DNA from: an uncultured virus (IMG/VR IMGVR_UViG_3300046675_000363)
Taxonomy: Duplodnaviria; Heunggongvirae; Uroviricota; Caudoviricetes
Length of the DNA stretch: 64,000 nucleotides
IMG/VR virus record: IMGVR_UViG_3300046675_000363
Strand: one strand, 5' to 3'
Both the position numbers and the translations under genes were made by a program. Below are positions 1-64,000 of this stretch, in pieces. The notes beneath the pieces are model-generated. The model did not search any database. It saw only the letters and a program-made list of their open reading frames with translations, and was not told the origin of the DNA. The number at the start of each line of letters is the position of its first letter. Position 1 is the first letter of the stretch.

Positions 1-214
1 TGCGGCTGTTGACGTTGGAGTTGGAGCGCGAGGCCGAATTGGACTGGCTGGCCGACAGCGCGGTGTTGCGGTTGTTCTGGACGGGATCGGCAACAGCGGC
101 GGAATTGGAGCGCGAGTTGGAGATGCCGGTGCCGACGCCGATGGCGTTCTGCGCGAAGGCGCTGGTCGAAAGGACGCTCGCCACGACGGCGAGGCTGATA
201 ACAAGCTTATTCAT
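1..214 (-). CDS. Secreted Ser/Asn-rich protein, truncated at window edge
   Basis: Minus strand reads CAGGAG RBS then MNKLVISLAVVASVLSTSAFA|QNAIGVGTGISNSRSNS...; Sec signal peptide with AFA cleavage site; open to position 1 (not in ORF track). Confidence 0.75.
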   Translation of the reverse strand, partial: MNKLVISLAVVASVLSTSAFAQNAIGVGTGISNSRSNSAAVADPVQNNRNTALSASQSNSASRSNSNVNSR

Positions 215-292
215 GCTGCGTGTTCTCCTGTGGGCGTTTCTGGCATATGTGACCAGATCACGGTTTCGGCGGGTTGTAAAGTAGACTTCAGC

Positions 293-481
293 TTATTTTT
301 GGTCCGGTTTGCTTTTTCCAGTGAAATCGGGCCACTTCCTGAGATCGCGACGTATCCAGCATCGCAAAAAGGCCATGCCTTCGTAGTCGTCTCCAGTTTC
401 CATCACAGCATACTGAATCGCTGCCAACGGATCTGAAAATTTGTCGTCCTGTTCTTTTACGGTGCTTTCCTCATCGCACAA
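293..481 (-). CDS. Hypothetical protein
   Basis: Short ORF in the leftward operon; start uncertain. Confidence 0.45.
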   Translation of the reverse strand: MCDEESTVKEQDDKFSDPLAAIQYAVMETGDDYEGMAFLRCWIRRDLRKWPDFTGKSKPDQK

Positions 482-708
482 TTTGCTTCATCCCTTCTCT
501 TTTTATACGCATCGCGCTTGTCGCGCTGACGCTTCCATGCCGTTTCATCGTTGGCTTTGATGTCCGCCCTGCCGATCACGCCTTTCGGGATTTTCGAATA
601 GGCGAGCATGCGGCAAAATTCGCTGTTCAGTTGGAGGGAGGTCAGTTCGCCCAGGACACCGTTCATGGCGTCGAGCAGGGCTTCGCTCTTATCGGAGCGG
701 GCCTTCAC
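457..708 (-). CDS. Hypothetical protein
   Basis: Overlaps the upstream gene by 4 bp (coupled). Confidence 0.6.
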   Translation of the reverse strand: MKARSDKSEALLDAMNGVLGELTSLQLNSEFCRMLAYSKIPKGVIGRADIKANDETAWKRQRDKRDAYKKRRDEANCAMRKAP

Positions 709-1022
709 GCAGGTTTCCCCATAACTTTAGCCACGGCTTCAACCAAGACGTCAGTCAAGGCTTTCTCGTGGTCAGCTATGGTTTCGACGAAGAAAGTGAC
801 GTTGGCTTCGACGGCGTCAGCCATGAGCTTCATTGTCACCGCACGGTTTTCTTCAGGCTGGCGCGCAATAAATTCGGACTGGAGGAAGACCAGCGCATTC
901 AGCACCGTTTGTGTGTCGTTTCCGACGAGGACTTCCGCTATTTTTGCGGCAAGGCCTGCGGCCTGTTCGGCGTCTTCCCTGGCGACGCACGATTCGAGCT
1001 TAAATCTTCCGTTTTGCATCAA
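705..1022 (-). CDS. Hypothetical protein
   Basis: AAGGTG RBS-like site and a TTGACA promoter upstream at about 1055-1083. Confidence 0.65.
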   Translation of the reverse strand: MMQNGRFKLESCVAREDAEQAAGLAAKIAEVLVGNDTQTVLNALVFLQSEFIARQPEENRAVTMKLMADAVEANVTFFVETIADHEKALTDVLVEAVAKVMGKPA

Positions 1023-1085
1023 TCACCTTGTGCGGTTCGTTTCGACGTTCAAAAGCTACGACAAGCGAATACGGCCTGTCAACCA

Positions 1086-1433
1086 TCAATCGAGCTTAAA
1101 TTCCGAAATAAACGCTTTCACCTCGTCAGGGGTGCGGGCAAGCCTGTATATGCCGCCGTTGGCTTCCCAGAAGGTCTGGAAGCCTTTTTGGTTATCGGAC
1201 TGACGGCCAGTTTTGGGGATTTTCAATTCGAGGGCGAGCGGCCTGCAGCGCGAAAGCACGATAATGTCGGCCACGCCAGACCGCACACCCATCTGTTTAA
1301 GACGGGCGGCGGTGATCTTATCGCGTTTGCCGCCATTTGGCACATGAAACCAGACCGTGTTGCGGCAGGCTTCGCTGAACAACAGGGCTGCATGCATCTG
1401 GAAGGAATCTTCGTCGTAGCCCCTCAACGTCAA
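1086..1433 (-). CDS. VRR-NUC domain nuclease (Holliday junction resolvase-like)
   Basis: HVPNGGKR...GVRSGVADI...LELK...GRQSDNQ motifs. Confidence 0.9.
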   Translation of the reverse strand: MTLRGYDEDSFQMHAALLFSEACRNTVWFHVPNGGKRDKITAARLKQMGVRSGVADIIVLSRCRPLALELKIPKTGRQSDNQKGFQTFWEANGGIYRLARTPDEVKAFISEFKLD

Positions 1434-1657
1434 CCTCGTTTCGCAAGAAACTCATCGACCGCCGTCTGGATGACGTGCGACACGCTCTCGAAACCAGGTT
1501 CGTTGCGCCAGATTAAGTGTAGCTTGTCTCTCGCTCGCGGGTCAAGTCGGACCGTGACTACGACTTTCGCCGGCGACTGCGGCGTGAACACGGGGACAGG
1601 CTTTTCCTTCTTCAGCTTTTTCGTCGGCACAAAGCGAGGCATTTTCATGGTTTTCAT
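1430..1657 (-). CDS. Ribbon-helix-helix DNA-binding protein
   Basis: VVVTVRLD strand followed by two helices (..SVSHVIQTAVDEFL); AAGGA RBS; TTGACG-N18-CATAAT promoter upstream. Confidence 0.65.
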   Translation of the reverse strand: MKTMKMPRFVPTKKLKKEKPVPVFTPQSPAKVVVTVRLDPRARDKLHLIWRNEPGFESVSHVIQTAVDEFLAKRG

Positions 1658-1736
1658 TTTTGGCTGATCCTTGGCTTGCATTTCGCGGATTATGGGGGCA
1701 ACGTATACGTCCCGTCAAGAGATCACGAGGATATCT

Positions 1737-3170
1737 GTGACTGATTCGCTCTCCGAACAAATTTTAACCCCCACCCTTCGCCCACACCAAGTAGAAGCTG
1801 TTGATGCTCTCGCCTTCTCTCAGGAAGTAACAGCATACGCCGAAATGTCGGTCGCCTCTGGAAAATCGCTCGTGATGGCGAAACTGGGCGAGCGAGCGAT
1901 CGTCAACACCCGCGTCCTGATTATCGCACACACGGAAGAACTGGTGCAGCAGGACGCCCATGCTTGCCGGTGGATCGGCCAGGATCCGGCCATCTGCAGC
2001 GCCGGCTTGAATGAGACGAGGACCGATGGCCGCCTCACGGTTGGAACGATCGGCACGATCGCGAATCGGCTCGACTGTTTCAAGAACGTCGGCCTGGTCA
2101 TCATCGACGAGATCCACCGCGCCCGTATGACGCCCTATAAGGATGGCACGGTATCGGAATATTTGAAGGTGCAGCAGGCGCTGCCGAAAGCCTGGTTTCG
2201 CGGGGTCACCGCCACCGGCTGGCGCGAGGACGGCACCGGATCGCTCGAAAATACGTTCGGTAAGCGGATTTTCGAATACGGGTTCCTGCAAGCCCTTGAA
2301 GACGGTTTCGTCAAAATGCTGCGCGCGGTCGCCGCCGACGCCCCCGACATCGACACCAAAGGCCTGAAGGTCAATTCCCTGGGCGAGTGGGGCGGGCAGG
2401 AACTGACCCATCGCGGCGTGGCGTTGGCGCCGCTTCACGTTGCGAGCCTGGTCAAGGCCATGCGCGAGGAAGAGCGGACCAGGTGCCTGATCTTTGCTTG
2501 CGACATCGAACACGCCAATGTGCTGGAGCGCGAATACAGAAAGCTGGGCATTGATGCGCGGGCCGTCCACACCGGCGTTGGCGGGCGGGTCGAGAATGTC
2601 GAAGCCTTCCGCAGGGGCGATTTCCCCGTCATGATTTCGGTCGCCATGTTTAACACGGGCTTTGATGTTCCCGACGTGGACATGATGGGCTTTTGCCGCC
2701 CGATGAAGTCCAGCCTGCTCTATGCGCAGTCGCTGGGACGCGGCGCTCGCCTGTCCGAATACGCCGACGATTGCGCCGTAGTTGACTTTGGCGGCAATAT
2801 CGTTCGGCACGGCGCTCTCGATATGATCGAGCCGCCGAAACAGCGGGCGCCGAGCGGCAGCGGCCCCAAAGAGGAAAGGGAGAAATTGCCGGCGATGAAG
2901 CGGGCCGTCGGCGGCGACCTGCGCAACGCTGCAAAAGAAGGTGTGCTGCTCTCAAATCAGGGCAAACCGCAGTGGACGAAACCGAACGGCGTTCCGATTT
3001 TCTTGCCGCAGCGCGGTTTCTGGATCGTCCCGACCAAACTTGGCAAGGCGCGTTGGTTCTCGCGCAGCTATCCGAACGATGTGGCGCACCTTTATTGTGA
3101 ATATCGAGGAAAATACGGCTGGACGGCGCGCGGCGCCGTCGATATTGTGGGCATCCTTCACAAAGCGTGA
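1737..3170 (+). CDS. Superfamily 2 DExH helicase
   Basis: LRPHQ Q-motif, ASGKS Walker A, DEIH, TAT, TGFDVP, QSLGRGAR; GTG start after GAGGA. Confidence 0.93.
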   Translation: MTDSLSEQILTPTLRPHQVEAVDALAFSQEVTAYAEMSVASGKSLVMAKLGERAIVNTRVLIIAHTEELVQQDAHACRWIGQDPAICSAGLNETRTDGRLTVGTIGTIANRLDCFKNVGLVIIDEIHRARMTPYKDGTVSEYLKVQQALPKAWFRGVTATGWREDGTGSLENTFGKRIFEYGFLQALEDGFVKMLRAVAADAPDIDTKGLKVNSLGEWGGQELTHRGVALAPLHVASLVKAMREEERTRCLIFACDIEHANVLEREYRKLGIDARAVHTGVGGRVENVEAFRRGDFPVMISVAMFNTGFDVPDVDMMGFCRPMKSSLLYAQSLGRGARLSEYADDCAVVDFGGNIVRHGALDMIEPPKQRAPSGSGPKEEREKLPAMKRAVGGDLRNAAKEGVLLSNQGKPQWTKPNGVPIFLPQRGFWIVPTKLGKARWFSRSYPNDVAHLYCEYRGKYGWTARGAVDIVGILHKA

Positions 3171-3199
3171 AAACAACCGAATACGAAAGAGACAGACAA

Positions 3200-3778
3200 A
3201 TGGCTAAATTTACGATTTCTGGCATTACGAAGCCGGGCGACAGCTTTCTCTTCGAAAGCGACAATCTCAATGAGGTTCTCGACGCCATCGACACCATGCG
3301 CGGTTCTGTGACTGCCAGTGAGCATGAACAGTTTGCTGCGGCTGGCGCTTTCGAACAGCCCGCGCAGCAGGGCCAGCAGACCTACCAGGCTTCGACCCAG
3401 CAGGCCCAGGCTGCTCCTGCCGAGCCGCCGAAGCGCACCCGGACCCGCAAGGCCGCCGAAGCCCCGGCGCCGGTGCAGCCGCAAGACGCTCCCCAGACCC
3501 AGCAGACGGCCAGCCCGTTCGCGAACGCCAATACGCCCTTTGCGCCGGCTGATCACACTTCGAACGGCCAGACCGAGCGGGCTGCGGTCACCAAGCTGAA
3601 GACGCATCTGGCTGCGCTCGCCGCCGCGCATGGCGAGGGCCAGGTCTATTCCTGGGCCATCCAGAACGCCTTCAACCTGCCGGTCGATACGACCAAGGAC
3701 ATCTTCCTCAACGAGAAGATCTACGGTTTCTCGGACGATCGGCTTGAGGCGGCGTATCGCATGAGCGGTGGCCAGTAA
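3200..3778 (+). CDS. Hypothetical phage protein with Ala/Gln/Pro-rich linker
   Basis: Good codon usage; occupies the usual slot before the Cas4-like exonuclease. Confidence 0.8.
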   Translation: MAKFTISGITKPGDSFLFESDNLNEVLDAIDTMRGSVTASEHEQFAAAGAFEQPAQQGQQTYQASTQQAQAAPAEPPKRTRTRKAAEAPAPVQPQDAPQTQQTASPFANANTPFAPADHTSNGQTERAAVTKLKTHLAALAAAHGEGQVYSWAIQNAFNLPVDTTKDIFLNEKIYGFSDDRLEAAYRMSGGQ

Positions 3779-3796
3779 CCACCGGCGCACGAATAG

Positions 3797-3824
3797 AGGG
3801 GGTCCATTCGTGCGGCCCCCTTTT
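3797..3824 (+). terminator. Rho-independent terminator
   Basis: GGGGGTCCA-TTCG-TGCGGCCCCC followed by TTTT. Confidence 0.7.
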
Positions 3825-3850
3825 CCATTCCCAAAACAACAGGAAACGTC

Positions 3851-4852
3851 ATGTCAGCCCACGCCAATTTTGCGCCCTCGTCCGCCGCCAGGTGGCTCGA
3901 ATGTCCCTTCAGCGCCGTGATCGGCGCCACCCTCCCTAATCCCGACAGTGAAGCCTCCCGTGAGGGCACCCGCGTCCACACCCTGATCGAGAAGGCCATC
4001 GCCGGTGAGCCGATCCCTGAAGACGAAAACGAAGACGTTGCCTACGGCATCGAAATGGTGCTCGATTTTGTCAATCAACTCGGAGGCCTGAAGTCTGTGC
4101 TGGCCGAGCAGAAAGTACACCTGTCGAAAGACGTATGGGGGACCGTCGACATTCTACAGCCCGATCCTTACGTGACGACGCTGCTCGACTATAAAAACGG
4201 CGCAATGGACGTCGCCGCCGATCGAAACATGCAGTTGATGACTTACGCGGCGGCGACGCTTGAAGAGAAGGGGCCTTCGAAGTTTTACCGTTTGGTTATT
4301 GTCCAGCCAAATTCCCGCACCGCCGGCGATCAGCGCGACGTCAAGCAGAGCCTGGTCCCGCTCGCCCTGGTCGAGGAACATCGTGAAAAGGTGCTGGCGG
4401 CGGTCGAGCGCGGCATGCATGGCGAGGGGCCGAAGCCTGGCCGGCATTGCCGCTATTGCTCGGCCTTTGGCAACTGCGAAGCCACCCAGCAGATGTTGCC
4501 CTTCATCATGACGGCGGTCCGGATGCTGCCGAGCGAGATCCCCAACGCCACCGCCGTTCGCATGCTGACCGTGCTCCGGGGCCTGGAAGACATGCGCAAG
4601 GCCCTAGAGAAGGATGTCGTGACCCGCTTCGCCGCCGGCCAGCAGGTGCCCGGCGCCGAAATGGGCATGACCTCGACCCATCGCAAATGGGGCGACGATC
4701 GCATGGCGGTCGAGAAGCTGATTGCGCTCTATGGCATGAACGGCGTCGATCCGATCAGCCCGGCCCAGGCCGAGAAGATGGGCAGCGCCGGCGTCGAATT
4801 GGCGAAGACGCTGGCCTTCAAGCCCACGGGAAGCCCGAAGCTGATTTATTGA
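3851..4852 (+). CDS. Cas4-like PD-(D/E)XK exonuclease (DUF2800-type)
   Basis: APSSAARWLECP, GTRVH, E..WGTVD..LDYKNG, QLMTYA, C-terminal HCRYC..C (1+3 Cys Fe-S staple). Confidence 0.9.
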   Translation: MSAHANFAPSSAARWLECPFSAVIGATLPNPDSEASREGTRVHTLIEKAIAGEPIPEDENEDVAYGIEMVLDFVNQLGGLKSVLAEQKVHLSKDVWGTVDILQPDPYVTTLLDYKNGAMDVAADRNMQLMTYAAATLEEKGPSKFYRLVIVQPNSRTAGDQRDVKQSLVPLALVEEHREKVLAAVERGMHGEGPKPGRHCRYCSAFGNCEATQQMLPFIMTAVRMLPSEIPNATAVRMLTVLRGLEDMRKALEKDVVTRFAAGQQVPGAEMGMTSTHRKWGDDRMAVEKLIALYGMNGVDPISPAQAEKMGSAGVELAKTLAFKPTGSPKLIY

Positions 4853-4862
4853 GGCGCCTGAA

Positions 4863-5195
4863 ATGAGCAAACATGAAGCTATGGCGAGGGCGGATCGCGG
4901 CGCCGACTTGCATTGGAAAGCCTGCATGCTGGCAAGTGGCGTGATGGTTGCTCGCTCGCTGCCATACTTCACTACCGACGAAGTCGTCGCCTACTGCAAG
5001 GAACATCACCCCAACGCAACGACGCACGAGTTACGCGCAATAGGGCCGGTCATGCAGCGGCTGGCAGGCGACGGGGCATGCGCCAAGACTGAGCACTATC
5101 GAGAATCTTCGCATGAACCGTGTAACCAACGGCCCAAGTTGGTATGGCAGAGCCTGATTTACGAAACCCCGCCATGGTGCAAGAAAGCTGATTGA
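4863..5195 (+). CDS. Hypothetical protein (possible winged helix)
   Basis: FTTDEV...RAIGPVM...VWQSLIY pattern common in phage proteins. Confidence 0.7.
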   Translation: MSKHEAMARADRGADLHWKACMLASGVMVARSLPYFTTDEVVAYCKEHHPNATTHELRAIGPVMQRLAGDGACAKTEHYRESSHEPCNQRPKLVWQSLIYETPPWCKKAD

Positions 5196-5307
5196 CCTGC
5201 TTTTTTGCAAGCCTTCTTTGCGAACAAACAAATGGCTTATCGTATTCGTTTGTCGCACATTGCCCTGGCGCTCGGCGCACCCATCAAATAGGAAAGAGAC
5301 ATCGACT

Positions 5308-5712
5308 ATGAAAAATCTCGCACAGTTCGAACTGCCCAAGACGCTTGCGGATCTGGATGCCCGCTGCACCTTGAAAGTGCCGGTGGTGAACCTCAATGAT
5401 GAGGTCCATGATATCTTTCGCGTGTTGTGGCACGATGAAAAATTCCGTCTGCTGCTGAACGCCACCACCGACAAGGATTCGATCGAAGGCGCCACCTACG
5501 TCGATGACGTGGTCGCTGCGCAGCAGATCCGCGACTACGCCTTGACTGACGGCAACAACCCTTTCGTCGGCGGCAAGCAGGTTGCGGCGATCGTGCGCTC
5601 GCTCAAGGTGGTCATGCGCCGCCACGAAATGAGCCGCAAGGACCGCGCCGCGATGCTCGATGGCATGCCGGTTCCCAATGGCGACATCGACAGCGACATC
5701 CCCACGGAGTGA
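5308..5712 (+). CDS. Hypothetical protein
   Basis: AGGAAAG RBS, MKNLAQF start. Confidence 0.75.
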   Translation: MKNLAQFELPKTLADLDARCTLKVPVVNLNDEVHDIFRVLWHDEKFRLLLNATTDKDSIEGATYVDDVVAAQQIRDYALTDGNNPFVGGKQVAAIVRSLKVVMRRHEMSRKDRAAMLDGMPVPNGDIDSDIPTE

Positions 5713-5718
5713 TGGAGC

Positions 5719-5744
5719 GGACCCCGCTCTAGGGCGGGGTCTTT
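5719..5744 (+). terminator. Hairpin / terminator
   Basis: GACCCCGCTC-TAG-GGCGGGGTC followed by TTT. Confidence 0.55.
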
Positions 5745-5765
5745 CAGCCTGAAGGAAAGCACCCC

Positions 5766-6371
5766 ATGGAAATCACCAACAAAACGCGCGATGCAGTGCG
5801 TGAAAAACTGGAGCGTGGCGAAAAGATCGATCGTTATGAAATCGCCGCCGACATAGGCGTCAGCCCGCGCAACGTCGACAACGCCATTGCGGTTGAGAAA
5901 GCCCGGCGGAAAGGACGAGAGGAGGTCGAGCAATTGAACGCCAGCATGTTGAGCGCATCGTCGCAAGACAGGCTGGAAATCTTCAAAAAGCAGGAACTGT
6001 TCAAACTGCAGCTTTCGTTTGAAGAGGCCGTCAGTGCTAAAGTCAAGCTTAAGGTTGCGGAAGTGCTGGCGAAGCGCGATGCGGAAACGCTGGAGGCGAT
6101 CGAGCAAGCAAACCAGGTGATCAGCCATTCGCAGGGCCGCCTGCGGCCTCCCTTTTCCGCGCCTGAATACATGGTCGTGATGCGGGCGCTTCACCCCGAC
6201 AGCACGACGCATGAAAACAGGATGGACGCTTTCAAACTGTGCAACAGCAAAAAGTTTTTGCTGCGTGATGAAGGCAAAATCGCCAAGACAATCAACACCC
6301 TGCCCAATACGCTGGAAGAACTGGACGCCCGCCGCGCCAGCGCGCAGGAAAAACGTCGCAACAGGCGTTGA
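5766..6371 (+). CDS. HTH-containing hypothetical protein
   Basis: YEIAADIGVSPRNVDNAI helix-turn-helix; ALHPD motif near C-terminus. Confidence 0.7.
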   Translation: MEITNKTRDAVREKLERGEKIDRYEIAADIGVSPRNVDNAIAVEKARRKGREEVEQLNASMLSASSQDRLEIFKKQELFKLQLSFEEAVSAKVKLKVAEVLAKRDAETLEAIEQANQVISHSQGRLRPPFSAPEYMVVMRALHPDSTTHENRMDAFKLCNSKKFLLRDEGKIAKTINTLPNTLEELDARRASAQEKRRNRR

Positions 6372-6448
6372 CGACCAAACACGTCCATGCCAATCTGTCT
6401 CTGCAATCGCAAAAGTGTTAAACGTGCAAACTGTGAAAGGGCGCCGAA

Positions 6449-7195
6449 ATGGCCCGTGAACTGCAAAAAATCATCCTCATGAACGCCCAGCTTGTCTACT
6501 GCAACCGCCTCTACGAAGCAGAGACGGTCGACATGGCCGGCGCCCCCCTCAAAAAGCCGACCTGGTCAACCAGCATGCGGTATCCCAAGACCACCAAGAA
6601 CTGGTTCGATGAGCCGGCGCTGGTGAGCCTCCGCAATGCCTGCGGCGTCATCAAGAGCCGCGAAATGGCTCACGTCGGTTTCGAGCGCATCGAGTTCCCC
6701 GTCAAAGACGGCGACCTTCCCAACAAGAAGAACAAAATTCCGGATTGGGCGAAGGGTCACTGGATCATCCGCGCCAATACGACCATCAAGCGGCCCCTGG
6801 TCGAGCAGCGCATCGATGGCGTCGTCACCACGCTGGAGGCGATCCAGCTTGGCGGGCAGCGCCTCTGGGGCGATGGCGATTACGCCGGCGTGGTGATGTC
6901 CGTCGCCAAGCGCCTGACCGACGATGTCGGCATCAAGTGCTATCTGAACAGCGTCTGCTTTATGGCGCACGGCGAGCCGCTCGATGTTTCGGGCCAGCCC
7001 ACCGACTGGAACGTCGCGGAAGCGCAGGCGGCGGAACAGGGCATCAAGATCAAGACCGACGCCCCCGGCTTCAACGCAGGTGGGTTCCCGCCGGCCAATG
7101 GCGCGGCTGGGGGAGCGGCGCCCTTCGCTCCGTTCAACCCGTCTGGTCCGTCGCCGTTCAGCGGCGCCGGTCCCAAGGCCGCCGATCCCTTCTAA
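6449..7195 (+). CDS. Phage single-stranded DNA-binding protein (DUF2815/gp2.5-like)
   Basis: FPVKDGD..WAKGHWIIRA..GIKCYLNSVCF and a flexible tail ending in DPF; lies between exonuclease and PolA. Confidence 0.8.
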   Translation: MARELQKIILMNAQLVYCNRLYEAETVDMAGAPLKKPTWSTSMRYPKTTKNWFDEPALVSLRNACGVIKSREMAHVGFERIEFPVKDGDLPNKKNKIPDWAKGHWIIRANTTIKRPLVEQRIDGVVTTLEAIQLGGQRLWGDGDYAGVVMSVAKRLTDDVGIKCYLNSVCFMAHGEPLDVSGQPTDWNVAEAQAAEQGIKIKTDAPGFNAGGFPPANGAAGGAAPFAPFNPSGPSPFSGAGPKAADPF

Positions 7196-7219
7196 AATCA
7201 AAACCCGATCAAAAAGATG

Positions 7220-7244
7220 CCCCAGCGTTCGCGCTGGGGTTTCT
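7220..7244 (+). terminator. Rho-independent terminator
   Basis: CCCCAGCG-TTCG-CGCTGGGG followed by TTTCT. Confidence 0.75.
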
Positions 7245-7267
7245 AACTGCGCCCGGAGCCACCCAAA

Positions 7268-8041
7268 ATGCGCCTTCATCACATCTATGAAATGAACCTT
7301 CCGCCTAAAACTATTACGAGCATGCGTCTTGACGCGCCAAACATCGAACAGTTTGCGTTTGGCAACATTTATGACATCACTACCGACGAATCTTATGTGG
7401 AATTGCAGGATTTCTGCTTTGATCTGATGAAAATTGGCAAGTTCAGGCTTCCCTTCGATGAAGTGGCGTACTGCTTTGAGGCGCCGGAACTTCAGATGTT
7501 GCTGCGGGCAACGCAAAACACGCCAGACATGATCGAATTTAGCTTGTTGATGAAAAACTACAGCGGCTGCGTATCGCTATCTGGTTCGCTCGACACCAAA
7601 GTATCCGGCGAGAACAATAAATACCGTATTCGCGCCAACCATGTTCACTGCGAGGCGGTCTTAACTCGCGAAGAAAGAGAAGACTTCATCGCTAAATTTG
7701 CCCACGGCGCGGTCGCATTCATTTGTGTTCTCACCGCTATCCTTTCAGTGCGCGGCGCCATGGTCACGATCGAGAAGGCGCCCGAAAAATTGAACATCAA
7801 GCGCGCTCGCAAGGGGCGGGCGCTGATCGACGACGTCCGCCACGTCACCATTGTCGTCGGCGGCGTTCAATATGCCGTCTCTGGCCATCCGAAAGGGACG
7901 CATGCGTCGCCCCGTCTGCACTGGAGACGAGGCCACATTCGGCATTTGGCTTCAGGCGCGGTCGCAATCATTTCTCCCTGCCTCGTCGGGAGCGCGGAGC
8001 AAGGCGTCGTCAAGCACGACTACGCAGTGAGGCATGCGTGA
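7268..8041 (+). CDS. Hypothetical phage protein with HASPRxHxRRGH motif
   Basis: KLNIKRARKG..HASPRLHWRRGHIRHL motif seen in many phage proteins; lower GC than flanks. Confidence 0.8.
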   Translation: MRLHHIYEMNLPPKTITSMRLDAPNIEQFAFGNIYDITTDESYVELQDFCFDLMKIGKFRLPFDEVAYCFEAPELQMLLRATQNTPDMIEFSLLMKNYSGCVSLSGSLDTKVSGENNKYRIRANHVHCEAVLTREEREDFIAKFAHGAVAFICVLTAILSVRGAMVTIEKAPEKLNIKRARKGRALIDDVRHVTIVVGGVQYAVSGHPKGTHASPRLHWRRGHIRHLASGAVAIISPCLVGSAEQGVVKHDYAVRHA

Positions 8042-8376
8042 TGCCAGACGACATCTGCCAAGGCAAGCACGGGGGCAACGCCGAGAGTGTCGAGGCTTTT
8101 GCCACAACGTCCGAAAAGCACCGCGAAGCTATGCGGCAGCGCATCTACGTTTTTGCGATGTTCCGTTTACGTCGCGGCATCACGCCAGACGAAACAGCCG
8201 CCGCTTTTGGCCTCTTTCACAATGATGTCGCGCCGCGCTGCAGTGAAATGAAAAGGGATGGCCGGCTGGTCGCAATCAAAGAGAAGCGGCGCACTCGCAG
8301 CAACAAATCGGCGCGTGTGCTGGTCACCGATAAAGTCTACGCCTTCATGCGCATCGTGAAAGATCCTGCCCTATGA
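8041..8376 (+). CDS. Winged-helix-like hypothetical protein
   Basis: GITPDETAAAFG..VAPRCSEMKRDG..RRTRS pattern; TGATG coupling. Confidence 0.7.
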   Translation: MPDDICQGKHGGNAESVEAFATTSEKHREAMRQRIYVFAMFRLRRGITPDETAAAFGLFHNDVAPRCSEMKRDGRLVAIKEKRRTRSNKSARVLVTDKVYAFMRIVKDPAL

Positions 8377-10328
8377 AGAAACTCTACATCGACGTCGAAA
8401 CCCGCTCCAGGGTTGAACTGGGCGACGCCGGCTCCCGCCGGTACGCTGTCGATCCCTCGACCATGATCACCACGGCGGCGTGGAAGTGGGCGGCGCCGAA
8501 AGGCGCTTTCTCGCCAGCCATGACCGCCTGCAATGTCCCCAGCCTTGACGGCATGGGGCGGGCCTCGATGGCTGAATTTACCAAGGCCCTGGGCGAGGCC
8601 GACACGATCGTCGCCCACCACATCAATTTTGACGTCAATGTGATCGCGAAGACGATCGGCCCCTGCGGCATGCGACTGGAGCAATTCGACTGCACCATGG
8701 CGCGCGCCCAGCGCATGAGCCTCCCTGGCGGGCTGGAAGAGCTATGCCGCGCGCTCGGCGTCAAGGGCAAGACCATTGGCGGGCGCCGGTTCGTCATGGC
8801 GACCTGCAAGCCCAAGCGCGACGGATCCTGGAACGAGGATCCGGAGGTTTTCCGCCATCTGATCGACTACAACGCCCAGGACATCCATTGCCTTGAGAGC
8901 GTGGACGAGATCCTGCCGCCGCTGCCGCCAGACGAAATGGCGATCTGGCGGCGGACCTGGTGGAAAAATGCTCGCGGCCTGCCGCTCGATCTGGAGCTAT
9001 GTCACCGAATCGCGGCCAAGAAACAGGAGATCGAGCGCGAGATTGCCGGCGAGCTATTCGAGATCACCGGCGGCGCCGTCACCGCCCTAACCCAGCGCGC
9101 GCGGATCCTGACCTGGCTCAAGTCGCAAGGCGTCGATATCGAGAACACCCAGCGCGCGACGCTCGAAACCTGGCTCGACCTTGAAGAACTGCCATTCAAC
9201 GCCTGGCGGATCCTGACGTATCTTTTTGACAGCGGAGGCTCGGCGCCGACGAAGGCCCAGGCCCTGCTCGATCGGCAGGTCAATGGGGTCTTTCAAGACG
9301 CCACCCGCTATTTCGGCGCGCGCAGCGGACGAGGGACGTCCGAGGGCGTCAATATGTTCAATATTGCTCGTCCCAGCGGCAAATATGACACCGAAAAGGT
9401 GATCGCGCGGCTGAAGGCCCAGCCCAACGGCGTCTTCACCAACACCGAACTGAGCGACGTCCTGCGCGGCGCCATTGTGGCGCCAGAGGGCGAGGTGGTG
9501 CTCGACGTCGATCTGTCGAACATCGAGCTACGCCTGTCGCTGTGGTACGCCGGCGATCAGCCCAAACTGGACCTGCTCGCCAAGAATGAAGACCTCTATG
9601 CCAAAACCGCCGGCAATTCGATGGGGGTTCCAGGATTGACTAAATACACCCACCCGAAAGAGCGGCAAGGTTACAAAAAAGTGGTGCTGTCGGGCGGGTA
9701 TGGGATCGGCATCCATAAGCTCTACAACTCGTTCAAAACCGACAAAGATCTGCCCTATGAGTATCGCCGCGATCTGACGCTTGGAACTGTTGCGGCGATC
9801 CACCGAGGCTATCGCGACGACAACAAGCCGCTGCAAAGGGCGTGGTATGCCTTGGGCGACGCCATGAAGCTGGCCCTGCGCGAAAAGGGCCGGGTGGTCG
9901 AAGTCTTCGACGGCAAGATCGGCTTCCTTTATCGCGGCAGCGAGGACGTCATGGCCATGCGCCTGCCCTCTGGCCGCGTCATCCCGCACTATAAGCCGCA
10001 CCTCGACGAAGAGGGCCAGCTATGCTTCTGGCGGGCGAAATATGGGCGCATGATGAAGTGCCGCACCTGGGGTGGCGCGCTGATGGAGATCGCCTGCCAG
10101 AGCGCGGCGCGCGACGTCCTGGTGGCCGTCGAGGCGGCGATCGAGCAGGAGCTTCCCGACGTGCGGCTGATCCTCGATATCTATGACAGCGTGGTCGCCC
10201 TGGCGCCCAAGGCGGTCGCCCAGCAGCGATTGGATCACATCTTAACCATCATGCGGCGGACGCCGGCCTGGGCTGTCGGCCTGCCCTTGAATGCCGAGGG
10301 CGTGATCGCGGCGAGGATGCAGAAATGA
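8373..10328 (+). CDS. polA: DNA polymerase family A with 3'-5' exonuclease (Leu762 type)
   Basis: ExoI YIDVET, ExoII AHHINFD, ExoIII YNAQD; motif A DLSNIELR, motif B RQGYKKVVLSGGYG, motif C IYDS. Confidence 0.95.
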   Translation: MKKLYIDVETRSRVELGDAGSRRYAVDPSTMITTAAWKWAAPKGAFSPAMTACNVPSLDGMGRASMAEFTKALGEADTIVAHHINFDVNVIAKTIGPCGMRLEQFDCTMARAQRMSLPGGLEELCRALGVKGKTIGGRRFVMATCKPKRDGSWNEDPEVFRHLIDYNAQDIHCLESVDEILPPLPPDEMAIWRRTWWKNARGLPLDLELCHRIAAKKQEIEREIAGELFEITGGAVTALTQRARILTWLKSQGVDIENTQRATLETWLDLEELPFNAWRILTYLFDSGGSAPTKAQALLDRQVNGVFQDATRYFGARSGRGTSEGVNMFNIARPSGKYDTEKVIARLKAQPNGVFTNTELSDVLRGAIVAPEGEVVLDVDLSNIELRLSLWYAGDQPKLDLLAKNEDLYAKTAGNSMGVPGLTKYTHPKERQGYKKVVLSGGYGIGIHKLYNSFKTDKDLPYEYRRDLTLGTVAAIHRGYRDDNKPLQRAWYALGDAMKLALREKGRVVEVFDGKIGFLYRGSEDVMAMRLPSGRVIPHYKPHLDEEGQLCFWRAKYGRMMKCRTWGGALMEIACQSAARDVLVAVEAAIEQELPDVRLILDIYDSVVALAPKAVAQQRLDHILTIMRRTPAWAVGLPLNAEGVIAARMQK

Positions 10329-10489
10329 TCGACGAAGAGGTGCATTGGTATCGATACGTTCCCTGGGCGCTGGTGGAGGCTTATCAGGCGCTCGGCTGGG
10401 TGTTGGAGGGCGACATGGGGCCGGTCATGCGCGTCTACCGCGCCATCATGCGCTGGGCGGGCCAGGGCGAGCCTGTGGAGCCGAAATGA
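10325..10489 (+). CDS. Small hypothetical protein (54 aa, MIDEEVHWYRYVPW...)
   Basis: ATGA coupling at both ends; below ORF-track length cutoff. Confidence 0.6.
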   Translation: MIDEEVHWYRYVPWALVEAYQALGWVLEGDMGPVMRVYRAIMRWAGQGEPVEPK

Positions 10490-10695
10490 AAAAGCCAAAG
10501 CCCATTTGGATGCCGCCGCCTGGCTACATCCCGCCCAGGCCCTACGCCGGCGTCTGCCCTGGCTGCAAGGTCAACCATGGCGGATCCAAGTTCACTTTCG
10601 TGGAAGGGCCGGGCGGGACACAGGACGCCCGCCGCTGGGGTTATTGGTGCGCCGAGTGTGAGAAAATACCTTTTTGGGTGAGGCCCGAAAAATAA
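10486..10695 (+). CDS. Small Zn-finger-like protein
   Basis: CPGC...CAEC; ATGA coupling. Confidence 0.6.
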   Translation: MKKPKPIWMPPPGYIPPRPYAGVCPGCKVNHGGSKFTFVEGPGGTQDARRWGYWCAECEKIPFWVRPEK

Positions 10696-10719
10696 TTTCG
10701 AAAAAATGCAAAAAGGCGC

Positions 10720-10749
10720 TTTACAACCGAATACGCCATGTCCTATAAG
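10720..10749 (+). promoter_or_regulatory. Sigma70-type early promoter P1
   Basis: TTTACA-N18-TATAAG with upstream A-tract; paralogous to the promoters at 13511 and 14228. Confidence 0.8.
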
Positions 10750-10802
10750 AGGTCATCAGCGGACGGGAATTAACCCGCCGCTCTCTCCGGGGACCAAGGA
10801 TT

Positions 10803-11126
10803 ATGACCATCAACACTCTCGCCGACCGCTACGCCGCCGCCAAAGAGCTTCTCAGCGAGCAGGAAGACATCGTTAAGGCCCTCAAGGCCGAAATCGTCGC
10901 CTTGGGCGTCGTGCAGGTCGAAGGCCGCTCCTGCTTCGTCAACGTCTCTCTCGGCTCGCGCAAGACGCTCGACGCCAAGGCGGTCGTTTCCGCTCTCGGC
11001 CAGCCGTGGGTCGACGCCCACACCAAAGAAGGAAAGGAGTACGAAATCCTCAACATCGAGGCCAAGCCTGTCAAGGCGCTGGTCGCTAAGGCGCTCGCTG
11101 AACTGGAAGACGCCGCCGGCTTCTGA
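10803..11126 (+). CDS. Hypothetical early protein
   Basis: AAGGA RBS; strongly biased codon usage. Confidence 0.85.
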   Translation: MTINTLADRYAAAKELLSEQEDIVKALKAEIVALGVVQVEGRSCFVNVSLGSRKTLDAKAVVSALGQPWVDAHTKEGKEYEILNIEAKPVKALVAKALAELEDAAGF

Positions 11127-11195
11127 TTGAAGTTTCAGCGCGGTGGGGGTTTCGACCCCCACATCGCGGACACTTTCGTCCGATCGGAGAACAAC

Positions 11196-11333
11196 ATGAA
11201 AAACATCTTCCTCATCGCCCTTGTCGCTCTTTCCGTTGGCGGCGCTTACGTCAGCTATGCCCATGCCGGAACCTGCACCACGACCTGCAACACCTACGGC
11301 AACCAGCGGTACTGCAACACCACCTGCTACTGA
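11196..11333 (+). CDS. Small secreted Cys-rich peptide
   Basis: GGAG RBS; signal peptide ending AHA; mature GTCTTTCNTYGNQRYCNTTCY. Confidence 0.7.
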   Translation: MKNIFLIALVALSVGGAYVSYAHAGTCTTTCNTYGNQRYCNTTCY

Positions 11334-11406
11334 TTTTCTGTCCCTCTGGACCTGCCCCCTTGAGAAAGGGGCAGACCCGGAAGATCCGAAAACAAGGAAG
11401 AAAAGC

Positions 11407-11733
11407 ATGCCCAATATCACCGTCAAAGAGATCAACGCCACCATCCGGCACCTGAAAAATGCCGTCAAAAAGGGCAACCGCGCCCTGTTCGACAGTAACG
11501 CCGCCTACCTCAAGAACATGGTTCACGCTTTGATCCTTGAGCAGGGGCAGGGCCTTGAGCCGATCGTCCTGCCGCTCTACGCGGTGAAGGTCTACAGCAA
11601 GATCACCGAGACGGAAGCGTCCTTCGACGTGCGCGCCTCCAGCGAAATCAATGCGGTTCGCGCCATCCGCAATGCGGGCCTCAAGGGCGACAAGCACATC
11701 ATCCGCAGCATCGACCTGGTGAGGGCGTCGTGA
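11407..11733 (+). CDS. Hypothetical early protein
   Basis: AAGGAAG RBS, MPNITVKE. Confidence 0.8.
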   Translation: MPNITVKEINATIRHLKNAVKKGNRALFDSNAAYLKNMVHALILEQGQGLEPIVLPLYAVKVYSKITETEASFDVRASSEINAVRAIRNAGLKGDKHIIRSIDLVRAS

Positions 11734-11933
11734 GCGCGCAGCTTGACATCGAGGTCGAGGACCACGGCTCGCTGTGGCTCTTCCGGCCCCTGACCAAGAC
11801 GGCGTCGACCTGGATCGACGACAACGTCCAGGACGCGGCCCTGTGGTTCGGCGGCGCCCTCGCCGTCGAGGCCCGGTTTGTCCATGAAATGATCGAGGGC
11901 ATGCTGGCCGACGGCCTGGAGGTGGGCAGATGA
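11730..11933 (+). CDS. Hypothetical early protein
   Basis: DHGSLWLFRPLT..W..DNV..ALAVEARF; GTGA coupling. Confidence 0.8.
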   Translation: MSAQLDIEVEDHGSLWLFRPLTKTASTWIDDNVQDAALWFGGALAVEARFVHEMIEGMLADGLEVGR

Positions 11934-12115
11934 AGCGCGCCGCATGGGTGAACGGCAAGCGCCGCGTCACTGGCGAGTGGCGATACCACTGGAGCAGCGA
12001 CACGTTCGTGATCGTGCTCGACGGGCGCAACCGCCTAACTGGCCGCCCCAATGTCATCTACGCCAAGGGCGAAGAGCCTGAATGGGGCAACTGGAAAAGA
12101 GAGGCGGAACGATGA
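11930..12115 (+). CDS. Hypothetical early protein
   Basis: ATGA coupling; GGAGG RBS. Confidence 0.7.
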   Translation: MKRAAWVNGKRRVTGEWRYHWSSDTFVIVLDGRNRLTGRPNVIYAKGEEPEWGNWKREAER

Positions 12116-12309
12116 ACATCGAGCAACGCAGGATAATCGCCCACATTTCCGACCGCGTGACGGTCGAGGAATGGCCAGAGCAGACTTGCTGGCGGTGGGT
12201 GGTCGTCCATCAGTACGCACCCGGCGCTCGCGAGGTGAAGCCTTACACAACCAAGGGCAGCGCGATGCGCGGCGGCAAACGCATGGCCTGGCACAGGAAA
12301 GGGATTTGA
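12112..12309 (+). CDS. Hypothetical early protein
   Basis: ATGA coupling. Confidence 0.6.
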   Translation: MNIEQRRIIAHISDRVTVEEWPEQTCWRWVVVHQYAPGAREVKPYTTKGSAMRGGKRMAWHRKGI

Positions 12310-12311
12310 TC

Positions 12312-12539
12312 ATGACAACGAAGGAAATGAAGGACATGGGTCTGGTCAGCATCCCGCTCACCGCCGACGAGGTTCGCACTGCCATCCTGGCGCTGCACGA
12401 AGCGGAGGAAATCTACCTCCGTCGCGCTGCGCGCTACAGGGAGGCCGGATTCTCGGCCAACCATGCCGACTGCCTCAAGCGGGCCGGCAAGGCCCAGGCG
12501 CTGGCCAACTGGGTCGCCCACCACGCCGACGCGGAGTGA
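12312..12539 (+). CDS. Hypothetical early protein
   Basis: In operon, MTTKEMK. Confidence 0.65.
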   Translation: MTTKEMKDMGLVSIPLTADEVRTAILALHEAEEIYLRRAARYREAGFSANHADCLKRAGKAQALANWVAHHADAE

Positions 12540-12763
12540 TGGCCATGAAAAGAAGGATTGTTAAAGACCAGGGCCAGCGGGTCGATGAATTACGCGCCCT
12601 GGTGGCTGACTTGAACTATGCGCTTTATATCTCTCGCTACGCGATCGCCCACCTCGCCATCGAAGACAAGGCGCCCGCCGATCCCACGGGAAAATCGTGG
12701 GCCGACTGGCTTGAAGAAATTGGCATGCTGCGCGAACGCGCCCGCAAGACGCTGGAGGGCTGA
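12536..12763 (+). CDS. Hypothetical early protein
   Basis: Coupled to the preceding ORF. Confidence 0.6.
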   Translation: MMAMKRRIVKDQGQRVDELRALVADLNYALYISRYAIAHLAIEDKAPADPTGKSWADWLEEIGMLRERARKTLEG

Positions 12764-12765
12764 CC

Positions 12766-12948
12766 ATGCGCAAATTTGAGGTGACCGTCCTGGTGACCAG
12801 GGAGGGGGCCTTGCGGCCCTTCCGCGTCCATTACCTCACGATGGCCCACACTTTTGAGCAGGCGCGCCAGAAGGTCGCCGCCCAGGCTCTGAAGCATAAA
12901 ACCCACCAATTCATCCGCGTCGTCGATGCAAGGAAACCCGAAGCATGA
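12766..12948 (+). CDS. Hypothetical early protein
   Basis: GGAGG RBS. Confidence 0.65.
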   Translation: MRKFEVTVLVTREGALRPFRVHYLTMAHTFEQARQKVAAQALKHKTHQFIRVVDARKPEA

Positions 12949-13283
12949 AGCGTCGATATCTGACGAAGACCCAAAAGGCCGTGCTTAAGAGCATGGCCGA
13001 CAACGGCGGGCGCGCAGTGATCGCCACTGGCACCCGGTGGAGCAGCTTCAGCCCCGGCAGGTGCTGCATCTTCGGGCAGGGAATGCACTGCCTGCTTCAC
13101 AATCGCTGGATCACCAGCCGTGGCGAAAACCAAATCGGGTTTTACGCTTGGACGACCGAAGGCCGGCTGGCGCATGAGCGCGGCTGGTTCATCCCTCAAC
13201 TCTATTCCTCGCCCCACTGGGCTGATGAAAAACCCCTGCCTGACGAAGGAAACCTGAAGCATGATCCCCACCCGAACCATTGA
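12945..13283 (+). CDS. Hypothetical early protein
   Basis: ATGA coupling. Confidence 0.6.
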   Translation: MKRRYLTKTQKAVLKSMADNGGRAVIATGTRWSSFSPGRCCIFGQGMHCLLHNRWITSRGENQIGFYAWTTEGRLAHERGWFIPQLYSSPHWADEKPLPDEGNLKHDPHPNH

Positions 13284-13491
13284 AGAAATCGGCGTCATCG
13301 CCTGCGGCAAGTCCCTGCGCTTCAAGGCGCATGACGCCTACGCCGTGCTGGGCGAAGACTTGAACGATCTCTGCGCCCTGGTGGTGCGCCTGGGAACGCA
13401 GATGACCGACCAGGCTGAAAATTACGTCTGGTCCGATCGGCTGCGTGAGATCCTCGACCAGGCTCTAAAATCTAATTTGTCGGGAGGCTAA
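13261..13491 (+). CDS. Hypothetical early protein
   Basis: AAGGA RBS. Confidence 0.6.
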   Translation: MIPTRTIEEIGVIACGKSLRFKAHDAYAVLGEDLNDLCALVVRLGTQMTDQAENYVWSDRLREILDQALKSNLSGG

Positions 13492-13510
13492 ACTTTTTTC
13501 AAAAAGGCTG

Positions 13511-13540
13511 TTGACAGGCGCTCACGGTGTGTCCTATAAA
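13511..13540 (+). promoter_or_regulatory. Sigma70-type early promoter P2
   Basis: AAAAAGGCTG-TTGACA-N18-TATAAA. Confidence 0.85.
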
Positions 13541-13565
13541 GGGTCATCAACAACGGGGCGCACAA

Positions 13566-13733
13566 ATGATCGCTTATCTCCACAAGGGCCGGAACAACAC
13601 CTGGGAACTGCGCTTCTGCGCTGAACCCTGCAACGGACCGGCCTTTGCCAACGCCGAGATGGTCAACGTCTCTGGCAAGCGCGAGGCCCGCAAGATCTGC
13701 AAGGATCGCGGCGCCCAGGCTTGGAATTTCTGA
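13566..13733 (+). CDS. Small hypothetical early protein
   Basis: First ORF after P2; ends GKREARKIC..AWNF. Confidence 0.75.
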   Translation: MIAYLHKGRNNTWELRFCAEPCNGPAFANAEMVNVSGKREARKICKDRGAQAWNF

Positions 13734-13792
13734 CCCAACCGGGGAGCCTACGGGCCTCCCGTTTCAACCCCACCCAAACGGGATTTCTCTCC

Positions 13793-14107
13793 ATGTCCAA
13801 GATCTACCTCCCCATTTCCAAAGGCCCCTACCTCAAGAAAGAGGGCAACTGGGTTCGCGAAAACCCGCTCTGCGACCTGACCTTTGACGAATTGCTCAAG
13901 GATCTGATCGACGGCCAGTATGGCGACGAGATCGTCTCGATTATCGAGATCGACCTGGCCGCCGGCACCTCGAAAGAGGCGATCGACGAGTTCGCGGACG
14001 CCGTCTATCACAAGGTTGTGGCCGATTGGCGCCCCGTCGGCGCGGACCTGGCCGAATGGTTGGCCGATCGCGGTTTCAACGTCTCTCAGAGCGGGGGAGA
14101 ACGCTGA
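13793..14107 (+). CDS. Hypothetical acidic protein
   Basis: MSKIYLP..DLIDGQY; good codon usage. Confidence 0.75.
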   Translation: MSKIYLPISKGPYLKKEGNWVRENPLCDLTFDELLKDLIDGQYGDEIVSIIEIDLAAGTSKEAIDEFADAVYHKVVADWRPVGADLAEWLADRGFNVSQSGGER

Positions 14108-14227
14108 TGCGCCCGTTCTGGCAGCATGCCTTGTTCTTTCTCATTGGCGCGGTCGCCACGCTGGGCCTGATTAACTTCATCGACTGGCTCACCCCTGAAA
14201 TTCTTCCATAAAAAACAAAAAAGGCTG

Positions 14228-14257
14228 TTGACAAGCGAACACGGTGTGTCCTATAAG
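14228..14257 (+). promoter_or_regulatory. Sigma70-type early promoter P3
   Basis: AAAAAGGCTG-TTGACA-N18-TATAAG, near-identical to P2. Confidence 0.85.
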
Positions 14258-14283
14258 GGGACATCAACCACGGGGACACACCG

Positions 14284-14715
14284 ATGACCACCACCGCCCG
14301 CCTCACAGACATCGCCGCGATCAACAAGTTTCTGTTCGCCGGCAACGCCACTTTCACCCTGGTGTCGGCCAAGACCGGCGCTCGCTATACCTTCAAGGCG
14401 CGCCATTGCGGCGACGAAGGCAAGGATCTGTTTTTCGTGTCGGTCCTGACCGGCGCTGACAACGAGGCCTCCTACACCTACCTGGGCCAGTTTGTCGGCA
14501 TGCGCGGTTTCCAGCATGGCCGCAAGTCGACGATCGGCGTCGATGCGCCGTCGGCCAAGGCCCTGGCCTGGTTTTCCAAGTTTCTGAACACGCCGGCGCT
14601 GCCCGACGTGGTCGAGTTCTGGCACGAAGGCAAGTGCTGCCGCTGTGGCCGCAAATTGACCGTGCCCGCCTCCATCGCTTCCGGCATTGGTCCGGAATGC
14701 GCGACCAAAATCTGA
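14284..14715 (+). CDS. DUF6011-like Zn-binding protein
   Basis: AGNATFTL..TG.RYTFK; C-terminal CCRCGRKLT..SIASGIGPEC. Confidence 0.8.
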   Translation: MTTTARLTDIAAINKFLFAGNATFTLVSAKTGARYTFKARHCGDEGKDLFFVSVLTGADNEASYTYLGQFVGMRGFQHGRKSTIGVDAPSAKALAWFSKFLNTPALPDVVEFWHEGKCCRCGRKLTVPASIASGIGPECATKI

Positions 14716-14725
14716 GGATCTCTCC

Positions 14726-15637
14726 ATGAAAAAGCTTGCTCTCCTGGCTTCCCTGCTCTGCACCGTCTCGGCCCAGGCCGCCACCTACAAAATTGTGCCG
14801 ATCAACACCGGCGACGTGATCGCGATCGAAGGCGACATCGCTTATGGCGATGAGACGGTTTTCGAGGCCCGCCTGGCCGAGGTGGCCAATGCCGGCCACA
14901 CCCTCGCGGGGATTGGCTTGAACTCGCTCGGCGGCAACGTCTACTCCTCCGAGGCCATGGCGATCACCATCGCCAAACAGGGCTATTCGGTGATCGTGGC
15001 CGGCGGCGAGTATTGCGCCTCGTCCTGCGTCCTGCTGTTCGCCGCCGGCAAAGAGAAAATCGCCATGGCTGACGCTCGTATCGGCGTCCATGGCGCATCG
15101 ATGAACGGCAAGGAAGACGCGACCGCCGCCAAGGTCACGCTCTTGATGATCGCGGACCTGAAAGAATACGGCGTCCCGCCGGCGATCCTGGGCAAGATGG
15201 CGATGACGAGCAACAAAGAGGTGTCCTGGCTGACGATCGAGGATCTGCGCAGCATGGGCGTCAAGATCCCGCCTGCCGAGGGCAAGATGCCGAGGCCTTC
15301 TGCTGCGGCGCCCGCGCCCGTCAGCAACGAAGTCAACTGGAATGGCGAATGGGTCGATTTTGTCAACATGGCGGCAAATGCGTCGAAAAAGAGCTACGGC
15401 AAGGTCAACCTGTCGCGGGTCATGCATGATGACGGCTCGTATATGTTGAGCCTGTCATATCTGTCCAAGACCGACAAAAGGGTCGAGCTTGTCGAAAACC
15501 ACACTACGGGCAAAGAAGAGACGTTCGATGCGTGGACATGCGTCTACTATTCGGAGACGCTCAAGAAGTGCCGTGGTTGGCATGTCGAAAAATGGGACAC
15601 ATATAACAAGATTAGCAACAAGTGGGTGAAGCAATGA
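14726..15637 (+). CDS. Exported ClpP/crotonase-fold protein
   Basis: Signal peptide (AQA); LNSLGGNV, CASSCVLLFAAG, IGVH motifs; extra C-terminal domain. Confidence 0.75.
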   Translation: MKKLALLASLLCTVSAQAATYKIVPINTGDVIAIEGDIAYGDETVFEARLAEVANAGHTLAGIGLNSLGGNVYSSEAMAITIAKQGYSVIVAGGEYCASSCVLLFAAGKEKIAMADARIGVHGASMNGKEDATAAKVTLLMIADLKEYGVPPAILGKMAMTSNKEVSWLTIEDLRSMGVKIPPAEGKMPRPSAAAPAPVSNEVNWNGEWVDFVNMAANASKKSYGKVNLSRVMHDDGSYMLSLSYLSKTDKRVELVENHTTGKEETFDAWTCVYYSETLKKCRGWHVEKWDTYNKISNKWVKQ

Positions 15638-15713
15638 TGGCACACTTTTGGATATTCGTCATTGGCTTCGCCATTGGCTACTTGCTGGTCGAAGGCATCT
15701 TCAGGAGGTGATA

Positions 15714-15917
15714 ATGAAAACGCATAGCTCAATCACTGAAGACCGCCTGCTGGACGCGGTCGAGCGCCGTGAGACGTGTCTGGATAATCCGGGCTTCTGC
15801 ATCGCCTGCGGCGCGGAGCAGGATGGCTGCGAGCCTGACGCCAGGAAATACGTCTGCGAGGCTTGCGGCAAGCCGGCGGTCTACGGAGCCGAGGAGATCC
15901 TGCAATGCATTTCATGA
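15714..15917 (+). CDS. Small Zn-ribbon protein
   Basis: GFCIACG..CEPDARKY.CEACG..VYGAEE; AGGAGG RBS. Confidence 0.8.
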   Translation: MKTHSSITEDRLLDAVERRETCLDNPGFCIACGAEQDGCEPDARKYVCEACGKPAVYGAEEILQCIS

Positions 15918-16026
15918 TCGGCTTCGGGATTTTCGTGGCGTGTTGGGGCTTGTTCCCGCGCGTCATGGGCTGGATCACCCTGCTGGCCGTTGTCGCCCTC
16001 GTCCTGACGATCGGAGGATCACACCA

Positions 16027-16233
16027 ATGAACTGGAAACCGGAGGTTAAAATCAGCGGAAACTGGGAGCACAATCGCCTGGTGTTCGCGACCAAGGAAGA
16101 GGCCGAAATCAGCGCGCATAGTCTGTTCATGCGCTGGACGTTGGCCGATGATCACCGGGCCGTCGAGAGCGACGACCCCGTCAACTACGTCATTGTCGAC
16201 GGCGAAATGTCGCCGGTCAGAGAGGGGGCTTGA
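16027..16233 (+). CDS. Hypothetical protein
   Basis: GGAGG RBS; WKPEV..N.L.FATKEEAE..RW..DDPVNY. Confidence 0.8.
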   Translation: MNWKPEVKISGNWEHNRLVFATKEEAEISAHSLFMRWTLADDHRAVESDDPVNYVIVDGEMSPVREGA

Positions 16234-16333
16234 CCCTCGCCTTTATCATCATCCTCCTGGCGGCCAGCGCGCCCAAAACCATGCTGGCCGGCTTAATTGC
16301 AACCCTCATTACCCTGAACTGGACGAGAACCCA

Positions 16334-16615
16334 ATGAACGACACGAGCAAAATGGACGCCGCCAAATACGGGCCGGCTTTTTACGGCAATGTCGGCACGA
16401 TCGAGAAGCTGACGCTCGGCATGATGCTGACGCGGATGCTCAAGGGCGACTTGGCGCTGGCGCCGCCGAATTTCCTGCTGAACCTGGGCATGCTGCTGGT
16501 GATGACGGGGCTGCAGCGGATGAAGACCGACAAGCCCGACCAGGTCATGGCCGACCTCTCGGACTGCGTCATCCGGTCCCTGACCAATATGCAGGCCTGG
16601 ATGCGCGACCAATGA
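16334..16615 (+). CDS. Hypothetical protein
   Basis: In operon. Confidence 0.6.
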   Translation: MNDTSKMDAAKYGPAFYGNVGTIEKLTLGMMLTRMLKGDLALAPPNFLLNLGMLLVMTGLQRMKTDKPDQVMADLSDCVIRSLTNMQAWMRDQ

Positions 16616-16812
16616 GGTGCGATCAGTGCCGGTTTTTCACGGCGCTTCGGGAGCCGTGGAGTTGGCGCGGCTCCTGCAACATCAAGTTGCCGCCTGGCGC
16701 CATTACGGACAAGACAGGCGGTTATGCGCCCGACACGTTCACGCGCGGCGATTCGGGCTGCGATTTGGGAAAGAAAAGGAAGAAACCGGAGGAAATAGCC
16801 GATGAAGCCTGA
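16612..16812 (+). CDS. Small Cys-rich protein
   Basis: CDQCRFF..GSC...PP..C. Confidence 0.65.
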   Translation: MRCDQCRFFTALREPWSWRGSCNIKLPPGAITDKTGGYAPDTFTRGDSGCDLGKKRKKPEEIADEA

Positions 16813-17029
16813 AATGTTGGAAACCGTGGGCCAGAACCTGTTCGGCGCTCATTGGATCGGGGAACTGGCGATGCGCCTGGATGTGGCGCCCCGCACGGTG
16901 CGGCGCTGGGCCAGGGGCGAGTTCGCCATGCCGCGCGAGGCTGAAGAGGCTCTGGCGGTGATCGCGCGGGCCAGGGTGCAGGAGGCGGCGCGCGCTTTGG
17001 AGGGATTGCTTGCCGCTGGACAGGATTGA
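16802..17029 (+). CDS. HTH (Cro/XRE-like) regulator
   Basis: ELAMRLDVAPRTVRRWARG; GGAGG RBS. Confidence 0.8.
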   Translation: MKPEMLETVGQNLFGAHWIGELAMRLDVAPRTVRRWARGEFAMPREAEEALAVIARARVQEAARALEGLLAAGQD

Positions 17030-17235
17030 AATACGGGCCTAGATTAGGCCCCCCAAACGAGACAAGGCCCGGCCTGTTGGACCGGACCTTGAATTATCAC
17101 CACCGGGAGAACGGACGGGTCGACGGGAGAACGACAGCTAGTCAGTGGCGCTGACTTGACAGCAATCTAGCCTCCCCCGTCATTATTGTCAATGAACGAA
17201 CCTGCTTTTGCGCGGGCGTGGGAGAATTTTGTCTG

Positions 17236-17901
17236 ATGGCCGACTACGACGTCGAAAAAATCAAGAAAATCATTCGCATGCTGGAGAGCGAGCACGACGG
17301 CGAGGCGGCGGCGGCTGCGCGAATGCTGGCGCTGCATGCAAAAAAGCAGGGCCACAACGTCACTGAAATGCTGGGGAGCATTTACGGCGGGGGCGGCGGC
17401 GGCATGCTGCAATATAGGCTTGACGCCGCCTTGCATATGGTCGAGGTCGCCAAGGAAGCGGTCGCGGTGGCGATGGCCAGGGCTGAAGAAGAGAAGGCCA
17501 AGCGCATCGCGCTGGAGCGCCACCGGGACGCAGGCTTTACGGCGACGTCGGCGCCGCGCCCGCAGCAGGACGATCGAAACGCATTCTGGAACGCAGCAGC
17601 CAACGCTCAGGCGCAGCCGCCGCCATGGGGGGCTGATCCGTTCAAGCCTGGCTCAGGCGGCTGGAACCCGCCTCCACCGCCCCCGCCTGGGCCGCCTTGG
17701 ATGGAGATCCTGCGCGAAATGTTCGATCGGCATGGCGTGTCCATGCTGACGCAGTGGGAGCAAAATTTTGTCGTTGATTTGGTCGATCGCGGCACACGTT
17801 ACCTAAGCGAAAAGCAGGAAGCGGTGGTGGTGCGGATCGTGGCGAAGTACCGCCAATGGGAAGACACCGGGAACTGTGGTTTTTACAACGTCGGGCGCTG
17901 A
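17236..17901 (+). CDS. Hypothetical protein (DUF2786-like N-terminus)
   Basis: KIIRMLESEHDGEAAAAARM; C-terminal LTQWEQNFV..LSEKQ. Confidence 0.75.
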   Translation: MADYDVEKIKKIIRMLESEHDGEAAAAARMLALHAKKQGHNVTEMLGSIYGGGGGGMLQYRLDAALHMVEVAKEAVAVAMARAEEEKAKRIALERHRDAGFTATSAPRPQQDDRNAFWNAAANAQAQPPPWGADPFKPGSGGWNPPPPPPPGPPWMEILREMFDRHGVSMLTQWEQNFVVDLVDRGTRYLSEKQEAVVVRIVAKYRQWEDTGNCGFYNVGR

Positions 17902-17904
17902 ACG

Positions 17905-17932
17905 AAAAAACGGGGGCTTGCGCCCCCGTTTG
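17905..17932. terminator. Bidirectional-type hairpin terminator
   Basis: AAAAAACGGGGGC-TTGC-GCCCCCGTTT. Confidence 0.65.
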
Positions 17933-17990
17933 CAGTTTTTGCCCAAACAACACCCAAAGCAGCCCGAGAGACGAAAAAGGACCGACTTAG

Positions 17991-20888
17991 ATGCCGAATA
18001 TAGATCAGGGTGCAGGCGGAAGCAAGGGCGGCGGTGGCGGCGGCTCGCAATATCGCTTTTTTCAGATGATGGCCAATTATGCCGATTTGCTGATCGACGC
18101 CGGCTATCCGGTCATCCCGGTCAAGGGCAAGAAGCCCACGGACGAGGGCTGGCTGGATCGAAAATATAGCAAGGCTGACATGCGCGAGCGCATGCTGGCC
18201 GGCGGCAATATCGGCCTGCCTTTGGGCCGTAAGGTGAGCGACGACACGGCGCTGGTTTCGATCGACGTCGACATCTCGTTTTTAGCTCCTGCCGAGGCGG
18301 TGCGCGGCGTCATGCCAGACGGGCCGACCTGCTATGGCAATCAGCCCAAATTTAAGATGCTGGTCAGGGTGCCGCTGGCCGAGGCTTACTCGCGGGATTA
18401 TCCCTTTGTGCGCCACAACGGCGCCGGCGAGGAAAAAATCCAGGTCCAGGTGCTGGGCCAGGGCCGGCAAGCGGTGATTTTTGGCGTTCATCCCGAAACC
18501 GGCAAGATGTATTTTTGGGACGCCGATTCGCAGGGCCGGCGCTTGTTTGAAATGGCGCTGACTGATTGGCCGCTGATCGACAATATTGAGACGCTGATAG
18601 GATCGATAGCGAAGGCGCTGGAGCCGTTCGGCTGGTCCCGGCGGGCGTCTGGCGTCGGCGGGGCCGGGCCTCGCCCACAGGCCTATCCGGAAGGGACGGA
18701 GATCCCCGACCGGGTGCTCGATGCGGTCGAGGCTTACCTAAATCGCGAAATCGCTGCTCTCGCAGCCATGGGCGTCGGGACGGGGCGCGGGACCAAAGCT
18801 TTCGAAATTGGCTGCTGGGCCGGCTTTGCGCTGCGCGATGGCGGCATCGAGCTTGACGATGTGCGGGCCGAGGTGAGCAACGCCCTGGGCGCCGACAATC
18901 AGAAAGACTTGCGGCAATTCGACAACGGCGTGGCCAAGTCGGACGGGCAGCAATTCGCGGAGCCGGCCATTGACTGGAACGCCGAGGCGGCCAAGGCGGG
19001 CCTGGGAGGCGGGCCGCCGGGGCCTGCGCCAAACGTCACGCCGATCGGCCATGACGGCTACAGGATCGCCCTCGCCACGCTGCACCGGACGATCGAGCGC
19101 AGGCATGTGCTGCGCCATGGCACAGACACGTCATATGCGGCGCTGATCGCGGAGGCGGCGACCCTGTCCTGGCGCGGGTCGCTCTACCGCAACATGGCCG
19201 GCGACGTGGTGCGGGTGCTGCCAATGGCCGGCGCGCATGGCGTGGCGGCGCCCAAAGGCACGTTGAAGGATCCGACGCCGCCCCAGGTGCGGGTATCGAT
19301 CCCGACCGACGACGAAGTGCGGGCAATGATCGGGGACGCGGTCACGACCTGGGAGCGGGTCACAATCCCGGACGAGGGCGGGCCGTCGCATATCGTGCTC
19401 AAGCGCGACCCGAACGGCGAGGACATATCGTGGAGCGGCGCCGGCGGGTTAAAGGTCGAGGGCGCAAAGACGGCGGTTTGGGCCAGGCGCGCCGCGCATA
19501 ATCACGGGCGCGACGCCTGGGTCGACGATCGCGACGCCTGGATTAGACAGCCCCTGCCCAAGGGCGCGGTGATTAAGGCGGTGGTGACAAGCTTCCGGGG
19601 GTGCGCAGGCACGATCGGGACGCCCTGGCTCAGGTCTGTGTCTACAGCCCCATCTTTCGGCAGGGACGGGCGCTTGCTGATGGATGACGGGCCGCTGGAG
19701 ACGGCGGCGGGTGAAATCGTTTTTACGGTCCAGGGGGCGATGCGCGGCCATGTCAAGCTGATGCATATTGGCGACGCCAAAAGCATTTTGTTGGACTTCC
19801 TGGCCTTGTTTCCGTTTGCTGACGACGTGAGCGAGGCGGTGGGCCTGGCGCTGTTTTTCTCGCTAATCGCGCGCGGGGCCTTTGGCGTCGGGCCGGCTTA
19901 CGTGATCGACGCGCCGGAATATGGCGCGGGCAAAACTTTCCTGGCCGGCAAGCTGGGGCTGTTCAGCGGCCAGCCGATGAACCTTATCCCGTGCGGCGTC
20001 GACAAGGGCGAAGAAGAATTAAGCAAACGCTTTGAAACGGCGCTGATGACGGAGGCGAGCGGAATGCTTTTGCTCGATGATGTGCCACATGGAAAGATGC
20101 CGAACTTTCCGACGATGCGGACCTATCTCACGGCGACGACGCCAGAGCTAAAAATCCGGCGGTTCGGCAAAAACGACGATCACAAGACAGTCAGGACAGA
20201 TGCGACCACGCTTGCGGTCACCGGCTGCGCGGTCGAAGTGAGCAAGGACATGGTGCGCCGGGTGCTGCGCACGAACCTGGACCCGCGCAAGGCGGCGGAC
20301 AGGGTGGGCTGGGAGGCGGACCTGTGCCGGCTGGACCTTGACGCCATGTATGCGGACCCGGCGGCGCACGGGCGCATCCTGGGGGCCGCGCTGACGGTTT
20401 TAGACCATAACTGGCGCACCAGGCCGGCGTCATTGCCGGCGACGCAAAATTATGAGGCATGGTCGCGGGTGGTCAGGGAAGCTTGCAAGGCGGTCACGGG
20501 GGAGGATCCCGATGCATCCAGGGCGGTGCTTGAGGCGATGGACGCCGATCACGAGCAATGGAGCGACACGCTGCTGGCGGTCAGGGCGGCGATGGACGGC
20601 GGCGCTGTCGGGTTCACGGTTGCGGAAATTGTGGAGAAAGTTCAGGCGTCGGGGAGCACGTTCGGGAGCGTGGGCGCGCCTAGCCCGGCTCAGGCGGCGC
20701 TCGATCACCTCATAGATGAATTTGAATTGCGCCGCATTGGGGCGAGCCGGTTTGCGAAACGGCTGGGCCGGTTCCTGCTCAAGCATCGCGATCGGCCAGT
20801 GTATGACGCGGGCAAGGAAATTTTCCTGCGCCAGGCGGCCAAGCGCACAGCATACAAGGGGGAGAAGACAGTCTGGCGGTTCGAATAG
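17991..20888 (+). CDS. Bifunctional primase-polymerase (Prim-Pol) fused to P-loop helicase
   Basis: YPVIPVKGKKP..GNIGL..SIDVD..GRQAVIFGVHPETGKMYFW; C-terminal GAGKT Walker A and LLLDD Walker B. Confidence 0.85.
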   Translation: MPNIDQGAGGSKGGGGGGSQYRFFQMMANYADLLIDAGYPVIPVKGKKPTDEGWLDRKYSKADMRERMLAGGNIGLPLGRKVSDDTALVSIDVDISFLAPAEAVRGVMPDGPTCYGNQPKFKMLVRVPLAEAYSRDYPFVRHNGAGEEKIQVQVLGQGRQAVIFGVHPETGKMYFWDADSQGRRLFEMALTDWPLIDNIETLIGSIAKALEPFGWSRRASGVGGAGPRPQAYPEGTEIPDRVLDAVEAYLNREIAALAAMGVGTGRGTKAFEIGCWAGFALRDGGIELDDVRAEVSNALGADNQKDLRQFDNGVAKSDGQQFAEPAIDWNAEAAKAGLGGGPPGPAPNVTPIGHDGYRIALATLHRTIERRHVLRHGTDTSYAALIAEAATLSWRGSLYRNMAGDVVRVLPMAGAHGVAAPKGTLKDPTPPQVRVSIPTDDEVRAMIGDAVTTWERVTIPDEGGPSHIVLKRDPNGEDISWSGAGGLKVEGAKTAVWARRAAHNHGRDAWVDDRDAWIRQPLPKGAVIKAVVTSFRGCAGTIGTPWLRSVSTAPSFGRDGRLLMDDGPLETAAGEIVFTVQGAMRGHVKLMHIGDAKSILLDFLALFPFADDVSEAVGLALFFSLIARGAFGVGPAYVIDAPEYGAGKTFLAGKLGLFSGQPMNLIPCGVDKGEEELSKRFETALMTEASGMLLLDDVPHGKMPNFPTMRTYLTATTPELKIRRFGKNDDHKTVRTDATTLAVTGCAVEVSKDMVRRVLRTNLDPRKAADRVGWEADLCRLDLDAMYADPAAHGRILGAALTVLDHNWRTRPASLPATQNYEAWSRVVREACKAVTGEDPDASRAVLEAMDADHEQWSDTLLAVRAAMDGGAVGFTVAEIVEKVQASGSTFGSVGAPSPAQAALDHLIDEFELRRIGASRFAKRLGRFLLKHRDRPVYDAGKEIFLRQAAKRTAYKGEKTVWRFE

Positions 20889-21200
20889 GTTAGGGGTTTG
20901 GGGAAAATTTTGGGGGTTTTATAGGGGTTTGCGTTCGAGCAAACCCCTAGTCATTTTTCCTGTTAAATCAATGGTTTAGGACGTAATACAGGGGTTTTAG
21001 GGGTTTTATTTTATATTTAAGGAATAATTTTTATATCTTATGTCTTAATATGAGACATATATAGATGATTTTTCTATATAAAGGTAGCTCGTAAAACCCC
21101 TAAAACCCCTAAAATCGAGAAAGGCCTTTAGAATCATGGTTTTAAGGGCAGGGGTTTGATTTTTCGAAACATCTAAAAGAACCCCTAAGCAAACCCCTAA
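20889..21200. repeat. AT-rich iteron region, probable replication origin
   Basis: About 10 copies of AAACCCCT(A/G) in both orientations around an AT-rich core; IHF-like AATCAATGGTTTA at 20966-20978. Confidence 0.75.
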
Positions 21201-21249
21201 ACGAAGAAAGACGCCCGGAGGCGTCAATCTAGTTTACTTTCGTTAAAGG

Positions 21250-21453
21250 TCACGTTTTCGTATACGTTAGGGCTTGTTTTTGTGACATGCCGGTGCGGAT
21301 CATCAGGCGCAGGAACATCGCGACAGGCAAGGGTGGGCCAATTTCGCGCCAGTGCTGATAATGCGTCTGGCGAGAATAGCCGAACAGGGCGGCGCATTGC
21401 GGCCCTGTCAATTTCAGATGGCGCAAGGCCATGCAATATTCGACAGCGTCCAT
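21250..21453 (-). CDS. HTH DNA-binding protein (possible repressor)
   Basis: LTGPQCAALFGYSRQTHYQHW..PPLPVAMFLRLM. Confidence 0.7.
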   Translation of the reverse strand: MDAVEYCMALRHLKLTGPQCAALFGYSRQTHYQHWREIGPPLPVAMFLRLMIRTGMSQKQALTYTKT

Positions 21454-21668
21454 TATTTGACCCTCGTCTTTTCGATGCGCCAGGTATAGGCGGCGTTTTG
21501 GGTGATCGCCAGGCCTTCGTCGCGCCGATCGTGATTGAAGCGCACGATGCGGAAAGTGTAGCGATAGGCGGCGTCGCCGCGCTTGAAAGCGTCGTCGGCG
21601 CAGCCCTGGCGGTGGGCCGCCTGTTCGGCGGCGCCACGGGCGGTTTTGAAGGTTTGGGCGAGAATCAT
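21453..21668 (-). CDS. Hypothetical protein
   Basis: AAGGA RBS, MILAQTFK. Confidence 0.65.
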   Translation of the reverse strand: MILAQTFKTARGAAEQAAHRQGCADDAFKRGDAAYRYTFRIVRFNHDRRDEGLAITQNAAYTWRIEKTRVK

Positions 21669-21685
21669 GGCGGTTTTCCTTTGGT

Positions 21686-22159
21686 TCAGCGATAGGCGCG
21701 GGTGGCGTCGGCGTTGCCTTTGAGGAACGCCAGGGCCTGGCGCTCGTCGTTTTTGGTCATGCAGCCCTGCAGGTTTTCCAGGATCCATTCCAGGCCGGAT
21801 TCAGTGATCACGAGAGCGTCGCGCGTGTTTTTGACCAGGATCGGGCCAACGCCGGCGGCGGTGCGACAGTCGCGCTCGGCGTCCCAGCCATAGCGGATGT
21901 CGCCGGCGGCGTCGAAAGCCAAGTCGCCTTTAGCGCCATGGATCAGCACTTGCACGATGCGCGCGTTGCAGGCCGGCGCCAGGCGGGGCTTGTCCGCCGG
22001 CGCGTCAAAGCCCTGATAAAACGACGAAACGGCGTAATCGTATGTCGACCGCATGCCGAAATGGCATCCGTAATGGCGGTCTTTGCCGAGCTTGCGGGCG
22101 AGCTTGCCGGCTTCAAAATACAGGCCTTCGGCCTTGAGGGTGTCAACGGTTTGGGTCAT
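21686..22159 (-). CDS. Hypothetical protein
   Basis: CAGGAG RBS; own promoter at about 22190-22215. Confidence 0.75.
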   Translation of the reverse strand: MTQTVDTLKAEGLYFEAGKLARKLGKDRHYGCHFGMRSTYDYAVSSFYQGFDAPADKPRLAPACNARIVQVLIHGAKGDLAFDAAGDIRYGWDAERDCRTAAGVGPILVKNTRDALVITESGLEWILENLQGCMTKNDERQALAFLKGNADATRAYR

Positions 22160-22188
22160 AACGTGTGCTCCTGTTTGGTGACTTATAT

Positions 22189-22224
22189 GTAAACTGGGTT
22201 GACAGGCTTGTCAACCCAGTTGTC
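22189..22224. promoter_or_regulatory. Tandem palindromic operators overlapping a leftward TTGACA promoter
   Basis: GTAAAC-TGG-GTTGAC and GTCAAC-CCA-GTTGTC; together a perfect 13-bp inverted repeat. Confidence 0.7.
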
Positions 22225-22231
22225 GAAAAAA

Positions 22232-23017
22232 TTACGCCTGGGCGCCGACAAAACGCTTTGCGGTTGCGCCGTGGGCGATGATGACCATCGACGCTTTCGC
22301 CTTTGCGCTCGTGCCGCCGCAGGCCTGGCAGGCGTCGCACGACGTCTTCACGCCGGCCTCTTTCGACGCGGGGCAAATCACTTCACCCTTGGCTTTCGCC
22401 TCCGACGGGGTGCGGACGCGGAACGAGCGCCAGCCGGCGGCGATCGCGTCCGCCAGGTCCGCCGGGCTGTCGCACGACGCCATGCAAATGGTCTTGAGAG
22501 CCTGGAAACGAGCGTCGCGCCATTGGTGCGAATAGCCGTTAGTGAAGGCGGCGCGAAGCGTGGCGGCGCGCCAAACCTGGAAAGGGACCGCAGCCGGGTC
22601 GCCATAGGTGCCGAGGCGGAAGCCCAGGCCGGCGAACAATTCGGGCAGGATGGCGACGTCGTAATCAACGCCCGGCTCGGCGTAGCGATCGCCGCGCACC
22701 AGGGTTTCGTAAACGCTACGGACAGACCGACCGACGTTGACGTAGCAAGCGCCGCCGAGATAGGGGCGCATCAGGCAATCGCCGCACACGCTGCTGTCCA
22801 AGCCTTGCTTGAGGGCGACGACCGGCGACACGTCCGAGCGGATGATGAACGATTGAACCATCGCGCCGGTTTTGGCATTGGTCGACGCTGAGGTGATTTT
22901 GTTGGCGATGGCGACGATCGGCGCGCCATCAATCATCGACGGGCCGCGATAGAGCACGACGCCGCAGAAGCGGTTAGACTTGAGAGCGGCGAGCATGTCG
23001 GAGGCTGTGCGGATCAT
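22232..23017 (-). CDS. Cys-rich radical-SAM-like / Gp88-like phage protein
   Basis: NAKTG, CGDC(x9)CY, RLGTYGDP, GYSHQW, MASCD, GWRSF, CPA..CDACQAC, AHG. Confidence 0.7.
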   Translation of the reverse strand: MIRTASDMLAALKSNRFCGVVLYRGPSMIDGAPIVAIANKITSASTNAKTGAMVQSFIIRSDVSPVVALKQGLDSSVCGDCLMRPYLGGACYVNVGRSVRSVYETLVRGDRYAEPGVDYDVAILPELFAGLGFRLGTYGDPAAVPFQVWRAATLRAAFTNGYSHQWRDARFQALKTICMASCDSPADLADAIAAGWRSFRVRTPSEAKAKGEVICPASKEAGVKTSCDACQACGGTSAKAKASMVIIAHGATAKRFVGAQA

Positions 23018-23056
23018 TTGGAGAGGCCTTTTTGTCTGCGGCGTTGAACTGTCCCG

Positions 23057-23151
23057 AATATAGCCAGAGCGTGTTCGGTTGTCAACTAGGTTTACAAATT
23101 AAAATAAATTATTTTCGCGCTTGACAACTAGGTTGACGCCAGGCATATAAG
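23057..23151. promoter_or_regulatory. Divergent sigma70 promoter pair with operators
   Basis: Minus: TTGACA-N17-TATATT (23085-23057); plus: TTGACA at 23121 with CATATAAG downstream; AT-rich spacer between them. Confidence 0.8.
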
Positions 23152-23186
23152 GGCCAGTTAACAACCGCACACGAAAGGCACACGAC

Positions 23187-23492
23187 ATGCTGCAAGTTCA
23201 AGGCCTGCCCTTCCACAAGGGATCCGACGCCTGGCGCGTCATACACGAGGGGCGCATCCTGCCCAAGTATGTGCGCGACGACATCGCCCGCCTGCGTCGC
23301 GAGCGGAACGAGTTCCAAGAGGTGAGGGTGCTGCGCACGGGTGAGCCTGGCTGGATCAGCCGGGCAGAGCAGGCGGCGCGATCGGCGCGCACCTATGCCG
23401 AGCATGAGGCGCGCGCCCTGGGGTGGACCGAGCCAAGCGTCGCCGCCGAGGGCGCCGCCGCTTACGCCGCCGCCCTGGCCGGCGAGGGCTAA
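23187..23492 (+). CDS. Hypothetical protein
   Basis: GAAAGG RBS; downstream of the divergent promoter. Confidence 0.7.
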   Translation: MLQVQGLPFHKGSDAWRVIHEGRILPKYVRDDIARLRRERNEFQEVRVLRTGEPGWISRAEQAARSARTYAEHEARALGWTEPSVAAEGAAAYAAALAGEG

Positions 23493-23508
23493 CGCCCAGG
23501 CCCAGGCC

Positions 23509-23675
23509 TGTCAGGGGGCTGACAGCCCCCTGACATGGCCGTTCCCGGTCTGTTCTGGCAGGGTGCTGACAGGGGGATCACAGGCCTCGATCGAAAAAAT
23601 GAGGGGGGTACCCCCGCTAATAGGCGGCTCAGAGTATACTATAAGCCCCAAAAATTTTTCTATAAAATTTTCCCT
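23509..23675. other. Candidate packaging (pac/cos/terminus) region
   Basis: 12-bp inverted repeat 23509-23535, GGGGGTACCCCC palindrome 23604-23615 and A/T tracts, all upstream of terS. Confidence 0.5.
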
Positions 23676-23752
23676 GGTTTTCAAACGTATTCGGTTGTTG
23701 ACCAATAAACGGACATGGGAAACGAATGCTCTCATTCATTTCCCACGTTTCA

Positions 23753-24133
23753 CTAGGCTTGTTTTGAACTTTTCTCAATCTTCCCCCTAACCTTGATCAT
23801 GAGGTCATTCAGCCCAGTGACGAGATTCTCCAAGGCTTCCAACGTATCGTTCATTTCCCCCGCCGAGTCCCCCTCCCAGGTGTCGATATGCGCCGTAATC
23901 GCCTCCAGCAGGTCGATCTTGCTTTCCTGGACGCCCTCGGCATAGAGGGTGTAGATCTCGAATTGTCTATCCGCGACCCACACGCACATATTTATCCTTG
24001 GCAGGATGCGGGTTTCCCACTTCGATAGCTTGAAGCCATGGCGGCTGTAGTCGTAAGGCTTGCAGATCTGGGTGAAGGGGTCGTACCCCCCACAGTCGTC
24101 CGAAACCATTTCTGGCGCTCTATTCTTTCCCAT
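23753..24133 (-). CDS. Hypothetical protein
   Basis: GGAGGAG upstream, MGKNRAPE; lone antisense gene before terS. Confidence 0.6.
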   Translation of the reverse strand: MGKNRAPEMVSDDCGGYDPFTQICKPYDYSRHGFKLSKWETRILPRINMCVWVADRQFEIYTLYAEGVQESKIDLLEAITAHIDTWEGDSAGEMNDTLEALENLVTGLNDLMIKVRGKIEKSSKQA

Positions 24134-24248
24134 CTCCACACTCTCCTCCTCCCAATTTCGTACTCGCTTGTCTAACCCGTTTTCGCTCTTGCCGGCAAGC
24201 CCATTTCCCTCATATACTCCCCCGACCCCTCTCCCGGAGGCCCACGCC

Positions 24249-24812
24249 ATGCCCACCAAGAAGCAAAACCGGCGCATCGCTCGCTACGAGTTAGCGCAGT
24301 CCGTTAAGGCGGCGCCGACGCCCCCGGAGGTCAAGCCGCCGTGGGCCGCTGTCTACACTCCGGAGATAGCCGAGCGGATTTGCGATATGGTCACCGACGG
24401 CAAGACCTTGCGCCAGATCGCGCTGGAGGCGGTCTGGGCGCCCAACGCCCGGATTATGTATTATTGGCTGGAGGAGCACCCGGAGTTCGCGCGGGCCTTC
24501 GCGGCGGCGCGAGAGCTATATGCCGATGACATCGCCCGCGAGATCGTGACCATTGCCGACGAGGCAATCACTGACCTCGATGTCGCCAAGCTGCCCCACC
24601 GCATTCACGCCAGGGAGTGGCTGGCGGTCAAACGCTCTCCTCGCTTCTACGGCGATCGCCGCCAGGTCGAGACGGTTTCCAACGTCAATATCAACACCTT
24701 GACCAAGATCGACATTTCCCGCCTCACCAACGAGGAGCTTCTCCAGGCCGAAAAGGCGCTGCAGAAAGCGATCGGGCATTCCAGCCATAATCCCGAAGAC
24801 GATGAGGAGTGA
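24249..24812 (+). CDS. terS: Terminase small subunit (Sf6-like)
   Basis: YTPEIAERIC..GKTLRQI..W..HPEF..ARE..IAD..REWLA.K..PRFYGD; GGAGG RBS. Confidence 0.9.
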   Translation: MPTKKQNRRIARYELAQSVKAAPTPPEVKPPWAAVYTPEIAERICDMVTDGKTLRQIALEAVWAPNARIMYYWLEEHPEFARAFAAARELYADDIAREIVTIADEAITDLDVAKLPHRIHAREWLAVKRSPRFYGDRRQVETVSNVNINTLTKIDISRLTNEELLQAEKALQKAIGHSSHNPEDDEE

Positions 24813-25030
24813 CCCTGCCCATGCCCCCCTTCAAGCCCGCTCCCCGCTCCCTGGTGGATATTACCGTCGAAGGCCCGAAACCCTATGAAGGCCGGATCTT
24901 CCCGCTCAACGTCCAGTTTATCGACGGCGAGTGGAAGATGCAGGTCATTCCCGCCCACCCCTCGACGGAGCCTGCTTTTTGTTTCGCCATCAAGGATCTC
25001 AAGACCTGGGCGCCGGCGGGGCATTTATGA
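24809..25030 (+). CDS. Hypothetical protein
   Basis: GTGA coupling. Confidence 0.6.
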   Translation: MTLPMPPFKPAPRSLVDITVEGPKPYEGRIFPLNVQFIDGEWKMQVIPAHPSTEPAFCFAIKDLKTWAPAGHL

Positions 25031-25239
25031 AAATCCCCAACCCGATTTCCCTGCTTCAGGACTGGTGGGCGGCGCAACAGCGGGCCATCGACGTTCAATA
25101 CCTCTGGCCGATCTGCAAGGAACAGGCCCGCGACTTTGCTGAGGCCCGCTACGTTTTCGCCATTCACGCCATTTGCGATCCCGCCTGGCTGCGGCTCCCG
25201 GTCGAAGAAATCAAGCGCCAGATCGGGGAGTTGCAGTGA
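25027..25239 (+). CDS. Hypothetical protein
   Basis: QRAID..LWP.CK..FA.HA..DPAW; ATGA coupling. Confidence 0.7.
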   Translation: MKIPNPISLLQDWWAAQQRAIDVQYLWPICKEQARDFAEARYVFAIHAICDPAWLRLPVEEIKRQIGELQ

Positions 25240-25421
25240 AGAACGACCCTGCTCTTAAGCTGGGAATTTCCCTCTCTTCGTCCTGCGACTGGGCGCCGAT
25301 GTGGTTCGGATCCTACACTGCCTGCGTCCACGCCTGGCGCTTTATCAATCCCGACTGGGAGAATCATTTGGCCGCCATTTCTTATATGCTGGCGCTTGAT
25401 AAAGGCATGGTGTTCGGATGA
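25236..25421 (+). CDS. Hypothetical protein
   Basis: Coupled to both neighbours. Confidence 0.5.
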   Translation: MKNDPALKLGISLSSSCDWAPMWFGSYTACVHAWRFINPDWENHLAAISYMLALDKGMVFG

Positions 25422-27046
25422 CCGCGCTCCAGAAGGTCGACCCCCAGGACGTCCTCGATCGCATCGACAAGGAATTTTGCGAGCGGTCCCTGCACGAGTT
25501 CGTCAAGCGGGCCTGGAAGGAGGTCGAGCCGGGCCAGCCGATGATCGACAACTGGCACCTTCCTTATATCTGCGAGCACCTGGAGGCGATCACCGACGGC
25601 GCTTCCGTCGATGGCAAGCCCTACAACCGTCTCCTTATTAATATCCCTCCAGGAGGGATGAAATCTCTCCTCCTCAACGTCTTTTGGCCAGCCTGGGAGT
25701 GGGGGCCGGCGGCGCTGCCCCATATGCGCTATCTCTGCGCGTCCCATAACATCGAATTGGTCGAGCGCGACAGCATTCGCATGCGCCGCCTGGTCACCAC
25801 CCAATGGTACCAGAAGCACTGGGGCAGTCTGGTGCAACTGACTGGCGACCAGAACTCCAAGACGGTGTTCGAAAACACCCGCTCCGGATGGCGCAGGGCG
25901 GTCGCGGCGGGCGCTGACACCGGCCACCGCGCCGACCGCGTCCTGATCGACGACGCTCTCAGCGTCAAGAACGCCAACTCCGACAGCACCCGCGAGAGCG
26001 TCAACCTGTGGTTCAGGGAGTCTGTCCCGACCCGCCTCAATTCGCCGCGCAAGTCCGCGATCGTCGTCATCATGCAGCGGCTGCACGAGGCCGATCTGTC
26101 CGGGATGATCCTCGACAAGAAGCTCGGCTACGATCACATCATGATCCCGATGCGCTACGATCCGGATCGCGCCCATCCCACCATGCTCGGCTTCACCGAC
26201 CCCCGCACCATCCCCGGCCAGCTTTATTTTCCCGCCCGCTTTCCCCTCGACGTGGTCGAACGCGAAGAGCGGATCATGGGGCCGTTCGCCACCGCCGGCC
26301 AGATGCAGCAGGCCCCGGTCCCGCGAGGAGGCGGCGTCATCAAGGACGCCGACTGGATCTTGTGGGACAAGCCGGAATTTCCCGCGCTCGACTTTATCGT
26401 CGCCTCGATCGACACCGCCTACGGCCTGAAGCAGGAGAACGACCCCAGCGCCATGACGGTGTGGGGGGTGTTTTCAGGCGACACCCGCAACGCCGCCACC
26501 CGCCTGGTGGATCGCTACGGCCATCCCAAGGAAATGCCGGAAGGAGCGCCCAACTCCAGCCTCAACGCCGCCCCGCGCGTCATTTTGATGTACGCCTGGA
26601 CCGAGCGCCTGTCCCTTTCCGATCTGGTGGCTAAAGTCGCCCTCCATTGCAAGAAGCTGAAGGTCGACCGGCTGCTGGTCGAGGCCAAGGCCAGCGGCAT
26701 CAGCGTCGCTCAGGAAATGCGCCGGCTCTATGGCCACGAGCCTTGGGCGGTTCATTTGATCAACCCTGGCAACCAGGACAAGCTGGCGCGTCTTTACAGC
26801 GTCCAGCCGCTGTTCGCGGAGGGCATGATTTACGCGCCAGACAAGGAATGGGCGGAAATGGTGATCAGGCAAGTGGCTTCCTTCCCCAAGGCGCTGCATG
26901 ACGACCTCACCGACACCACATCCCAGGCCATCCGGCACCTCCGCGACTGCGGCCTCCTCGTCAGATCCGACGAAAGGCTGGCGGAAATGAACGAAGAGGT
27001 GGAATATGGTCGTAATCGGCCCCTTGAACCGCTCTACCCTGGTTAA
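25418..27046 (+). CDS. terL: Terminase large subunit
   Basis: LLINIPPGGMKS, VLIDD, VVIMQRLHEAD, SIDTA, VEAKASG, FP..HDDLTD nuclease motifs. Confidence 0.97.
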   Translation: MTALQKVDPQDVLDRIDKEFCERSLHEFVKRAWKEVEPGQPMIDNWHLPYICEHLEAITDGASVDGKPYNRLLINIPPGGMKSLLLNVFWPAWEWGPAALPHMRYLCASHNIELVERDSIRMRRLVTTQWYQKHWGSLVQLTGDQNSKTVFENTRSGWRRAVAAGADTGHRADRVLIDDALSVKNANSDSTRESVNLWFRESVPTRLNSPRKSAIVVIMQRLHEADLSGMILDKKLGYDHIMIPMRYDPDRAHPTMLGFTDPRTIPGQLYFPARFPLDVVEREERIMGPFATAGQMQQAPVPRGGGVIKDADWILWDKPEFPALDFIVASIDTAYGLKQENDPSAMTVWGVFSGDTRNAATRLVDRYGHPKEMPEGAPNSSLNAAPRVILMYAWTERLSLSDLVAKVALHCKKLKVDRLLVEAKASGISVAQEMRRLYGHEPWAVHLINPGNQDKLARLYSVQPLFAEGMIYAPDKEWAEMVIRQVASFPKALHDDLTDTTSQAIRHLRDCGLLVRSDERLAEMNEEVEYGRNRPLEPLYPG

Positions 27047-27062
27047 CTATGGAGGAAAAGTC

Positions 27063-27218
27063 ATGTTTTTCCGCAATAACCCCACGTCCGTGACGGAGAA
27101 GGCTCCAAAAACAGCCGAAAAACCCGAAAAAGAGGCTGAAAAGCCCGAAAAACGTCGTGAAACCGTCCACGAAGTCGAAAAACACCCCCACCGCGACATG
27201 CATGAGAGCAAAAAATGA
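27063..27218 (+). CDS. Small charged protein
   Basis: GGAGG RBS; AEKPEK repeats. Confidence 0.55.
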   Translation: MFFRNNPTSVTEKAPKTAEKPEKEAEKPEKRRETVHEVEKHPHRDMHESKK

Positions 27219-27922
27219 CCAACGGACACATCAAACCGTCAATTCAGGCTGCTTTGGACGAGGCCCACCCCACCGGGCCGGTCCATCACCGCCCCAGCAT
27301 CGCCGGATCGCATAGAAAGCCCGGCGACGACAACCTTTTCGACCCTCAAGACCCCGAAATGCAGGGCATTCCGCTGGCCGGCGACTTTGGACACCCCCTC
27401 CAGACGCCTGAGCAGCGCCGAAATATGGAGGCGCTGCTGGACGACAACCCCACCGGCCCGCGTGATAACGAAGTCATAAAGGCGGCGAAAGACGCCATGA
27501 TCTACGGGACAGGCTTCGTTCAGATGCAAGGCGAGGACCGCATGCCCGGCGGCGACAAGCCAACGGAAATGGAATTGCTGCGTCGGCCTCCAGTCACCAG
27601 CGACCTCAAGCAATTCGAAAATTCCTACGGCACGGATTTTGGCACGGCCATCCTGCAAATGCGGGCCGGCTGCAAAGTCCAGCGCGAAGGATGGAACGGC
27701 AAGGATATGTGGATCGCTCTGTCGGGCGTGGAAGGCCCGCGCGAAGTCTACAGCGAAAAGCTGTGGTCAAAGCCGGCCCGCGATTACGCTCGCGCGCAGC
27801 CCGGCGGGACGGTCAAGGTGCTGCCTTGCTTCATCATGAAGACGGCGACCGGCGAAATCCTGATGGGCTGGCTGGCGAGCCAATCCGACATGCTGGCCCA
27901 GGATTGGAGGGTCGTGCCGTGA
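27215..27922 (+). CDS. DUF2829 / Tad2-like anti-defence sponge with long N-terminal extension
   Basis: C-terminal DFGTAI..G.KVQREGWNGKDMWI..MKTA.G..GWLASQSDMLAQDW. Confidence 0.85.
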   Translation: MTNGHIKPSIQAALDEAHPTGPVHHRPSIAGSHRKPGDDNLFDPQDPEMQGIPLAGDFGHPLQTPEQRRNMEALLDDNPTGPRDNEVIKAAKDAMIYGTGFVQMQGEDRMPGGDKPTEMELLRRPPVTSDLKQFENSYGTDFGTAILQMRAGCKVQREGWNGKDMWIALSGVEGPREVYSEKLWSKPARDYARAQPGGTVKVLPCFIMKTATGEILMGWLASQSDMLAQDWRVVP

Positions 27923-28040
27923 CACATTTGCGATTGGTTCGGCAACCATCCTACAAGGATGACAGCAAGAAAGAATTGAAGCGCAAGATCAGGATACTGA
28001 AGGCGGCGGCGAAGGTGCTGAAGAAGGAATTGAAGTCGCG

Positions 28041-28232
28041 ATGACCCCGTTCAAGCCCGAACCCATCAAAACGACCAAGCTATGGACCGGCGTCTGCCGC
28101 GACGGCCCGTGGAAAGGCCTGCCATTGACGGCGGGGTCGCGTTTCGTCTGCGCCCCCGACGGCAATGAATACTGCAACGACGGCGTCGGCCACTGGAATT
28201 GGGTCGAACTGCACCACGAGGGCAAGAAATGA
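28041..28232 (+). CDS. Small hypothetical protein (GxCxxGP...WxW domain)
   Basis: AAGGA RBS, ATGA coupling; paralog of the N-terminus of 28504. Confidence 0.7.
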   Translation: MTPFKPEPIKTTKLWTGVCRDGPWKGLPLTAGSRFVCAPDGNEYCNDGVGHWNWVELHHEGKK

Positions 28233-28507
28233 CCGACATTCCCGATAAAGTCGCCCCCATCACCGGCATGCCGATCACGATGGCGCAGACGTGCTGGTGC
28301 CCGTTCGTCAACGTCTCTCCCATAGCCGGCGCTGATCACATGACGACCAGTCGCGGCGTCAGGCTGCGCTACGGCGACACCGACGCCCAGATCACCCAGG
28401 CTTTCAATTGCATCACCACGCGCTGCATGTCGTGGATTGCCGACAGCGCCGCCCCCACTACCCACGGCACATGCCGATTGATCACCGGAGCAGGACTAAA
28501 AGCATGA
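28229..28507 (+). CDS. Small Cys-rich protein
   Basis: WCPF..NCI..CMSW..GTCRL. Confidence 0.75.
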   Translation: MTDIPDKVAPITGMPITMAQTCWCPFVNVSPIAGADHMTTSRGVRLRYGDTDAQITQAFNCITTRCMSWIADSAAPTTHGTCRLITGAGLKA

Positions 28508-28986
28508 GCGAAGTTTTGAACGGAATTTGCAGAGGCGGTCCGCTGAACGACCGGGGCCTGACCCACGACAGGCCTTTCAAGGTTTTGGTGGCCTCGAATA
28601 ACGATGGCCAGGCCGGCGCCTATCACTATGCCGGCAACAACGCCTGGCTTTGGCAGGCCGAAGGAGAAGAAGACCCAATGAGCAGAGCAGCCGAAGAGCA
28701 AATTGACATGCAAATCCGTGAAAACGGCAAGGTTGCGCCCCGGATTACGCCGGAAATCATCGACCAGCGCATCCGCCAGGTGAAATACTACAATTTTCCC
28801 GACACCACCGTCATGATCTGCGCCATCGAACTGATGAACGGATATCATGTCGTTGGCGAATCAGCCTGCGCCTCTCCAACCAATTACGACGCCGCCATTG
28901 GCCGGCGCATCGCTTATGATGACGCCCGCCGCAAGATTTGGTCATTGGAGGGCTACGTCCTCCGCAACGTGCTGAAGGGGCTATGA
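28504..28986 (+). CDS. N4 gp49 / Sf6 gp66 family protein (Acb4-like sponge) with fused N-terminal domain
   Basis: APRIT..I..TVMICAIEL.NGY.VVGESACASP.NYDAAIGRRIA..A..KIW.LEGY.L; internal AAGGAG RBS with ATG at 28678. Confidence 0.85.
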   Translation: MSEVLNGICRGGPLNDRGLTHDRPFKVLVASNNDGQAGAYHYAGNNAWLWQAEGEEDPMSRAAEEQIDMQIRENGKVAPRITPEIIDQRIRQVKYYNFPDTTVMICAIELMNGYHVVGESACASPTNYDAAIGRRIAYDDARRKIWSLEGYVLRNVLKGL

Positions 28987-29126
28987 CTGCGCTCGATATC
29001 GCCATTTCGGTCTTCATCCTGCTGCTCGTCGCCCGCCTCTCCTACAACAAGGGGCGGCGCGACGAGCGCGCCGCTCGACACGGGGATTACGAAGATGAGC
29101 TTCATGATGAAATGCACAGTCGATAA
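28983..29126 (+). CDS. Small membrane protein
   Basis: One TM segment followed by YNKGRRD. Confidence 0.55.
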   Translation: MTALDIAISVFILLLVARLSYNKGRRDERAARHGDYEDELHDEMHSR

Positions 29127-29310
29127 TCATCTGATGCCCGGCGGGCGACCGTCTCACCTGTTCGACGTCCATGTCGAGGGCGGCGAACCGCTGGTCAAGG
29201 CTGAATACACCATCATTGCCGACGACGAGGATGAAGCGGCTCGCGAGGGACTAAAGCGGTTCCAGAAGGCCTATGATCTGACGCCGCTGCCATACATTGG
29301 CGATATTTGA
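29104..29310 (+). CDS. Hypothetical protein
   Basis: FDVHVEG..YTI.A..EDEAAREGL.RF; immediately before portal. Confidence 0.7.
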   Translation: MMKCTVDNHLMPGGRPSHLFDVHVEGGEPLVKAEYTIIADDEDEAAREGLKRFQKAYDLTPLPYIGDI

Positions 29311-29354
29311 AATAGGCGTTATAGTCCCTTCTGCTTTTCCAGAGAGGACGCGCC

Positions 29355-31889
29355 ATGCCTTTGGTGCCGGGCTTGCCCCTGAACATCCGCCAGACCAACG
29401 GCGGCGCGCCGCCGGCTATCTCGCCGGGCCTTTCCATCAAGCATGATGTGCATAATCCGCCCGGCGTTCCCGAAATGGACGACGCCGGCGCCGTCATCAA
29501 GATCGAGCATCCCGACGGCAGCGTCACTGTCTCCCTCGATGGCCGGTCGCTGGTCGACAAACCGGAACAAAACGTCGGCTGGTTCGCCAATTTGGCCGAG
29601 AAGATCAAGGAAGACGATCTCAGCGCGATCGCTGACGACCTGCTGCGCGGCATTGATGAGGATCTGTCGAGCCGCAACGACTGGATCGAGGAGCGCGCCC
29701 AGGGCATCAAGCTGCTGGGCTTCAAGATCGAAATTCCCAATCTTCAAAGCGCCGCCGATGGCGCTCCGGTCGACGGCATGTCAAAAGTGCGGCATCCGCT
29801 GCTGCAGGAGGCCGTGCTCCGCTTCCAGGCCAACGCCCGCTCCGAAATGCTGCCGACCGACGGGCCGATCAAGATCCGCGACGACGGCAGCAACTCCAAC
29901 CTTCCTCGTGACGCACTGGCGACCGCCCTTGAAAAAGACCTCAATCACTACCTCACAGTCACCGCGACCGAATACTATCCCGACACCGACAAGATGTTCC
30001 TGCTGCTCGGATTTGGCGGGACAGCCTTCAAAAAGGTCTACAATTGTCCCTTACGGAACCGACCGGTCAGCGAATCCGTCGATGCTAATGACCTCATCGT
30101 CAACGACGCTGCGACTGATCTTGCGAACGCCAAGCGTGTTACCCATCGTTCCATGATGCGGCCTTCGACGGTCAAGCGCATGCAGATTATTGGCGCTTAC
30201 CGCGACGTCGATCTCGACACGCCCAAGCCGCAGAGCCTCGACGCGGCCCAGGAAGCAGCCAAAAACCAGCAAGGGATCCAGGCCACCACCACGAGGCCCG
30301 ACGACCGTGACCGCGAGATCTACGAGTGCTATTGCGAACTCGACCTCAAAGGCTATGAGCACAAATACAAGGGCAAGATCACCGGCCTCGAAATCCCCTA
30401 CCGGGTCACCATCGATCTCTCCAGCCGCAAAATCCTTTCAATCGTCCGCAACTACGATGAAGACACGAAGGAGCTTCCTGAAGCTCGCGAAACCTTCGTC
30501 AAATATATTTTCGTGCCAGGATTGGGATTCTACGACATTGGCCTGCTCCATATATTGGGGAACACTACCAACGCTGTTACTGCTGCTTGGCGTGAGCTTC
30601 TGGATGCTGGAATGTTTAATAACTTTCCCGGCTTTCTCATGGCTGACACGGGCGCGCGTCAGAACACCAACATCTTCCGCGTCCCGCCGGGCGGCGGCGT
30701 TCTCGTCAAGACGGGCGGTCTTCCCATCAGTCAGGCGATTATGCCGCTTCCTTACCAGCCGCCGTCTCAAGCTTTGATGGCGCTGGTGCAAGACATGGCG
30801 CAGACCGGCCAGCGCAGCGGCGGCACCGCCGAACTGCCCACCGGCGAAGGCAAGGCTGACATTCCCGTCGGCACCATCCTGGCGATGATCGAGCAGGCCC
30901 AGAAGGTGCTCAACAACGTCCACAAGCGCATGCACTCGGCTCAGTCGCAAGAATTTCGCCTGCTGATACGCTGCTTCAAGGAAAACCCCAAGGCGTTCTG
31001 GCAGCGCAACAAGAAGCCGTCCGCGCCATGGGACGAGCAGAATTTCCGCGCCGCGCTCGATCTGGCCGATCTGACCCCGCAGGCCGATCCGAACACCGCC
31101 AGCCATGGCCAGCGCGTGATGAAGATCATGGCGCTCAAGCAGTTGCAGCAGCAGAACCCCACCATGTACGACCCGATCGCGATCGACACGGCGGCGCTGC
31201 AGGCGCTGGGCTGGAACAATCCGCAGCAATTCATGGCGCCGCCGGCGGCCCAGGCTGCGCCTCCTCCGCAAATCGTCCAGCAGCAGGCCGAGACGGCGGC
31301 CAAGACCCTCACCGCGCAGGCGGCGATGGTCACCGCCCAGGCGAAAGCCAAGGAATCTGGCGCGCGCGCCATGAACCTGATGGCGGAAGCCCAGACCATG
31401 GGCATGGACGAAACCGGCCAGGTCCAGCAGGATACGCCGGTCGATCAGCACCGCGCCGAATCGGAGCGCATCAAGGCCAACGCGCATGCGCAGCAGGCCG
31501 ACACCCACCAGTCCGTCATGGGGGCCAAGGCCCAGGCTGACCTGCTGAACGCCCAGACCCGCCAGCAGGAAGTTCAGTTGAAACTGGGCGAAATGTCGAT
31601 GAAGGACGCCCACCACGACGACGAGCAGCGCCTCAAGACGAGGGCGGAAACGATCGACATGGCCAAGCAGGTCATGGACAGCCACGCCGAGAACGCGCGC
31701 ACCCAGGAGGAAATGCACCACGATCACGCCCTGATGGGCCGCGAGCAGGCGCATGAGCACGAGATTGTCGAAAAGACCCACGCGCACGAGAAGGAACTGG
31801 AGGGCGTGAAGAAGACGGCGGCGATCGCGGTCGCCAAGGCCAAACCCCGTCCGAAGCCAGCCGCCAAGCCGAAGGGTAAGAGCAAATGA
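29355..31889 (+). CDS. Portal protein (P22-like, long C-terminal barrel)
   Basis: Follows terL; HPLLQEAV.FQA.A, GTAFKKVY, FYDIGL; Gln/His-rich helical C-terminus. Confidence 0.92.
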   Translation: MPLVPGLPLNIRQTNGGAPPAISPGLSIKHDVHNPPGVPEMDDAGAVIKIEHPDGSVTVSLDGRSLVDKPEQNVGWFANLAEKIKEDDLSAIADDLLRGIDEDLSSRNDWIEERAQGIKLLGFKIEIPNLQSAADGAPVDGMSKVRHPLLQEAVLRFQANARSEMLPTDGPIKIRDDGSNSNLPRDALATALEKDLNHYLTVTATEYYPDTDKMFLLLGFGGTAFKKVYNCPLRNRPVSESVDANDLIVNDAATDLANAKRVTHRSMMRPSTVKRMQIIGAYRDVDLDTPKPQSLDAAQEAAKNQQGIQATTTRPDDRDREIYECYCELDLKGYEHKYKGKITGLEIPYRVTIDLSSRKILSIVRNYDEDTKELPEARETFVKYIFVPGLGFYDIGLLHILGNTTNAVTAAWRELLDAGMFNNFPGFLMADTGARQNTNIFRVPPGGGVLVKTGGLPISQAIMPLPYQPPSQALMALVQDMAQTGQRSGGTAELPTGEGKADIPVGTILAMIEQAQKVLNNVHKRMHSAQSQEFRLLIRCFKENPKAFWQRNKKPSAPWDEQNFRAALDLADLTPQADPNTASHGQRVMKIMALKQLQQQNPTMYDPIAIDTAALQALGWNNPQQFMAPPAAQAAPPPQIVQQQAETAAKTLTAQAAMVTAQAKAKESGARAMNLMAEAQTMGMDETGQVQQDTPVDQHRAESERIKANAHAQQADTHQSVMGAKAQADLLNAQTRQQEVQLKLGEMSMKDAHHDDEQRLKTRAETIDMAKQVMDSHAENARTQEEMHHDHALMGREQAHEHEIVEKTHAHEKELEGVKKTAAIAVAKAKPRPKPAAKPKGKSK

Positions 31890-33520
31890 ACAAGCCCATC
31901 CGCGCTGCGCTCCTGACGGCCAAGGCTCTTTATGACAAGCTGCCTCATGTCGTCGGCGGCGGCGCGCCGATGGCCAAAGGCGGCGTCGTCAAGGACATTC
32001 CCCAGATCATCATGCCTGGCGATCACCCGGCCCGCATCGACACCCGGCTGGCGACGGGCGCCAAGCCGCTCGATCTGGGGCCAGGGCCGCGCACCGTCAA
32101 CATGGCGGCGCTGCGCGCGACGCCGGCGCTGTTCGACAAGAACGTCGACATCCTGCGGCATTATCCGAATGTTTCGAAAGACGCGAGCAAGCTGTCGAAC
32201 CAGGATCTGTCCGAGCATTTCATCAAGCACGTCAAGGACAACCTGCTGTGGCTACACGACCAGGTGCCCGACGAAACTCGCCAGCGATCCAAGCTGTGGT
32301 ACGACGGCGCCAACAAGCTGGCCAAGGAGTGGGCCAAGAAATACGGCGTTTCGGAGGCGTCAGCCGCCGGCGCGCTGGCCGCGCTGTCGCCGCAGAAAGA
32401 CTGGTTTCAGAACGTGTCGCTGGCCGAGCGCGTGTTGCATGCGATGAAGGGGCGCGGCAATAACGCCTACCACGGCGAAACCTTCTCGCCTGAGATGGAG
32501 GGCACTTATCGCGGCCTGGACAAGCTGGCCACCGAGAAGAACGAGCCAATCTTCCAGGCGATTAGAGGCAAGTCGCTGGGCGAAATTGATCAAATGGGTC
32601 ACATCCCTCGCGACGAGCGCGCGGTCATGAAGGCGCTGTGGATCCGGATGCACGATCAGACCCATGGCGATCCCGGCTACAAGATCGCCACGCCTGAAGG
32701 CCACTTTGGCGAAATCGCCCGCAACGCCGACGGCTCGCCATCGCGGGCGGGCTGGGGTTCGCTGGGCGAGATCGGCAAGGCGGTGCAGGCGATCGAGAGC
32801 AACGGCGAGCCGACCTTCATGAACCGTCTGATGGGCGAGCGCCACAAGGTCCGCAATTTCTACAACAATATTCTCGACCCCAACTCGCAGCATGGCGACG
32901 TCACCATCGACACCCATGCGGTCGCCGCCGGCCTACTGCGCGCGCTGTCGGGCAATTCGCTTGAGGTGGCGCACAATTTCAGCAACTACGCCGGCAAGGG
33001 CGTTCCGGGCGCTGGCGGCTCCAACGCCACCGGCGTGAACGGAACCTATCCGCTCTATGCCGACGCCTATCGCCAAGCCGCCAAAGAGCGCGGTATACTG
33101 CCTCGCGAAATGCAATCGATTACGTGGGAGGCGATCAGGGGATTGTTTCCCGACACCTTCAAAACTGATAAAAACAACGCCCATATCGACAGCATCTGGA
33201 ACGACTACAAGCACGGAAGAAAAGGAATCGACGATGTCCGCAAAGAAATCCACGACTTCGCAGGGGGGATCCGGCCACCGGAGTGGCACGACACCTCTGG
33301 AGCGCCTGATGCACCGGTTCGGGGTGCCAGTGGACCGGGACTCGTACCTGGCCCTGGATCACGCGGGCCAGCCCCCCAAGGAATTATCGGCGGAACAGGA
33401 AATGGACCTCCCGGAGCACTTGCGCCGCAAGCACCCCGGCAGTCGGGGCTGATCTTGCCGCCCGGATACGCCTGTGGCGGCGCAGTCGCCAAAGCATTGG
33501 CCGCGACACGGTCGAATTAA
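31886..33520 (+). CDS. Virion-associated protein with HhH-GPD DNA-glycosylase-like domain
   Basis: WYD, AALSPQ..W..N, KVRNFY..VTIDTHA, Y..AY..AA...PREMQSITW; flanked by MAKGGVV and YACGGAV. Confidence 0.7.
   Translation: MNKPIRAALLTAKALYDKLPHVVGGGAPMAKGGVVKDIPQIIMPGDHPARIDTRLATGAKPLDLGPGPRTVNMAALRATPALFDKNVDILRHYPNVSKDASKLSNQDLSEHFIKHVKDNLLWLHDQVPDETRQRSKLWYDGANKLAKEWAKKYGVSEASAAGALAALSPQKDWFQNVSLAERVLHAMKGRGNNAYHGETFSPEMEGTYRGLDKLATEKNEPIFQAIRGKSLGEIDQMGHIPRDERAVMKALWIRMHDQTHGDPGYKIATPEGHFGEIARNADGSPSRAGWGSLGEIGKAVQAIESNGEPTFMNRLMGERHKVRNFYNNILDPNSQHGDVTIDTHAVAAGLLRALSGNSLEVAHNFSNYAGKGVPGAGGSNATGVNGTYPLYADAYRQAAKERGILPREMQSITWEAIRGLFPDTFKTDKNNAHIDSIWNDYKHGRKGIDDVRKEIHDFAGGIRPPEWHDTSGAPDAPVRGASGPGLVPGPGSRGPAPQGIIGGTGNGPPGALAPQAPRQSGLILPPGYACGGAVAKALAATRSN
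33234..33452 (+). CDS. Nested out-of-frame small protein (72 aa), candidate inhibitor/immunity protein
   Basis: AAAGGA RBS 7 nt before ATG; protein-like LERLMHRFGVPVDRDSYLAL..PPKELSAEQEMDLPEHL while the host frame is low-complexity Gly/Pro here. Confidence 0.65.
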   Translation: MSAKKSTTSQGGSGHRSGTTPLERLMHRFGVPVDRDSYLALDHAGQPPKELSAEQEMDLPEHLRRKHPGSRG

Positions 33521-33546
33521 CCTGATACGGTGATTTAGCTTGAAGG

Positions 33547-33810
33547 ATGACGCCGATGTGTTTCTCGCTCGCCTGGCTTGAGAACTTGCTCATTTGGGTC
33601 GTCATCGTCGGCGCTCTCATCGCCATCCTCCAACTTTTCGTGCCTTGGGTGCTGGCTCAAGTCGGGGATTTGGGCGGCGCTGTCGGCGTCGTCCTGCAGA
33701 TCGTCAAGATCATTGTCTGGGCGGTGATCGTCATCTTTGTCATCTATGTGGTCTTCGACCTCATCAGTTGCCTGCTGTCGTCAGGCTCGCTGAAGTTGCC
33801 CAAGCCATAA
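33547..33810 (+). CDS. Two-TM membrane protein (holin-like)
   Basis: Two long hydrophobic helices; exact start uncertain. Confidence 0.7.
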   Translation: MTPMCFSLAWLENLLIWVVIVGALIAILQLFVPWVLAQVGDLGGAVGVVLQIVKIIVWAVIVIFVIYVVFDLISCLLSSGSLKLPKP

Positions 33811-33854
33811 CCCCACGGCTCCGGTAAGCCGCAATCCGAGAAGGGAAAACCCTG

Positions 33855-35135
33855 ATGTCTGAGGACAGCAAAAAGTTTCGCGCCGCGATGCGCGCCAAGG
33901 CCGAGCGTTTGGGGACGGCCTCGTCCGCAGGCAAGGTCGACTGTTCAAGTTTTGGCGACGTCGAGCAGGATCCGATTCACGCCGATAAGGCTCAAGGCCC
34001 GCGCCCGCTATCGAGGCGAGCCTTCAAAAGCGGCGGCGCCGTCCTCGGCGCTGCGGGCTTCAAGCACGGCGGGCGCGCCGCGCGCAAAAGCGGCGGCATG
34101 GCCCAGGCTTTCGGCAACGCCATCTTCAACAGCAGCATCAAGACAGCCGACAACGATCGCGAAGGTCACGTCGAGCGCAAGGGCGGCATGAAGAGCGGCG
34201 GCAGGAGCGGCAAGTTTGGCGGCGGCGGCGCTGGGCCGATCGGCGGCCAGACTGCAATCACCAATCTGGCGGCGCAGGATGCGCAGAAGCCGATGGCGGC
34301 TGCGGCCCAGCAAGCTGGCGTTGGCGCGGACGGTCCCGTCAAAGCCACCGCCGGCGGCAGCGGCCATATGTTTGGCATGGCGAAGGGCGGTCACCCGCAC
34401 AAGGCCGAAGACGAGAAGTGCGCCAAGAAGCTGGTCGCGCATCACAAGGCTGACGGCGGCCCGCTTCCGTCACCTGCCGACGCCGGTCCGCCTCCCGGCC
34501 CGCCCGAAGCGACGCCCGCCGGCGCAGAGCAAGGCCCCGACATCAAGGAGGCGTTGCTTGAGGCTCTGATGCACGAGCACAAAAAGTCGAAGAAGCACAA
34601 GAAGGGTCCGCCGATGCCGCCTCCGGATGACGAGGAAGCGGAAGCGGCCCCGCCTCCCGACGATCAAGCCGGCCCGCCTCCGGGCCTTGGCGCCAAGCGC
34701 GGCGGCAAGGCGCGCAAGGATGGCGGCGGCGTCTACGACCCCAACGTCAAGCTCGGTCCGCGCGATGGCTACGCCAGCGGCGGCAAGACCAAGGGCAAGA
34801 CCAACATCAATATTATCATTGGCCAACCTGGTGGCGCCTCTCCTCCCGATGCCGGCGGCGGACCTCCTCCCCCGCTGGCAGGGCCGCCGCCGGGGCCGGG
34901 GGCGGTTCCTGTGCCGCCTCCCGCGCCCCCGCCTGGCTTGCCTCCGGGCGGCGCGATGGGCGGACCGCCTCCGGGCGCGCCGCCGCCAATGCCGATGCCG
35001 CCTCCGGGCGGGCCGATGGGCCGCAAGCACGGCGGTCGAGCGTATCCGATTGAGCATGCTTCTGGCGGCGGCAAGGGCCGTCTGGAGAAAATCAAGGCAT
35101 ATGGGCTGGTTCCGCCCAAGGGGAGGATGGGGTGA
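33855..35135 (+). CDS. Gly/Pro/Lys-rich disordered virion protein with many xxxGG motifs
   Basis: FKSGG, FKHGG, RKSGG, MKSGG, MAKGG, KADGG, AKRGG, RKDGG, YASGG, RKHGG, HASGG; TNINIII. Confidence 0.85.
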   Translation: MSEDSKKFRAAMRAKAERLGTASSAGKVDCSSFGDVEQDPIHADKAQGPRPLSRRAFKSGGAVLGAAGFKHGGRAARKSGGMAQAFGNAIFNSSIKTADNDREGHVERKGGMKSGGRSGKFGGGGAGPIGGQTAITNLAAQDAQKPMAAAAQQAGVGADGPVKATAGGSGHMFGMAKGGHPHKAEDEKCAKKLVAHHKADGGPLPSPADAGPPPGPPEATPAGAEQGPDIKEALLEALMHEHKKSKKHKKGPPMPPPDDEEAEAAPPPDDQAGPPPGLGAKRGGKARKDGGGVYDPNVKLGPRDGYASGGKTKGKTNINIIIGQPGGASPPDAGGGPPPPLAGPPPGPGAVPVPPPAPPPGLPPGGAMGGPPPGAPPPMPMPPPGGPMGRKHGGRAYPIEHASGGGKGRLEKIKAYGLVPPKGRMG

Positions 35136-35401
35136 ACATCGAAAAAACTGTAATCGACCATGCGCTTGTCATCGCTTTGGGGCTTCTGCTCCTGCTCTTC
35201 GCTTTTGCAGGCTTTATCATTTCCGCCCGCGCTCAGTCCATCGAAATTGGGCCGGGGGGCTTCTCGATTGGCCAGCAGCGTCACGGGCGCGGGCATGGCG
35301 AGGTGTGCGCGGAGTTGCGCCGCGCATGCATGTACAAGGAAGAGCGCGGTGAGGAAGGCATGGGAAACTGCCGTCGCTACCGCGAATCATGCCAATATTG
35401 A
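35132..35401 (+). CDS. Secreted Cys-rich small protein (moron)
   Basis: Signal peptide ARA|QSIEIGPGG; CAELRRAC..GNCRRYRESC. Confidence 0.75.
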   Translation: MNIEKTVIDHALVIALGLLLLLFAFAGFIISARAQSIEIGPGGFSIGQQRHGRGHGEVCAELRRACMYKEERGEEGMGNCRRYRESCQY

Positions 35402-35417
35402 ACAGGAGTGAAATCAG

Positions 35418-36146
35418 ATGGTCTTGCGTCATGTTGTAATTCGCGGAGTGGCCGATATCGGTGACGTGGTTCACCCCGCTGATCCCGGTTTTGGGCGTCC
35501 TGGCGGCGGCTGGAGTCCCGTTGACCCCGGCTATGATCGCCCCAGCGGCGGCCATCCTGATCAAGGCCTCCCCGGCTACGGCCACCCCGATCAAGATCTG
35601 CCTGGCAGGCGCCCGCGTCCCGACCAGGGTTTGCCTGGATACGGGCACCCGGATCAGGGCCTTCCCGGCTACGGGCATCCTGATCAAGGTCTTCCTGGCT
35701 ATGGTCATCCGGATCAAGGACTACCTGGTTATGGCCACCCCGATCAGGGTCTGCCTGGCTTGCCGGTTTATCCCAGTCAGGGACCGATTCTTCCAGCCGC
35801 TCCCGGCCATCCGATCCCCGTGCCGCGTGTGCCGGTGGTGCAGGTCATCCCGCTGCCCGAAGGCGCGGTGCTTCCGACTGAGCCTCCGCATCGCCCTGGC
35901 AGGATCGCCATCGTGGTCGAGGGCGAAACCAAGGCTGTCGGCTGGCTGCAGGGTTCGGATGACCTTCCGGTCGCCGCGCCCAAGGGCGAAGCGCCTGTCC
36001 CCGGCGGTCACTGGGTGGCGGTCGAAGTCAATCCGCAGGCAAGGCCCAAGAAATGCAGCGACGGCAGCGATGGCGTCGGCAAGACTGGCTTTGCCTGGGT
36101 GTTCGAAGTGAAGCCCGACTTTGGCACGGAGCCGACGTCGGTCTGA
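35418..36146 (+). CDS. Pro/Gly-rich protein with GHPDQGLPGY decapeptide repeats
   Basis: CAGGAG RBS; 7 repeat units at about 35550-35762. Confidence 0.85.
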   Translation: MVLRHVVIRGVADIGDVVHPADPGFGRPGGGWSPVDPGYDRPSGGHPDQGLPGYGHPDQDLPGRRPRPDQGLPGYGHPDQGLPGYGHPDQGLPGYGHPDQGLPGYGHPDQGLPGLPVYPSQGPILPAAPGHPIPVPRVPVVQVIPLPEGAVLPTEPPHRPGRIAIVVEGETKAVGWLQGSDDLPVAAPKGEAPVPGGHWVAVEVNPQARPKKCSDGSDGVGKTGFAWVFEVKPDFGTEPTSV

Positions 36147-36153
36147 AAACACA

Positions 36154-36190
36154 GAGGGCCGCTTCCAGTACATCCGTGGAAGCGGCCCTC
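36154..36190 (+). terminator. Long hairpin after the repeat-protein gene
   Basis: GAGGGCCGCTTCCA...TGGAAGCGGCCCTC, 14-bp stem; no clear U-tract. Confidence 0.55.
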
Positions 36191-36251
36191 ATACCCTCGG
36201 TCGACACCTTGAGCTTGTCTTACATCAGAAACAAATCAGGTTCAAGCCCCA

Positions 36252-36464
36252 ATGCAGACTTTTAAGAGCGTTTTTGCCGAAGAACTAAAGAAGCTCCTGC
36301 GCGAGCAGATCGAATCCGCCAAGAACGACCTCGCATACGGCGCCAGCATCACGACTTTCGAAGCCTATCGCGAGGCCGTCGGCGTCATACGCGGCCTTAG
36401 CGCCGCCATCGATACCGTCGATGACGCCGAGCAGAAGGCCAACGATCGCGAGCGCGGCCTCTAA
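36252..36464 (+). CDS. Small helical head-region protein
   Basis: LAYG....FEAYREAVGVIRGL, typical of the gene before phage GroES. Confidence 0.8.
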   Translation: MQTFKSVFAEELKKLLREQIESAKNDLAYGASITTFEAYREAVGVIRGLSAAIDTVDDAEQKANDRERGL

Positions 36465-36521
36465 ATTCTGTTGTCAGCACACTGACAGTGTGCGAGTAAT
36501 TGTGCGTCACAGGAGACGCGC

Positions 36522-36908
36522 ATGGCCTTTGCTTCGATGTTGCACGAGGAAGATCCGGTCCAGAAGGTGCTGAAGGAGCTTGGCGACCTGTCAGGGGTCG
36601 AAATTTTCCACAATCAATTGCTCGCTGCGGTCTACATCAGGCCCGATAAAACCAAGAGCGGCCTGTTCCTGGCCCAGCAGACCCTCAACGAGGATCGTTT
36701 TCAGTCCAAATTGGGCCTTGTCGTCAAGAAAGGCCCGCAGGCCTTCATCAGCGGCGGCGAATGGCAGTTCCCTGACATCGAACTGCATGACTGGATCCTG
36801 TTTCGCCCCTCGGACGGCTGGAACATCACCGTCAATGGCGTCCTGTGCCGCATCCTGACCGACACGGCCATCAAGGGGCGCATTGCGACGCCCGATCTCA
36901 TCTGGTGA
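36522..36908 (+). CDS. groES: GroES-like co-chaperonin
   Basis: KTKSGLFL mobile loop, GLVVKKGPQAF, DWILF, RILTD..I.G. Confidence 0.85.
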   Translation: MAFASMLHEEDPVQKVLKELGDLSGVEIFHNQLLAAVYIRPDKTKSGLFLAQQTLNEDRFQSKLGLVVKKGPQAFISGGEWQFPDIELHDWILFRPSDGWNITVNGVLCRILTDTAIKGRIATPDLIW

Positions 36909-36913
36909 GCGAC

Positions 36914-37771
36914 ATGGCGAAAGATCCGAATAGTATCCCGGCCTTCGACCCGAACACCGACTGGGAGCACGGCGGCAAGGAAGAGCGCGATCCACTGGTC
37001 GAACTGCGGGCGCAACTCGATCGCGAGCGCGCCGCGCGCATCCAGGCTGAAAATCGGGCCAACGAATACGCGACCACCGCGCACGGCGCTCAGGTTGAAG
37101 TGGCCGACAACGAGCTTAAACTGGTGGTCAGCGCGATCGAGCGGGTCAAGGAGCACACCAACGCCCTGAAAGCCGCTTACGCCGAGTCGTTACGCAACCA
37201 GGATTACGACAACGCAGCCGAATTTCAGGTTCAGCTTGCCGACAATGCAGCGGCGCTGCGGCAGCTTGAAAACGGCAAGGCGTCAATGGAGGCGCAGCCC
37301 AAGCCTGTGGCGCCGCAGCCGATCAAGATGAGCATCGATCCCGTCGAGGAACTGGCGAGCCAACTGACGGCGAAGTCCGCCGCCTGGGTCCGCGCCCATC
37401 CCGAATGCGCCCGCGATCCGAAGCTTTACGCCAAAATGGTCGCGGCCCACAATATTACGGTTTCGCGCGACATCGATCCCGACACGGACGACTATTTCCG
37501 CTCAGTGGAGGCGCTCGTTTACGACAGGCCCGCAGATCGCGAACGCGATCTCGACACTGGCGCTGATGATCCGCAGGCCGCGTCCGCCAAGGCTGCGCCG
37601 CAGCGTGAATCGGCCCCGCCGGCGGCTGCGCCTGTCAGTCGCGGATCGAGTGGCAGGAGCGCCACGCTGACGCCGCTTGAGCGCGAATACGCCGAGATTT
37701 CAGGCATGTCCGAGCAGGACTACGCCAAGGCGCGTGACGACATTCGCAAGAACCAGGGCCGCCTGCATTAA
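36914..37771 (+). CDS. Capsid scaffolding protein (putative)
   Basis: Coiled coil, W...HP, DPDTDDYF, C-terminal TLTPLEREYAEISGMSEQDYAK. Confidence 0.75.
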   Translation: MAKDPNSIPAFDPNTDWEHGGKEERDPLVELRAQLDRERAARIQAENRANEYATTAHGAQVEVADNELKLVVSAIERVKEHTNALKAAYAESLRNQDYDNAAEFQVQLADNAAALRQLENGKASMEAQPKPVAPQPIKMSIDPVEELASQLTAKSAAWVRAHPECARDPKLYAKMVAAHNITVSRDIDPDTDDYFRSVEALVYDRPADRERDLDTGADDPQAASAKAAPQRESAPPAAAPVSRGSSGRSATLTPLEREYAEISGMSEQDYAKARDDIRKNQGRLH

Positions 37772-37781
37772 GGAAACACCA

Positions 37782-38360
37782 ATGGTCAACCGTCCGCCTC
37801 CGCAGCGTTTCACCAGCCCCAGTCGCGAAGAGCCGGCTATCCAGCCGCCTTCTTTTATCGAGCGTCCGCCGCTTCGCCAGCCCGTCGAAACCTCGATGGA
37901 CCGCGCCGCCCGGCGCACCCTCGAATTGCGCGGCCACTTCACTAACGGCGTTCTCGACGAAGGCGCCGATGAATTTTACATCAACCCTGCGATCATTCCT
38001 GAAGGGTGGTCATACGAGTGGAAGCTGTATTCGGTCCTCGGTGAAGAGCAGGGGTCGTACCAGGTCACCCTGGCCCGCACGGGCTGGGAGCCGGTGCCGT
38101 CCGATCGGCACCCTGAGTTGATGCCTCGCAACACCAAGGAAAAGACCGTGATGCGGCGCGGCATGCAGCTTATGGAGCGCCCGCTCGAAATTACGCTGGA
38201 GGCCAAGCAGCTTGAGCGCGACAAGGCCCGCCGTCAGGTTCGCATCAAGGAAGAGCAGCTTACTGCGGCGCCTCCGGGCCAGTTTGGGCGCGACAACAAG
38301 GGTGAACCCTTGACCCGCCTTGGCAAGTCTTACGAGGCTATGCCGGTGCCGAATAGCTGA
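37782..38360 (+). CDS. Conserved head-region protein
   Basis: PEGWSYEWK..GWEPV..HPEL..GMQLMERP. Confidence 0.8.
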   Translation: MVNRPPPQRFTSPSREEPAIQPPSFIERPPLRQPVETSMDRAARRTLELRGHFTNGVLDEGADEFYINPAIIPEGWSYEWKLYSVLGEEQGSYQVTLARTGWEPVPSDRHPELMPRNTKEKTVMRRGMQLMERPLEITLEAKQLERDKARRQVRIKEEQLTAAPPGQFGRDNKGEPLTRLGKSYEAMPVPNS

Positions 38361-38499
38361 CGACGCTTGACGACGTCGTATTTTTGGATGTACAAAACGA
38401 GTACCCGCTTCTCCCCGCTGTGAGAAGCTGTATTTTTCGGACCTCCCCTAGCCCCCGGTGTGGCATAGCAGGTCTTCCTTGAAAGAGGAGGGTTTTGCC

Positions 38500-39099
38500 G
38501 TGGCCAACACCAATGCTCCCTTTGGCTTCCGTCAGGTTCAGGGCTTGGGCAGCGCCCCGACCTACGAACAGGTCGAAGTTGTCGTCCAGTACAATGCCGG
38601 CGCCATTTACTTTGGCGACCCCGTGGCGGCTCTTGCCGACGGCACTGTCGCCGCTGCGCCGACCACCGCCGGTACGCCCCCGCCGCCCATCGCCGGCATT
38701 TTCCAGGGCTGCAAGTATCTTTCCGTTTCGCAGAAGCGCACCGTCTGGTCAAACTACTGGCCCGGTAGCGATGTTGCGTCGGGCAACCTGGTGACCGCGT
38801 ACATCATCAACGATCCGCATGCCAAGTTCATTGCGCAGACGGATGGCACGGGCGCTGCCCTCACGGACGTGAATGCAACCGTCGGCTTCAATATCGGCGC
38901 TGGCAATCCGGCCAACGGCATGTCTGGCGCGTACCTCATTCCGGCCACCGCGCCAAGCATTGTTGGCAACCCGTTCACCGTCTTTGGCATCGTCCAGGCT
39001 CCCCCCGGCTCCGCTGGCACTCTCGCCAACGGTCAGCCTTACGACTGGGCCATCGTCGGTTTCAACAACGTCCAGACCAAGATCGTCACCGGCATCTGA
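38500..39099 (+). CDS. Capsid cement/decoration protein (putative)
   Basis: ANTNAPFGFR..IYFGDPV..GIFQGCKY..DP; GAGGAGG RBS; directly before the major capsid gene. Confidence 0.75.
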   Translation: MANTNAPFGFRQVQGLGSAPTYEQVEVVVQYNAGAIYFGDPVAALADGTVAAAPTTAGTPPPPIAGIFQGCKYLSVSQKRTVWSNYWPGSDVASGNLVTAYIINDPHAKFIAQTDGTGAALTDVNATVGFNIGAGNPANGMSGAYLIPATAPSIVGNPFTVFGIVQAPPGSAGTLANGQPYDWAIVGFNNVQTKIVTGI

Positions 39100-39128
39100 T
39101 CCGGCCATAGCAACAGGAGTAGACCGTC

Positions 39129-40043
39129 ATGGCCGTCAATCTTAGCGCCATCAAAGACCTCCTTCTCCCCGGTTTGCGCGGGATCGAGGGCAAGTACGAG
39201 ATGATTCCGTCTCAGTACGACAAGATCTTTACGAAGCACAATTCAAAGATGGCGTTGGAGCGCACGGCTGAAATGCGCTACCTGGGCCTCGCCGCCCTGA
39301 AGACTGAAGGCGGCCAGACTCAGTTCGACAACGGCGCCGGCGAACGCTACGTGTACAATCAGGAACACGTCGAGATCGGCCTCGGCTACGCGATGACCCG
39401 CAAGGCCATCGACGACAACCTCTATAAGACCCAGTTCCATCCGTCGAACCTCGGCCTGATCGAATCTTTCCAGCAGACCAAGGAAATCTACGGCGCCAAT
39501 GTGCTGAACACGGCGCAGACCTATCTGTCGACGATCGGCGGCGACGGCAAGGCGCTCTGTGCGGTCGATCATCCGATCGACGCCGGCCTCGTTGGCAATA
39601 CGCCGGCGGTGCAAGTTGATCTGGGCGAATCGACCTTGCTCAACAGCATGATCGGCGTCCGGACTAATTTCAAAGACCAGGCCGGCTTGAAGGTTTTCGC
39701 CCGCGCGCGGAAGTTGATCATCCCGCCGCAACTGGAACCGGTAGCAATTCGTCTTCTCAAGACAGAATTGCGCCCAGGCACGGCAGATAATGATGTCAAT
39801 GCAATCCTCTCGGCAAGTGGAGGCTTGACCGAAAACTTCATGGTCAATGACTTCTTGACCTCGCCCTTCGCCTGGTTCCTTCTGACAAATATCGATGGTC
39901 TTTCCTTCATGGAAAGAATAAAGTTCGAAACCGACATGCAAGTCGATTTCGTGACCGATAATCTATTGGTCAAAGGTTACGAGAGGTATTCGTTCGGTTA
40001 CTACAACTGGCGAGCCGTCTACGGCAACTTCCCGACCTCGTAA
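39129..40043 (+). CDS. Major capsid protein
   Basis: LLPGL..K.EG..H...LGYAMTRKAIDDNLY..GDGKAL..HP..KLIIPPQL..ERYSFG..WR; CAGGAG RBS. Confidence 0.92.
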   Translation: MAVNLSAIKDLLLPGLRGIEGKYEMIPSQYDKIFTKHNSKMALERTAEMRYLGLAALKTEGGQTQFDNGAGERYVYNQEHVEIGLGYAMTRKAIDDNLYKTQFHPSNLGLIESFQQTKEIYGANVLNTAQTYLSTIGGDGKALCAVDHPIDAGLVGNTPAVQVDLGESTLLNSMIGVRTNFKDQAGLKVFARARKLIIPPQLEPVAIRLLKTELRPGTADNDVNAILSASGGLTENFMVNDFLTSPFAWFLLTNIDGLSFMERIKFETDMQVDFVTDNLLVKGYERYSFGYYNWRAVYGNFPTS

Positions 40044-40067
40044 TACTGGCTCAGAAGGAGAAAGCAC

Positions 40068-40517
40068 ATGGGTGCGACACACTTCACGGGGCCGGTTATT
40101 GTAGGCGACCCTGCTGCGGGGACTCAAGGCGAGATCGAGTGCTATCAGGACATCATCATCCTGAACCCCGGTCCCGGTAACCAAGACTACGCGCTCAACA
40201 TCCCGCCTGGCTCGGTGATCATGGGCTTCGAAGTCGCCACATTCACGGCATGGAACTCGGCTACCTCCGCGTCCATGACGATTGGCAATGTGGTTGGCGG
40301 CGCGCAATATGTCGGCGCCACCGATCTGAAGGCGGCGGCGCCCTTCCCCGCCATGACGCAGACGGCGGCGAACATCGCTGCCCAGCGCGGCTATACGGCG
40401 GCGGGCGCGGCTGCGCCGGTCACTGGGCCGATCAACATTCGTGTTGCCTCGGTTGGCGCGGGCATTATCGGCTCCGCGCTGGTGTCGGTTCATTATGTCC
40501 AGGTGGCGACACCTTGA
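40068..40517 (+). CDS. Virion structural protein
   Basis: MGATHFTGPV N-terminus, beta-rich; AAGGAG RBS. Confidence 0.8.
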   Translation: MGATHFTGPVIVGDPAAGTQGEIECYQDIIILNPGPGNQDYALNIPPGSVIMGFEVATFTAWNSATSASMTIGNVVGGAQYVGATDLKAAAPFPAMTQTAANIAAQRGYTAAGAAAPVTGPINIRVASVGAGIIGSALVSVHYVQVATP

Positions 40518-40529
40518 TCGGAGGCTTCA

Positions 40530-40775
40530 ATGGCAAAAGCTGGCAAGAACCCCGCTTTCGATAGCGGCAACAAGGATGTCAAGGAAGAGGCCGAAGAGAA
40601 GGGCGGCGGCAAGCAGACCAAAAAGCGCGTAGGCGGGCCGGTTGGCGCGTCTGCTCATTCGCATGGCGGTCGAGCGGCTCGCAAGAGCGGCGGCTCCTGC
40701 GAAAACCATCTGTTCTCGTCAGCCAATGCGGGTTCGCCCGCGCCTGGCCGGAAGATGATGTCGAAGAAGGTCTGA
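40530..40775 (+). CDS. Small basic protein with xxxGG motifs
   Basis: KRVGG, HGGRAARKSGG; GGAGG RBS. Confidence 0.8.
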   Translation: MAKAGKNPAFDSGNKDVKEEAEEKGGGKQTKKRVGGPVGASAHSHGGRAARKSGGSCENHLFSSANAGSPAPGRKMMSKKV

Positions 40776-40779
40776 CGCC

Positions 40780-41451
40780 ATGCGGCCAATTGTCGTCACT
40801 GCTGCGCCGCTTGCTGCGCTCGTTACGAACGGCATCTGCCTGTCGCAGACGCCGACGGCTGGTCCGCTGGCCCTGAATGGATCGCTGGTCGTCAATGGCG
40901 TTGTTGTTCTCGATCAGGCGCGCCAGATCGCCTTTGCCTCCACGGGCAACAATTCGAACACCACCTTCACGATCACCGGCACCGACGCCTTTGGCGCGAC
41001 CCAAAGCGAAAGCCTTGTCGGCGGCAATATCGCCACGATCGTCACCACCAAAAACTACAAGACCGTGACTTCGATCACCAGTTCGGCAGCGAGCGTGGCG
41101 GGCTTGACCGTCGGCACCAACTCCAGCCCGGCGGTCACCTCGTCGCAATGGGTGCGCTTCGACGATTCCGGCAACCCCGGCGTTTCGATCCAGATCAGTT
41201 CGGCTGGAGCATCGAACATCACGGTCCAGCAAACCCTGGATGATCCCAACAGCCCGACCAATCCGGTTCTGCCGGCCAACGTAATTTGGGCGCCGCATCC
41301 CGACGCCACGCTGGTCGCTGCCGCTATGATCAATGGCGCGGTGCTGCAGGGCAATTACGCTTACAAGCCGGTCTTCGCGCGCGTCCTGCTCAACAGCGGC
41401 GTCGGAACGGCGACGGCCACCTTCATCCAGTCGGGCGGGGCCGATTACTGA
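40780..41451 (+). CDS. Virion structural protein
   Basis: FTITGTD..G....E.L..T.KNYKTVTSI; TVQQTLDDP. Confidence 0.8.
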   Translation: MRPIVVTAAPLAALVTNGICLSQTPTAGPLALNGSLVVNGVVVLDQARQIAFASTGNNSNTTFTITGTDAFGATQSESLVGGNIATIVTTKNYKTVTSITSSAASVAGLTVGTNSSPAVTSSQWVRFDDSGNPGVSIQISSAGASNITVQQTLDDPNSPTNPVLPANVIWAPHPDATLVAAAMINGAVLQGNYAYKPVFARVLLNSGVGTATATFIQSGGADY

Positions 41452-41837
41452 TGCCTCCCCCCGGCCTATCAAATGGCCACAACAAGCTGGCCTCGCATCC
41501 CGGCCTCACTGGCACTACGGGCCTCGGAGCGAGTGGCGGGTTCTCAGGGTTGATGGCGCCTCTCCTCCTCGATGAAACTCTGACCGTCGAACTTCCAGTC
41601 TTCACCAACCAGAAGATCGGCCAGGCGCGGAACTGGGGCGATGCCGCCGACAAGTTTGACATTGTTTCGATCGTGCCGCCCGTCGCTGGCGAATATTTCA
41701 GCATTAATAAAGCGGGCGAGCTTCACGTTACGCGCCTCGGCGTTTTGCACATCCGCAGGCGCGAGTATCTCTTGACGGTCGAAGCTGATAATGTCGTCGG
41801 GTCAGGGCGCGCAGTCATCACGATCAAAGTGGTGTAG
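41451..41837 (+). CDS. Cadherin/Ig-like domain protein
   Basis: YFSINKAGEL..EYLLTVEADN..AVITIKV. Confidence 0.65.
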   Translation: MPPPGLSNGHNKLASHPGLTGTTGLGASGGFSGLMAPLLLDETLTVELPVFTNQKIGQARNWGDAADKFDIVSIVPPVAGEYFSINKAGELHVTRLGVLHIRRREYLLTVEADNVVGSGRAVITIKVV

Positions 41838-41860
41838 CTGCCCCATCGTAGGGGGTTCGC

Positions 41861-42544
41861 ATGACTTACGGCGACAAATATAGCTTTGCTTTGGGCCTTA
41901 GCGACGTCACCCTCTATGCGTTTGGTTTGTGCGGCATCAGGCGCACCGCAGTCCTCCAGGAACACATGGCCGACGCCTACATCGCGGCCAATCTTCTTCT
42001 GGCCGACTGGTCGACCAAGGGCGTCAATCTCTGGCAGGTTTCCCAGATCTCGATCATCTTGAGCAAGGGCGCCGGGGTCTATGACGTTCCGCTTGAAGCG
42101 ATCGTCATGCTCGACACCTTCGTGACGGTCGACGGCAGGGACCGCATCATGCTGCCGATCAGCCGCACCGAATATGCGAGCTACCCCAACAAGGACCAGC
42201 CTGGCGTCCCGACCACCTTCTGGATGGATCGCCAGCTTCCAGGACGCGGCAGTCTCAGCATCTGGCCAGTGCCGGATCGCGACGGCTACACCCTGACCTA
42301 TCACTATCTGACGCAGGCGCTGAACTCAGAATTTCTCAACGACCAGCAGCCGCCGGTCCCGCCAGAATGGCTCTACGCCTTCGCCACCGGCCTGGCCGAG
42401 AAGCTGGCGATGTCATGGGCGCCAGAGCGCCTGGCCTTCCTTTCGCCCATTGCCGAAAAGGCCTATGATACCGCCTCGCGCAGCGGCGTGGAGACGGCGA
42501 CCCAGTACATCAGCCCGCAGATCGGCGGTTACTTCAGGAATTGA
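41861..42544 (+). CDS. Head-tail adaptor / tail tubular protein A-like
   Basis: NLLLADWS.KGVNLW, ISRTEY..PNK..G.P, IWPVPD, GLA.KLA. Confidence 0.8.
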   Translation: MTYGDKYSFALGLSDVTLYAFGLCGIRRTAVLQEHMADAYIAANLLLADWSTKGVNLWQVSQISIILSKGAGVYDVPLEAIVMLDTFVTVDGRDRIMLPISRTEYASYPNKDQPGVPTTFWMDRQLPGRGSLSIWPVPDRDGYTLTYHYLTQALNSEFLNDQQPPVPPEWLYAFATGLAEKLAMSWAPERLAFLSPIAEKAYDTASRSGVETATQYISPQIGGYFRN

Positions 42545-42554
42545 GGAGTGAGCC

Positions 42555-43121
42555 GTGGGCTACGCATCGAAGCTCGGCAGAGCGAGGATTAACTCCCGCA
42601 ATCCGCAGGCGGCGGCGGTGTGCGATCGATGCGGCTTCGTCTTCAATCATGTCGATCTTCAGTGGCAGTTTGACTATGCCGGCGCTTCGATGATCAACAA
42701 GCGCATCCTCATTTGCAACAGTTGCCTCGATACGCCACAGCAGCAGCTTCGCGCGATCGTCCTCCCTGCCGATCCGATGCCGATCATTAATCCGCGTCCG
42801 CAGGAATATCACGTAGCAGAGGCGAATGTGCGCGTGACGACCAATCGCTACGTGCCAGACGGCAAGACCGGCATCCCGGTTCCGGATCTCAATCCGCCGC
42901 CCACGGCGGACGGTCAGCCCACCCAGCCGGCGGGGACGACGCGCATCACGCAGGTTGAAGACACTCGCGTCACGCAGCAGACCGGCGTACCGGCGGGAAG
43001 CCGCAATCAGCAAGCGGGCTATGATCCGAATGCTCCTGGCGCTGACAAGCCGGGCCTGCCTTATGACAATGATCCGCCGCCACCGCCGATGCATGTTCCA
43101 GACACGGGGCCGCTCAAATAA
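42555..43121 (+). CDS. Zn-finger-containing tail-region protein
   Basis: AVCDRCGF...ICNSCLD.PQ.QL...DP....PRP. Confidence 0.8.
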   Translation: MGYASKLGRARINSRNPQAAAVCDRCGFVFNHVDLQWQFDYAGASMINKRILICNSCLDTPQQQLRAIVLPADPMPIINPRPQEYHVAEANVRVTTNRYVPDGKTGIPVPDLNPPPTADGQPTQPAGTTRITQVEDTRVTQQTGVPAGSRNQQAGYDPNAPGADKPGLPYDNDPPPPPMHVPDTGPLK

Positions 43122-45370
43122 TGGCAAACGTCCAGATCACGGGACTTCCCGCCACCCTCGCGCTTTCCGGCAATGAGACGGTGGAGATTGTGCAGGGCGG
43201 CGTCTCGATGAGCGCCACCACCAAGCAGATGGCTGCGCTGGCCGTTCCAGGTCCGATAGGGCCGACGGGGCTGAAGGGCGACAAAGGCGACAAGGGCGAC
43301 ACGGGCAACACCGGCCCGCAAGGCAATCAAGGCATCCAGGGCGTACCTGGCGCCGCTGGCAACGCCGGCGGCACGGACGGCCAGATCCAGTACAACAATG
43401 CCGGCCAGTTCAACGGCATGGTGGTCAGCGGCGACGGCTCATTGACCCGCGCCAGCCTCGGCGCTTTCACGCTGACCATCACCAAAACCAACAATGTGCC
43501 GTTCGGCCCCTATGCTACGGCGACGTCGCTTCCCCTGTTCACCAGCAGCGCCGCTGGCGCGGTCCCCGCGTCTGGCGGCGGCGCGACCAAGTTCTTGTGC
43601 GCGAACGCCACCTGGGTCGTGCCCGTGCCGGGCGCCGCCGGATCGAACGGCGACATCCAGATTAACAACGGCGGGGCGCTGGGCGCTGTGACGCCGAATG
43701 GCGCCGGCGCTCCGCTCGGCACCACGGGCGCAGTCAACGCCGTCTTCACGGGGGCGATCACTATTTCGGGCCTGCCCAGCGCAGGATCGGCGCTATTCCT
43801 CAACAAAGCCCAGGGCAATGGCAACAGCATAGTCGGCCAGGTGGCGGGAAGCTATCGCTGGCTCGCCCTTCTTGGCGATTCCGCAACCGAAACTGGCGGC
43901 GGCGCGGGGTCTAACTTTAGCCTGAACACCTACGGTGACGGTGGCGCTTACATTGGAACGCCGTTCGCGGTCAATCGCGTGTCTGGCTACGTGACGATCA
44001 ATGGCAATGGCGCGGCTAGTCCTGGTGTGCCAACCGGGGCGTTTGGTCACGCTTCGCTCAACATCAACAAAAATGGATCCGGCAAAGTCGCCAACATTAT
44101 CGGCTTGAACAATGGTTCGCCGCGCTGGGAGATTGACCTTGGCAGCACTGGGACAGAAAATGGCAGCAACGCCGGCTCTGATTTTTATGTGCATAGATTT
44201 AACGATGCTGGCGCCTATTTGGACTCCCCGTTCTCCATTAACCGCGCCAGTGGCGCTGTCACCTATTCGCAGCCAGTCAACTCGCCACTTGGGTTTACCG
44301 TTGGCTTAGGCACGGCGGTTCATGGTGATTCGATAGAAGTCGGCAGGCCAGGGCAAAACGCGGGGGCTTACCTCGACTTCCACTCCAGCGTGAACAACAA
44401 CGATTACGACGCCCGCATCATCGCCACCGGAGGCGCGGCGGCGGTGGGCGGCGCTACGTTGGCGGTGGTCGCCGCAGCGTTTAACGTCTCTGGCAATGGA
44501 TATTTTGGCGGTATTCTGAGCAGCGGCCCGATGTATATGAATGGCGCAGCTTTTAACTGGTACACGGGCGTTCAAGCAAATTATTTCTCTTTGTCTGATA
44601 GCGCAGGCAACGGCGGGCAGTATCGCGATATTAATTTCAGGGGTGTGGATAGCGCCAATACTGTTGCCGTAAACATGAACGCATTCAATGTGTATGCCAA
44701 TTCAGCTAATTTCTCCAACACCATTACTGCTGGCGGCACCATATCCGGCGGAAACCTCACGACGCCCAACACGGTGCAGGGAGGCTATGTGACCTCGACC
44801 GGAACCGTGAACGGGCTGACCGTTCAGGGAACCTACCTGTATTCGTCTGGAAATGTGGCAGGCGCTGGCACTATTGACGGCGCTCAAGGCACTGTTGGTC
44901 GACAGGGAGCAGGCGGCGCCGCTGGGCAAGCCATCTGCCTTTTCTGGGATGGCGCTCACTTGGCTAATTATGTCGGCGGGACGTTCGTCGGCTACACCCA
45001 GTATATTTCCGACTATCGCTTCAAGCGGAACGTCGCGCCGTTGCTATCGGTGTGGGATCGCGTCAAGGCGCTGAACCCGGTCAAATACAACCTCAAGGAC
45101 TTTTCGCCGGAAGGCTTCAAAAGCACATTGGAGGGCGATGACGGTCCATTAGTCGTCGGTGACACGAAAGAGCGTTGGGGTTTCCTCGCGCACGAGCTTC
45201 AAGCGGTGCTGATCGAAGACGCGGCGAGCGGCCTCAAGGATATCCCTAACCACATTCAGACGCCCAACCCGTGGACAGTGATTGCGGCGTTGACCAAGAC
45301 GTTGCAAGAAGCTATGGCGCGCATCGAGGAGCAGGACGCTCGCATCAGGATCCTGGAGGCCAGGGCATGA
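43121..45370 (+). CDS. Tail fibre 1 (collagen repeat; C-terminal peptidase S74 chaperone)
   Basis: Gly-X-Y run; SDYRFK..WGFLAHELQ..coiled coil. Confidence 0.9.
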   Translation: MANVQITGLPATLALSGNETVEIVQGGVSMSATTKQMAALAVPGPIGPTGLKGDKGDKGDTGNTGPQGNQGIQGVPGAAGNAGGTDGQIQYNNAGQFNGMVVSGDGSLTRASLGAFTLTITKTNNVPFGPYATATSLPLFTSSAAGAVPASGGGATKFLCANATWVVPVPGAAGSNGDIQINNGGALGAVTPNGAGAPLGTTGAVNAVFTGAITISGLPSAGSALFLNKAQGNGNSIVGQVAGSYRWLALLGDSATETGGGAGSNFSLNTYGDGGAYIGTPFAVNRVSGYVTINGNGAASPGVPTGAFGHASLNINKNGSGKVANIIGLNNGSPRWEIDLGSTGTENGSNAGSDFYVHRFNDAGAYLDSPFSINRASGAVTYSQPVNSPLGFTVGLGTAVHGDSIEVGRPGQNAGAYLDFHSSVNNNDYDARIIATGGAAAVGGATLAVVAAAFNVSGNGYFGGILSSGPMYMNGAAFNWYTGVQANYFSLSDSAGNGGQYRDINFRGVDSANTVAVNMNAFNVYANSANFSNTITAGGTISGGNLTTPNTVQGGYVTSTGTVNGLTVQGTYLYSSGNVAGAGTIDGAQGTVGRQGAGGAAGQAICLFWDGAHLANYVGGTFVGYTQYISDYRFKRNVAPLLSVWDRVKALNPVKYNLKDFSPEGFKSTLEGDDGPLVVGDTKERWGFLAHELQAVLIEDAASGLKDIPNHIQTPNPWTVIAALTKTLQEAMARIEEQDARIRILEARA

Positions 45371-46074
45371 GCGCCGCAGACATTCTCAACCTTCCCGTCG
45401 CCATTGGTCTTTCGGGCGAGGAGTACATCGAGGTCGTCCAGGGCGGAACGCTCCATCGCGCCACGGTCAAGCATTTCAGCAAGCGGCTGCTGGAAGGATC
45501 GATTCCCAATGGCGTCCTCGCGCTGGATGGCCGCGAGGGGCCGCCGGGAGGCGCGGGTCCGCCTGGCCCGCCAGGGCCTGATGGTCCGCCTGGCCCGCCG
45601 GGGCCACGGGGAGGGCAGGGTGAGCCTGGTCCGTTCGGGCCGACCTTCACGCCGGCGTCTGGCGCGGTCATCCGCTCGTGGTCCGTCTATGACAGCAACC
45701 AGCATGTGATCAAAGAACGCTACATGCTGGGCGGTGATTTTCAGAAGAAGAATTTCTACCCGCAACTGATGCTCGCGCCCGCCGTGTCGGCGCTCGGCAA
45801 TCGGCTGCGGCTGCGGGCCAAGATCTGGTGCGTGGGCACGGACAGCGATTGCGCGATCAATGGCGGCATGTTTCTGAACGGCGAGAAGGCGGTGAGCGTC
45901 GCGCATGCTCTTGCCGACGCGCCGCTGCTGTTCGACTGTGAGATCACTCCGACCGTTCTGACGGCGCAGATGTTCTCCTTTTGTGTTGGCGCGGCTCTTG
46001 CCAACGCTGATTGCATCATCAACATGCCTCGGCTGGTTCAGAGTTGCCTCGTCATCGAGGAGATCCAAGCGTGA
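45367..46074 (+). CDS. Short collagen-containing fibre protein
   Basis: Shared N-terminal anchor; GPP repeats; ATGA coupling. Confidence 0.8.
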   Translation: MSAADILNLPVAIGLSGEEYIEVVQGGTLHRATVKHFSKRLLEGSIPNGVLALDGREGPPGGAGPPGPPGPDGPPGPPGPRGGQGEPGPFGPTFTPASGAVIRSWSVYDSNQHVIKERYMLGGDFQKKNFYPQLMLAPAVSALGNRLRLRAKIWCVGTDSDCAINGGMFLNGEKAVSVAHALADAPLLFDCEITPTVLTAQMFSFCVGAALANADCIINMPRLVQSCLVIEEIQA

Positions 46075-49000
46075 GTAATGTCCAGATCCCGAACTTGCCT
46101 GCCGCCGGCGCTTTGATTGGCACGGAGCAAATGGAGCTTGTGCAGGCCGGCGTCTCGGTGCGCGCCACGGTGTCGCAGCTTATTGAAGACGCTCACGTTC
46201 CGTTGCCAGCTACCAACCTGCCGCTGATGAACGGCGGCGCGTCGGTGGGCGCCGAGCAGACCTACTCGCGCGGTGATCACATCCATCCGACCGACACCAC
46301 GCGCTATGCCGTATCGAATCCGGCGGGTTACCAGACGGCGGCGCAAGTCACGGCTGCGCTGGGGCCTTACGCTCTGATTGACAGCCAGGCGTTTACTGGA
46401 ACGCCTTCGATGCCGACTGGCGCTACGGGCGTTACGCAGACGGCGGCTGATAGCTCGACCAAACTGGCGACCACGGCTTTCGTCAAGGCCCAGGGCTACG
46501 CGCCGACGGCGTCCCTGGGAACGATGTCCACTCAGAACGCCAACGCGGTGGCGATCACCGGCGGCGCTATCAATGGGACGACCGTCGGAGCCACCACGCC
46601 CAGCACCGGCGCATTCACCAATCTGTCGGCGTCAGGTACGGTTTCCGGCGCCGGCTTTACTGCGTTGCTGGCTCCTTATGCGACGACGGCGTCCCTGGGG
46701 ACGATGTCCACCCAGAACGCCAATGCAGTGGCGATCACCGGCGGCGCAATCAACAGCACGACCGTCGGCGCGACCACGGCGAGCACGGGCGCTTTCACCA
46801 CACTGAGCGCCTCTGGCGTGGTGTCGGGTGCTGGATTCACCACGCTGCTGAACCCCTATGCTTTGGTCAATTCACAGGTGTTTACTGGAACGCCGTCGCT
46901 GCCGACCGGCACGATTGGCGTGACGCAGGCGGCGCTCAATAATTCGACCAAACTCGCCACCACGGCTTATGTCGATGGCGCGATCACGGTGTTGGGCCTC
47001 GGCACGATGGCCGCGCAGAACGCCAACGCGGTCGCGATCACGGGCGGCGCCATCAACAACACGGCGATTGGCGCGACGACGCGCAGCAGCGGCGCTTTCA
47101 CCACGCTGGCGGCCAATGGCGCGGCGACCTTCACATCCTCGCTGACGGCTTCGCCGGCCAGCGCCAATGTCGTTCTTTCGCCAACCGGCACTGGCACGGT
47201 TACGATCAATCCGGCCACGCTCGGCCACGTCGACAATACGGCGATCGGCGCGACGACGGCGAGCACCGGCGCGTTCACCACGCTGGTCGCGACGTCGATC
47301 AACAGCACTCCCATTGGCGCGACGACACCCAGCACCGGCGCTTTCACCACTTTGAGCGCCACCGGCACGGCGACCTTCACAGGCGCGCTGACGGCATCGC
47401 CTGCGAACTTGTCGGTCACGTTCTCGCCCACCGGCACTGGCACGGTCACCATCAATCCGGCGACGCTTGGCACGATCAACAATATGACGATCGGCGCCAC
47501 CACGGCGGCGGCTGGCACTTTCACCAATCTGACCGCGACCGGTACGGTGGGCGGCGCTGGTTTCACCACGCTGTTGACGCCTTACGCGCTGGTCAATTCG
47601 CAAGTCTTCACCGGGACGCCGTCGCTGCCGACCGGCACCATTGGCGTGACGCAGGCAGCGGCCACCAATAACACGACGCTGGCCACCACGGCCTATGTGA
47701 AGTCGCAGAACTATCTGACCGCCAACCAGAGCATTGCGCTTACCGGCGACGTCACGGGTTCTGGGACCACATCGATCGCCTCGACGGTCGTCCAGCTTCA
47801 GGGCCGTCCGCTGTCGGCTTCTCTGCCCGCCAGCGGCAATCTGATGGGCTGGAACGGCACGACATGGGGGCCGGTTGCGGCTGGCGCGGCTGCGGCTGGC
47901 GGCACCGCCAATCAGATCCAGTATAACAACGGCGGCGTCCTCGGCGGCCTCCCCACCACCGGCACTTTTGCTAGCAGCAATGTGGTGATGAGCATCGCGC
48001 CGACGCTCACCAATTCGCTCAATATCACGGGCGCGGCGTCGAACGATTCCACGCTCGTGATGAACAAGTCGGCGTCCTTGCAGCAATGCCGGATTAATGC
48101 GCAGATGGGCGGCGTCTCTCGCTGGCAGATGATGCTTGGCGATACGACGGCGGAAGGCGGCAGCAACGCCGGTTCCGATTTTACCCTGTCCCGCTTTACC
48201 GATGCAGGCGGCGCGCTCGACAGCCCGCTCAAAATCATTCGCTCGACCGGCGTTGCGACTTTCACGCAGGCGTTGTTTTCAGCCAACCACACAATCACAG
48301 GCGCAGCGGGCAACAACGCCGCTGTGATCGTAAACAAGGCTGCGGCTGGGTTTTACAGCGGCATCGACGGACAGACTGCTGGGTCAAGGCGCTGGCTGAT
48401 GATGCTCGGCAACGCCACGGCGGAAGGCGGTAGCAACGCCGGTTCAGATTTTATGATCAACCGGTATACTGATGCGGCTGGTTTTATTGACACGCCTTTG
48501 ACGATCACGCGCTCAAGCGGCGACGCCACATTTTCTGCTGGTCTTTACGTTCTCAATTCAGCAGTCACCGCCAAACAGATTGTGATCAATGGCGCGGCGC
48601 TCGGCAGCGTCGCGGGCAACATTCAAACTGTTTTTGGGGCAGGATCGACCACCACCAATGGAGAGCAACTGCGCATTGAGGTACAGCGCAAGTCGGCAGG
48701 CTCCGACTGGACGACTGCCGCTTGGCAGACTTATCGCATCGTCGATGGCTCTAAGATGGGTTACGTCGAATATGGCAGTCAGTCTGTCAAGCCGATAGCT
48801 TTCGGCACCGGCACAACCGAGCTTGCGTCGATCAGCAACACGGGCGTTTTCACAGCCGCGTCAACGCTTGTAGGCACAGGCGCTGTGTTAAATGCTCCAG
48901 CCGCCACCGATTCCGTGCTGTGGCTAAACAAACCGGCGTCTGGTCGAGCCAGCGCAGTTTATGGGCAGATGGCTGCAAGCAATCGCTGGGCGATGTCGCT

Positions 49001-50363
49001 TGGCGACACGGCGACTGAAAGCGGCAGCAATGTCGGGTGCAACTATGTGTTGTCCACCTTCACTGACGCTGGAGCTTTTTTAGGCAATCCGCTCACCGTC
49101 TTTCGTGCCAGCGGCTATATGTATTTTAACGGCAACGGCGCGACGGCCATCCCGCAAAGCTATGAGACTGCGCCTTACGGCCACATGGCGCTGCGGATGA
49201 ACAAGTCTGGGTCCACCAAGACGAATGTCATATCCGGCCACCTTAATGGCGTAGTTCGATGGACCTTTGAGCTTGGTAATACGACTGCTGAAACCGGCAC
49301 CGGAAATACGGGGTCTGATTTTTCGATTGGCCGCTACAGCGATGCTGGCGTTGGCCTTGACGCTCCTCTATCTATTGCTCGTTCAACCGGCTTTGCCACT
49401 TTCACAAAAACCTTAACCGTACAAAGTTTCGACAACTTAGGTCAGATTCGTCTCGTTGGTGGAAATTACGGCGCTGGCATACGCAATGATGGCGCAAGCT
49501 GTTACCTCTTGCAGACTGCGGTGAGCGATCAGTATGGGGCATTCAACAGCGCGCGTCCGTTTTCTTGGAACTTGTCCAACGGCACTGTGCAGATCGACGG
49601 CGGCGCTGCTGGAACTACATTTGGCGGCCCCATAACTACAACAGGTCAAATATTCACTAGCGGCGGCATAATAGGCGCCGGTATTTACGCTTCTGGCGGT
49701 CAGATGACCGTACAATCTAGCGGCGCGCCCGGCTTCATCAACCAGTGCGACAGTTCGGGCAACGGTGGGCAGTTCAGAAATTTAACGATACGCGGGCTTG
49801 ATTCCGCCTATTCGGCACAAGTCAATCTGAGCGCGATCACTGCTGCTTCTGCTCTTTTTACGTGCAACGGGGTAATAGACGCCATAAATGGTTTTCGGTG
49901 CCGCCTTGGCGCTCCTGGTGGCGCGCTGGGATCGAACGTGTTCAGCTATTATTGGAACACCGACAACCATCTCTACGGCTCCGTGGACTCCACCAATCTG
50001 GGCTGGATCGCGTGGTCTTCCGATTATCGCATCAAGCGGGACATTGCGCCGCTGCCGTCGATGTGGGAACAAGTCAAGGCGCTGAAGCCAATCAGTTATT
50101 TTCATAAGGATTGGACGCCTGAATGGGCGGCGTCGAAAGAAAACGGCGATGCGCCCGATCCACTGTTCAGGGACGACGGCGTAGAGAACTGGGGCTTCGT
50201 CGCGCACGAGCTTCAAGAGACGCTAATCCAGAGCGCGGCGACCGGCGTCAAAGATGAAGCCGGTCTGGTGCAGGCGCCCAACCCGTGGACGGTGATCGCA
50301 ACGCTGACCAAGGCGCTGCAAGAGGCAATGGCGCGCATCGAGGCGCTGGAGGCAAGAGCATGA
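46071..50363 (+). CDS. Tail fibre 2 (long; C-terminal peptidase S74 chaperone)
   Basis: GTG start after GAGGAG; NANAVAITGG and ATTAYV repeats; SDYRIK..WGFVAHELQ. Confidence 0.9.
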   Translation: MSNVQIPNLPAAGALIGTEQMELVQAGVSVRATVSQLIEDAHVPLPATNLPLMNGGASVGAEQTYSRGDHIHPTDTTRYAVSNPAGYQTAAQVTAALGPYALIDSQAFTGTPSMPTGATGVTQTAADSSTKLATTAFVKAQGYAPTASLGTMSTQNANAVAITGGAINGTTVGATTPSTGAFTNLSASGTVSGAGFTALLAPYATTASLGTMSTQNANAVAITGGAINSTTVGATTASTGAFTTLSASGVVSGAGFTTLLNPYALVNSQVFTGTPSLPTGTIGVTQAALNNSTKLATTAYVDGAITVLGLGTMAAQNANAVAITGGAINNTAIGATTRSSGAFTTLAANGAATFTSSLTASPASANVVLSPTGTGTVTINPATLGHVDNTAIGATTASTGAFTTLVATSINSTPIGATTPSTGAFTTLSATGTATFTGALTASPANLSVTFSPTGTGTVTINPATLGTINNMTIGATTAAAGTFTNLTATGTVGGAGFTTLLTPYALVNSQVFTGTPSLPTGTIGVTQAAATNNTTLATTAYVKSQNYLTANQSIALTGDVTGSGTTSIASTVVQLQGRPLSASLPASGNLMGWNGTTWGPVAAGAAAAGGTANQIQYNNGGVLGGLPTTGTFASSNVVMSIAPTLTNSLNITGAASNDSTLVMNKSASLQQCRINAQMGGVSRWQMMLGDTTAEGGSNAGSDFTLSRFTDAGGALDSPLKIIRSTGVATFTQALFSANHTITGAAGNNAAVIVNKAAAGFYSGIDGQTAGSRRWLMMLGNATAEGGSNAGSDFMINRYTDAAGFIDTPLTITRSSGDATFSAGLYVLNSAVTAKQIVINGAALGSVAGNIQTVFGAGSTTTNGEQLRIEVQRKSAGSDWTTAAWQTYRIVDGSKMGYVEYGSQSVKPIAFGTGTTELASISNTGVFTAASTLVGTGAVLNAPAATDSVLWLNKPASGRASAVYGQMAASNRWAMSLGDTATESGSNVGCNYVLSTFTDAGAFLGNPLTVFRASGYMYFNGNGATAIPQSYETAPYGHMALRMNKSGSTKTNVISGHLNGVVRWTFELGNTTAETGTGNTGSDFSIGRYSDAGVGLDAPLSIARSTGFATFTKTLTVQSFDNLGQIRLVGGNYGAGIRNDGASCYLLQTAVSDQYGAFNSARPFSWNLSNGTVQIDGGAAGTTFGGPITTTGQIFTSGGIIGAGIYASGGQMTVQSSGAPGFINQCDSSGNGGQFRNLTIRGLDSAYSAQVNLSAITAASALFTCNGVIDAINGFRCRLGAPGGALGSNVFSYYWNTDNHLYGSVDSTNLGWIAWSSDYRIKRDIAPLPSMWEQVKALKPISYFHKDWTPEWAASKENGDAPDPLFRDDGVENWGFVAHELQETLIQSAATGVKDEAGLVQAPNPWTVIATLTKALQEAMARIEALEARA

Positions 50364-50965
50364 CAATTGACAGAGAGTTTTTCTTCAACACCGTCCGCGA
50401 CGAACTGTTCAGCGGCGGGATGGCGCAATCCCAGGTGGACGGCATGAACAATCTGCTCAACATTTGGGAGGCCGACTATGCCGCCGCCAATCCGCGCGAC
50501 GGCAAGATGTGGCTGTCCTACGGGCTGGCGACCGTTTACCACGAGAGCGCGCAGACCATGCAGCCGATCGAGGAGTACGGCAAGGGCGAGGGCCACAGCT
50601 ATGCCGACCCGGATGGTCCCTATGGCGAGTCTTATTACGGGCGCGGCCACGTTCAGTTGACGTGGTTCGAAAACTACGAGAAGGGCGAAAAGGTCTTCAA
50701 GGAAAAGTTCGATCGCAATGTCCCGATGGTCAAATATCCGCATCGCATGCTGGAGGAGGAAACCTCGGCGGTGATCCTGTTCGAAGGCATGATTGATGGC
50801 TGGTTCACCGGCGTCGGCCTGCCCGACTTCTTCAGCGCCGAAGAGGGCGAGGAAGATCCCTACAACGCCCGCAAGATCATCAACGGCCTCGACAAAGCTT
50901 CGACCATCGAGGGCTATTATTGGCAGTTCAAAGGCGCAATTCGAGATGCGGAAAGCAGTGTTTAA
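50360..50965 (+). CDS. Endolysin, glycoside hydrolase family 19
   Basis: LATVYHES, PIEEYG, YYGRGHVQLTWFENY, NARKIING. Confidence 0.9.
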   Translation: MTIDREFFFNTVRDELFSGGMAQSQVDGMNNLLNIWEADYAAANPRDGKMWLSYGLATVYHESAQTMQPIEEYGKGEGHSYADPDGPYGESYYGRGHVQLTWFENYEKGEKVFKEKFDRNVPMVKYPHRMLEEETSAVILFEGMIDGWFTGVGLPDFFSAEEGEEDPYNARKIINGLDKASTIEGYYWQFKGAIRDAESSV

Positions 50966-51170
50966 TGGATCGGTCATCGTCGCCGTCCTGACTGCCGCAG
51001 CCAACGGCTCCATCGAGTGGCCGGGGGTTCTCGTCACGCCTGAACATATCGTGCAGATCCAGAAGGTGCTGTTCGCCGCCTTGAGCGTCTGGGCGGTTGC
51101 ATTGCCTTTTATCTTGAAGGCGAGCAATGCTATTGATGATGCTGCCGCTCGAAAGGAGCCGCCGCTATGA
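50946..51170 (+). CDS. Putative holin
   Basis: 74 aa, two hydrophobic segments, charged C-terminus, overlaps the endolysin gene. Confidence 0.55.
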   Translation: MRKAVFNGSVIVAVLTAAANGSIEWPGVLVTPEHIVQIQKVLFAALSVWAVALPFILKASNAIDDAAARKEPPL

Positions 51171-51952
51171 CGACAACCAATCCGCTCACCTATAGCGGCT
51201 ACATCAGGTCCATCGCAGCCCTGGCCGTCATCCCAACAGAGATCGATGCTGCTTCAGGGCAGTACAAGTTTAGCGAACCGAACCTCGCGATCGTGACCCC
51301 GCAGATGTTGAGCTACGCGGAGTTGCGCATCCAGCGCGACCTCGACCTGGTGGCGGGCCAGACGCAATTGACCTACACCTTGACCAGCGGGGCCTCGCTG
51401 ATGGTCGTCCCCAACGAAGACATGATCATCGTGCAGGACATATCTTTGAAAGGCGTCGACAGCAAGAAAACGACCGTTCTTACGCCGACCACGAGAGAGT
51501 TTCTCATGCTCGTGTACCCCGACGCCACGGTAACAGGCGTCCCGAAATACTTCGCTCCCTATGTTGGAAATGTCGCGCCCGATTCAGCTTTGGCTGTCAC
51601 CTACCGGATCGGCCCTGCGGCGGACCAAGGCTATGAGGCCACAGTCCTTGGCTCGGCCAGGATGCAGTCGCTGGCGCAGTTCGCCGCATCCGCGCCGAAC
51701 GCCAATAATGTGACCTATGTTTCGACCTACCATCCCGATCTTTTGCTGATGGCGAGCATGGTCTTTCTCAGCGCGTATCAGCGCAATTTCAGTTCTTCTG
51801 GCTCCGATCCGCAGATGCCGATTAATTACGAAACGCAGTACCAGACGCTGCTCAAGAGTTCGATGATGGAGGAGCTACGCAAACGGTTCCGCATGGTGCC
51901 TGGGGCGGCGGAAGCGGCGGCCCCGCCGGCGCCGCCGCCTGGGGGAGGCTGA
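51167..51952 (+). CDS. Tail adaptor protein
   Basis: YAELRIQRDLDL, G.PKYFA, IGPAADQGY, PDLLLMAS. Confidence 0.8.
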   Translation: MTTTNPLTYSGYIRSIAALAVIPTEIDAASGQYKFSEPNLAIVTPQMLSYAELRIQRDLDLVAGQTQLTYTLTSGASLMVVPNEDMIIVQDISLKGVDSKKTTVLTPTTREFLMLVYPDATVTGVPKYFAPYVGNVAPDSALAVTYRIGPAADQGYEATVLGSARMQSLAQFAASAPNANNVTYVSTYHPDLLLMASMVFLSAYQRNFSSSGSDPQMPINYETQYQTLLKSSMMEELRKRFRMVPGAAEAAAPPAPPPGGG

Positions 51953-51955
51953 TCC

Positions 51956-54127
51956 ATGCCGCATGCAACTCTCAAGATCGAACCCGGCGTCAACACTAAC
52001 GAGACGCCTGTTCTCAACATGGCGGGCATCGCGGCCTGCAATTTGATCCGTTTCAAGTATGACCCGCACAATATGGGCTTGGTCGAGAAACTGGGCGGCT
52101 GGTCGAAATTTTACAGCGGCGCTTTCTCAAATGTCGTCCGCCACATCTATGCATGGCAGGAAATTGATAGCGACAAGTTTGCAGTCGTCGGGATGGAGGG
52201 CCTCGGTGGCGTCACGCTGCTGCCCGCCATTCCCAAGCTAGATCCTGTTACGGGCGCCAACACGGGTTTTTACGTAGCCGACGTCAACAACGTAAAAGAC
52301 CTGACGCCTGTTTTCAGGCACTCGAATTTGACGCCGCAGTTTCACACGACCATCAATTCTCCGCTGGTGGACATCAACGACACAACTCTCGTCGGCATCC
52401 ACACCACTGATTCGGTCTACATCGCGACCCACATCGCTGTCGGCGGCATTGTCTTGTTCGGTCAGTACGCCATCCAGAAAACGCTGTCCTTCACTGAGTT
52501 TCTGATCCAGTCCTCTACGCTCCTCGGCCTGCCCAATCCTGCGCTATCAACGGCGACCACGACGTCAGGCGCGCCAGGGTTGCCGATCTTCACTCCGATC
52601 GTGAGCAGCTACGAGGTGACGGTCACTCTGCCCAACCACGGCTATCAGGTTGGCGACGTGTTTCCCCTTCTTGTGCCAGTGACACTGGCCAGCACCGTCC
52701 TCCAAATTGGCGAGCACGAGGTTCGCGCTGTCGCTGACGCCAACAATTTCACCATCCTCGCGGATGATGTGTCTAGCTCCGCAACGCCAGTAACGCTGAA
52801 CGGCGGCAACGTGCGCCTGATCTACAACATTGGCGGCGTTCCCGCCAAGATCGTCAGCGGCTATGGCGCCGGCGGCTACGGCGAAGGCGGTTACGGCACT
52901 GGCGGCACGACTGTGGTTCCGACGGGCGACGTCGTCAACGCTACCGACTGGGCCTTCGACAATTGGGGCAGCGTCCTGCTCGCCAGCCCTGAAAATCAGG
53001 TGGTCAATAATATTCCCACGTCGGGGATCTACCAGTGGACGCCTGACGTAGGCACGTCGGTTCTCGCGTTGATTGCGCAGGCGCCGCCCTGCAATGACGG
53101 CTTTTTCGTCGGCATGCCGCAGCGCCAGATCATCGCGTGGGGGTCGAGCTTCAGCGGCATTCCAGATCCGCTGCTGATCCGCTGGTGCGACGTCAACGAC
53201 TACACGGCTTGGGCGGCGACGATCACCAACCAGGCCGGCTCTTACCGCCTGCCGAAAGGCTCCAAGATCGTGGCCGGCATCCAGGGGCCGCAGCAGGGCA
53301 TCATCTTCACCGACCTGGCCGTCTGGGCCATGCAGTATGTCGGCCAGCCTTACATCTATTCGTTTAACGAAATTGGCAACGGTTGCGGTCTGATCGGGCA
53401 GAAAGCGGCGACGTCGCTCAACGGCACGATTTACTGGATGAGCCAGCGCCAGTTCTTCCAGCTTTCGGGCGGCGGCGTCGCGCCGATCCCCTGCCCCGTT
53501 TGGGACGTCGTCTTTCAAAATATCGATCGGCGCTATTATGACAAGATCCGCGTCGCGCCCAACTCGATGTTCAACGAGATCGCCTGGTATTATACGTCCA
53601 ACAGTTCACCAGACGGCGAGAACGACGCCTATATCAAGTTCAACTACCTGTTGAACACCTGGGACTATGGCTTGATGGCGCGCTCGGCCTGGATCAACCA
53701 GAGCGTCGTCGGGCCGCCGCTCGCTGCGGGCCGCAGTGTTTTCGACGGCAAGATCCGCCTGTACCAGCATGACATCGCCCTCGACGCCGATGGCCAGCCG
53801 ATGGATTCGTGGTTCTCTACGGGCTATTTCTCCATGTCGGACGGAGACAGCAAAGTCTTTGTCGATGAAATATGGCCTGATTTTAAGTGGGGGCCTTACA
53901 ACAATCCGAACCAGAACGCCGGCGTCAAACTGACCTTCACGGCCAAGGATTTTCCAAGCCAGCAGCCGCAGATGTCCAATGCGTTTACGTTCAAGGTTGA
54001 TTCGACCTACGTCACGCCGCGCCTGCGCGGACGCTTGATGCAGGTCACGATAGGAAGCAATGACGTTGGATCGTTCTGGCGCGTGGGCGGCATGCGCTAT
54101 CGGCTGGCCCCAGACGGGAAATACTGA
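51956..54127 (+). CDS. Tail hub/nozzle protein (P22 gp10 / tubular B-like) with inserted beta domain
   Basis: EKLGGW, WAFDNWG, DPLLIRWCD, NQAGSYRL..GSKI, PIPCPV, R.RGR, PDGK end. Confidence 0.85.
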   Translation: MPHATLKIEPGVNTNETPVLNMAGIAACNLIRFKYDPHNMGLVEKLGGWSKFYSGAFSNVVRHIYAWQEIDSDKFAVVGMEGLGGVTLLPAIPKLDPVTGANTGFYVADVNNVKDLTPVFRHSNLTPQFHTTINSPLVDINDTTLVGIHTTDSVYIATHIAVGGIVLFGQYAIQKTLSFTEFLIQSSTLLGLPNPALSTATTTSGAPGLPIFTPIVSSYEVTVTLPNHGYQVGDVFPLLVPVTLASTVLQIGEHEVRAVADANNFTILADDVSSSATPVTLNGGNVRLIYNIGGVPAKIVSGYGAGGYGEGGYGTGGTTVVPTGDVVNATDWAFDNWGSVLLASPENQVVNNIPTSGIYQWTPDVGTSVLALIAQAPPCNDGFFVGMPQRQIIAWGSSFSGIPDPLLIRWCDVNDYTAWAATITNQAGSYRLPKGSKIVAGIQGPQQGIIFTDLAVWAMQYVGQPYIYSFNEIGNGCGLIGQKAATSLNGTIYWMSQRQFFQLSGGGVAPIPCPVWDVVFQNIDRRYYDKIRVAPNSMFNEIAWYYTSNSSPDGENDAYIKFNYLLNTWDYGLMARSAWINQSVVGPPLAAGRSVFDGKIRLYQHDIALDADGQPMDSWFSTGYFSMSDGDSKVFVDEIWPDFKWGPYNNPNQNAGVKLTFTAKDFPSQQPQMSNAFTFKVDSTYVTPRLRGRLMQVTIGSNDVGSFWRVGGMRYRLAPDGKY

Positions 54128-54129
54128 CG

Positions 54130-54540
54130 ATGACGGCTTCGCTCACAGACATCCTTTCCGCCGCCAAAAACATCGCCCAGGCGATCAATGACGCGGCGCG
54201 CGCTTATGTCGGCGTCCAGGGGTCGCAAATACAAGTGGCGATGGGCGCCAATTCGCAAGTTACGGTTGGGCCGGGGCGCATGGCCATGCTCAGTGTGATC
54301 ACTGCTGGTAGCACCGTCGGAACTATTCACGATTCCGCCACCATCACCAACGCTGCTCTCGCCAATCAGATTGCCGGCATTCCGATGACAGTCGGCATTT
54401 CTTTTGTCAATTTGCCGTTCAACAACGGCCTCGCCATCAAGCCAGGCACGGGCCAGGTGGTGGCGGTCAGCTATTCGACAGGCGCCGCCGCCGGGGATCA
54501 GACCGTTTCCTCTGAAGGCAGACGGGCGAAAGGACGCTGA
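54130..54540 (+). CDS. Virion protein
   Basis: ASLTDILSAAKN..; beta-rich C-terminus. Confidence 0.75.
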   Translation: MTASLTDILSAAKNIAQAINDAARAYVGVQGSQIQVAMGANSQVTVGPGRMAMLSVITAGSTVGTIHDSATITNAALANQIAGIPMTVGISFVNLPFNNGLAIKPGTGQVVAVSYSTGAAAGDQTVSSEGRRAKGR

Positions 54541-54541
54541 C

Positions 54542-55234
54542 ATGCCACTGATCAAATCAGGGTCTAAGGAGGCCGTCAGCCAGAACATCAAAACGGAGAT
54601 GGGCGCCGGCAAGCCGCAGAAGCAGGCGATTGCTATCGCCCTCGATGTCGCGCGGCGCGCGCGAGCGGAGGGCGGCGGCATGCCGACGCTCTCAAAACTA
54701 GGTTCGCCGCCTGATGTTCCAGAGACGGTTCACGCGCATCTGTCGGCCAAGGTCCACACCGGTCCGATCCACAGCGCGGTCGCAGGCCGCACCGACCACC
54801 TGCCCGTTCACGTTCCGAGCGGCAGCTATGTCATCCCTGCCGACATCGTGTCGGGCATGGGCGAAGGAAACACCAATGCCGGATTTAAGGTCATTAAACG
54901 AACTTTCGCGGGGCTTCCATATGGCCCCAAGTCCGACCAGCCCTATGGACATAAGGGAGGCCCTTATGGAAGCGGATCGGCTCCGTATAACCAGGCAGGC
55001 GGCCCGTATGGCGAACCGCTTGTTGGCGACAGACATGCGCGCGGTGGCAAAACTGGATCCGATGTGAAGGTCGTCGTGGCGGGCGGCGAGTACACCTTGA
55101 CGCCTGAAGAGGTGATGGCGGCGGGCGATGGCGATATCGATCGCGGCCACCGCGTCCTCGATGATTTCGTCAAACAGATGCGCGGCCACATCGTCAAGAC
55201 GATGTCGAAGCTGCCTGGACCGAAGCGAGACTAG
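54542..55234 (+). CDS. Protein with KQAIAIAL leader and duplicated G(E/S)Y(V/T) domain; candidate maturation protease
   Basis: MPL.K..S....NI.TEM.AGKPQKQAIAIAL; GRTDHLP..VPSGSYVIPADIV..G.G and VAGGEYTLTPEEV..G.G. Confidence 0.75.
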   Translation: MPLIKSGSKEAVSQNIKTEMGAGKPQKQAIAIALDVARRARAEGGGMPTLSKLGSPPDVPETVHAHLSAKVHTGPIHSAVAGRTDHLPVHVPSGSYVIPADIVSGMGEGNTNAGFKVIKRTFAGLPYGPKSDQPYGHKGGPYGSGSAPYNQAGGPYGEPLVGDRHARGGKTGSDVKVVVAGGEYTLTPEEVMAAGDGDIDRGHRVLDDFVKQMRGHIVKTMSKLPGPKRD

Positions 55235-55238
55235 GCAA

Positions 55239-55742
55239 ATGAGCGAGATACAAGTGAGATACGGCGTTCCAGCCGACGTGCATAATTTCATGGACCTGAC
55301 GGCCATGTGCGCGGAAGAGAACGGCCTGCTCGCGGTGAGCAGGAGGAAAGTGCTGGAGGAGGTATGGGCCAGCCTGAACTGGGACCACGGCGTGATCGGC
55401 GTGGTCGAGGGCGACAGCGGCATCCTGGAGGCCGGCATCCTGCTCCGCGTGGACACGACGCCCTACAGCGTCGAGGAAGTCCTGTGCGAGCGCGCGATCT
55501 ACGTGCGGCCAGAATTTCGTAAAGTGCAGCGCAGCCTCTATCAGGGCGGACGCGCCAGCTACCTATGCGAGTTCGCCAAGAACGCCGCCATGCGCCTCGA
55601 ATTACCCCTTCTAATCAGTATTTTGTCAACGCACCGCGCTGCTGGTAAGGTGAGACTTTACGAGCGGCATTTCGGAACGCCGGCGGGCGCCTATTGGCTT
55701 TGGAACGCGAAGACGGGCCATAAGCAAGAAGCTGCGGAGTAG
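55239..55742 (+). CDS. GNAT-fold acetyltransferase-like protein
   Basis: IYVRPEFRK motif A; position just before ejection proteins, as in other podoviruses. Confidence 0.7.
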   Translation: MSEIQVRYGVPADVHNFMDLTAMCAEENGLLAVSRRKVLEEVWASLNWDHGVIGVVEGDSGILEAGILLRVDTTPYSVEEVLCERAIYVRPEFRKVQRSLYQGGRASYLCEFAKNAAMRLELPLLISILSTHRAAGKVRLYERHFGTPAGAYWLWNAKTGHKQEAAE

Positions 55743-55747
55743 ACGTC

Positions 55748-58700
55748 ATGGGCGGCAAGACACAGCAGGCTTCCTCTCAGGTCACGATACCTCCGGAAGT
55801 TTTGGCGCGCTACAACGCGGTCAATGCGCAGGCGCAGCAGACTGCCGCCACGCCCTTCCAGCAATATTCGAGCGACCCGAACGCCTTCGTGGCGCCGCTG
55901 ACGGCTGCGCAAAACATGGGCCTCCAGCAGACTGCGAACTACGCCAACGCCGCCCAGCCGGGCATCAATAGCGCGATGGACATGACGCAAGGAGCGATGG
56001 GATCGGCCAATCCGTGGGAACTGACTGGCGACAAAATCCAGCAATACATGAACCCCTACACCCAGAACGTCACTGGCCAGATGACAAATCTGATGAACCA
56101 GCAGTTCGGGGCGCAGCAGTCGGGCCAGACTGGCAATGCGATCAAGAGCGGCGCTTTTGGCGGCGATCGCGCTGGCGTTGCGGCGGCGAATCTTTCCGGG
56201 CAGCAATCGCTGGCTTATGGCAACGCTATGGCGCCGGTGCTCCAGCAGGGCTACAACACGGCGCTCCAGACCGCCACCGGCCAGCAGGCGATCGATCTGC
56301 AGGCCCAGCAGGCCAACCTGGCGCGGCAAATGCAGGGCGCAAACCAGTACGGCCAGTTGGCCGGCATGGGTCAGCAATATGGCCTCGCCGGCGCGCAGGC
56401 TTTGATGGGCGCGGGCCAGGTCCAGCAGCAGACCCAGCAGGCCGGTCAAACGGCGCTCTACAACCAATTCCAGCAGCAGCAATCCTATCCGTTCCAGGTT
56501 GGACAGTATCTCGCCAATATCGCGGAAGGCACCGGTTCGCTGTCGGGCCAGACGTCGAACACCACGCAGCAAGCGCCGTTCTTCTCCGATCGCAAATTGA
56601 AGGAAAACATCAAGCGAATTGGCACCGCCAAGAACGGCCTGCCGATCCACAGCTTCAATTACAAGGACGATCCCGAAAAGCTGTCTCGCCTCGGCTTCAT
56701 GGCTGACGAGGTCGAGAAGAAGCATCCGGAGGCGGTGGGCCTCGCCGGCGGCTACAAGACCGTCGACCACGAGCAGGCGATGAAGAGCGCCGGCGGCAGC
56801 GTCACTGACTTCGACCAGGGACGAGCCTACGATCGCGGCGGATACGACCTCGGCGGCGCTCCCAGCACCTATGATCCATCCTGGCAGTCTGTCACCCAGC
56901 GGCACATGGCGGGGCTGCAGGGCCAGCCGCAGCAGGGCAGCAGCCTGTACGGCGGCAAGCGGCGCCACGTTCCGGAAGGATCGGGGGGTCGCTACAGCCT
57001 GCCGAATGCGCCGACCATGCCGGGGGCAAGGCCGTCAGGCTTGAGCCAGGCTGTTGGAACAGCGCAGGCGACTGTGGGCCTCGGCCAGTCGCTTGGTGAC
57101 GCCTATGACAAATACACCGGCAAGGACAAGACTGCCGCGCCCGCCGCGCCCGCCGCGCCTGCCGCGCCTGTAGTGGCGGCGAAAGCGCCCGGTACGCCTG
57201 GCACACCCGATCAGCCCGACATCATGAATTTGAGCCGTGGCGGTCTGGCTGGAGGCGGCGAGCCGCCCATGCCGGCTATCGCCGCCGCCTCGATGGCTGG
57301 AAGGCCGGCGGAAGGCGTACCCGACGTCACCAAAACAACGACTGCTTATGACGAGGGCCTCGCGAAAGCGCAGGATGCGCAAGTTCGCGCAAATGCGCTT
57401 CAAGACGCGGATCGCGCGCAGGCGTCAGCGGCTGGCATGTCGTTCAGGCCTGATTGGGATAACCCGATGCTGGCGCAGAGCGATCTGGCCCGCTCGATGG
57501 GCGTGTACAAGACGCTGAACGGCTACAATGATCCGACGCATGGCGGATCCTACCTTGGTTTCGATCGCGGCGGCTACGCGACAGACGGCGGCGTGAACAG
57601 CAGCGCGGATGTGCTCAAGACCCCCGATCCGAACGCCACGCAAGACACGACCCAGATGAATATTCCGGACAAGGAGTCGCATTTCAAATTGCCCGACCCG
57701 CCCAAGCCGCCAGGCGGCGCTGGAAAGAGCGGAGCGGGCCAGGCTTTGGGTGCCGCCAAGTCGCTTATGGGCCTCGCTTCGCTCATTCCCGGCGTCGGCG
57801 CTGTCACCGGCCCGCTCGGCGCCGTAATGGGCGCAGGCGAGGCGCTGGCCGGCGCTGCCGGCGGCATGATGGTTGCGGGCGGTCGCCGCCGCAGGGGCAA
57901 GCGCAAGGGCCTGTCTGTCGGCGGTCAGGGCGAAGGCGTCGATTTCATGAGCAAGACGCGGCAGGTTGATCCTGAAATAGCGGACATTGCGGACTCGTGG
58001 AGCAGCCCTCATGACGATACTGGCAATCAGGGCGCTGGCTCCGATAACATGAGCGAATATGAGCAGGGGCGTAGGTCTGAGCATCAGGGTTCCGTCAATA
58101 ACGAAACGGCGCCGCTGACCACGAGCGCGAACACTGGTCTTGCTGGTCAGGGCGTGGATTACATGAGCCAAGAGCGGCAGGGGCGCGAGCCGGAACTCAG
58201 AAGCTCCGTCCACCCTGCCATGTCGGCGTCGAATGCAACGCCTGAAGAACAAAATGCGTATCTTATGCAGCATGTCCCGCGTGAGCGTTTGCATGAAGTG
58301 ATGACGCCTGCTGCCTTGGCAAAAGCGTATCCGCCCACGGAAGCGCCCGCGCGCGGAGAGCTATCTCCGACATGGAAACCCGCCGATGTGGTGATCCCCA
58401 CTCCTGGCGGCGGCGAATCTCCGCTGGCAACCGATCTGGGCGGCACGTCGCGCCCGCTTCAGCATGGGGCCGAGCCGATTGCTGACGTCGATGCCGGCGG
58501 CGCTCCTACGGTGGGCCTCGCCGCTGGCGAGCGCGGATCTGGTTTTGCCGAGAAGCCTAACCTTGGAAGCGCGGAATTTCCCACTGCGGCGTTTCCCAAC
58601 GCCACCGCAACGCCTGAAGAAGCCGCCGCTGCGCTCAGAGAAGCCACCTCGCCTGAAGGACGGGCGCACACGCAAGCAGTGCTGGCGAAGAGGGTTGCCG

Positions 58701-60580
58701 ATCTTCAGGCGACCAGGGAAGCGCGCGAAAACGAAGAATACGGAAATAAGTCGCTGCTGCGGAAGGTGGGCGAAGCTACTGGCATGATAGCGCCCACCCG
58801 TGGCCTGGTGCCTGACGCGGAAAAGGAGGCGGCTGCTCATCTCAACGCCCCCGTCTCTCCTCTGGACAATGATCCGGAGACGCGCGTTGCCGGCCCGAAC
58901 ACCACGATCATTCCGTCGAACACCAACGATAAGGTCGCTGCACCCGCGCCTGGCTTGGGGGCTGCTGAAACTCCTACTGCAGTTAAGACTGCCACTGAGG
59001 CTCCCGACTCCTTTACGCCAAAAGTCACTCCAGGCGTCGGCGCTGGCGCCTTCCCGATGACGGTCAGCCCGACCGGCGTCACTGCCCCTGCTGCCGCCGC
59101 GCCCGCTCGCGAACCGGATTTGCAATACCTGGCGGAACACAAGCAGTTCCCGCTGTCGCCAGCGCCGATCGGCGGCGATGTTCGCGCTCCCGCTGCGGCC
59201 CCCGCCCCCGCTCCCGCAAGGGTTGCGCCTCGTGGCGGCGTTGCGCCGACTGCTCCTGCTGGCGGGGCGGCCAGAGCGCCGACGCCTCCGAACGACGCCA
59301 ACGGCAATCCCATCGAACAGTTCTTTGGCGGCATCGCTCGCGGCGTGGACGGCGCGCTCCACAATGTTGCCGATTTCTTCACGGGCGGCGCCCGCAATGT
59401 CGGCAACACCATCAACAGCGCGGGCCAGGTGGTCAACAGGGCGGGCCAGGCTATCGGCCAGACCGTCAACAGCGCGGGCCAGGCTATCGGCAATGAAGTC
59501 CACGGGCGCTTCAACGAATTGATGAATGGCTCGCCAAAGATGATGTCGCCTGGCGGTAATTTTCACGCCCAAGGCGTCGATCCGCGCCTGGTCAGCAACC
59601 TCACGGAAGCCACAAGGGGTCTGCCGCAAGGCTGGCATGCGCAGTTCGAATCGGGTTTCCGCCAAGGCGATAAGCGCCAGCATGGCAGGGGCAACGCGGT
59701 TGATGTCGCGCTCTATAATGAGAAGGGCGAGAGGCTCGCCAACTATCAAGACCCGACCACCTTCCGCGCCTATGAGAAATTTGCGCAAGATTTCAGGGCG
59801 GCGCAGCAGCACAACAACCCCGAACTGAACAGCGCCACGCGCTGGGGCGGTTATTTCAGCGGCAAGACGGAAGCGCAAGGTGGGCCATATGGCGCGGTCG
59901 ATCTGATGCACTTCGACCTCGGCGGGCGGCAGGGCCTCGGCATGCTCGGCGGCTCCTGGGAAGGCGGCATGACGGCGAAACAGCATGCGCTGTTCCCCGG
60001 CGCTACGTCTGTCGGCATGGGCCAGCGCCCGCCTGAAGGCTATTCGACGGCAGTGTCCACTGACAGCACTGGCGCCAGAACCGATGCGACAGGGCGCGTT
60101 TCGCCAGGCTATAGCAATGGCGTTCAGGGCATCCTCTCGCAGGAGGAAGCTTTTCGTGGGCAGGCGTATTTTGACAAGAACGCCAGCGGCAGCGGGGGCC
60201 ACTGGGCTGTCGGCTACGGCTCCCATAAGATGCGAGATCCGAACACTGGCGAAATGCGCGAAGTTCGGCAGGGCGACACCATCACGCCACAGGGCGCCCA
60301 GCAGGATATGACGCATCGCATGCAAAACGAGTACCTTCCGGCGGCGGTGAGAAAAGCCGGCGGGGTGGATGTCTGGCGCGCCCTGCCGCGCAATGTCCGC
60401 GACGGCCTCGGCTCGACCATCTGGAACTATGGCCACCTGCCCGATCCGGTCGCCGCTGCTATCAGACACGGCGGTGGCCCCAACGAGATTGCAAATGCAG
60501 TTGCGGGACTTGGCGGCAAGACGCCAGCGGCTCGCGCTCGCCGCGCTCGTGAAGCCGCGCATATTCGTGGTGGAGGTTGA
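55748..60580 (+). CDS. Ejection/DNA-transfer polyprotein with S74-like, M15 peptidase-like and GH24 lysozyme-like domains
   Basis: Gln-rich YMNPY..GAFGGDR N-terminus; SDRKLKENI..GFMADEVE; SGFR..QHGRGNAVDV..RWGG..MHFD; EEAFRGQAYFD..VGYG..WNYG..RRAREA. Confidence 0.85.
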   Translation: MGGKTQQASSQVTIPPEVLARYNAVNAQAQQTAATPFQQYSSDPNAFVAPLTAAQNMGLQQTANYANAAQPGINSAMDMTQGAMGSANPWELTGDKIQQYMNPYTQNVTGQMTNLMNQQFGAQQSGQTGNAIKSGAFGGDRAGVAAANLSGQQSLAYGNAMAPVLQQGYNTALQTATGQQAIDLQAQQANLARQMQGANQYGQLAGMGQQYGLAGAQALMGAGQVQQQTQQAGQTALYNQFQQQQSYPFQVGQYLANIAEGTGSLSGQTSNTTQQAPFFSDRKLKENIKRIGTAKNGLPIHSFNYKDDPEKLSRLGFMADEVEKKHPEAVGLAGGYKTVDHEQAMKSAGGSVTDFDQGRAYDRGGYDLGGAPSTYDPSWQSVTQRHMAGLQGQPQQGSSLYGGKRRHVPEGSGGRYSLPNAPTMPGARPSGLSQAVGTAQATVGLGQSLGDAYDKYTGKDKTAAPAAPAAPAAPVVAAKAPGTPGTPDQPDIMNLSRGGLAGGGEPPMPAIAAASMAGRPAEGVPDVTKTTTAYDEGLAKAQDAQVRANALQDADRAQASAAGMSFRPDWDNPMLAQSDLARSMGVYKTLNGYNDPTHGGSYLGFDRGGYATDGGVNSSADVLKTPDPNATQDTTQMNIPDKESHFKLPDPPKPPGGAGKSGAGQALGAAKSLMGLASLIPGVGAVTGPLGAVMGAGEALAGAAGGMMVAGGRRRRGKRKGLSVGGQGEGVDFMSKTRQVDPEIADIADSWSSPHDDTGNQGAGSDNMSEYEQGRRSEHQGSVNNETAPLTTSANTGLAGQGVDYMSQERQGREPELRSSVHPAMSASNATPEEQNAYLMQHVPRERLHEVMTPAALAKAYPPTEAPARGELSPTWKPADVVIPTPGGGESPLATDLGGTSRPLQHGAEPIADVDAGGAPTVGLAAGERGSGFAEKPNLGSAEFPTAAFPNATATPEEAAAALREATSPEGRAHTQAVLAKRVADLQATREARENEEYGNKSLLRKVGEATGMIAPTRGLVPDAEKEAAAHLNAPVSPLDNDPETRVAGPNTTIIPSNTNDKVAAPAPGLGAAETPTAVKTATEAPDSFTPKVTPGVGAGAFPMTVSPTGVTAPAAAAPAREPDLQYLAEHKQFPLSPAPIGGDVRAPAAAPAPAPARVAPRGGVAPTAPAGGAARAPTPPNDANGNPIEQFFGGIARGVDGALHNVADFFTGGARNVGNTINSAGQVVNRAGQAIGQTVNSAGQAIGNEVHGRFNELMNGSPKMMSPGGNFHAQGVDPRLVSNLTEATRGLPQGWHAQFESGFRQGDKRQHGRGNAVDVALYNEKGERLANYQDPTTFRAYEKFAQDFRAAQQHNNPELNSATRWGGYFSGKTEAQGGPYGAVDLMHFDLGGRQGLGMLGGSWEGGMTAKQHALFPGATSVGMGQRPPEGYSTAVSTDSTGARTDATGRVSPGYSNGVQGILSQEEAFRGQAYFDKNASGSGGHWAVGYGSHKMRDPNTGEMREVRQGDTITPQGAQQDMTHRMQNEYLPAAVRKAGGVDVWRALPRNVRDGLGSTIWNYGHLPDPVAAAIRHGGGPNEIANAVAGLGGKTPAARARRAREAAHIRGGG

Positions 60581-60582
60581 CA

Positions 60583-62184
60583 ATGGCTGACCCAGCATCT
60601 GACGACATCATGATGCCCACCGACACCGCGCCTGTGGCTGGAGCGCCAGGTAAGGTTGACGCGGATCCCGTGGTCGCCAAAGCCTTGCCTGTGGCCAGGG
60701 ATGCGACGCCGCCCCTGCTCGCGCGCAAGCCCGCTGCAGAAGATCCATCAGACAAAAAAGGCGGCGACTGGTTCGGGCAGAACCGAAGCTGGCTAATCCC
60801 GCTGTTGAGCGGTGTCGGCGGCATGGCGTCTTCAAACAGCCCATACCTCGGCACCGCTCTATTGCAGGGCCTCGGACAGGGCGCGCAGGCTTACGCCGGC
60901 GAGCAGAGAAGCGAAGCTGAACTGGCGGGCAAGCAGTCTGAGACGCGGCGCAATGACATTGGCGCAACGACAGAGGCCGCCGCTCTCAAGGAACGCGGCA
61001 TCTACACGAAGGACGGCCTCCGGATGGTCAATCCAGTGGATGGCCCTCCGATGACGTTTGCTGCGTGGCTTCAACTGGAGAAGCAGGGCCGCGCGCCGAA
61101 ACTTATTGGCGAAGACGAGGTGCGTGGTTCGGCTGAGTATTCGGGTCACACGAACCAGCCCGTAACCATGACGGGCGGCACAAGCGGTCCTGCCGGCGGT
61201 CCAGGCGCAACAGGGACGGCCCCAGTGGCGGGCGCAGGCGCAACAGACGCGGCCCCGGTAGCGGGCGCAGGCGCAACAGACGCGGCCCCGGTAGCGGGTG
61301 GCGCTCCTGCAGGCCATTCTCATTTCATGCCCGAAGCCAAGCCGCTTCCTCCAAAGACTGATGTGGAGGCATCAACGGGCGTTGGCGGCGCGGGCGAGTC
61401 GATCATGAATGAAGCGCATGATCGCTACTTTATAAATCAAAACGCCTATGCTGCAGCCCAGAAAATATCGGCTCCGCTAGAAGCCAAGATTGCGGGCGAT
61501 GCGGAAGACGCCAGGTCGCAGCGCCCTGCCATGAACACTCTGGCCGACAAGCTTCTTCAGATACCCAAAGACAGCCTTTTGAAAGCCGACACTCTAGCTC
61601 CGCTCACGCATAACATTGGCAACTATTGGAATGCGGCGCTGGGCCGCGCTGCGGCGATGTTCCCTGACAAAAAAGAGGAAATAGCCAAGTTAATGCTAAA
61701 CGAAGGGGATCTTGAGAAAGGCGTGGCCGCTGACAAATACACGGCGGCGATGCAATTCATGATGGCTGGTGGCGCGGGGCAGAAGGCTCTCGGCGCCCTT
61801 GGGGAAGCTTCAAGAGCCATTCCAGGCAAGCACATGACCAAAGAGGCTGCGATTTCGGTTTTTCAGGGACTTTATAAAGACCAGCAGCGAGCGATCGATC
61901 GCGATGCCTATCTCAACGATTGGAAGATCAAGGCGAACTCAGGCGACAAGCAAGGAGTGGGGCTTTACGCCGCGCAAGACGCCATGCGCGCTTTTGAGAA
62001 GGAGCATGGCGATCGCTACGGGCGCGAGGGCAATTTGTTTGAAGACATCATGAAGATCCAGCATGACAAGACCCATCGTCACCTCTTCTCCGACATCCAG
62101 AGCGGTGCAATTTCACCGGATGACATAGAGAAACGGAAGGAGTGGAGGCATATGTCCCGCTGGTTCAGAAATTATGGAGGGTGA
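60583..62184 (+). CDS. Ejection protein 2 (putative)
   Basis: GGAGG RBS; L..MASSNSPYLGTAL.QGL motif; helical; APVAGAGATDA tandem repeat. Confidence 0.75.
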   Translation: MADPASDDIMMPTDTAPVAGAPGKVDADPVVAKALPVARDATPPLLARKPAAEDPSDKKGGDWFGQNRSWLIPLLSGVGGMASSNSPYLGTALLQGLGQGAQAYAGEQRSEAELAGKQSETRRNDIGATTEAAALKERGIYTKDGLRMVNPVDGPPMTFAAWLQLEKQGRAPKLIGEDEVRGSAEYSGHTNQPVTMTGGTSGPAGGPGATGTAPVAGAGATDAAPVAGAGATDAAPVAGGAPAGHSHFMPEAKPLPPKTDVEASTGVGGAGESIMNEAHDRYFINQNAYAAAQKISAPLEAKIAGDAEDARSQRPAMNTLADKLLQIPKDSLLKADTLAPLTHNIGNYWNAALGRAAAMFPDKKEEIAKLMLNEGDLEKGVAADKYTAAMQFMMAGGAGQKALGALGEASRAIPGKHMTKEAAISVFQGLYKDQQRAIDRDAYLNDWKIKANSGDKQGVGLYAAQDAMRAFEKEHGDRYGREGNLFEDIMKIQHDKTHRHLFSDIQSGAISPDDIEKRKEWRHMSRWFRNYGG

Positions 62185-62187
62185 GCC

Positions 62188-64000
62188 GTGGGTGACATTG
62201 GCGAATACAACACATCGAGTGACGCCAAGGCTCCTACTGCGGCTGCGCCCATTGAAGCTGGAGCTTCCGACGCTGCATCGAGGCCTGACGCACACCCGAT
62301 CCACGAATACAATACACCAAGCGATGCCGCCTCTACGGAGGCAAAGGTTGAGACGCCGAAGCCGCCGCCTGATTACGCCAATATGTCCGGTTGGGATGTC
62401 GCTAAAGGCACTGCCAAAGCTTTTATTCCGTCAGCAGCCGCGAAAGTGGGCGACGTAGTTTCAGGCTTGGGCAGCGCGGCCAAGCATGTCTATGACACGC
62501 ATGAGCTTCCCGGCAAAGATCTGGTTCAAGGCGCCGATGCGTGGGTCAACAGGAAGCTTTCGGACTATGCTCCCGAAACCATGAAGGTGGTCAACAAGGC
62601 GATAGGCTACACGCCGCCTTCGGACGCGGAGTACGAGGCGAAGGTGAAGCCGGCGACCGAAGCTGCTTCCGCTGCTTACCACAGCACCGTGGACCCCTTC
62701 ACATCGTGGCCTAAGTTCGCTGAGAAGATGACCACAGACCCTGTAGATCCGCTGCTCAACGTCGCCAGCGTGGCGATGCCGGCTCTGCGCGTGGCCAGAA
62801 CCGGAGCCGAATTGACTGGCTTGGCTTCCAAGGCTGGCAAGGCGGCTGACCTCACTAAGGTGACGACCCCCGGCGAGCTAGGCCAGGCTGTCCACGGCGC
62901 TGCGTCTGAGGCGCTCGCCGCGAAAGATCTCGCTTATAAGAAAGCTTTCAGCCACACCGCTACGTTTGACCCCGCTGCGGTTCAACCCATCATGAGCGAA
63001 GTGCAGGCCAATCTCGCCAACACGCCAAACTTCCCAGGCTTGAACCGTCTTGACAAGCACCCGCACCTCGCGGACGCCAAGGTGGCGTATGACCATTTGG
63101 AGAACAGCCTCAAAACCATAGACCCGAATGATTTCACCATGCCGAACATGGAGAACATCAGGCGCGACCTCCAGCAGAAGGCGATGGAGACAGAAAGCGG
63201 CCCCGCTCGCTACATGATCGGCCAGATGATCGACGGAATCGACACTGGCATCAGCAAGGTGGCCGTGAAGCCGGGAATGTACGGCGGCGACGGCGCTGCG
63301 GTGGCGAGCGACATGGCCAAAGCTCGCAAGTTGAACGTCGACTGGATCAAGCAATTCGGCAGTGAGGCGCCATCGAGCTTCAAGCCCACGATGAACACGC
63401 TCCCGAAAGACCTGGCGACGGCTGACGACAACCACTTCCACGCCGTCGGCACGGGCCTCGGCAATGCGCTGATGAATGAGGGCAAGGGCGGCGTTCTCTA
63501 CAGCCATCTCAAGCAGTTTGTGCCGAAGGAAACACTCGACAATTACCTGCGCCAGCCGATGCTGGCGGGCGATTCGGCAACCGTGATGAAGCGTCTAAAC
63601 GCGCCCGTCGCGCAGGATGTCTTTGGCTCCGATCTGGACAAGGTCAAGAGACTAGCCGCCTCACAGGACACCAAGACGCTCATGGGCAAGGCGGCCCCGG
63701 TCGCTAAGTGGGGGTTGGAGGCAGCGGCGCCTTTCGTTGGCCACGCGCTGCTTCCGGGTGGCGGCGGCGCCTTGGCTGGGGCAGCAGTGAGTGGTATTGG
63801 GGAGCTTGCGAGCAGGAAGTTTTTCCCGCACGGCGTCGGCAACAGGGCGCCGCTTTTTGAGCGTTATGCAGGCAAGCCGGCGCCTGCGGCGGCCCTGCCA
63901 GATAAAGGATTGCGCGCCGCGCTCCCGCTGGTGAGGCCAAGTAGCTACACGCAATTCCTTAAGCCTTCAACCTACAAGGGCGGGAGGCTTCCTGCAGCAG
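62188..64000 (+). CDS. Ejection protein 3 (putative), truncated at window edge
   Basis: GGAGG RBS, GTG start, MGDIGEYNTSSD...; reading frame appears open to the end (absent from ORF track because no stop). Confidence 0.75.
   Translation, partial: MGDIGEYNTSSDAKAPTAAAPIEAGASDAASRPDAHPIHEYNTPSDAASTEAKVETPKPPPDYANMSGWDVAKGTAKAFIPSAAAKVGDVVSGLGSAAKHVYDTHELPGKDLVQGADAWVNRKLSDYAPETMKVVNKAIGYTPPSDAEYEAKVKPATEAASAAYHSTVDPFTSWPKFAEKMTTDPVDPLLNVASVAMPALRVARTGAELTGLASKAGKAADLTKVTTPGELGQAVHGAASEALAAKDLAYKKAFSHTATFDPAAVQPIMSEVQANLANTPNFPGLNRLDKHPHLADAKVAYDHLENSLKTIDPNDFTMPNMENIRRDLQQKAMETESGPARYMIGQMIDGIDTGISKVAVKPGMYGGDGAAVASDMAKARKLNVDWIKQFGSEAPSSFKPTMNTLPKDLATADDNHFHAVGTGLGNALMNEGKGGVLYSHLKQFVPKETLDNYLRQPMLAGDSATVMKRLNAPVAQDVFGSDLDKVKRLAASQDTKTLMGKAAPVAKWGLEAAAPFVGHALLPGGGGALAGAAVSGIGELASRKFFPHGVGNRAPLFERYAGKPAPAAALPDKGLRAALPLVRPSSYTQFLKPSTYKGGRLPAA

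Follow-up and report, generated by a model that had tools for sequence, protein, structure and literature searches.

Why does a short motif ending in two glycines recur in otherwise unrelated late proteins of an uncultured phage, and does one of them, encoded by the gene at 54542-55234, read or cut it? The analysed window, a stretch of 64,000 nucleotides, comes from an SU10-like podophage with a genome of about 69 kb, of which it is the late region, and it has an SU10-like virion module that includes an SU10-type portal and adaptor and a nozzle protein (PF23899, E 1e-19; PF24175, E 1.1e-8; phrog_3287, E 3.4e-62). Genes are named here by their first coordinate, and all the features described lie on the plus strand. 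The original prediction was that the motif occurs in five late proteins, that it marks cargo cut or loaded inside the head, and that 54542 is a free-standing GG-specific protease or a sorting factor. We are confident that internal proteins carry the motif as a true functional element, and it probably marks joints at which particle-internal proteins are cut or handled. For a new GG-protease gene in particular we find no support.

Is there a motif at all, or only a great deal of glycine? The strings themselves are real, and every one originally quoted is found in the translations of its gene. Chance was assessed with the original regular expression and 2000 shuffles per protein. For 33855 this gives 13 matches against 1.84 expected, a number that 0 of the 2000 shuffles reach, and the other four are marginal singly: 2 against 0.73 in 31886-33520 (p 0.16), 2 against 0.42 in 40530-40775 (p 0.06), 2 against 0.47 in 54542-55234 (p 0.08) and 7 against 2.69 in 55748-60580 (p 0.02). 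All 28 late proteins together hold 30 matches against 13.5 expected, or 17 against 11.6 once 33855 is taken out, and the portal protein (29355-31889; PF23899 SU10_portal, E 1e-19; phrog_1216), after which the cargo genes come next in order, has none. Enrichment over composition is thus clear just for 33855, and it is conservation, the stronger evidence for the motif, that backs the remaining carriers. In its refined form, [K/R/H/F/Y/M]-[A/K]-x-G-G-x-[V/I/A/T], the motif keeps a basic or aromatic residue at -3 and A or K at -2, while the surrounding linkers vary freely across thousands of sequences.

A position matrix, built from 1088 GG contexts in 116 homologues of 33855 with the window's own 33855 protein and its three closest relatives left out, gives 15 matches at a score of at least 8 against 1.8 expected in 10,954 aa. 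When the whole window is scanned in six frames at a score of at least 7, 16 of the 35 matches fall in frame in four late genes (two in 31886, ten in 33855, two in 40530 and two in 54542). The 55748 sites ([YF]DRGG and KSAGG) do not score on this matrix (1 match against 0.93 expected). In the metagenomic record MW202675, the only one of 50,697 phage records with a full-length 54542 homologue, 20 of 24 matrix matches lie in annotated genes and 18 of 24 in the virion module, with two in a helicase. The carriers there and here are the same sorts of protein, namely cargo encoded after the portal, a disordered basic protein of the head module and the cluster of ejection proteins. A DNA-level signal or recombination site at the motif was rejected, the codons being merely the preferred glycine codon (GGC GGC), and a literature search for the motif's strings, for glycine-rich motifs and for tape-measure protein (TMP) cleavage returned nothing relevant on the motif.

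The most heavily loaded carrier, 33855-35135, is a basic Gly/Pro-rich protein of 426 aa (pI 9.8) that consists largely of motif copies of the form [FYRMH]-K-x-G-G-[KR]-[AVT], together with a conserved N-terminus, a GKTNINIII strand and a GGGKGRLEKIKAYG tail. Its 13 regex matches represent 11 distinct sites, in line with the at least 11 copies first claimed. There are 1386 homologues at E<=0.001 among 8000 candidates scored; no Pfam family is found on the 120 listed, and each of the first 40 of these 120 has 5-14 motif matches. The GG columns are invariant in the family alignment, the pI ranges from 9.6 to 11.3 (median 10.24), and a family member is present in 5/5 complete relatives. The small basic protein at 40530-40775 (81 aa, pI 10.2), identified from its translation and the matrix, contains KRVGG, HSHGG and RKSGG as reported, and has the 11-residue string HGGRAARKSGG in common with 33855. 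In a sister genome its orthologue, at 76% identity, has the identical motif block, and the positional counterpart in MW202675 (58 aa) is without the motif.

Could such a motif do without any specific reader? It might simply be a recurrent hinge, a helix C-cap followed by Gly-Gly and the start of a strand, in proteins that unfold through the tail channel, its apparent conservation then reflecting composition and shared cassette ancestry. An amphipathic helix of the form A-L-x-x-A-R often precedes the motif, enrichment is weak outside 33855, and the favoured glycine codon comes with no DNA-level signal, all of which a mere hinge would accommodate. It accommodates poorly a GG pair that is invariant and flanks that are conserved inside freely varying linkers, and also the presence of about ten copies in 33855, a protein without domains to join. 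We consider a hinge an unlikely explanation.

What, then, is 54542? The protein opens with a helical hairpin (aa 1-43; helices at 9-21 and 26-42, model pLDDT 85-96) that runs into motif 1, RAEGG, at aa 41-45 (together 54542-54676; phrog_2423, E 1.5e-18), and ORF47 of Ralstonia phage RSB1 is a stand-alone 57-aa form of this hairpin. Module 1 (aa 80-122, 54779-54907, VAGRTDHLPVHVPSGSYVIPADIVSGMGEGN) is an invariant block of the alignment, comprising a beta-hairpin and two helices with a pLDDT of 91-96 in the AlphaFold2 (AF2) core model. Motif 2, HARGG (aa 165-169), and module 2 (aa 173-222), with VKVVVAGGEYTLTPEEVMAAGDGD and a long helix, occupy 55034-55207 and resemble tape-measure units in their pattern; this region is modelled at pLDDT 86-97, and motif 2 itself at a low 46-53, so that the model says nothing on how the motif is read. 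Both motifs were correctly identified at the outset, as was an internal duplication, which hhalign recovers with 85.7% probability (E 5.5e-6, 40 columns), pairing RGGKTG on the module 2 side with VAGRTD of module 1. The core is a duplicated beta-hairpin/two-helix module (AF2 core model pLDDT 80, pTM 0.69). Across 31 aligned family members G168, G169, E183, D198 and H203 never vary, and conservation reaches at least 90% at A166 and G44 within otherwise variable linkers. The only PHROGs matches, phrog_2423 and phrog_11341, are both unannotated.

Nothing in this anatomy looks like a known protease. Profile search and structure prediction, the check first suggested for 54542, yielded the AF2 core model and no protease profile or fold. 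The protein has no family in Pfam (LPD families included) or NCBIfam at E<=0.01, and no sequence family in the PDB; the core model (pLDDT 80) gives 0 Foldseek matches in the PDB at E<=0.001, and in a wide VIA-align search a best Z of 3.4, with 0 of 48,161 chains at Z>=5. An earlier full-length model (pLDDT 65) had no Foldseek match and, in VIA-align, only generic helical-hairpin matches at residues 8-47 (best Z 5.0), and PDB sequence searches with the 54542 and 33855 family alignments returned low-complexity or chance matches only. In the ESM Atlas all 30 nearest clusters to the query are unnamed viral proteins, and two weak matches, a crAss cargo protein (0.78) and a DUF2213 structural row, are both under the bar. 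Curated protease families, with the S78/U35, S77, S49/ClpP-like, assemblin-like and C5/C39/C48-like classes considered, are absent from the 29 late ORFs, the 37 early ORFs and 11 ORFs beyond the window, which agrees with the initial impression that no canonical prohead protease is recognisable. A CHAP-like ORF beyond the window was considered as a papain-like cutter and set aside (E 0.0017, under the cut-off; more likely a lysis enzyme).

The relatives of 54542 tell us more. At E<=0.001 there are 3109 by word-indexed search and 7326 representative clusters by exhaustive search, and in 57 of the best 150 representatives a 54542-type core at the C-terminus is preceded by more than 120 aa. Fifty-four longer forms were scanned; 37 are without a Pfam family and 17 carry one (ART-PolyVal 7, NUDIX 3, GNAT 3, InPase 2, DUF7178 1, GP88 1). 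In the window itself 54542 takes the short form, just the 43-aa hairpin preceding the core. A core that sits at the C-terminal end of larger effector-bearing proteins fits a module that travels with its cargo better than it fits an enzyme, and on this sequence evidence we think it likely that 54542 serves as a module for carrying or ejecting cargo rather than as a protease. The predicted sorting factor thus survives in a weaker sense, as a carrier domain acting in cis, and not in trans.

For 54542 to be a free-standing protease, or a trans-acting sorting factor that reads xxxGG in other late proteins, now seems to us highly improbable. Its invariant polar residues (H77, S78, D85, H86, E183, D198, H203 and D207) could be imagined in an active site, and a fold without a PDB match leaves room for a new enzyme; set against this are the missing protease profile and fold, the small size of a duplicated hairpin-helix module that bears the motif itself, and, in those 57 of 150 representatives, the attachment of cargo domains in cis to a core that forms the C-terminal tail. 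Co-occurrence, which had been proposed as a check, points the protease's way in that the 54542 and 33855 families occur together in 5/5 complete relatives, but these represent one phage clade only, and within one clade co-occurrence follows from shared ancestry. A complex prediction of the 54542 core with 33855 aa 40-125, run without controls, scored 0.08 (mark 0.32) and speaks neither for nor against binding.

The carrier reading of 54542 can be set beside its genomic neighbourhood. In related loci the homologue has a fixed place between the nozzle gene (75/75) and the ejection protein (55/55). Upstream of it, in 56 of 80 related loci, is a conserved neighbour of 136 aa (54130-54540 here) with no family match in Pfam or PHROGs; downstream, a second conserved neighbour (55239-55742) adjoins it in 71/71 loci with enough sequence. 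The latter has no Pfam match, and its MW202675 counterpart is annotated 'putative acetyltransferase'. A Rosetta-stone link between this neighbour and 54542 was dropped, since the GNAT domains found in fused forms show no similarity to this protein.

The post-portal cargo protein at 31886-33520 has a DUF7178 domain (PF23802, E 2.8e-29), on which we found no literature, and its motifs, MAKGG at aa 29-33 (31970-31984) and YACGG at aa 528-532 (33467-33481), score 14.6 and 10.7 on the matrix and lie near both ends of the protein, bracketing the domain as originally described. This cargo is missing in 5/5 complete relatives, which have other giant cargo ORFs at the same place: immediately after the portal all five encode an ORF of 1060-2212 aa with 2-5 motifs, and in three of them it carries ART-PolyVal. 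The motif is located at the domain junctions of these giant "polyvalent" proteins. Much the same holds for the fusions to the 54542-type core, of which one (P0342) joins DUF7178 itself to the core. In 15 fusion proteins just 3 of 76 motifs fall inside Pfam domains; the distance from a domain to its flanking motif varies between 3 and 374 aa, and for two of three NUDIX domains it is 3-7 aa on either side. Upstream of the core, the 57 fusions hold 49 motif matches in 20,563 aa.

The largest carrier is the 1610-aa ejection or internal virion protein at 55748-60580 (phrog_6121; phrog_4287, DNA ejection protein), in which the predicted KSAGG, YDRGG, LSRGG and FDRGG are all present. Its order is an N-terminal ejection-protein domain, an S74-like domain (aa 280-330, 56585-56737; PF13884, 28.5 bits against a cut-off of 22), a motif cluster (aa 346-370, 56783-56857), further GG sites and a C-terminal cell-wall-enzyme region (aa 1311-1392, phrog_465 endolysin). 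Relatives keep [FY]A.GG-type motifs directly after the S74-like domain. A mimic of the GroES mobile loop was entertained and rejected: the KSAGG identity is real, but E. coli GroES ETKSAGGIVLTG scores -5.0 on the motif matrix, and K-S-A-G-G followed by three hydrophobics differs from the phage motif, which has one hydrophobic position.

Must a motif of this kind be cut? It might instead be an uncut handle that docks internal proteins to a hypothetical common receptor (the portal, a scaffold or the inner capsid face) or to the packaged DNA, the loaded proteins leaving with the genome and 33855 acting as a hub with many binding sites or as a basic protein that coats the DNA. Members of the 33855 family are all basic, disordered and multivalent, R or K stands at +1 in 44% of motif copies, and the motif occurs in unrelated internal proteins of a genome in which no protease was found, all of which a handle would explain. 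What a handle explains less well is the exact placement at domain joints and 5-12 residues from chain ends, which is more typical of processing sites, and the fact that T5 pb2 has its mapped cut in this very pattern. Variants with acidic residues, such as YADGGEV and RAEGGEVD, fit DNA binding poorly. We take an uncut handle to be a genuine possibility, though not a likely one.

The case for cutting comes from siphophage tape measures. The 1219 aa of T5 pb2 contain a single [KRH]A.GG, and it is inside this motif that the protein is reported to be cut, after R1127 (PMC10038345; PR/AEGG...GEHGTEVVTP), three residues before G-G; the same report reads the downstream element as a zinc-peptidase motif with muralytic activity. 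In lambda, gpH is converted to gpH* by removal of about 14 kDa from its C-terminal Gly-rich region, and both site and catalyst are stated to be unknown (PMC12617516). The gpH strings cited at the outset are correct (FATGG at aa 733-737, GEFV at 754 and YATGG at 779-783). A pattern of x-A-x-G-G and then G-E-[FYH]-x-V/F-[IFT] is present in 54542 (HARGG...AGGEYTLTP), with counterparts in lambda (FATGG...GEFVFT...YATGG), T5 (RAEGG...GEHGTEVVTP), the Gordonia GMA7 TMP (FATGG...NGEHVITA) and Pelagibacter HTVC027P gp82 (ETGG...NNEFVFTA). Profile comparison detects no homology to T5 or lambda. A module-2 HMM finds no match in T5 pb2 and only 4.0 bits, within the shuffle range, at aa 734-771 of lambda gpH; it gives 18.2 bits with the GMA7 piece and 18.3 with HTVC027P gp82 against at most 6.9 in 1000 shuffles, these two having been pre-selected by weak tblastn matches (E 4 and 0.09). 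A word-indexed search for longer proteins with module 2 returned 7 close fusions and no tape measure, and no Pfam family covers the tape-measure unit.

T5 pb2 and lambda gpH, which are expelled through the tail as the window's motif proteins would be, have [R/F/Y]-A-x-G-G followed within 10-20 residues by G-E-[HFY]-x-x-x-V/F-T, and HARGG...AGGEYTLTP of 54542 is similar. They differ in being siphophage tape measures rather than podophage head or ejection proteins, and the His of the T5 zinc-peptidase element is not conserved in the 54542 family. With the T5 cut inside the motif and the lambda motifs near the cut, a cutting role is plausible. By analogy with one mapped site and a matching pattern, the motif may be a cleavage site, though we would put this at somewhat under an even chance: cutting at every motif would leave 33855 in a dozen pieces and split the 54542 core in two, which counts against it. 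The idea that the motif marks cargo to be cut or loaded accordingly stands in part, borne up by its placement in cargo and at junctions and by the T5 pb2 site; the part about a protease, 54542, acting in trans is not supported.

How might these pieces fit together? The motif's carriers would be proteins that travel within the particle and exit by way of the tail, namely the variable post-portal cargo, the 426-aa motif-string protein, the small basic protein and the post-nozzle ejection-protein cluster. The motif sits at chain ends and at joints between folded domains, and 54542 would be one such internal protein, reading hairpin, motif 1, module 1, motif 2, module 2. Its core, a widespread unnamed domain that forms the C-terminal end of larger proteins in many phages, would get the attached cargo into the particle or out via the tail, and the motif would be the junction at which the chain is cut after assembly or delivery, as in the T5 tape measure. 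The cutting activity could be the host's, to whose involvement in T5 the title of Zweig and Cummings (1973) points, or be built into the motif-plus-module unit, with no dedicated phage protease. What is directly observed is anatomy, conservation, fusions and gene order; for the whole, that is, motif-marked internal cargo, a 54542 carrier module and cutting at junctions, we judge the chances to be evenly balanced, and it is the best explanation we have.

If it is true, a large unannotated family (7326 representative clusters) can be named as the shared C-terminal module of injected phage effectors, the 54542-type core can be used to search uncultured phages for cargo proteins, a junction motif shared by tail-exiting proteins predicts where polyvalent cargo splits into working units, and lambda gpH cleavage, an old question, becomes testable, the prediction being a cut at FATGG (aa 733-737) or YATGG (aa 779-783) that depends on the GG pair and on the Glu of GEFV (aa 755). 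A bolder and rather improbable version is that motif and hairpin module (x-A-x-G-G...G-E-[FYH]-V) form a self-contained, assembly-triggered self-cutting cassette in both siphophage tape measures and podophage cargo or ejection proteins, with the 54542 core as its catalytic or templating half and bare motifs cut in trans in the head. Such a cassette would explain the cutting of lambda gpH and T5 pb2 and would allow protease-free release of polyvalent cargo domains, in the particle or the host.

How does all this compare with known systems? Recognition of a short motif with a terminal G-G, placed where structural or cargo proteins have their borders, is familiar from the adenovirus and ASFV proteases and the double-glycine leader peptidases, and these enzymes are papain-like cysteine proteases that cut after G-G. 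Here, by contrast, no such enzyme is detectable in the genome, and the only mapped analogous cut, in T5, precedes G-G by three residues. Another parallel is offered by the phage-type polyvalent proteins, multi-domain proteins whose genes adjoin virion genes and which are believed to enter the particle and be injected (Iyer, Burroughs, Anand, de Souza and Aravind 2017; PMC5512222). Release of their domains was proposed there to occur via embedded zincin-like metallopeptidases or assemblin-like peptidases, neither of which we found in the ORFs, longer forms or post-portal ORFs scanned; in the passages searched, a junction motif seems not to be described. In common with those proteins, 54542 is encoded among late virion genes, and the fusions to its core and the relatives' post-portal ORFs draw on the same domain repertoire, with ART-PolyVal, InPase, NUDIX, GNAT and PcfJ. 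A further comparison is with MuF (SPP1 gp7 / Mu F), a domain associated with the virion, with its gene close to the portal or within the head genes, to which variable effectors are fused (PMC5512222). The 54542 core shares no sequence or profile similarity with MuF, is C-terminal and is encoded after the nozzle rather than after the portal, yet like MuF, as portrayed there, it is a domain of the virion module with a changing set of effectors fused to it.

A conserved short motif, [K/R/H/F/Y/M]-[A/K]-x-G-G-x-[V/I/A/T], occurs at the joints and ends of internal-virion proteins, and the duplicated module of gene 54542 (54542-55234; late genes are named here by their start coordinate) begins with this motif and is the common C-terminal end of effector fusions. 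From 29355 on, the window is the late operon of an SU10-type podophage, on the + strand throughout: portal (29355-31889, +; PF23899), GroES-like co-chaperonin (36522-36908, +; Cpn10 E 5.5e-4, phrog_3188), presumed scaffold (36917-37771, +; assigned from its position and a coiled-coil counterpart in MW202675, with no family match), major capsid protein (39129-40043, +), adaptor (41861-42544, +; PF24175), fibres with S74 chaperone ends, a nozzle-like structural protein (51956-54127, +; phrog_3287) and the internal/ejection protein cluster with its 1610-aa protein (55748-60580, +; phrog_6121, phrog_4287). The closest annotated record, the metagenomic MW202675, has an identical late gene order, and the GroES-like gene directly before the presumed scaffold gene is kept there. 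The 138,254-base record, whose first 64 kb are the window, is not a single 138 kb phage; it consists of two colinear, related genomes of ~69 kb lying end to end (77-94% nucleotide identity over long aligned blocks), apparently two strains that were joined during assembly, and its second copy furnished a sister genome for comparison. In passing, a Tad2-like (Thoeris anti-defence 2) domain (E 1.7e-20) lies in a 235-aa protein at 27215-27922, between the terminase and portal genes, and a putative 242-aa ORF at 35418-36146, of no known family, carries GYGHPDQGLP five times in tandem. About 1.3 kb past the window's end, a GcrA cell-cycle-regulator homologue (L090:3343-3786, - strand; E 2.2e-12), whose presence hints that the host is an alphaproteobacterium, stands near a MazG-like and a weak CHAP-like ORF.

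All the motif strings quoted in the original prediction were found in the translated late proteins, and its enrichment could be judged by running its regular expression, [FYMRKHA]-[AKSD]-x-G-G, against 2000 shuffles of each protein. Enrichment was clear for 33855 (33855-35135), where 13 matches against 1.84 expected were reached by none of the 2000 shuffles, but the late proteins without it gave 17 against 11.6 expected, with 2 against 0.73 for 31886, 2 against 0.42 for 40530, 2 against 0.47 for 54542 and 7 against 2.69 for the ejection protein 55748 (p 0.02). Because that expression had been fitted by eye, an independent position matrix was trained on 1088 GG contexts taken from 116 homologues of 33855, a set that excluded the window protein and the three sequences most closely related to it. 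At a score of at least 8 it matched the late proteome 15 times, against 1.8 expected, and at a score of at least 7, of 35 matches across all six frames, 16 belonged to the reading frames of 31886, 33855, 40530 and 54542, the others being mostly off frame or in ORFs overlapping recognised genes on the opposite strand; the 55748 sites do not score on this matrix. In MW202675, 20 of 24 matches scoring at least 8 lie in annotated genes, 18 of them in the post-portal proteins, the 33855 homologue and the ejection cluster, and two in a helicase.

Conservation is the better argument for the motif than chance statistics. The 54542 family is large (3109 matches in one search, 7326 representative clusters in an exhaustive one), and within it G168 and G169 are invariant and A166 and G44 at least 90% conserved, embedded in linkers that otherwise vary freely. 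In the 33855 family (1386 matches, no Pfam family), the motif glycines make up most of the invariant columns around a consensus [R/K/M/F/Y]-K-x-G-G-[R/K]-[A/V/T], and each of the first 40 of 120 homologues listed has 5-14 regex matches. Relatives of 55748 keep [FY]-A-x-G-G directly after an S74-like domain, which makes KSAGG and YDRGG in the window derived versions. The sister genome retains every motif site. Its orthologue of 31886 is 94% identical, and among the few residues that differ, several come right after each GG (VVKD to AALAP at 31970-31990, AVAK to MIDK at 33467-33490), with the residues before GG unchanged. We also observed that the 11-residue string HGGRAARKSGG is identical in the otherwise unrelated 33855 (aa 71-81, 34059-34097) and 40530 (aa 45-55, 40662-40694), and is kept in the sister genome.

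Our reading of 54542 was changed by an exhaustive search in which its core (profile positions about 60-224) proved to be the C-terminal part of proteins 300-1500 aa long. The best 150 representatives comprise 92 like the window's gene, 57 with more than 120 aa upstream and one with a downstream extension; 17 of the 54 longer forms scanned contain a Pfam family (ART-PolyVal 7, NUDIX 3, GNAT 3, one of them under the cut-off, InPase 2, DUF7178 1, GP88 1) and 37 contain none. These effector types match those described for virion-packaged polyvalent proteins in the part of PMC5512222 considered here. In the 57 fusions, the 20,563 aa upstream of the core contain 49 matrix matches, and in 15 fusions with Pfam domains 3 of 76 motifs fall inside a domain, two of three NUDIX domains being flanked by the motif 3-7 residues from each end. 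Likewise, the three large post-portal proteins of MW202675 have the motif at the joints between identifiable segments and just short of the C-terminus. In each of the five complete relatives, the portal is followed immediately by an ORF of 1060-2212 aa with 2-5 matrix matches, while the domains of this ORF differ (ART-PolyVal in three, one under the Pfam cut-off, PcfJ in two, GP88 in one) and the DUF7178 cargo of 31886 is absent from all five; the slot therefore holds variable cargo with a constant motif. Across 80 related viral loci, the 54542 gene follows the nozzle gene in 75 of 75 and precedes the ejection protein in 55 of 55. As a separate observation, a cassette of ~45 aa, GGLYANIHAKQERI.HGS.E.MRKPG..GAPT..AF..S.RTAKA.GG, is found repeatedly between pairs of motifs in numerous fusions (P0241, P0242, P0245, P0259, P0267) and in some 33855 homologues, resembling a bead with a motif at either end; an Atlas lead to DUF6321 is weak.

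For the 54542 protein itself, neither Pfam nor NCBIfam has a matching family, and the PHROGs that it matches are unannotated. Its first 43 residues form a helical hairpin (phrog_2423) that some cultured phages also encode by itself. One of them is the T7-like Ralstonia phage RSB1, whose ORF47 (L083:1501-1674, 57 aa), a minimal form, is only this hairpin plus a tail ending KQRKD, similar to the LPGPKRD with which 54542 ends. The predicted internal duplication is real (hhalign aa 80-119 versus aa 167-207, probability 85.7%, E 5.5e-6), and pairs RGGKTG of the second copy with VAGRTD of the first, which puts the motif at the leading edge of the repeat. AF2 modelled the full protein poorly from 31 sequences (pLDDT 65); from 97 diverse sequences the core was modelled (pLDDT 80, pTM 0.69) as a pair of beta-hairpin/two-helix modules with a disordered, PYG-rich linker between them, and neither model has a meaningful structural neighbour.

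No protease family was found among 29 late ORFs, 37 early ORFs (picked greedily by length; as the DNA is GC-rich, some of them are probably spurious) and 11 ORFs in the 5 kb past the window. This agrees with the original prediction that no canonical prohead protease is recognisable; its proposal that 54542 is a free-standing GG protease is not supported, there being no family match and the core being the C-terminal end of effector fusions. The CHAP-like ORF, considered as a possible cutter, is a weak match (E 0.0017) and probably functions in lysis. Self-cutting S74 chaperone domains are the sole proteolytic domains observed; they occur in two fibres and, unusually, inside 55748 (Peptidase_S74, aa 280-330, 56585-56737, with an SDRKLK-type start). 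In fibres this domain sits at the very end and is cut off; in 55748 a further 1280 residues follow, which suggests that the ejection protein may be split at about aa 280.

We propose that the 54542 core would carry cargo into the particle or through the tail, and that the chains would be separated at the motif, as in T5. The cutting activity would probably come from the host or the motif-module unit itself and not from a dedicated phage protease; the title of a 1973 paper by Zweig and Cummings reportedly speaks of host involvement in T5. The main rival, that the motif is a never-cut handle for docking or DNA binding, fits the 33855 family, which is uniformly basic (median pI 10.24) and multivalent; we think it rather unlikely, although the sequence alone does not tell it apart from cutting. 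Polyvalent cargo and tape-measure cleavage are both already known; the literature searched yielded neither the junction motif, nor a description of the 54542 core as a domain of carrier type, nor a link between them, and the supplements of PMC5512222 (unnamed LPD domains), outside that search, might already hold the core.

Separation at the motif is best considered beside the tape measures. The strings given for lambda gpH in the original prediction are indeed present (KFHFATGG at aa 730-737, HRGEFVFT with GEFV at 754, RGYATGGYV at 777-785). A weak tblastn with module 2 led to two phage proteins, a tape measure from a Gordonia phage and, at its C-terminus, gp82 from Pelagibacter phage HTVC027P; each has x-A/T-x-G-G, a spacer and then S-N-G/N-E-H/F-V-I/F-T-A. 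The module 2 profile gives 18 bits for these two tblastn-preselected matches, against 6.9 for the best of 1000 shuffles, just 4.0 bits on lambda gpH, though at the right place, and no match in T5 pb2; no Pfam family covers the motif-module unit in any of the four. In the 1219 residues of T5 pb2 the pattern [KRH]-A-x-G-G occurs once, in FVPRAEGGMMYPGVSYQMGEHGTEVVTP, and the cut mapped by MS 'after R1127', as given in the part of PMC10038345 considered here, falls between the R and A of this motif. By pattern, T5 pb2 thus speaks for the idea that the motif marks a cut, which we regard as quite possible, if a little short of an even chance.
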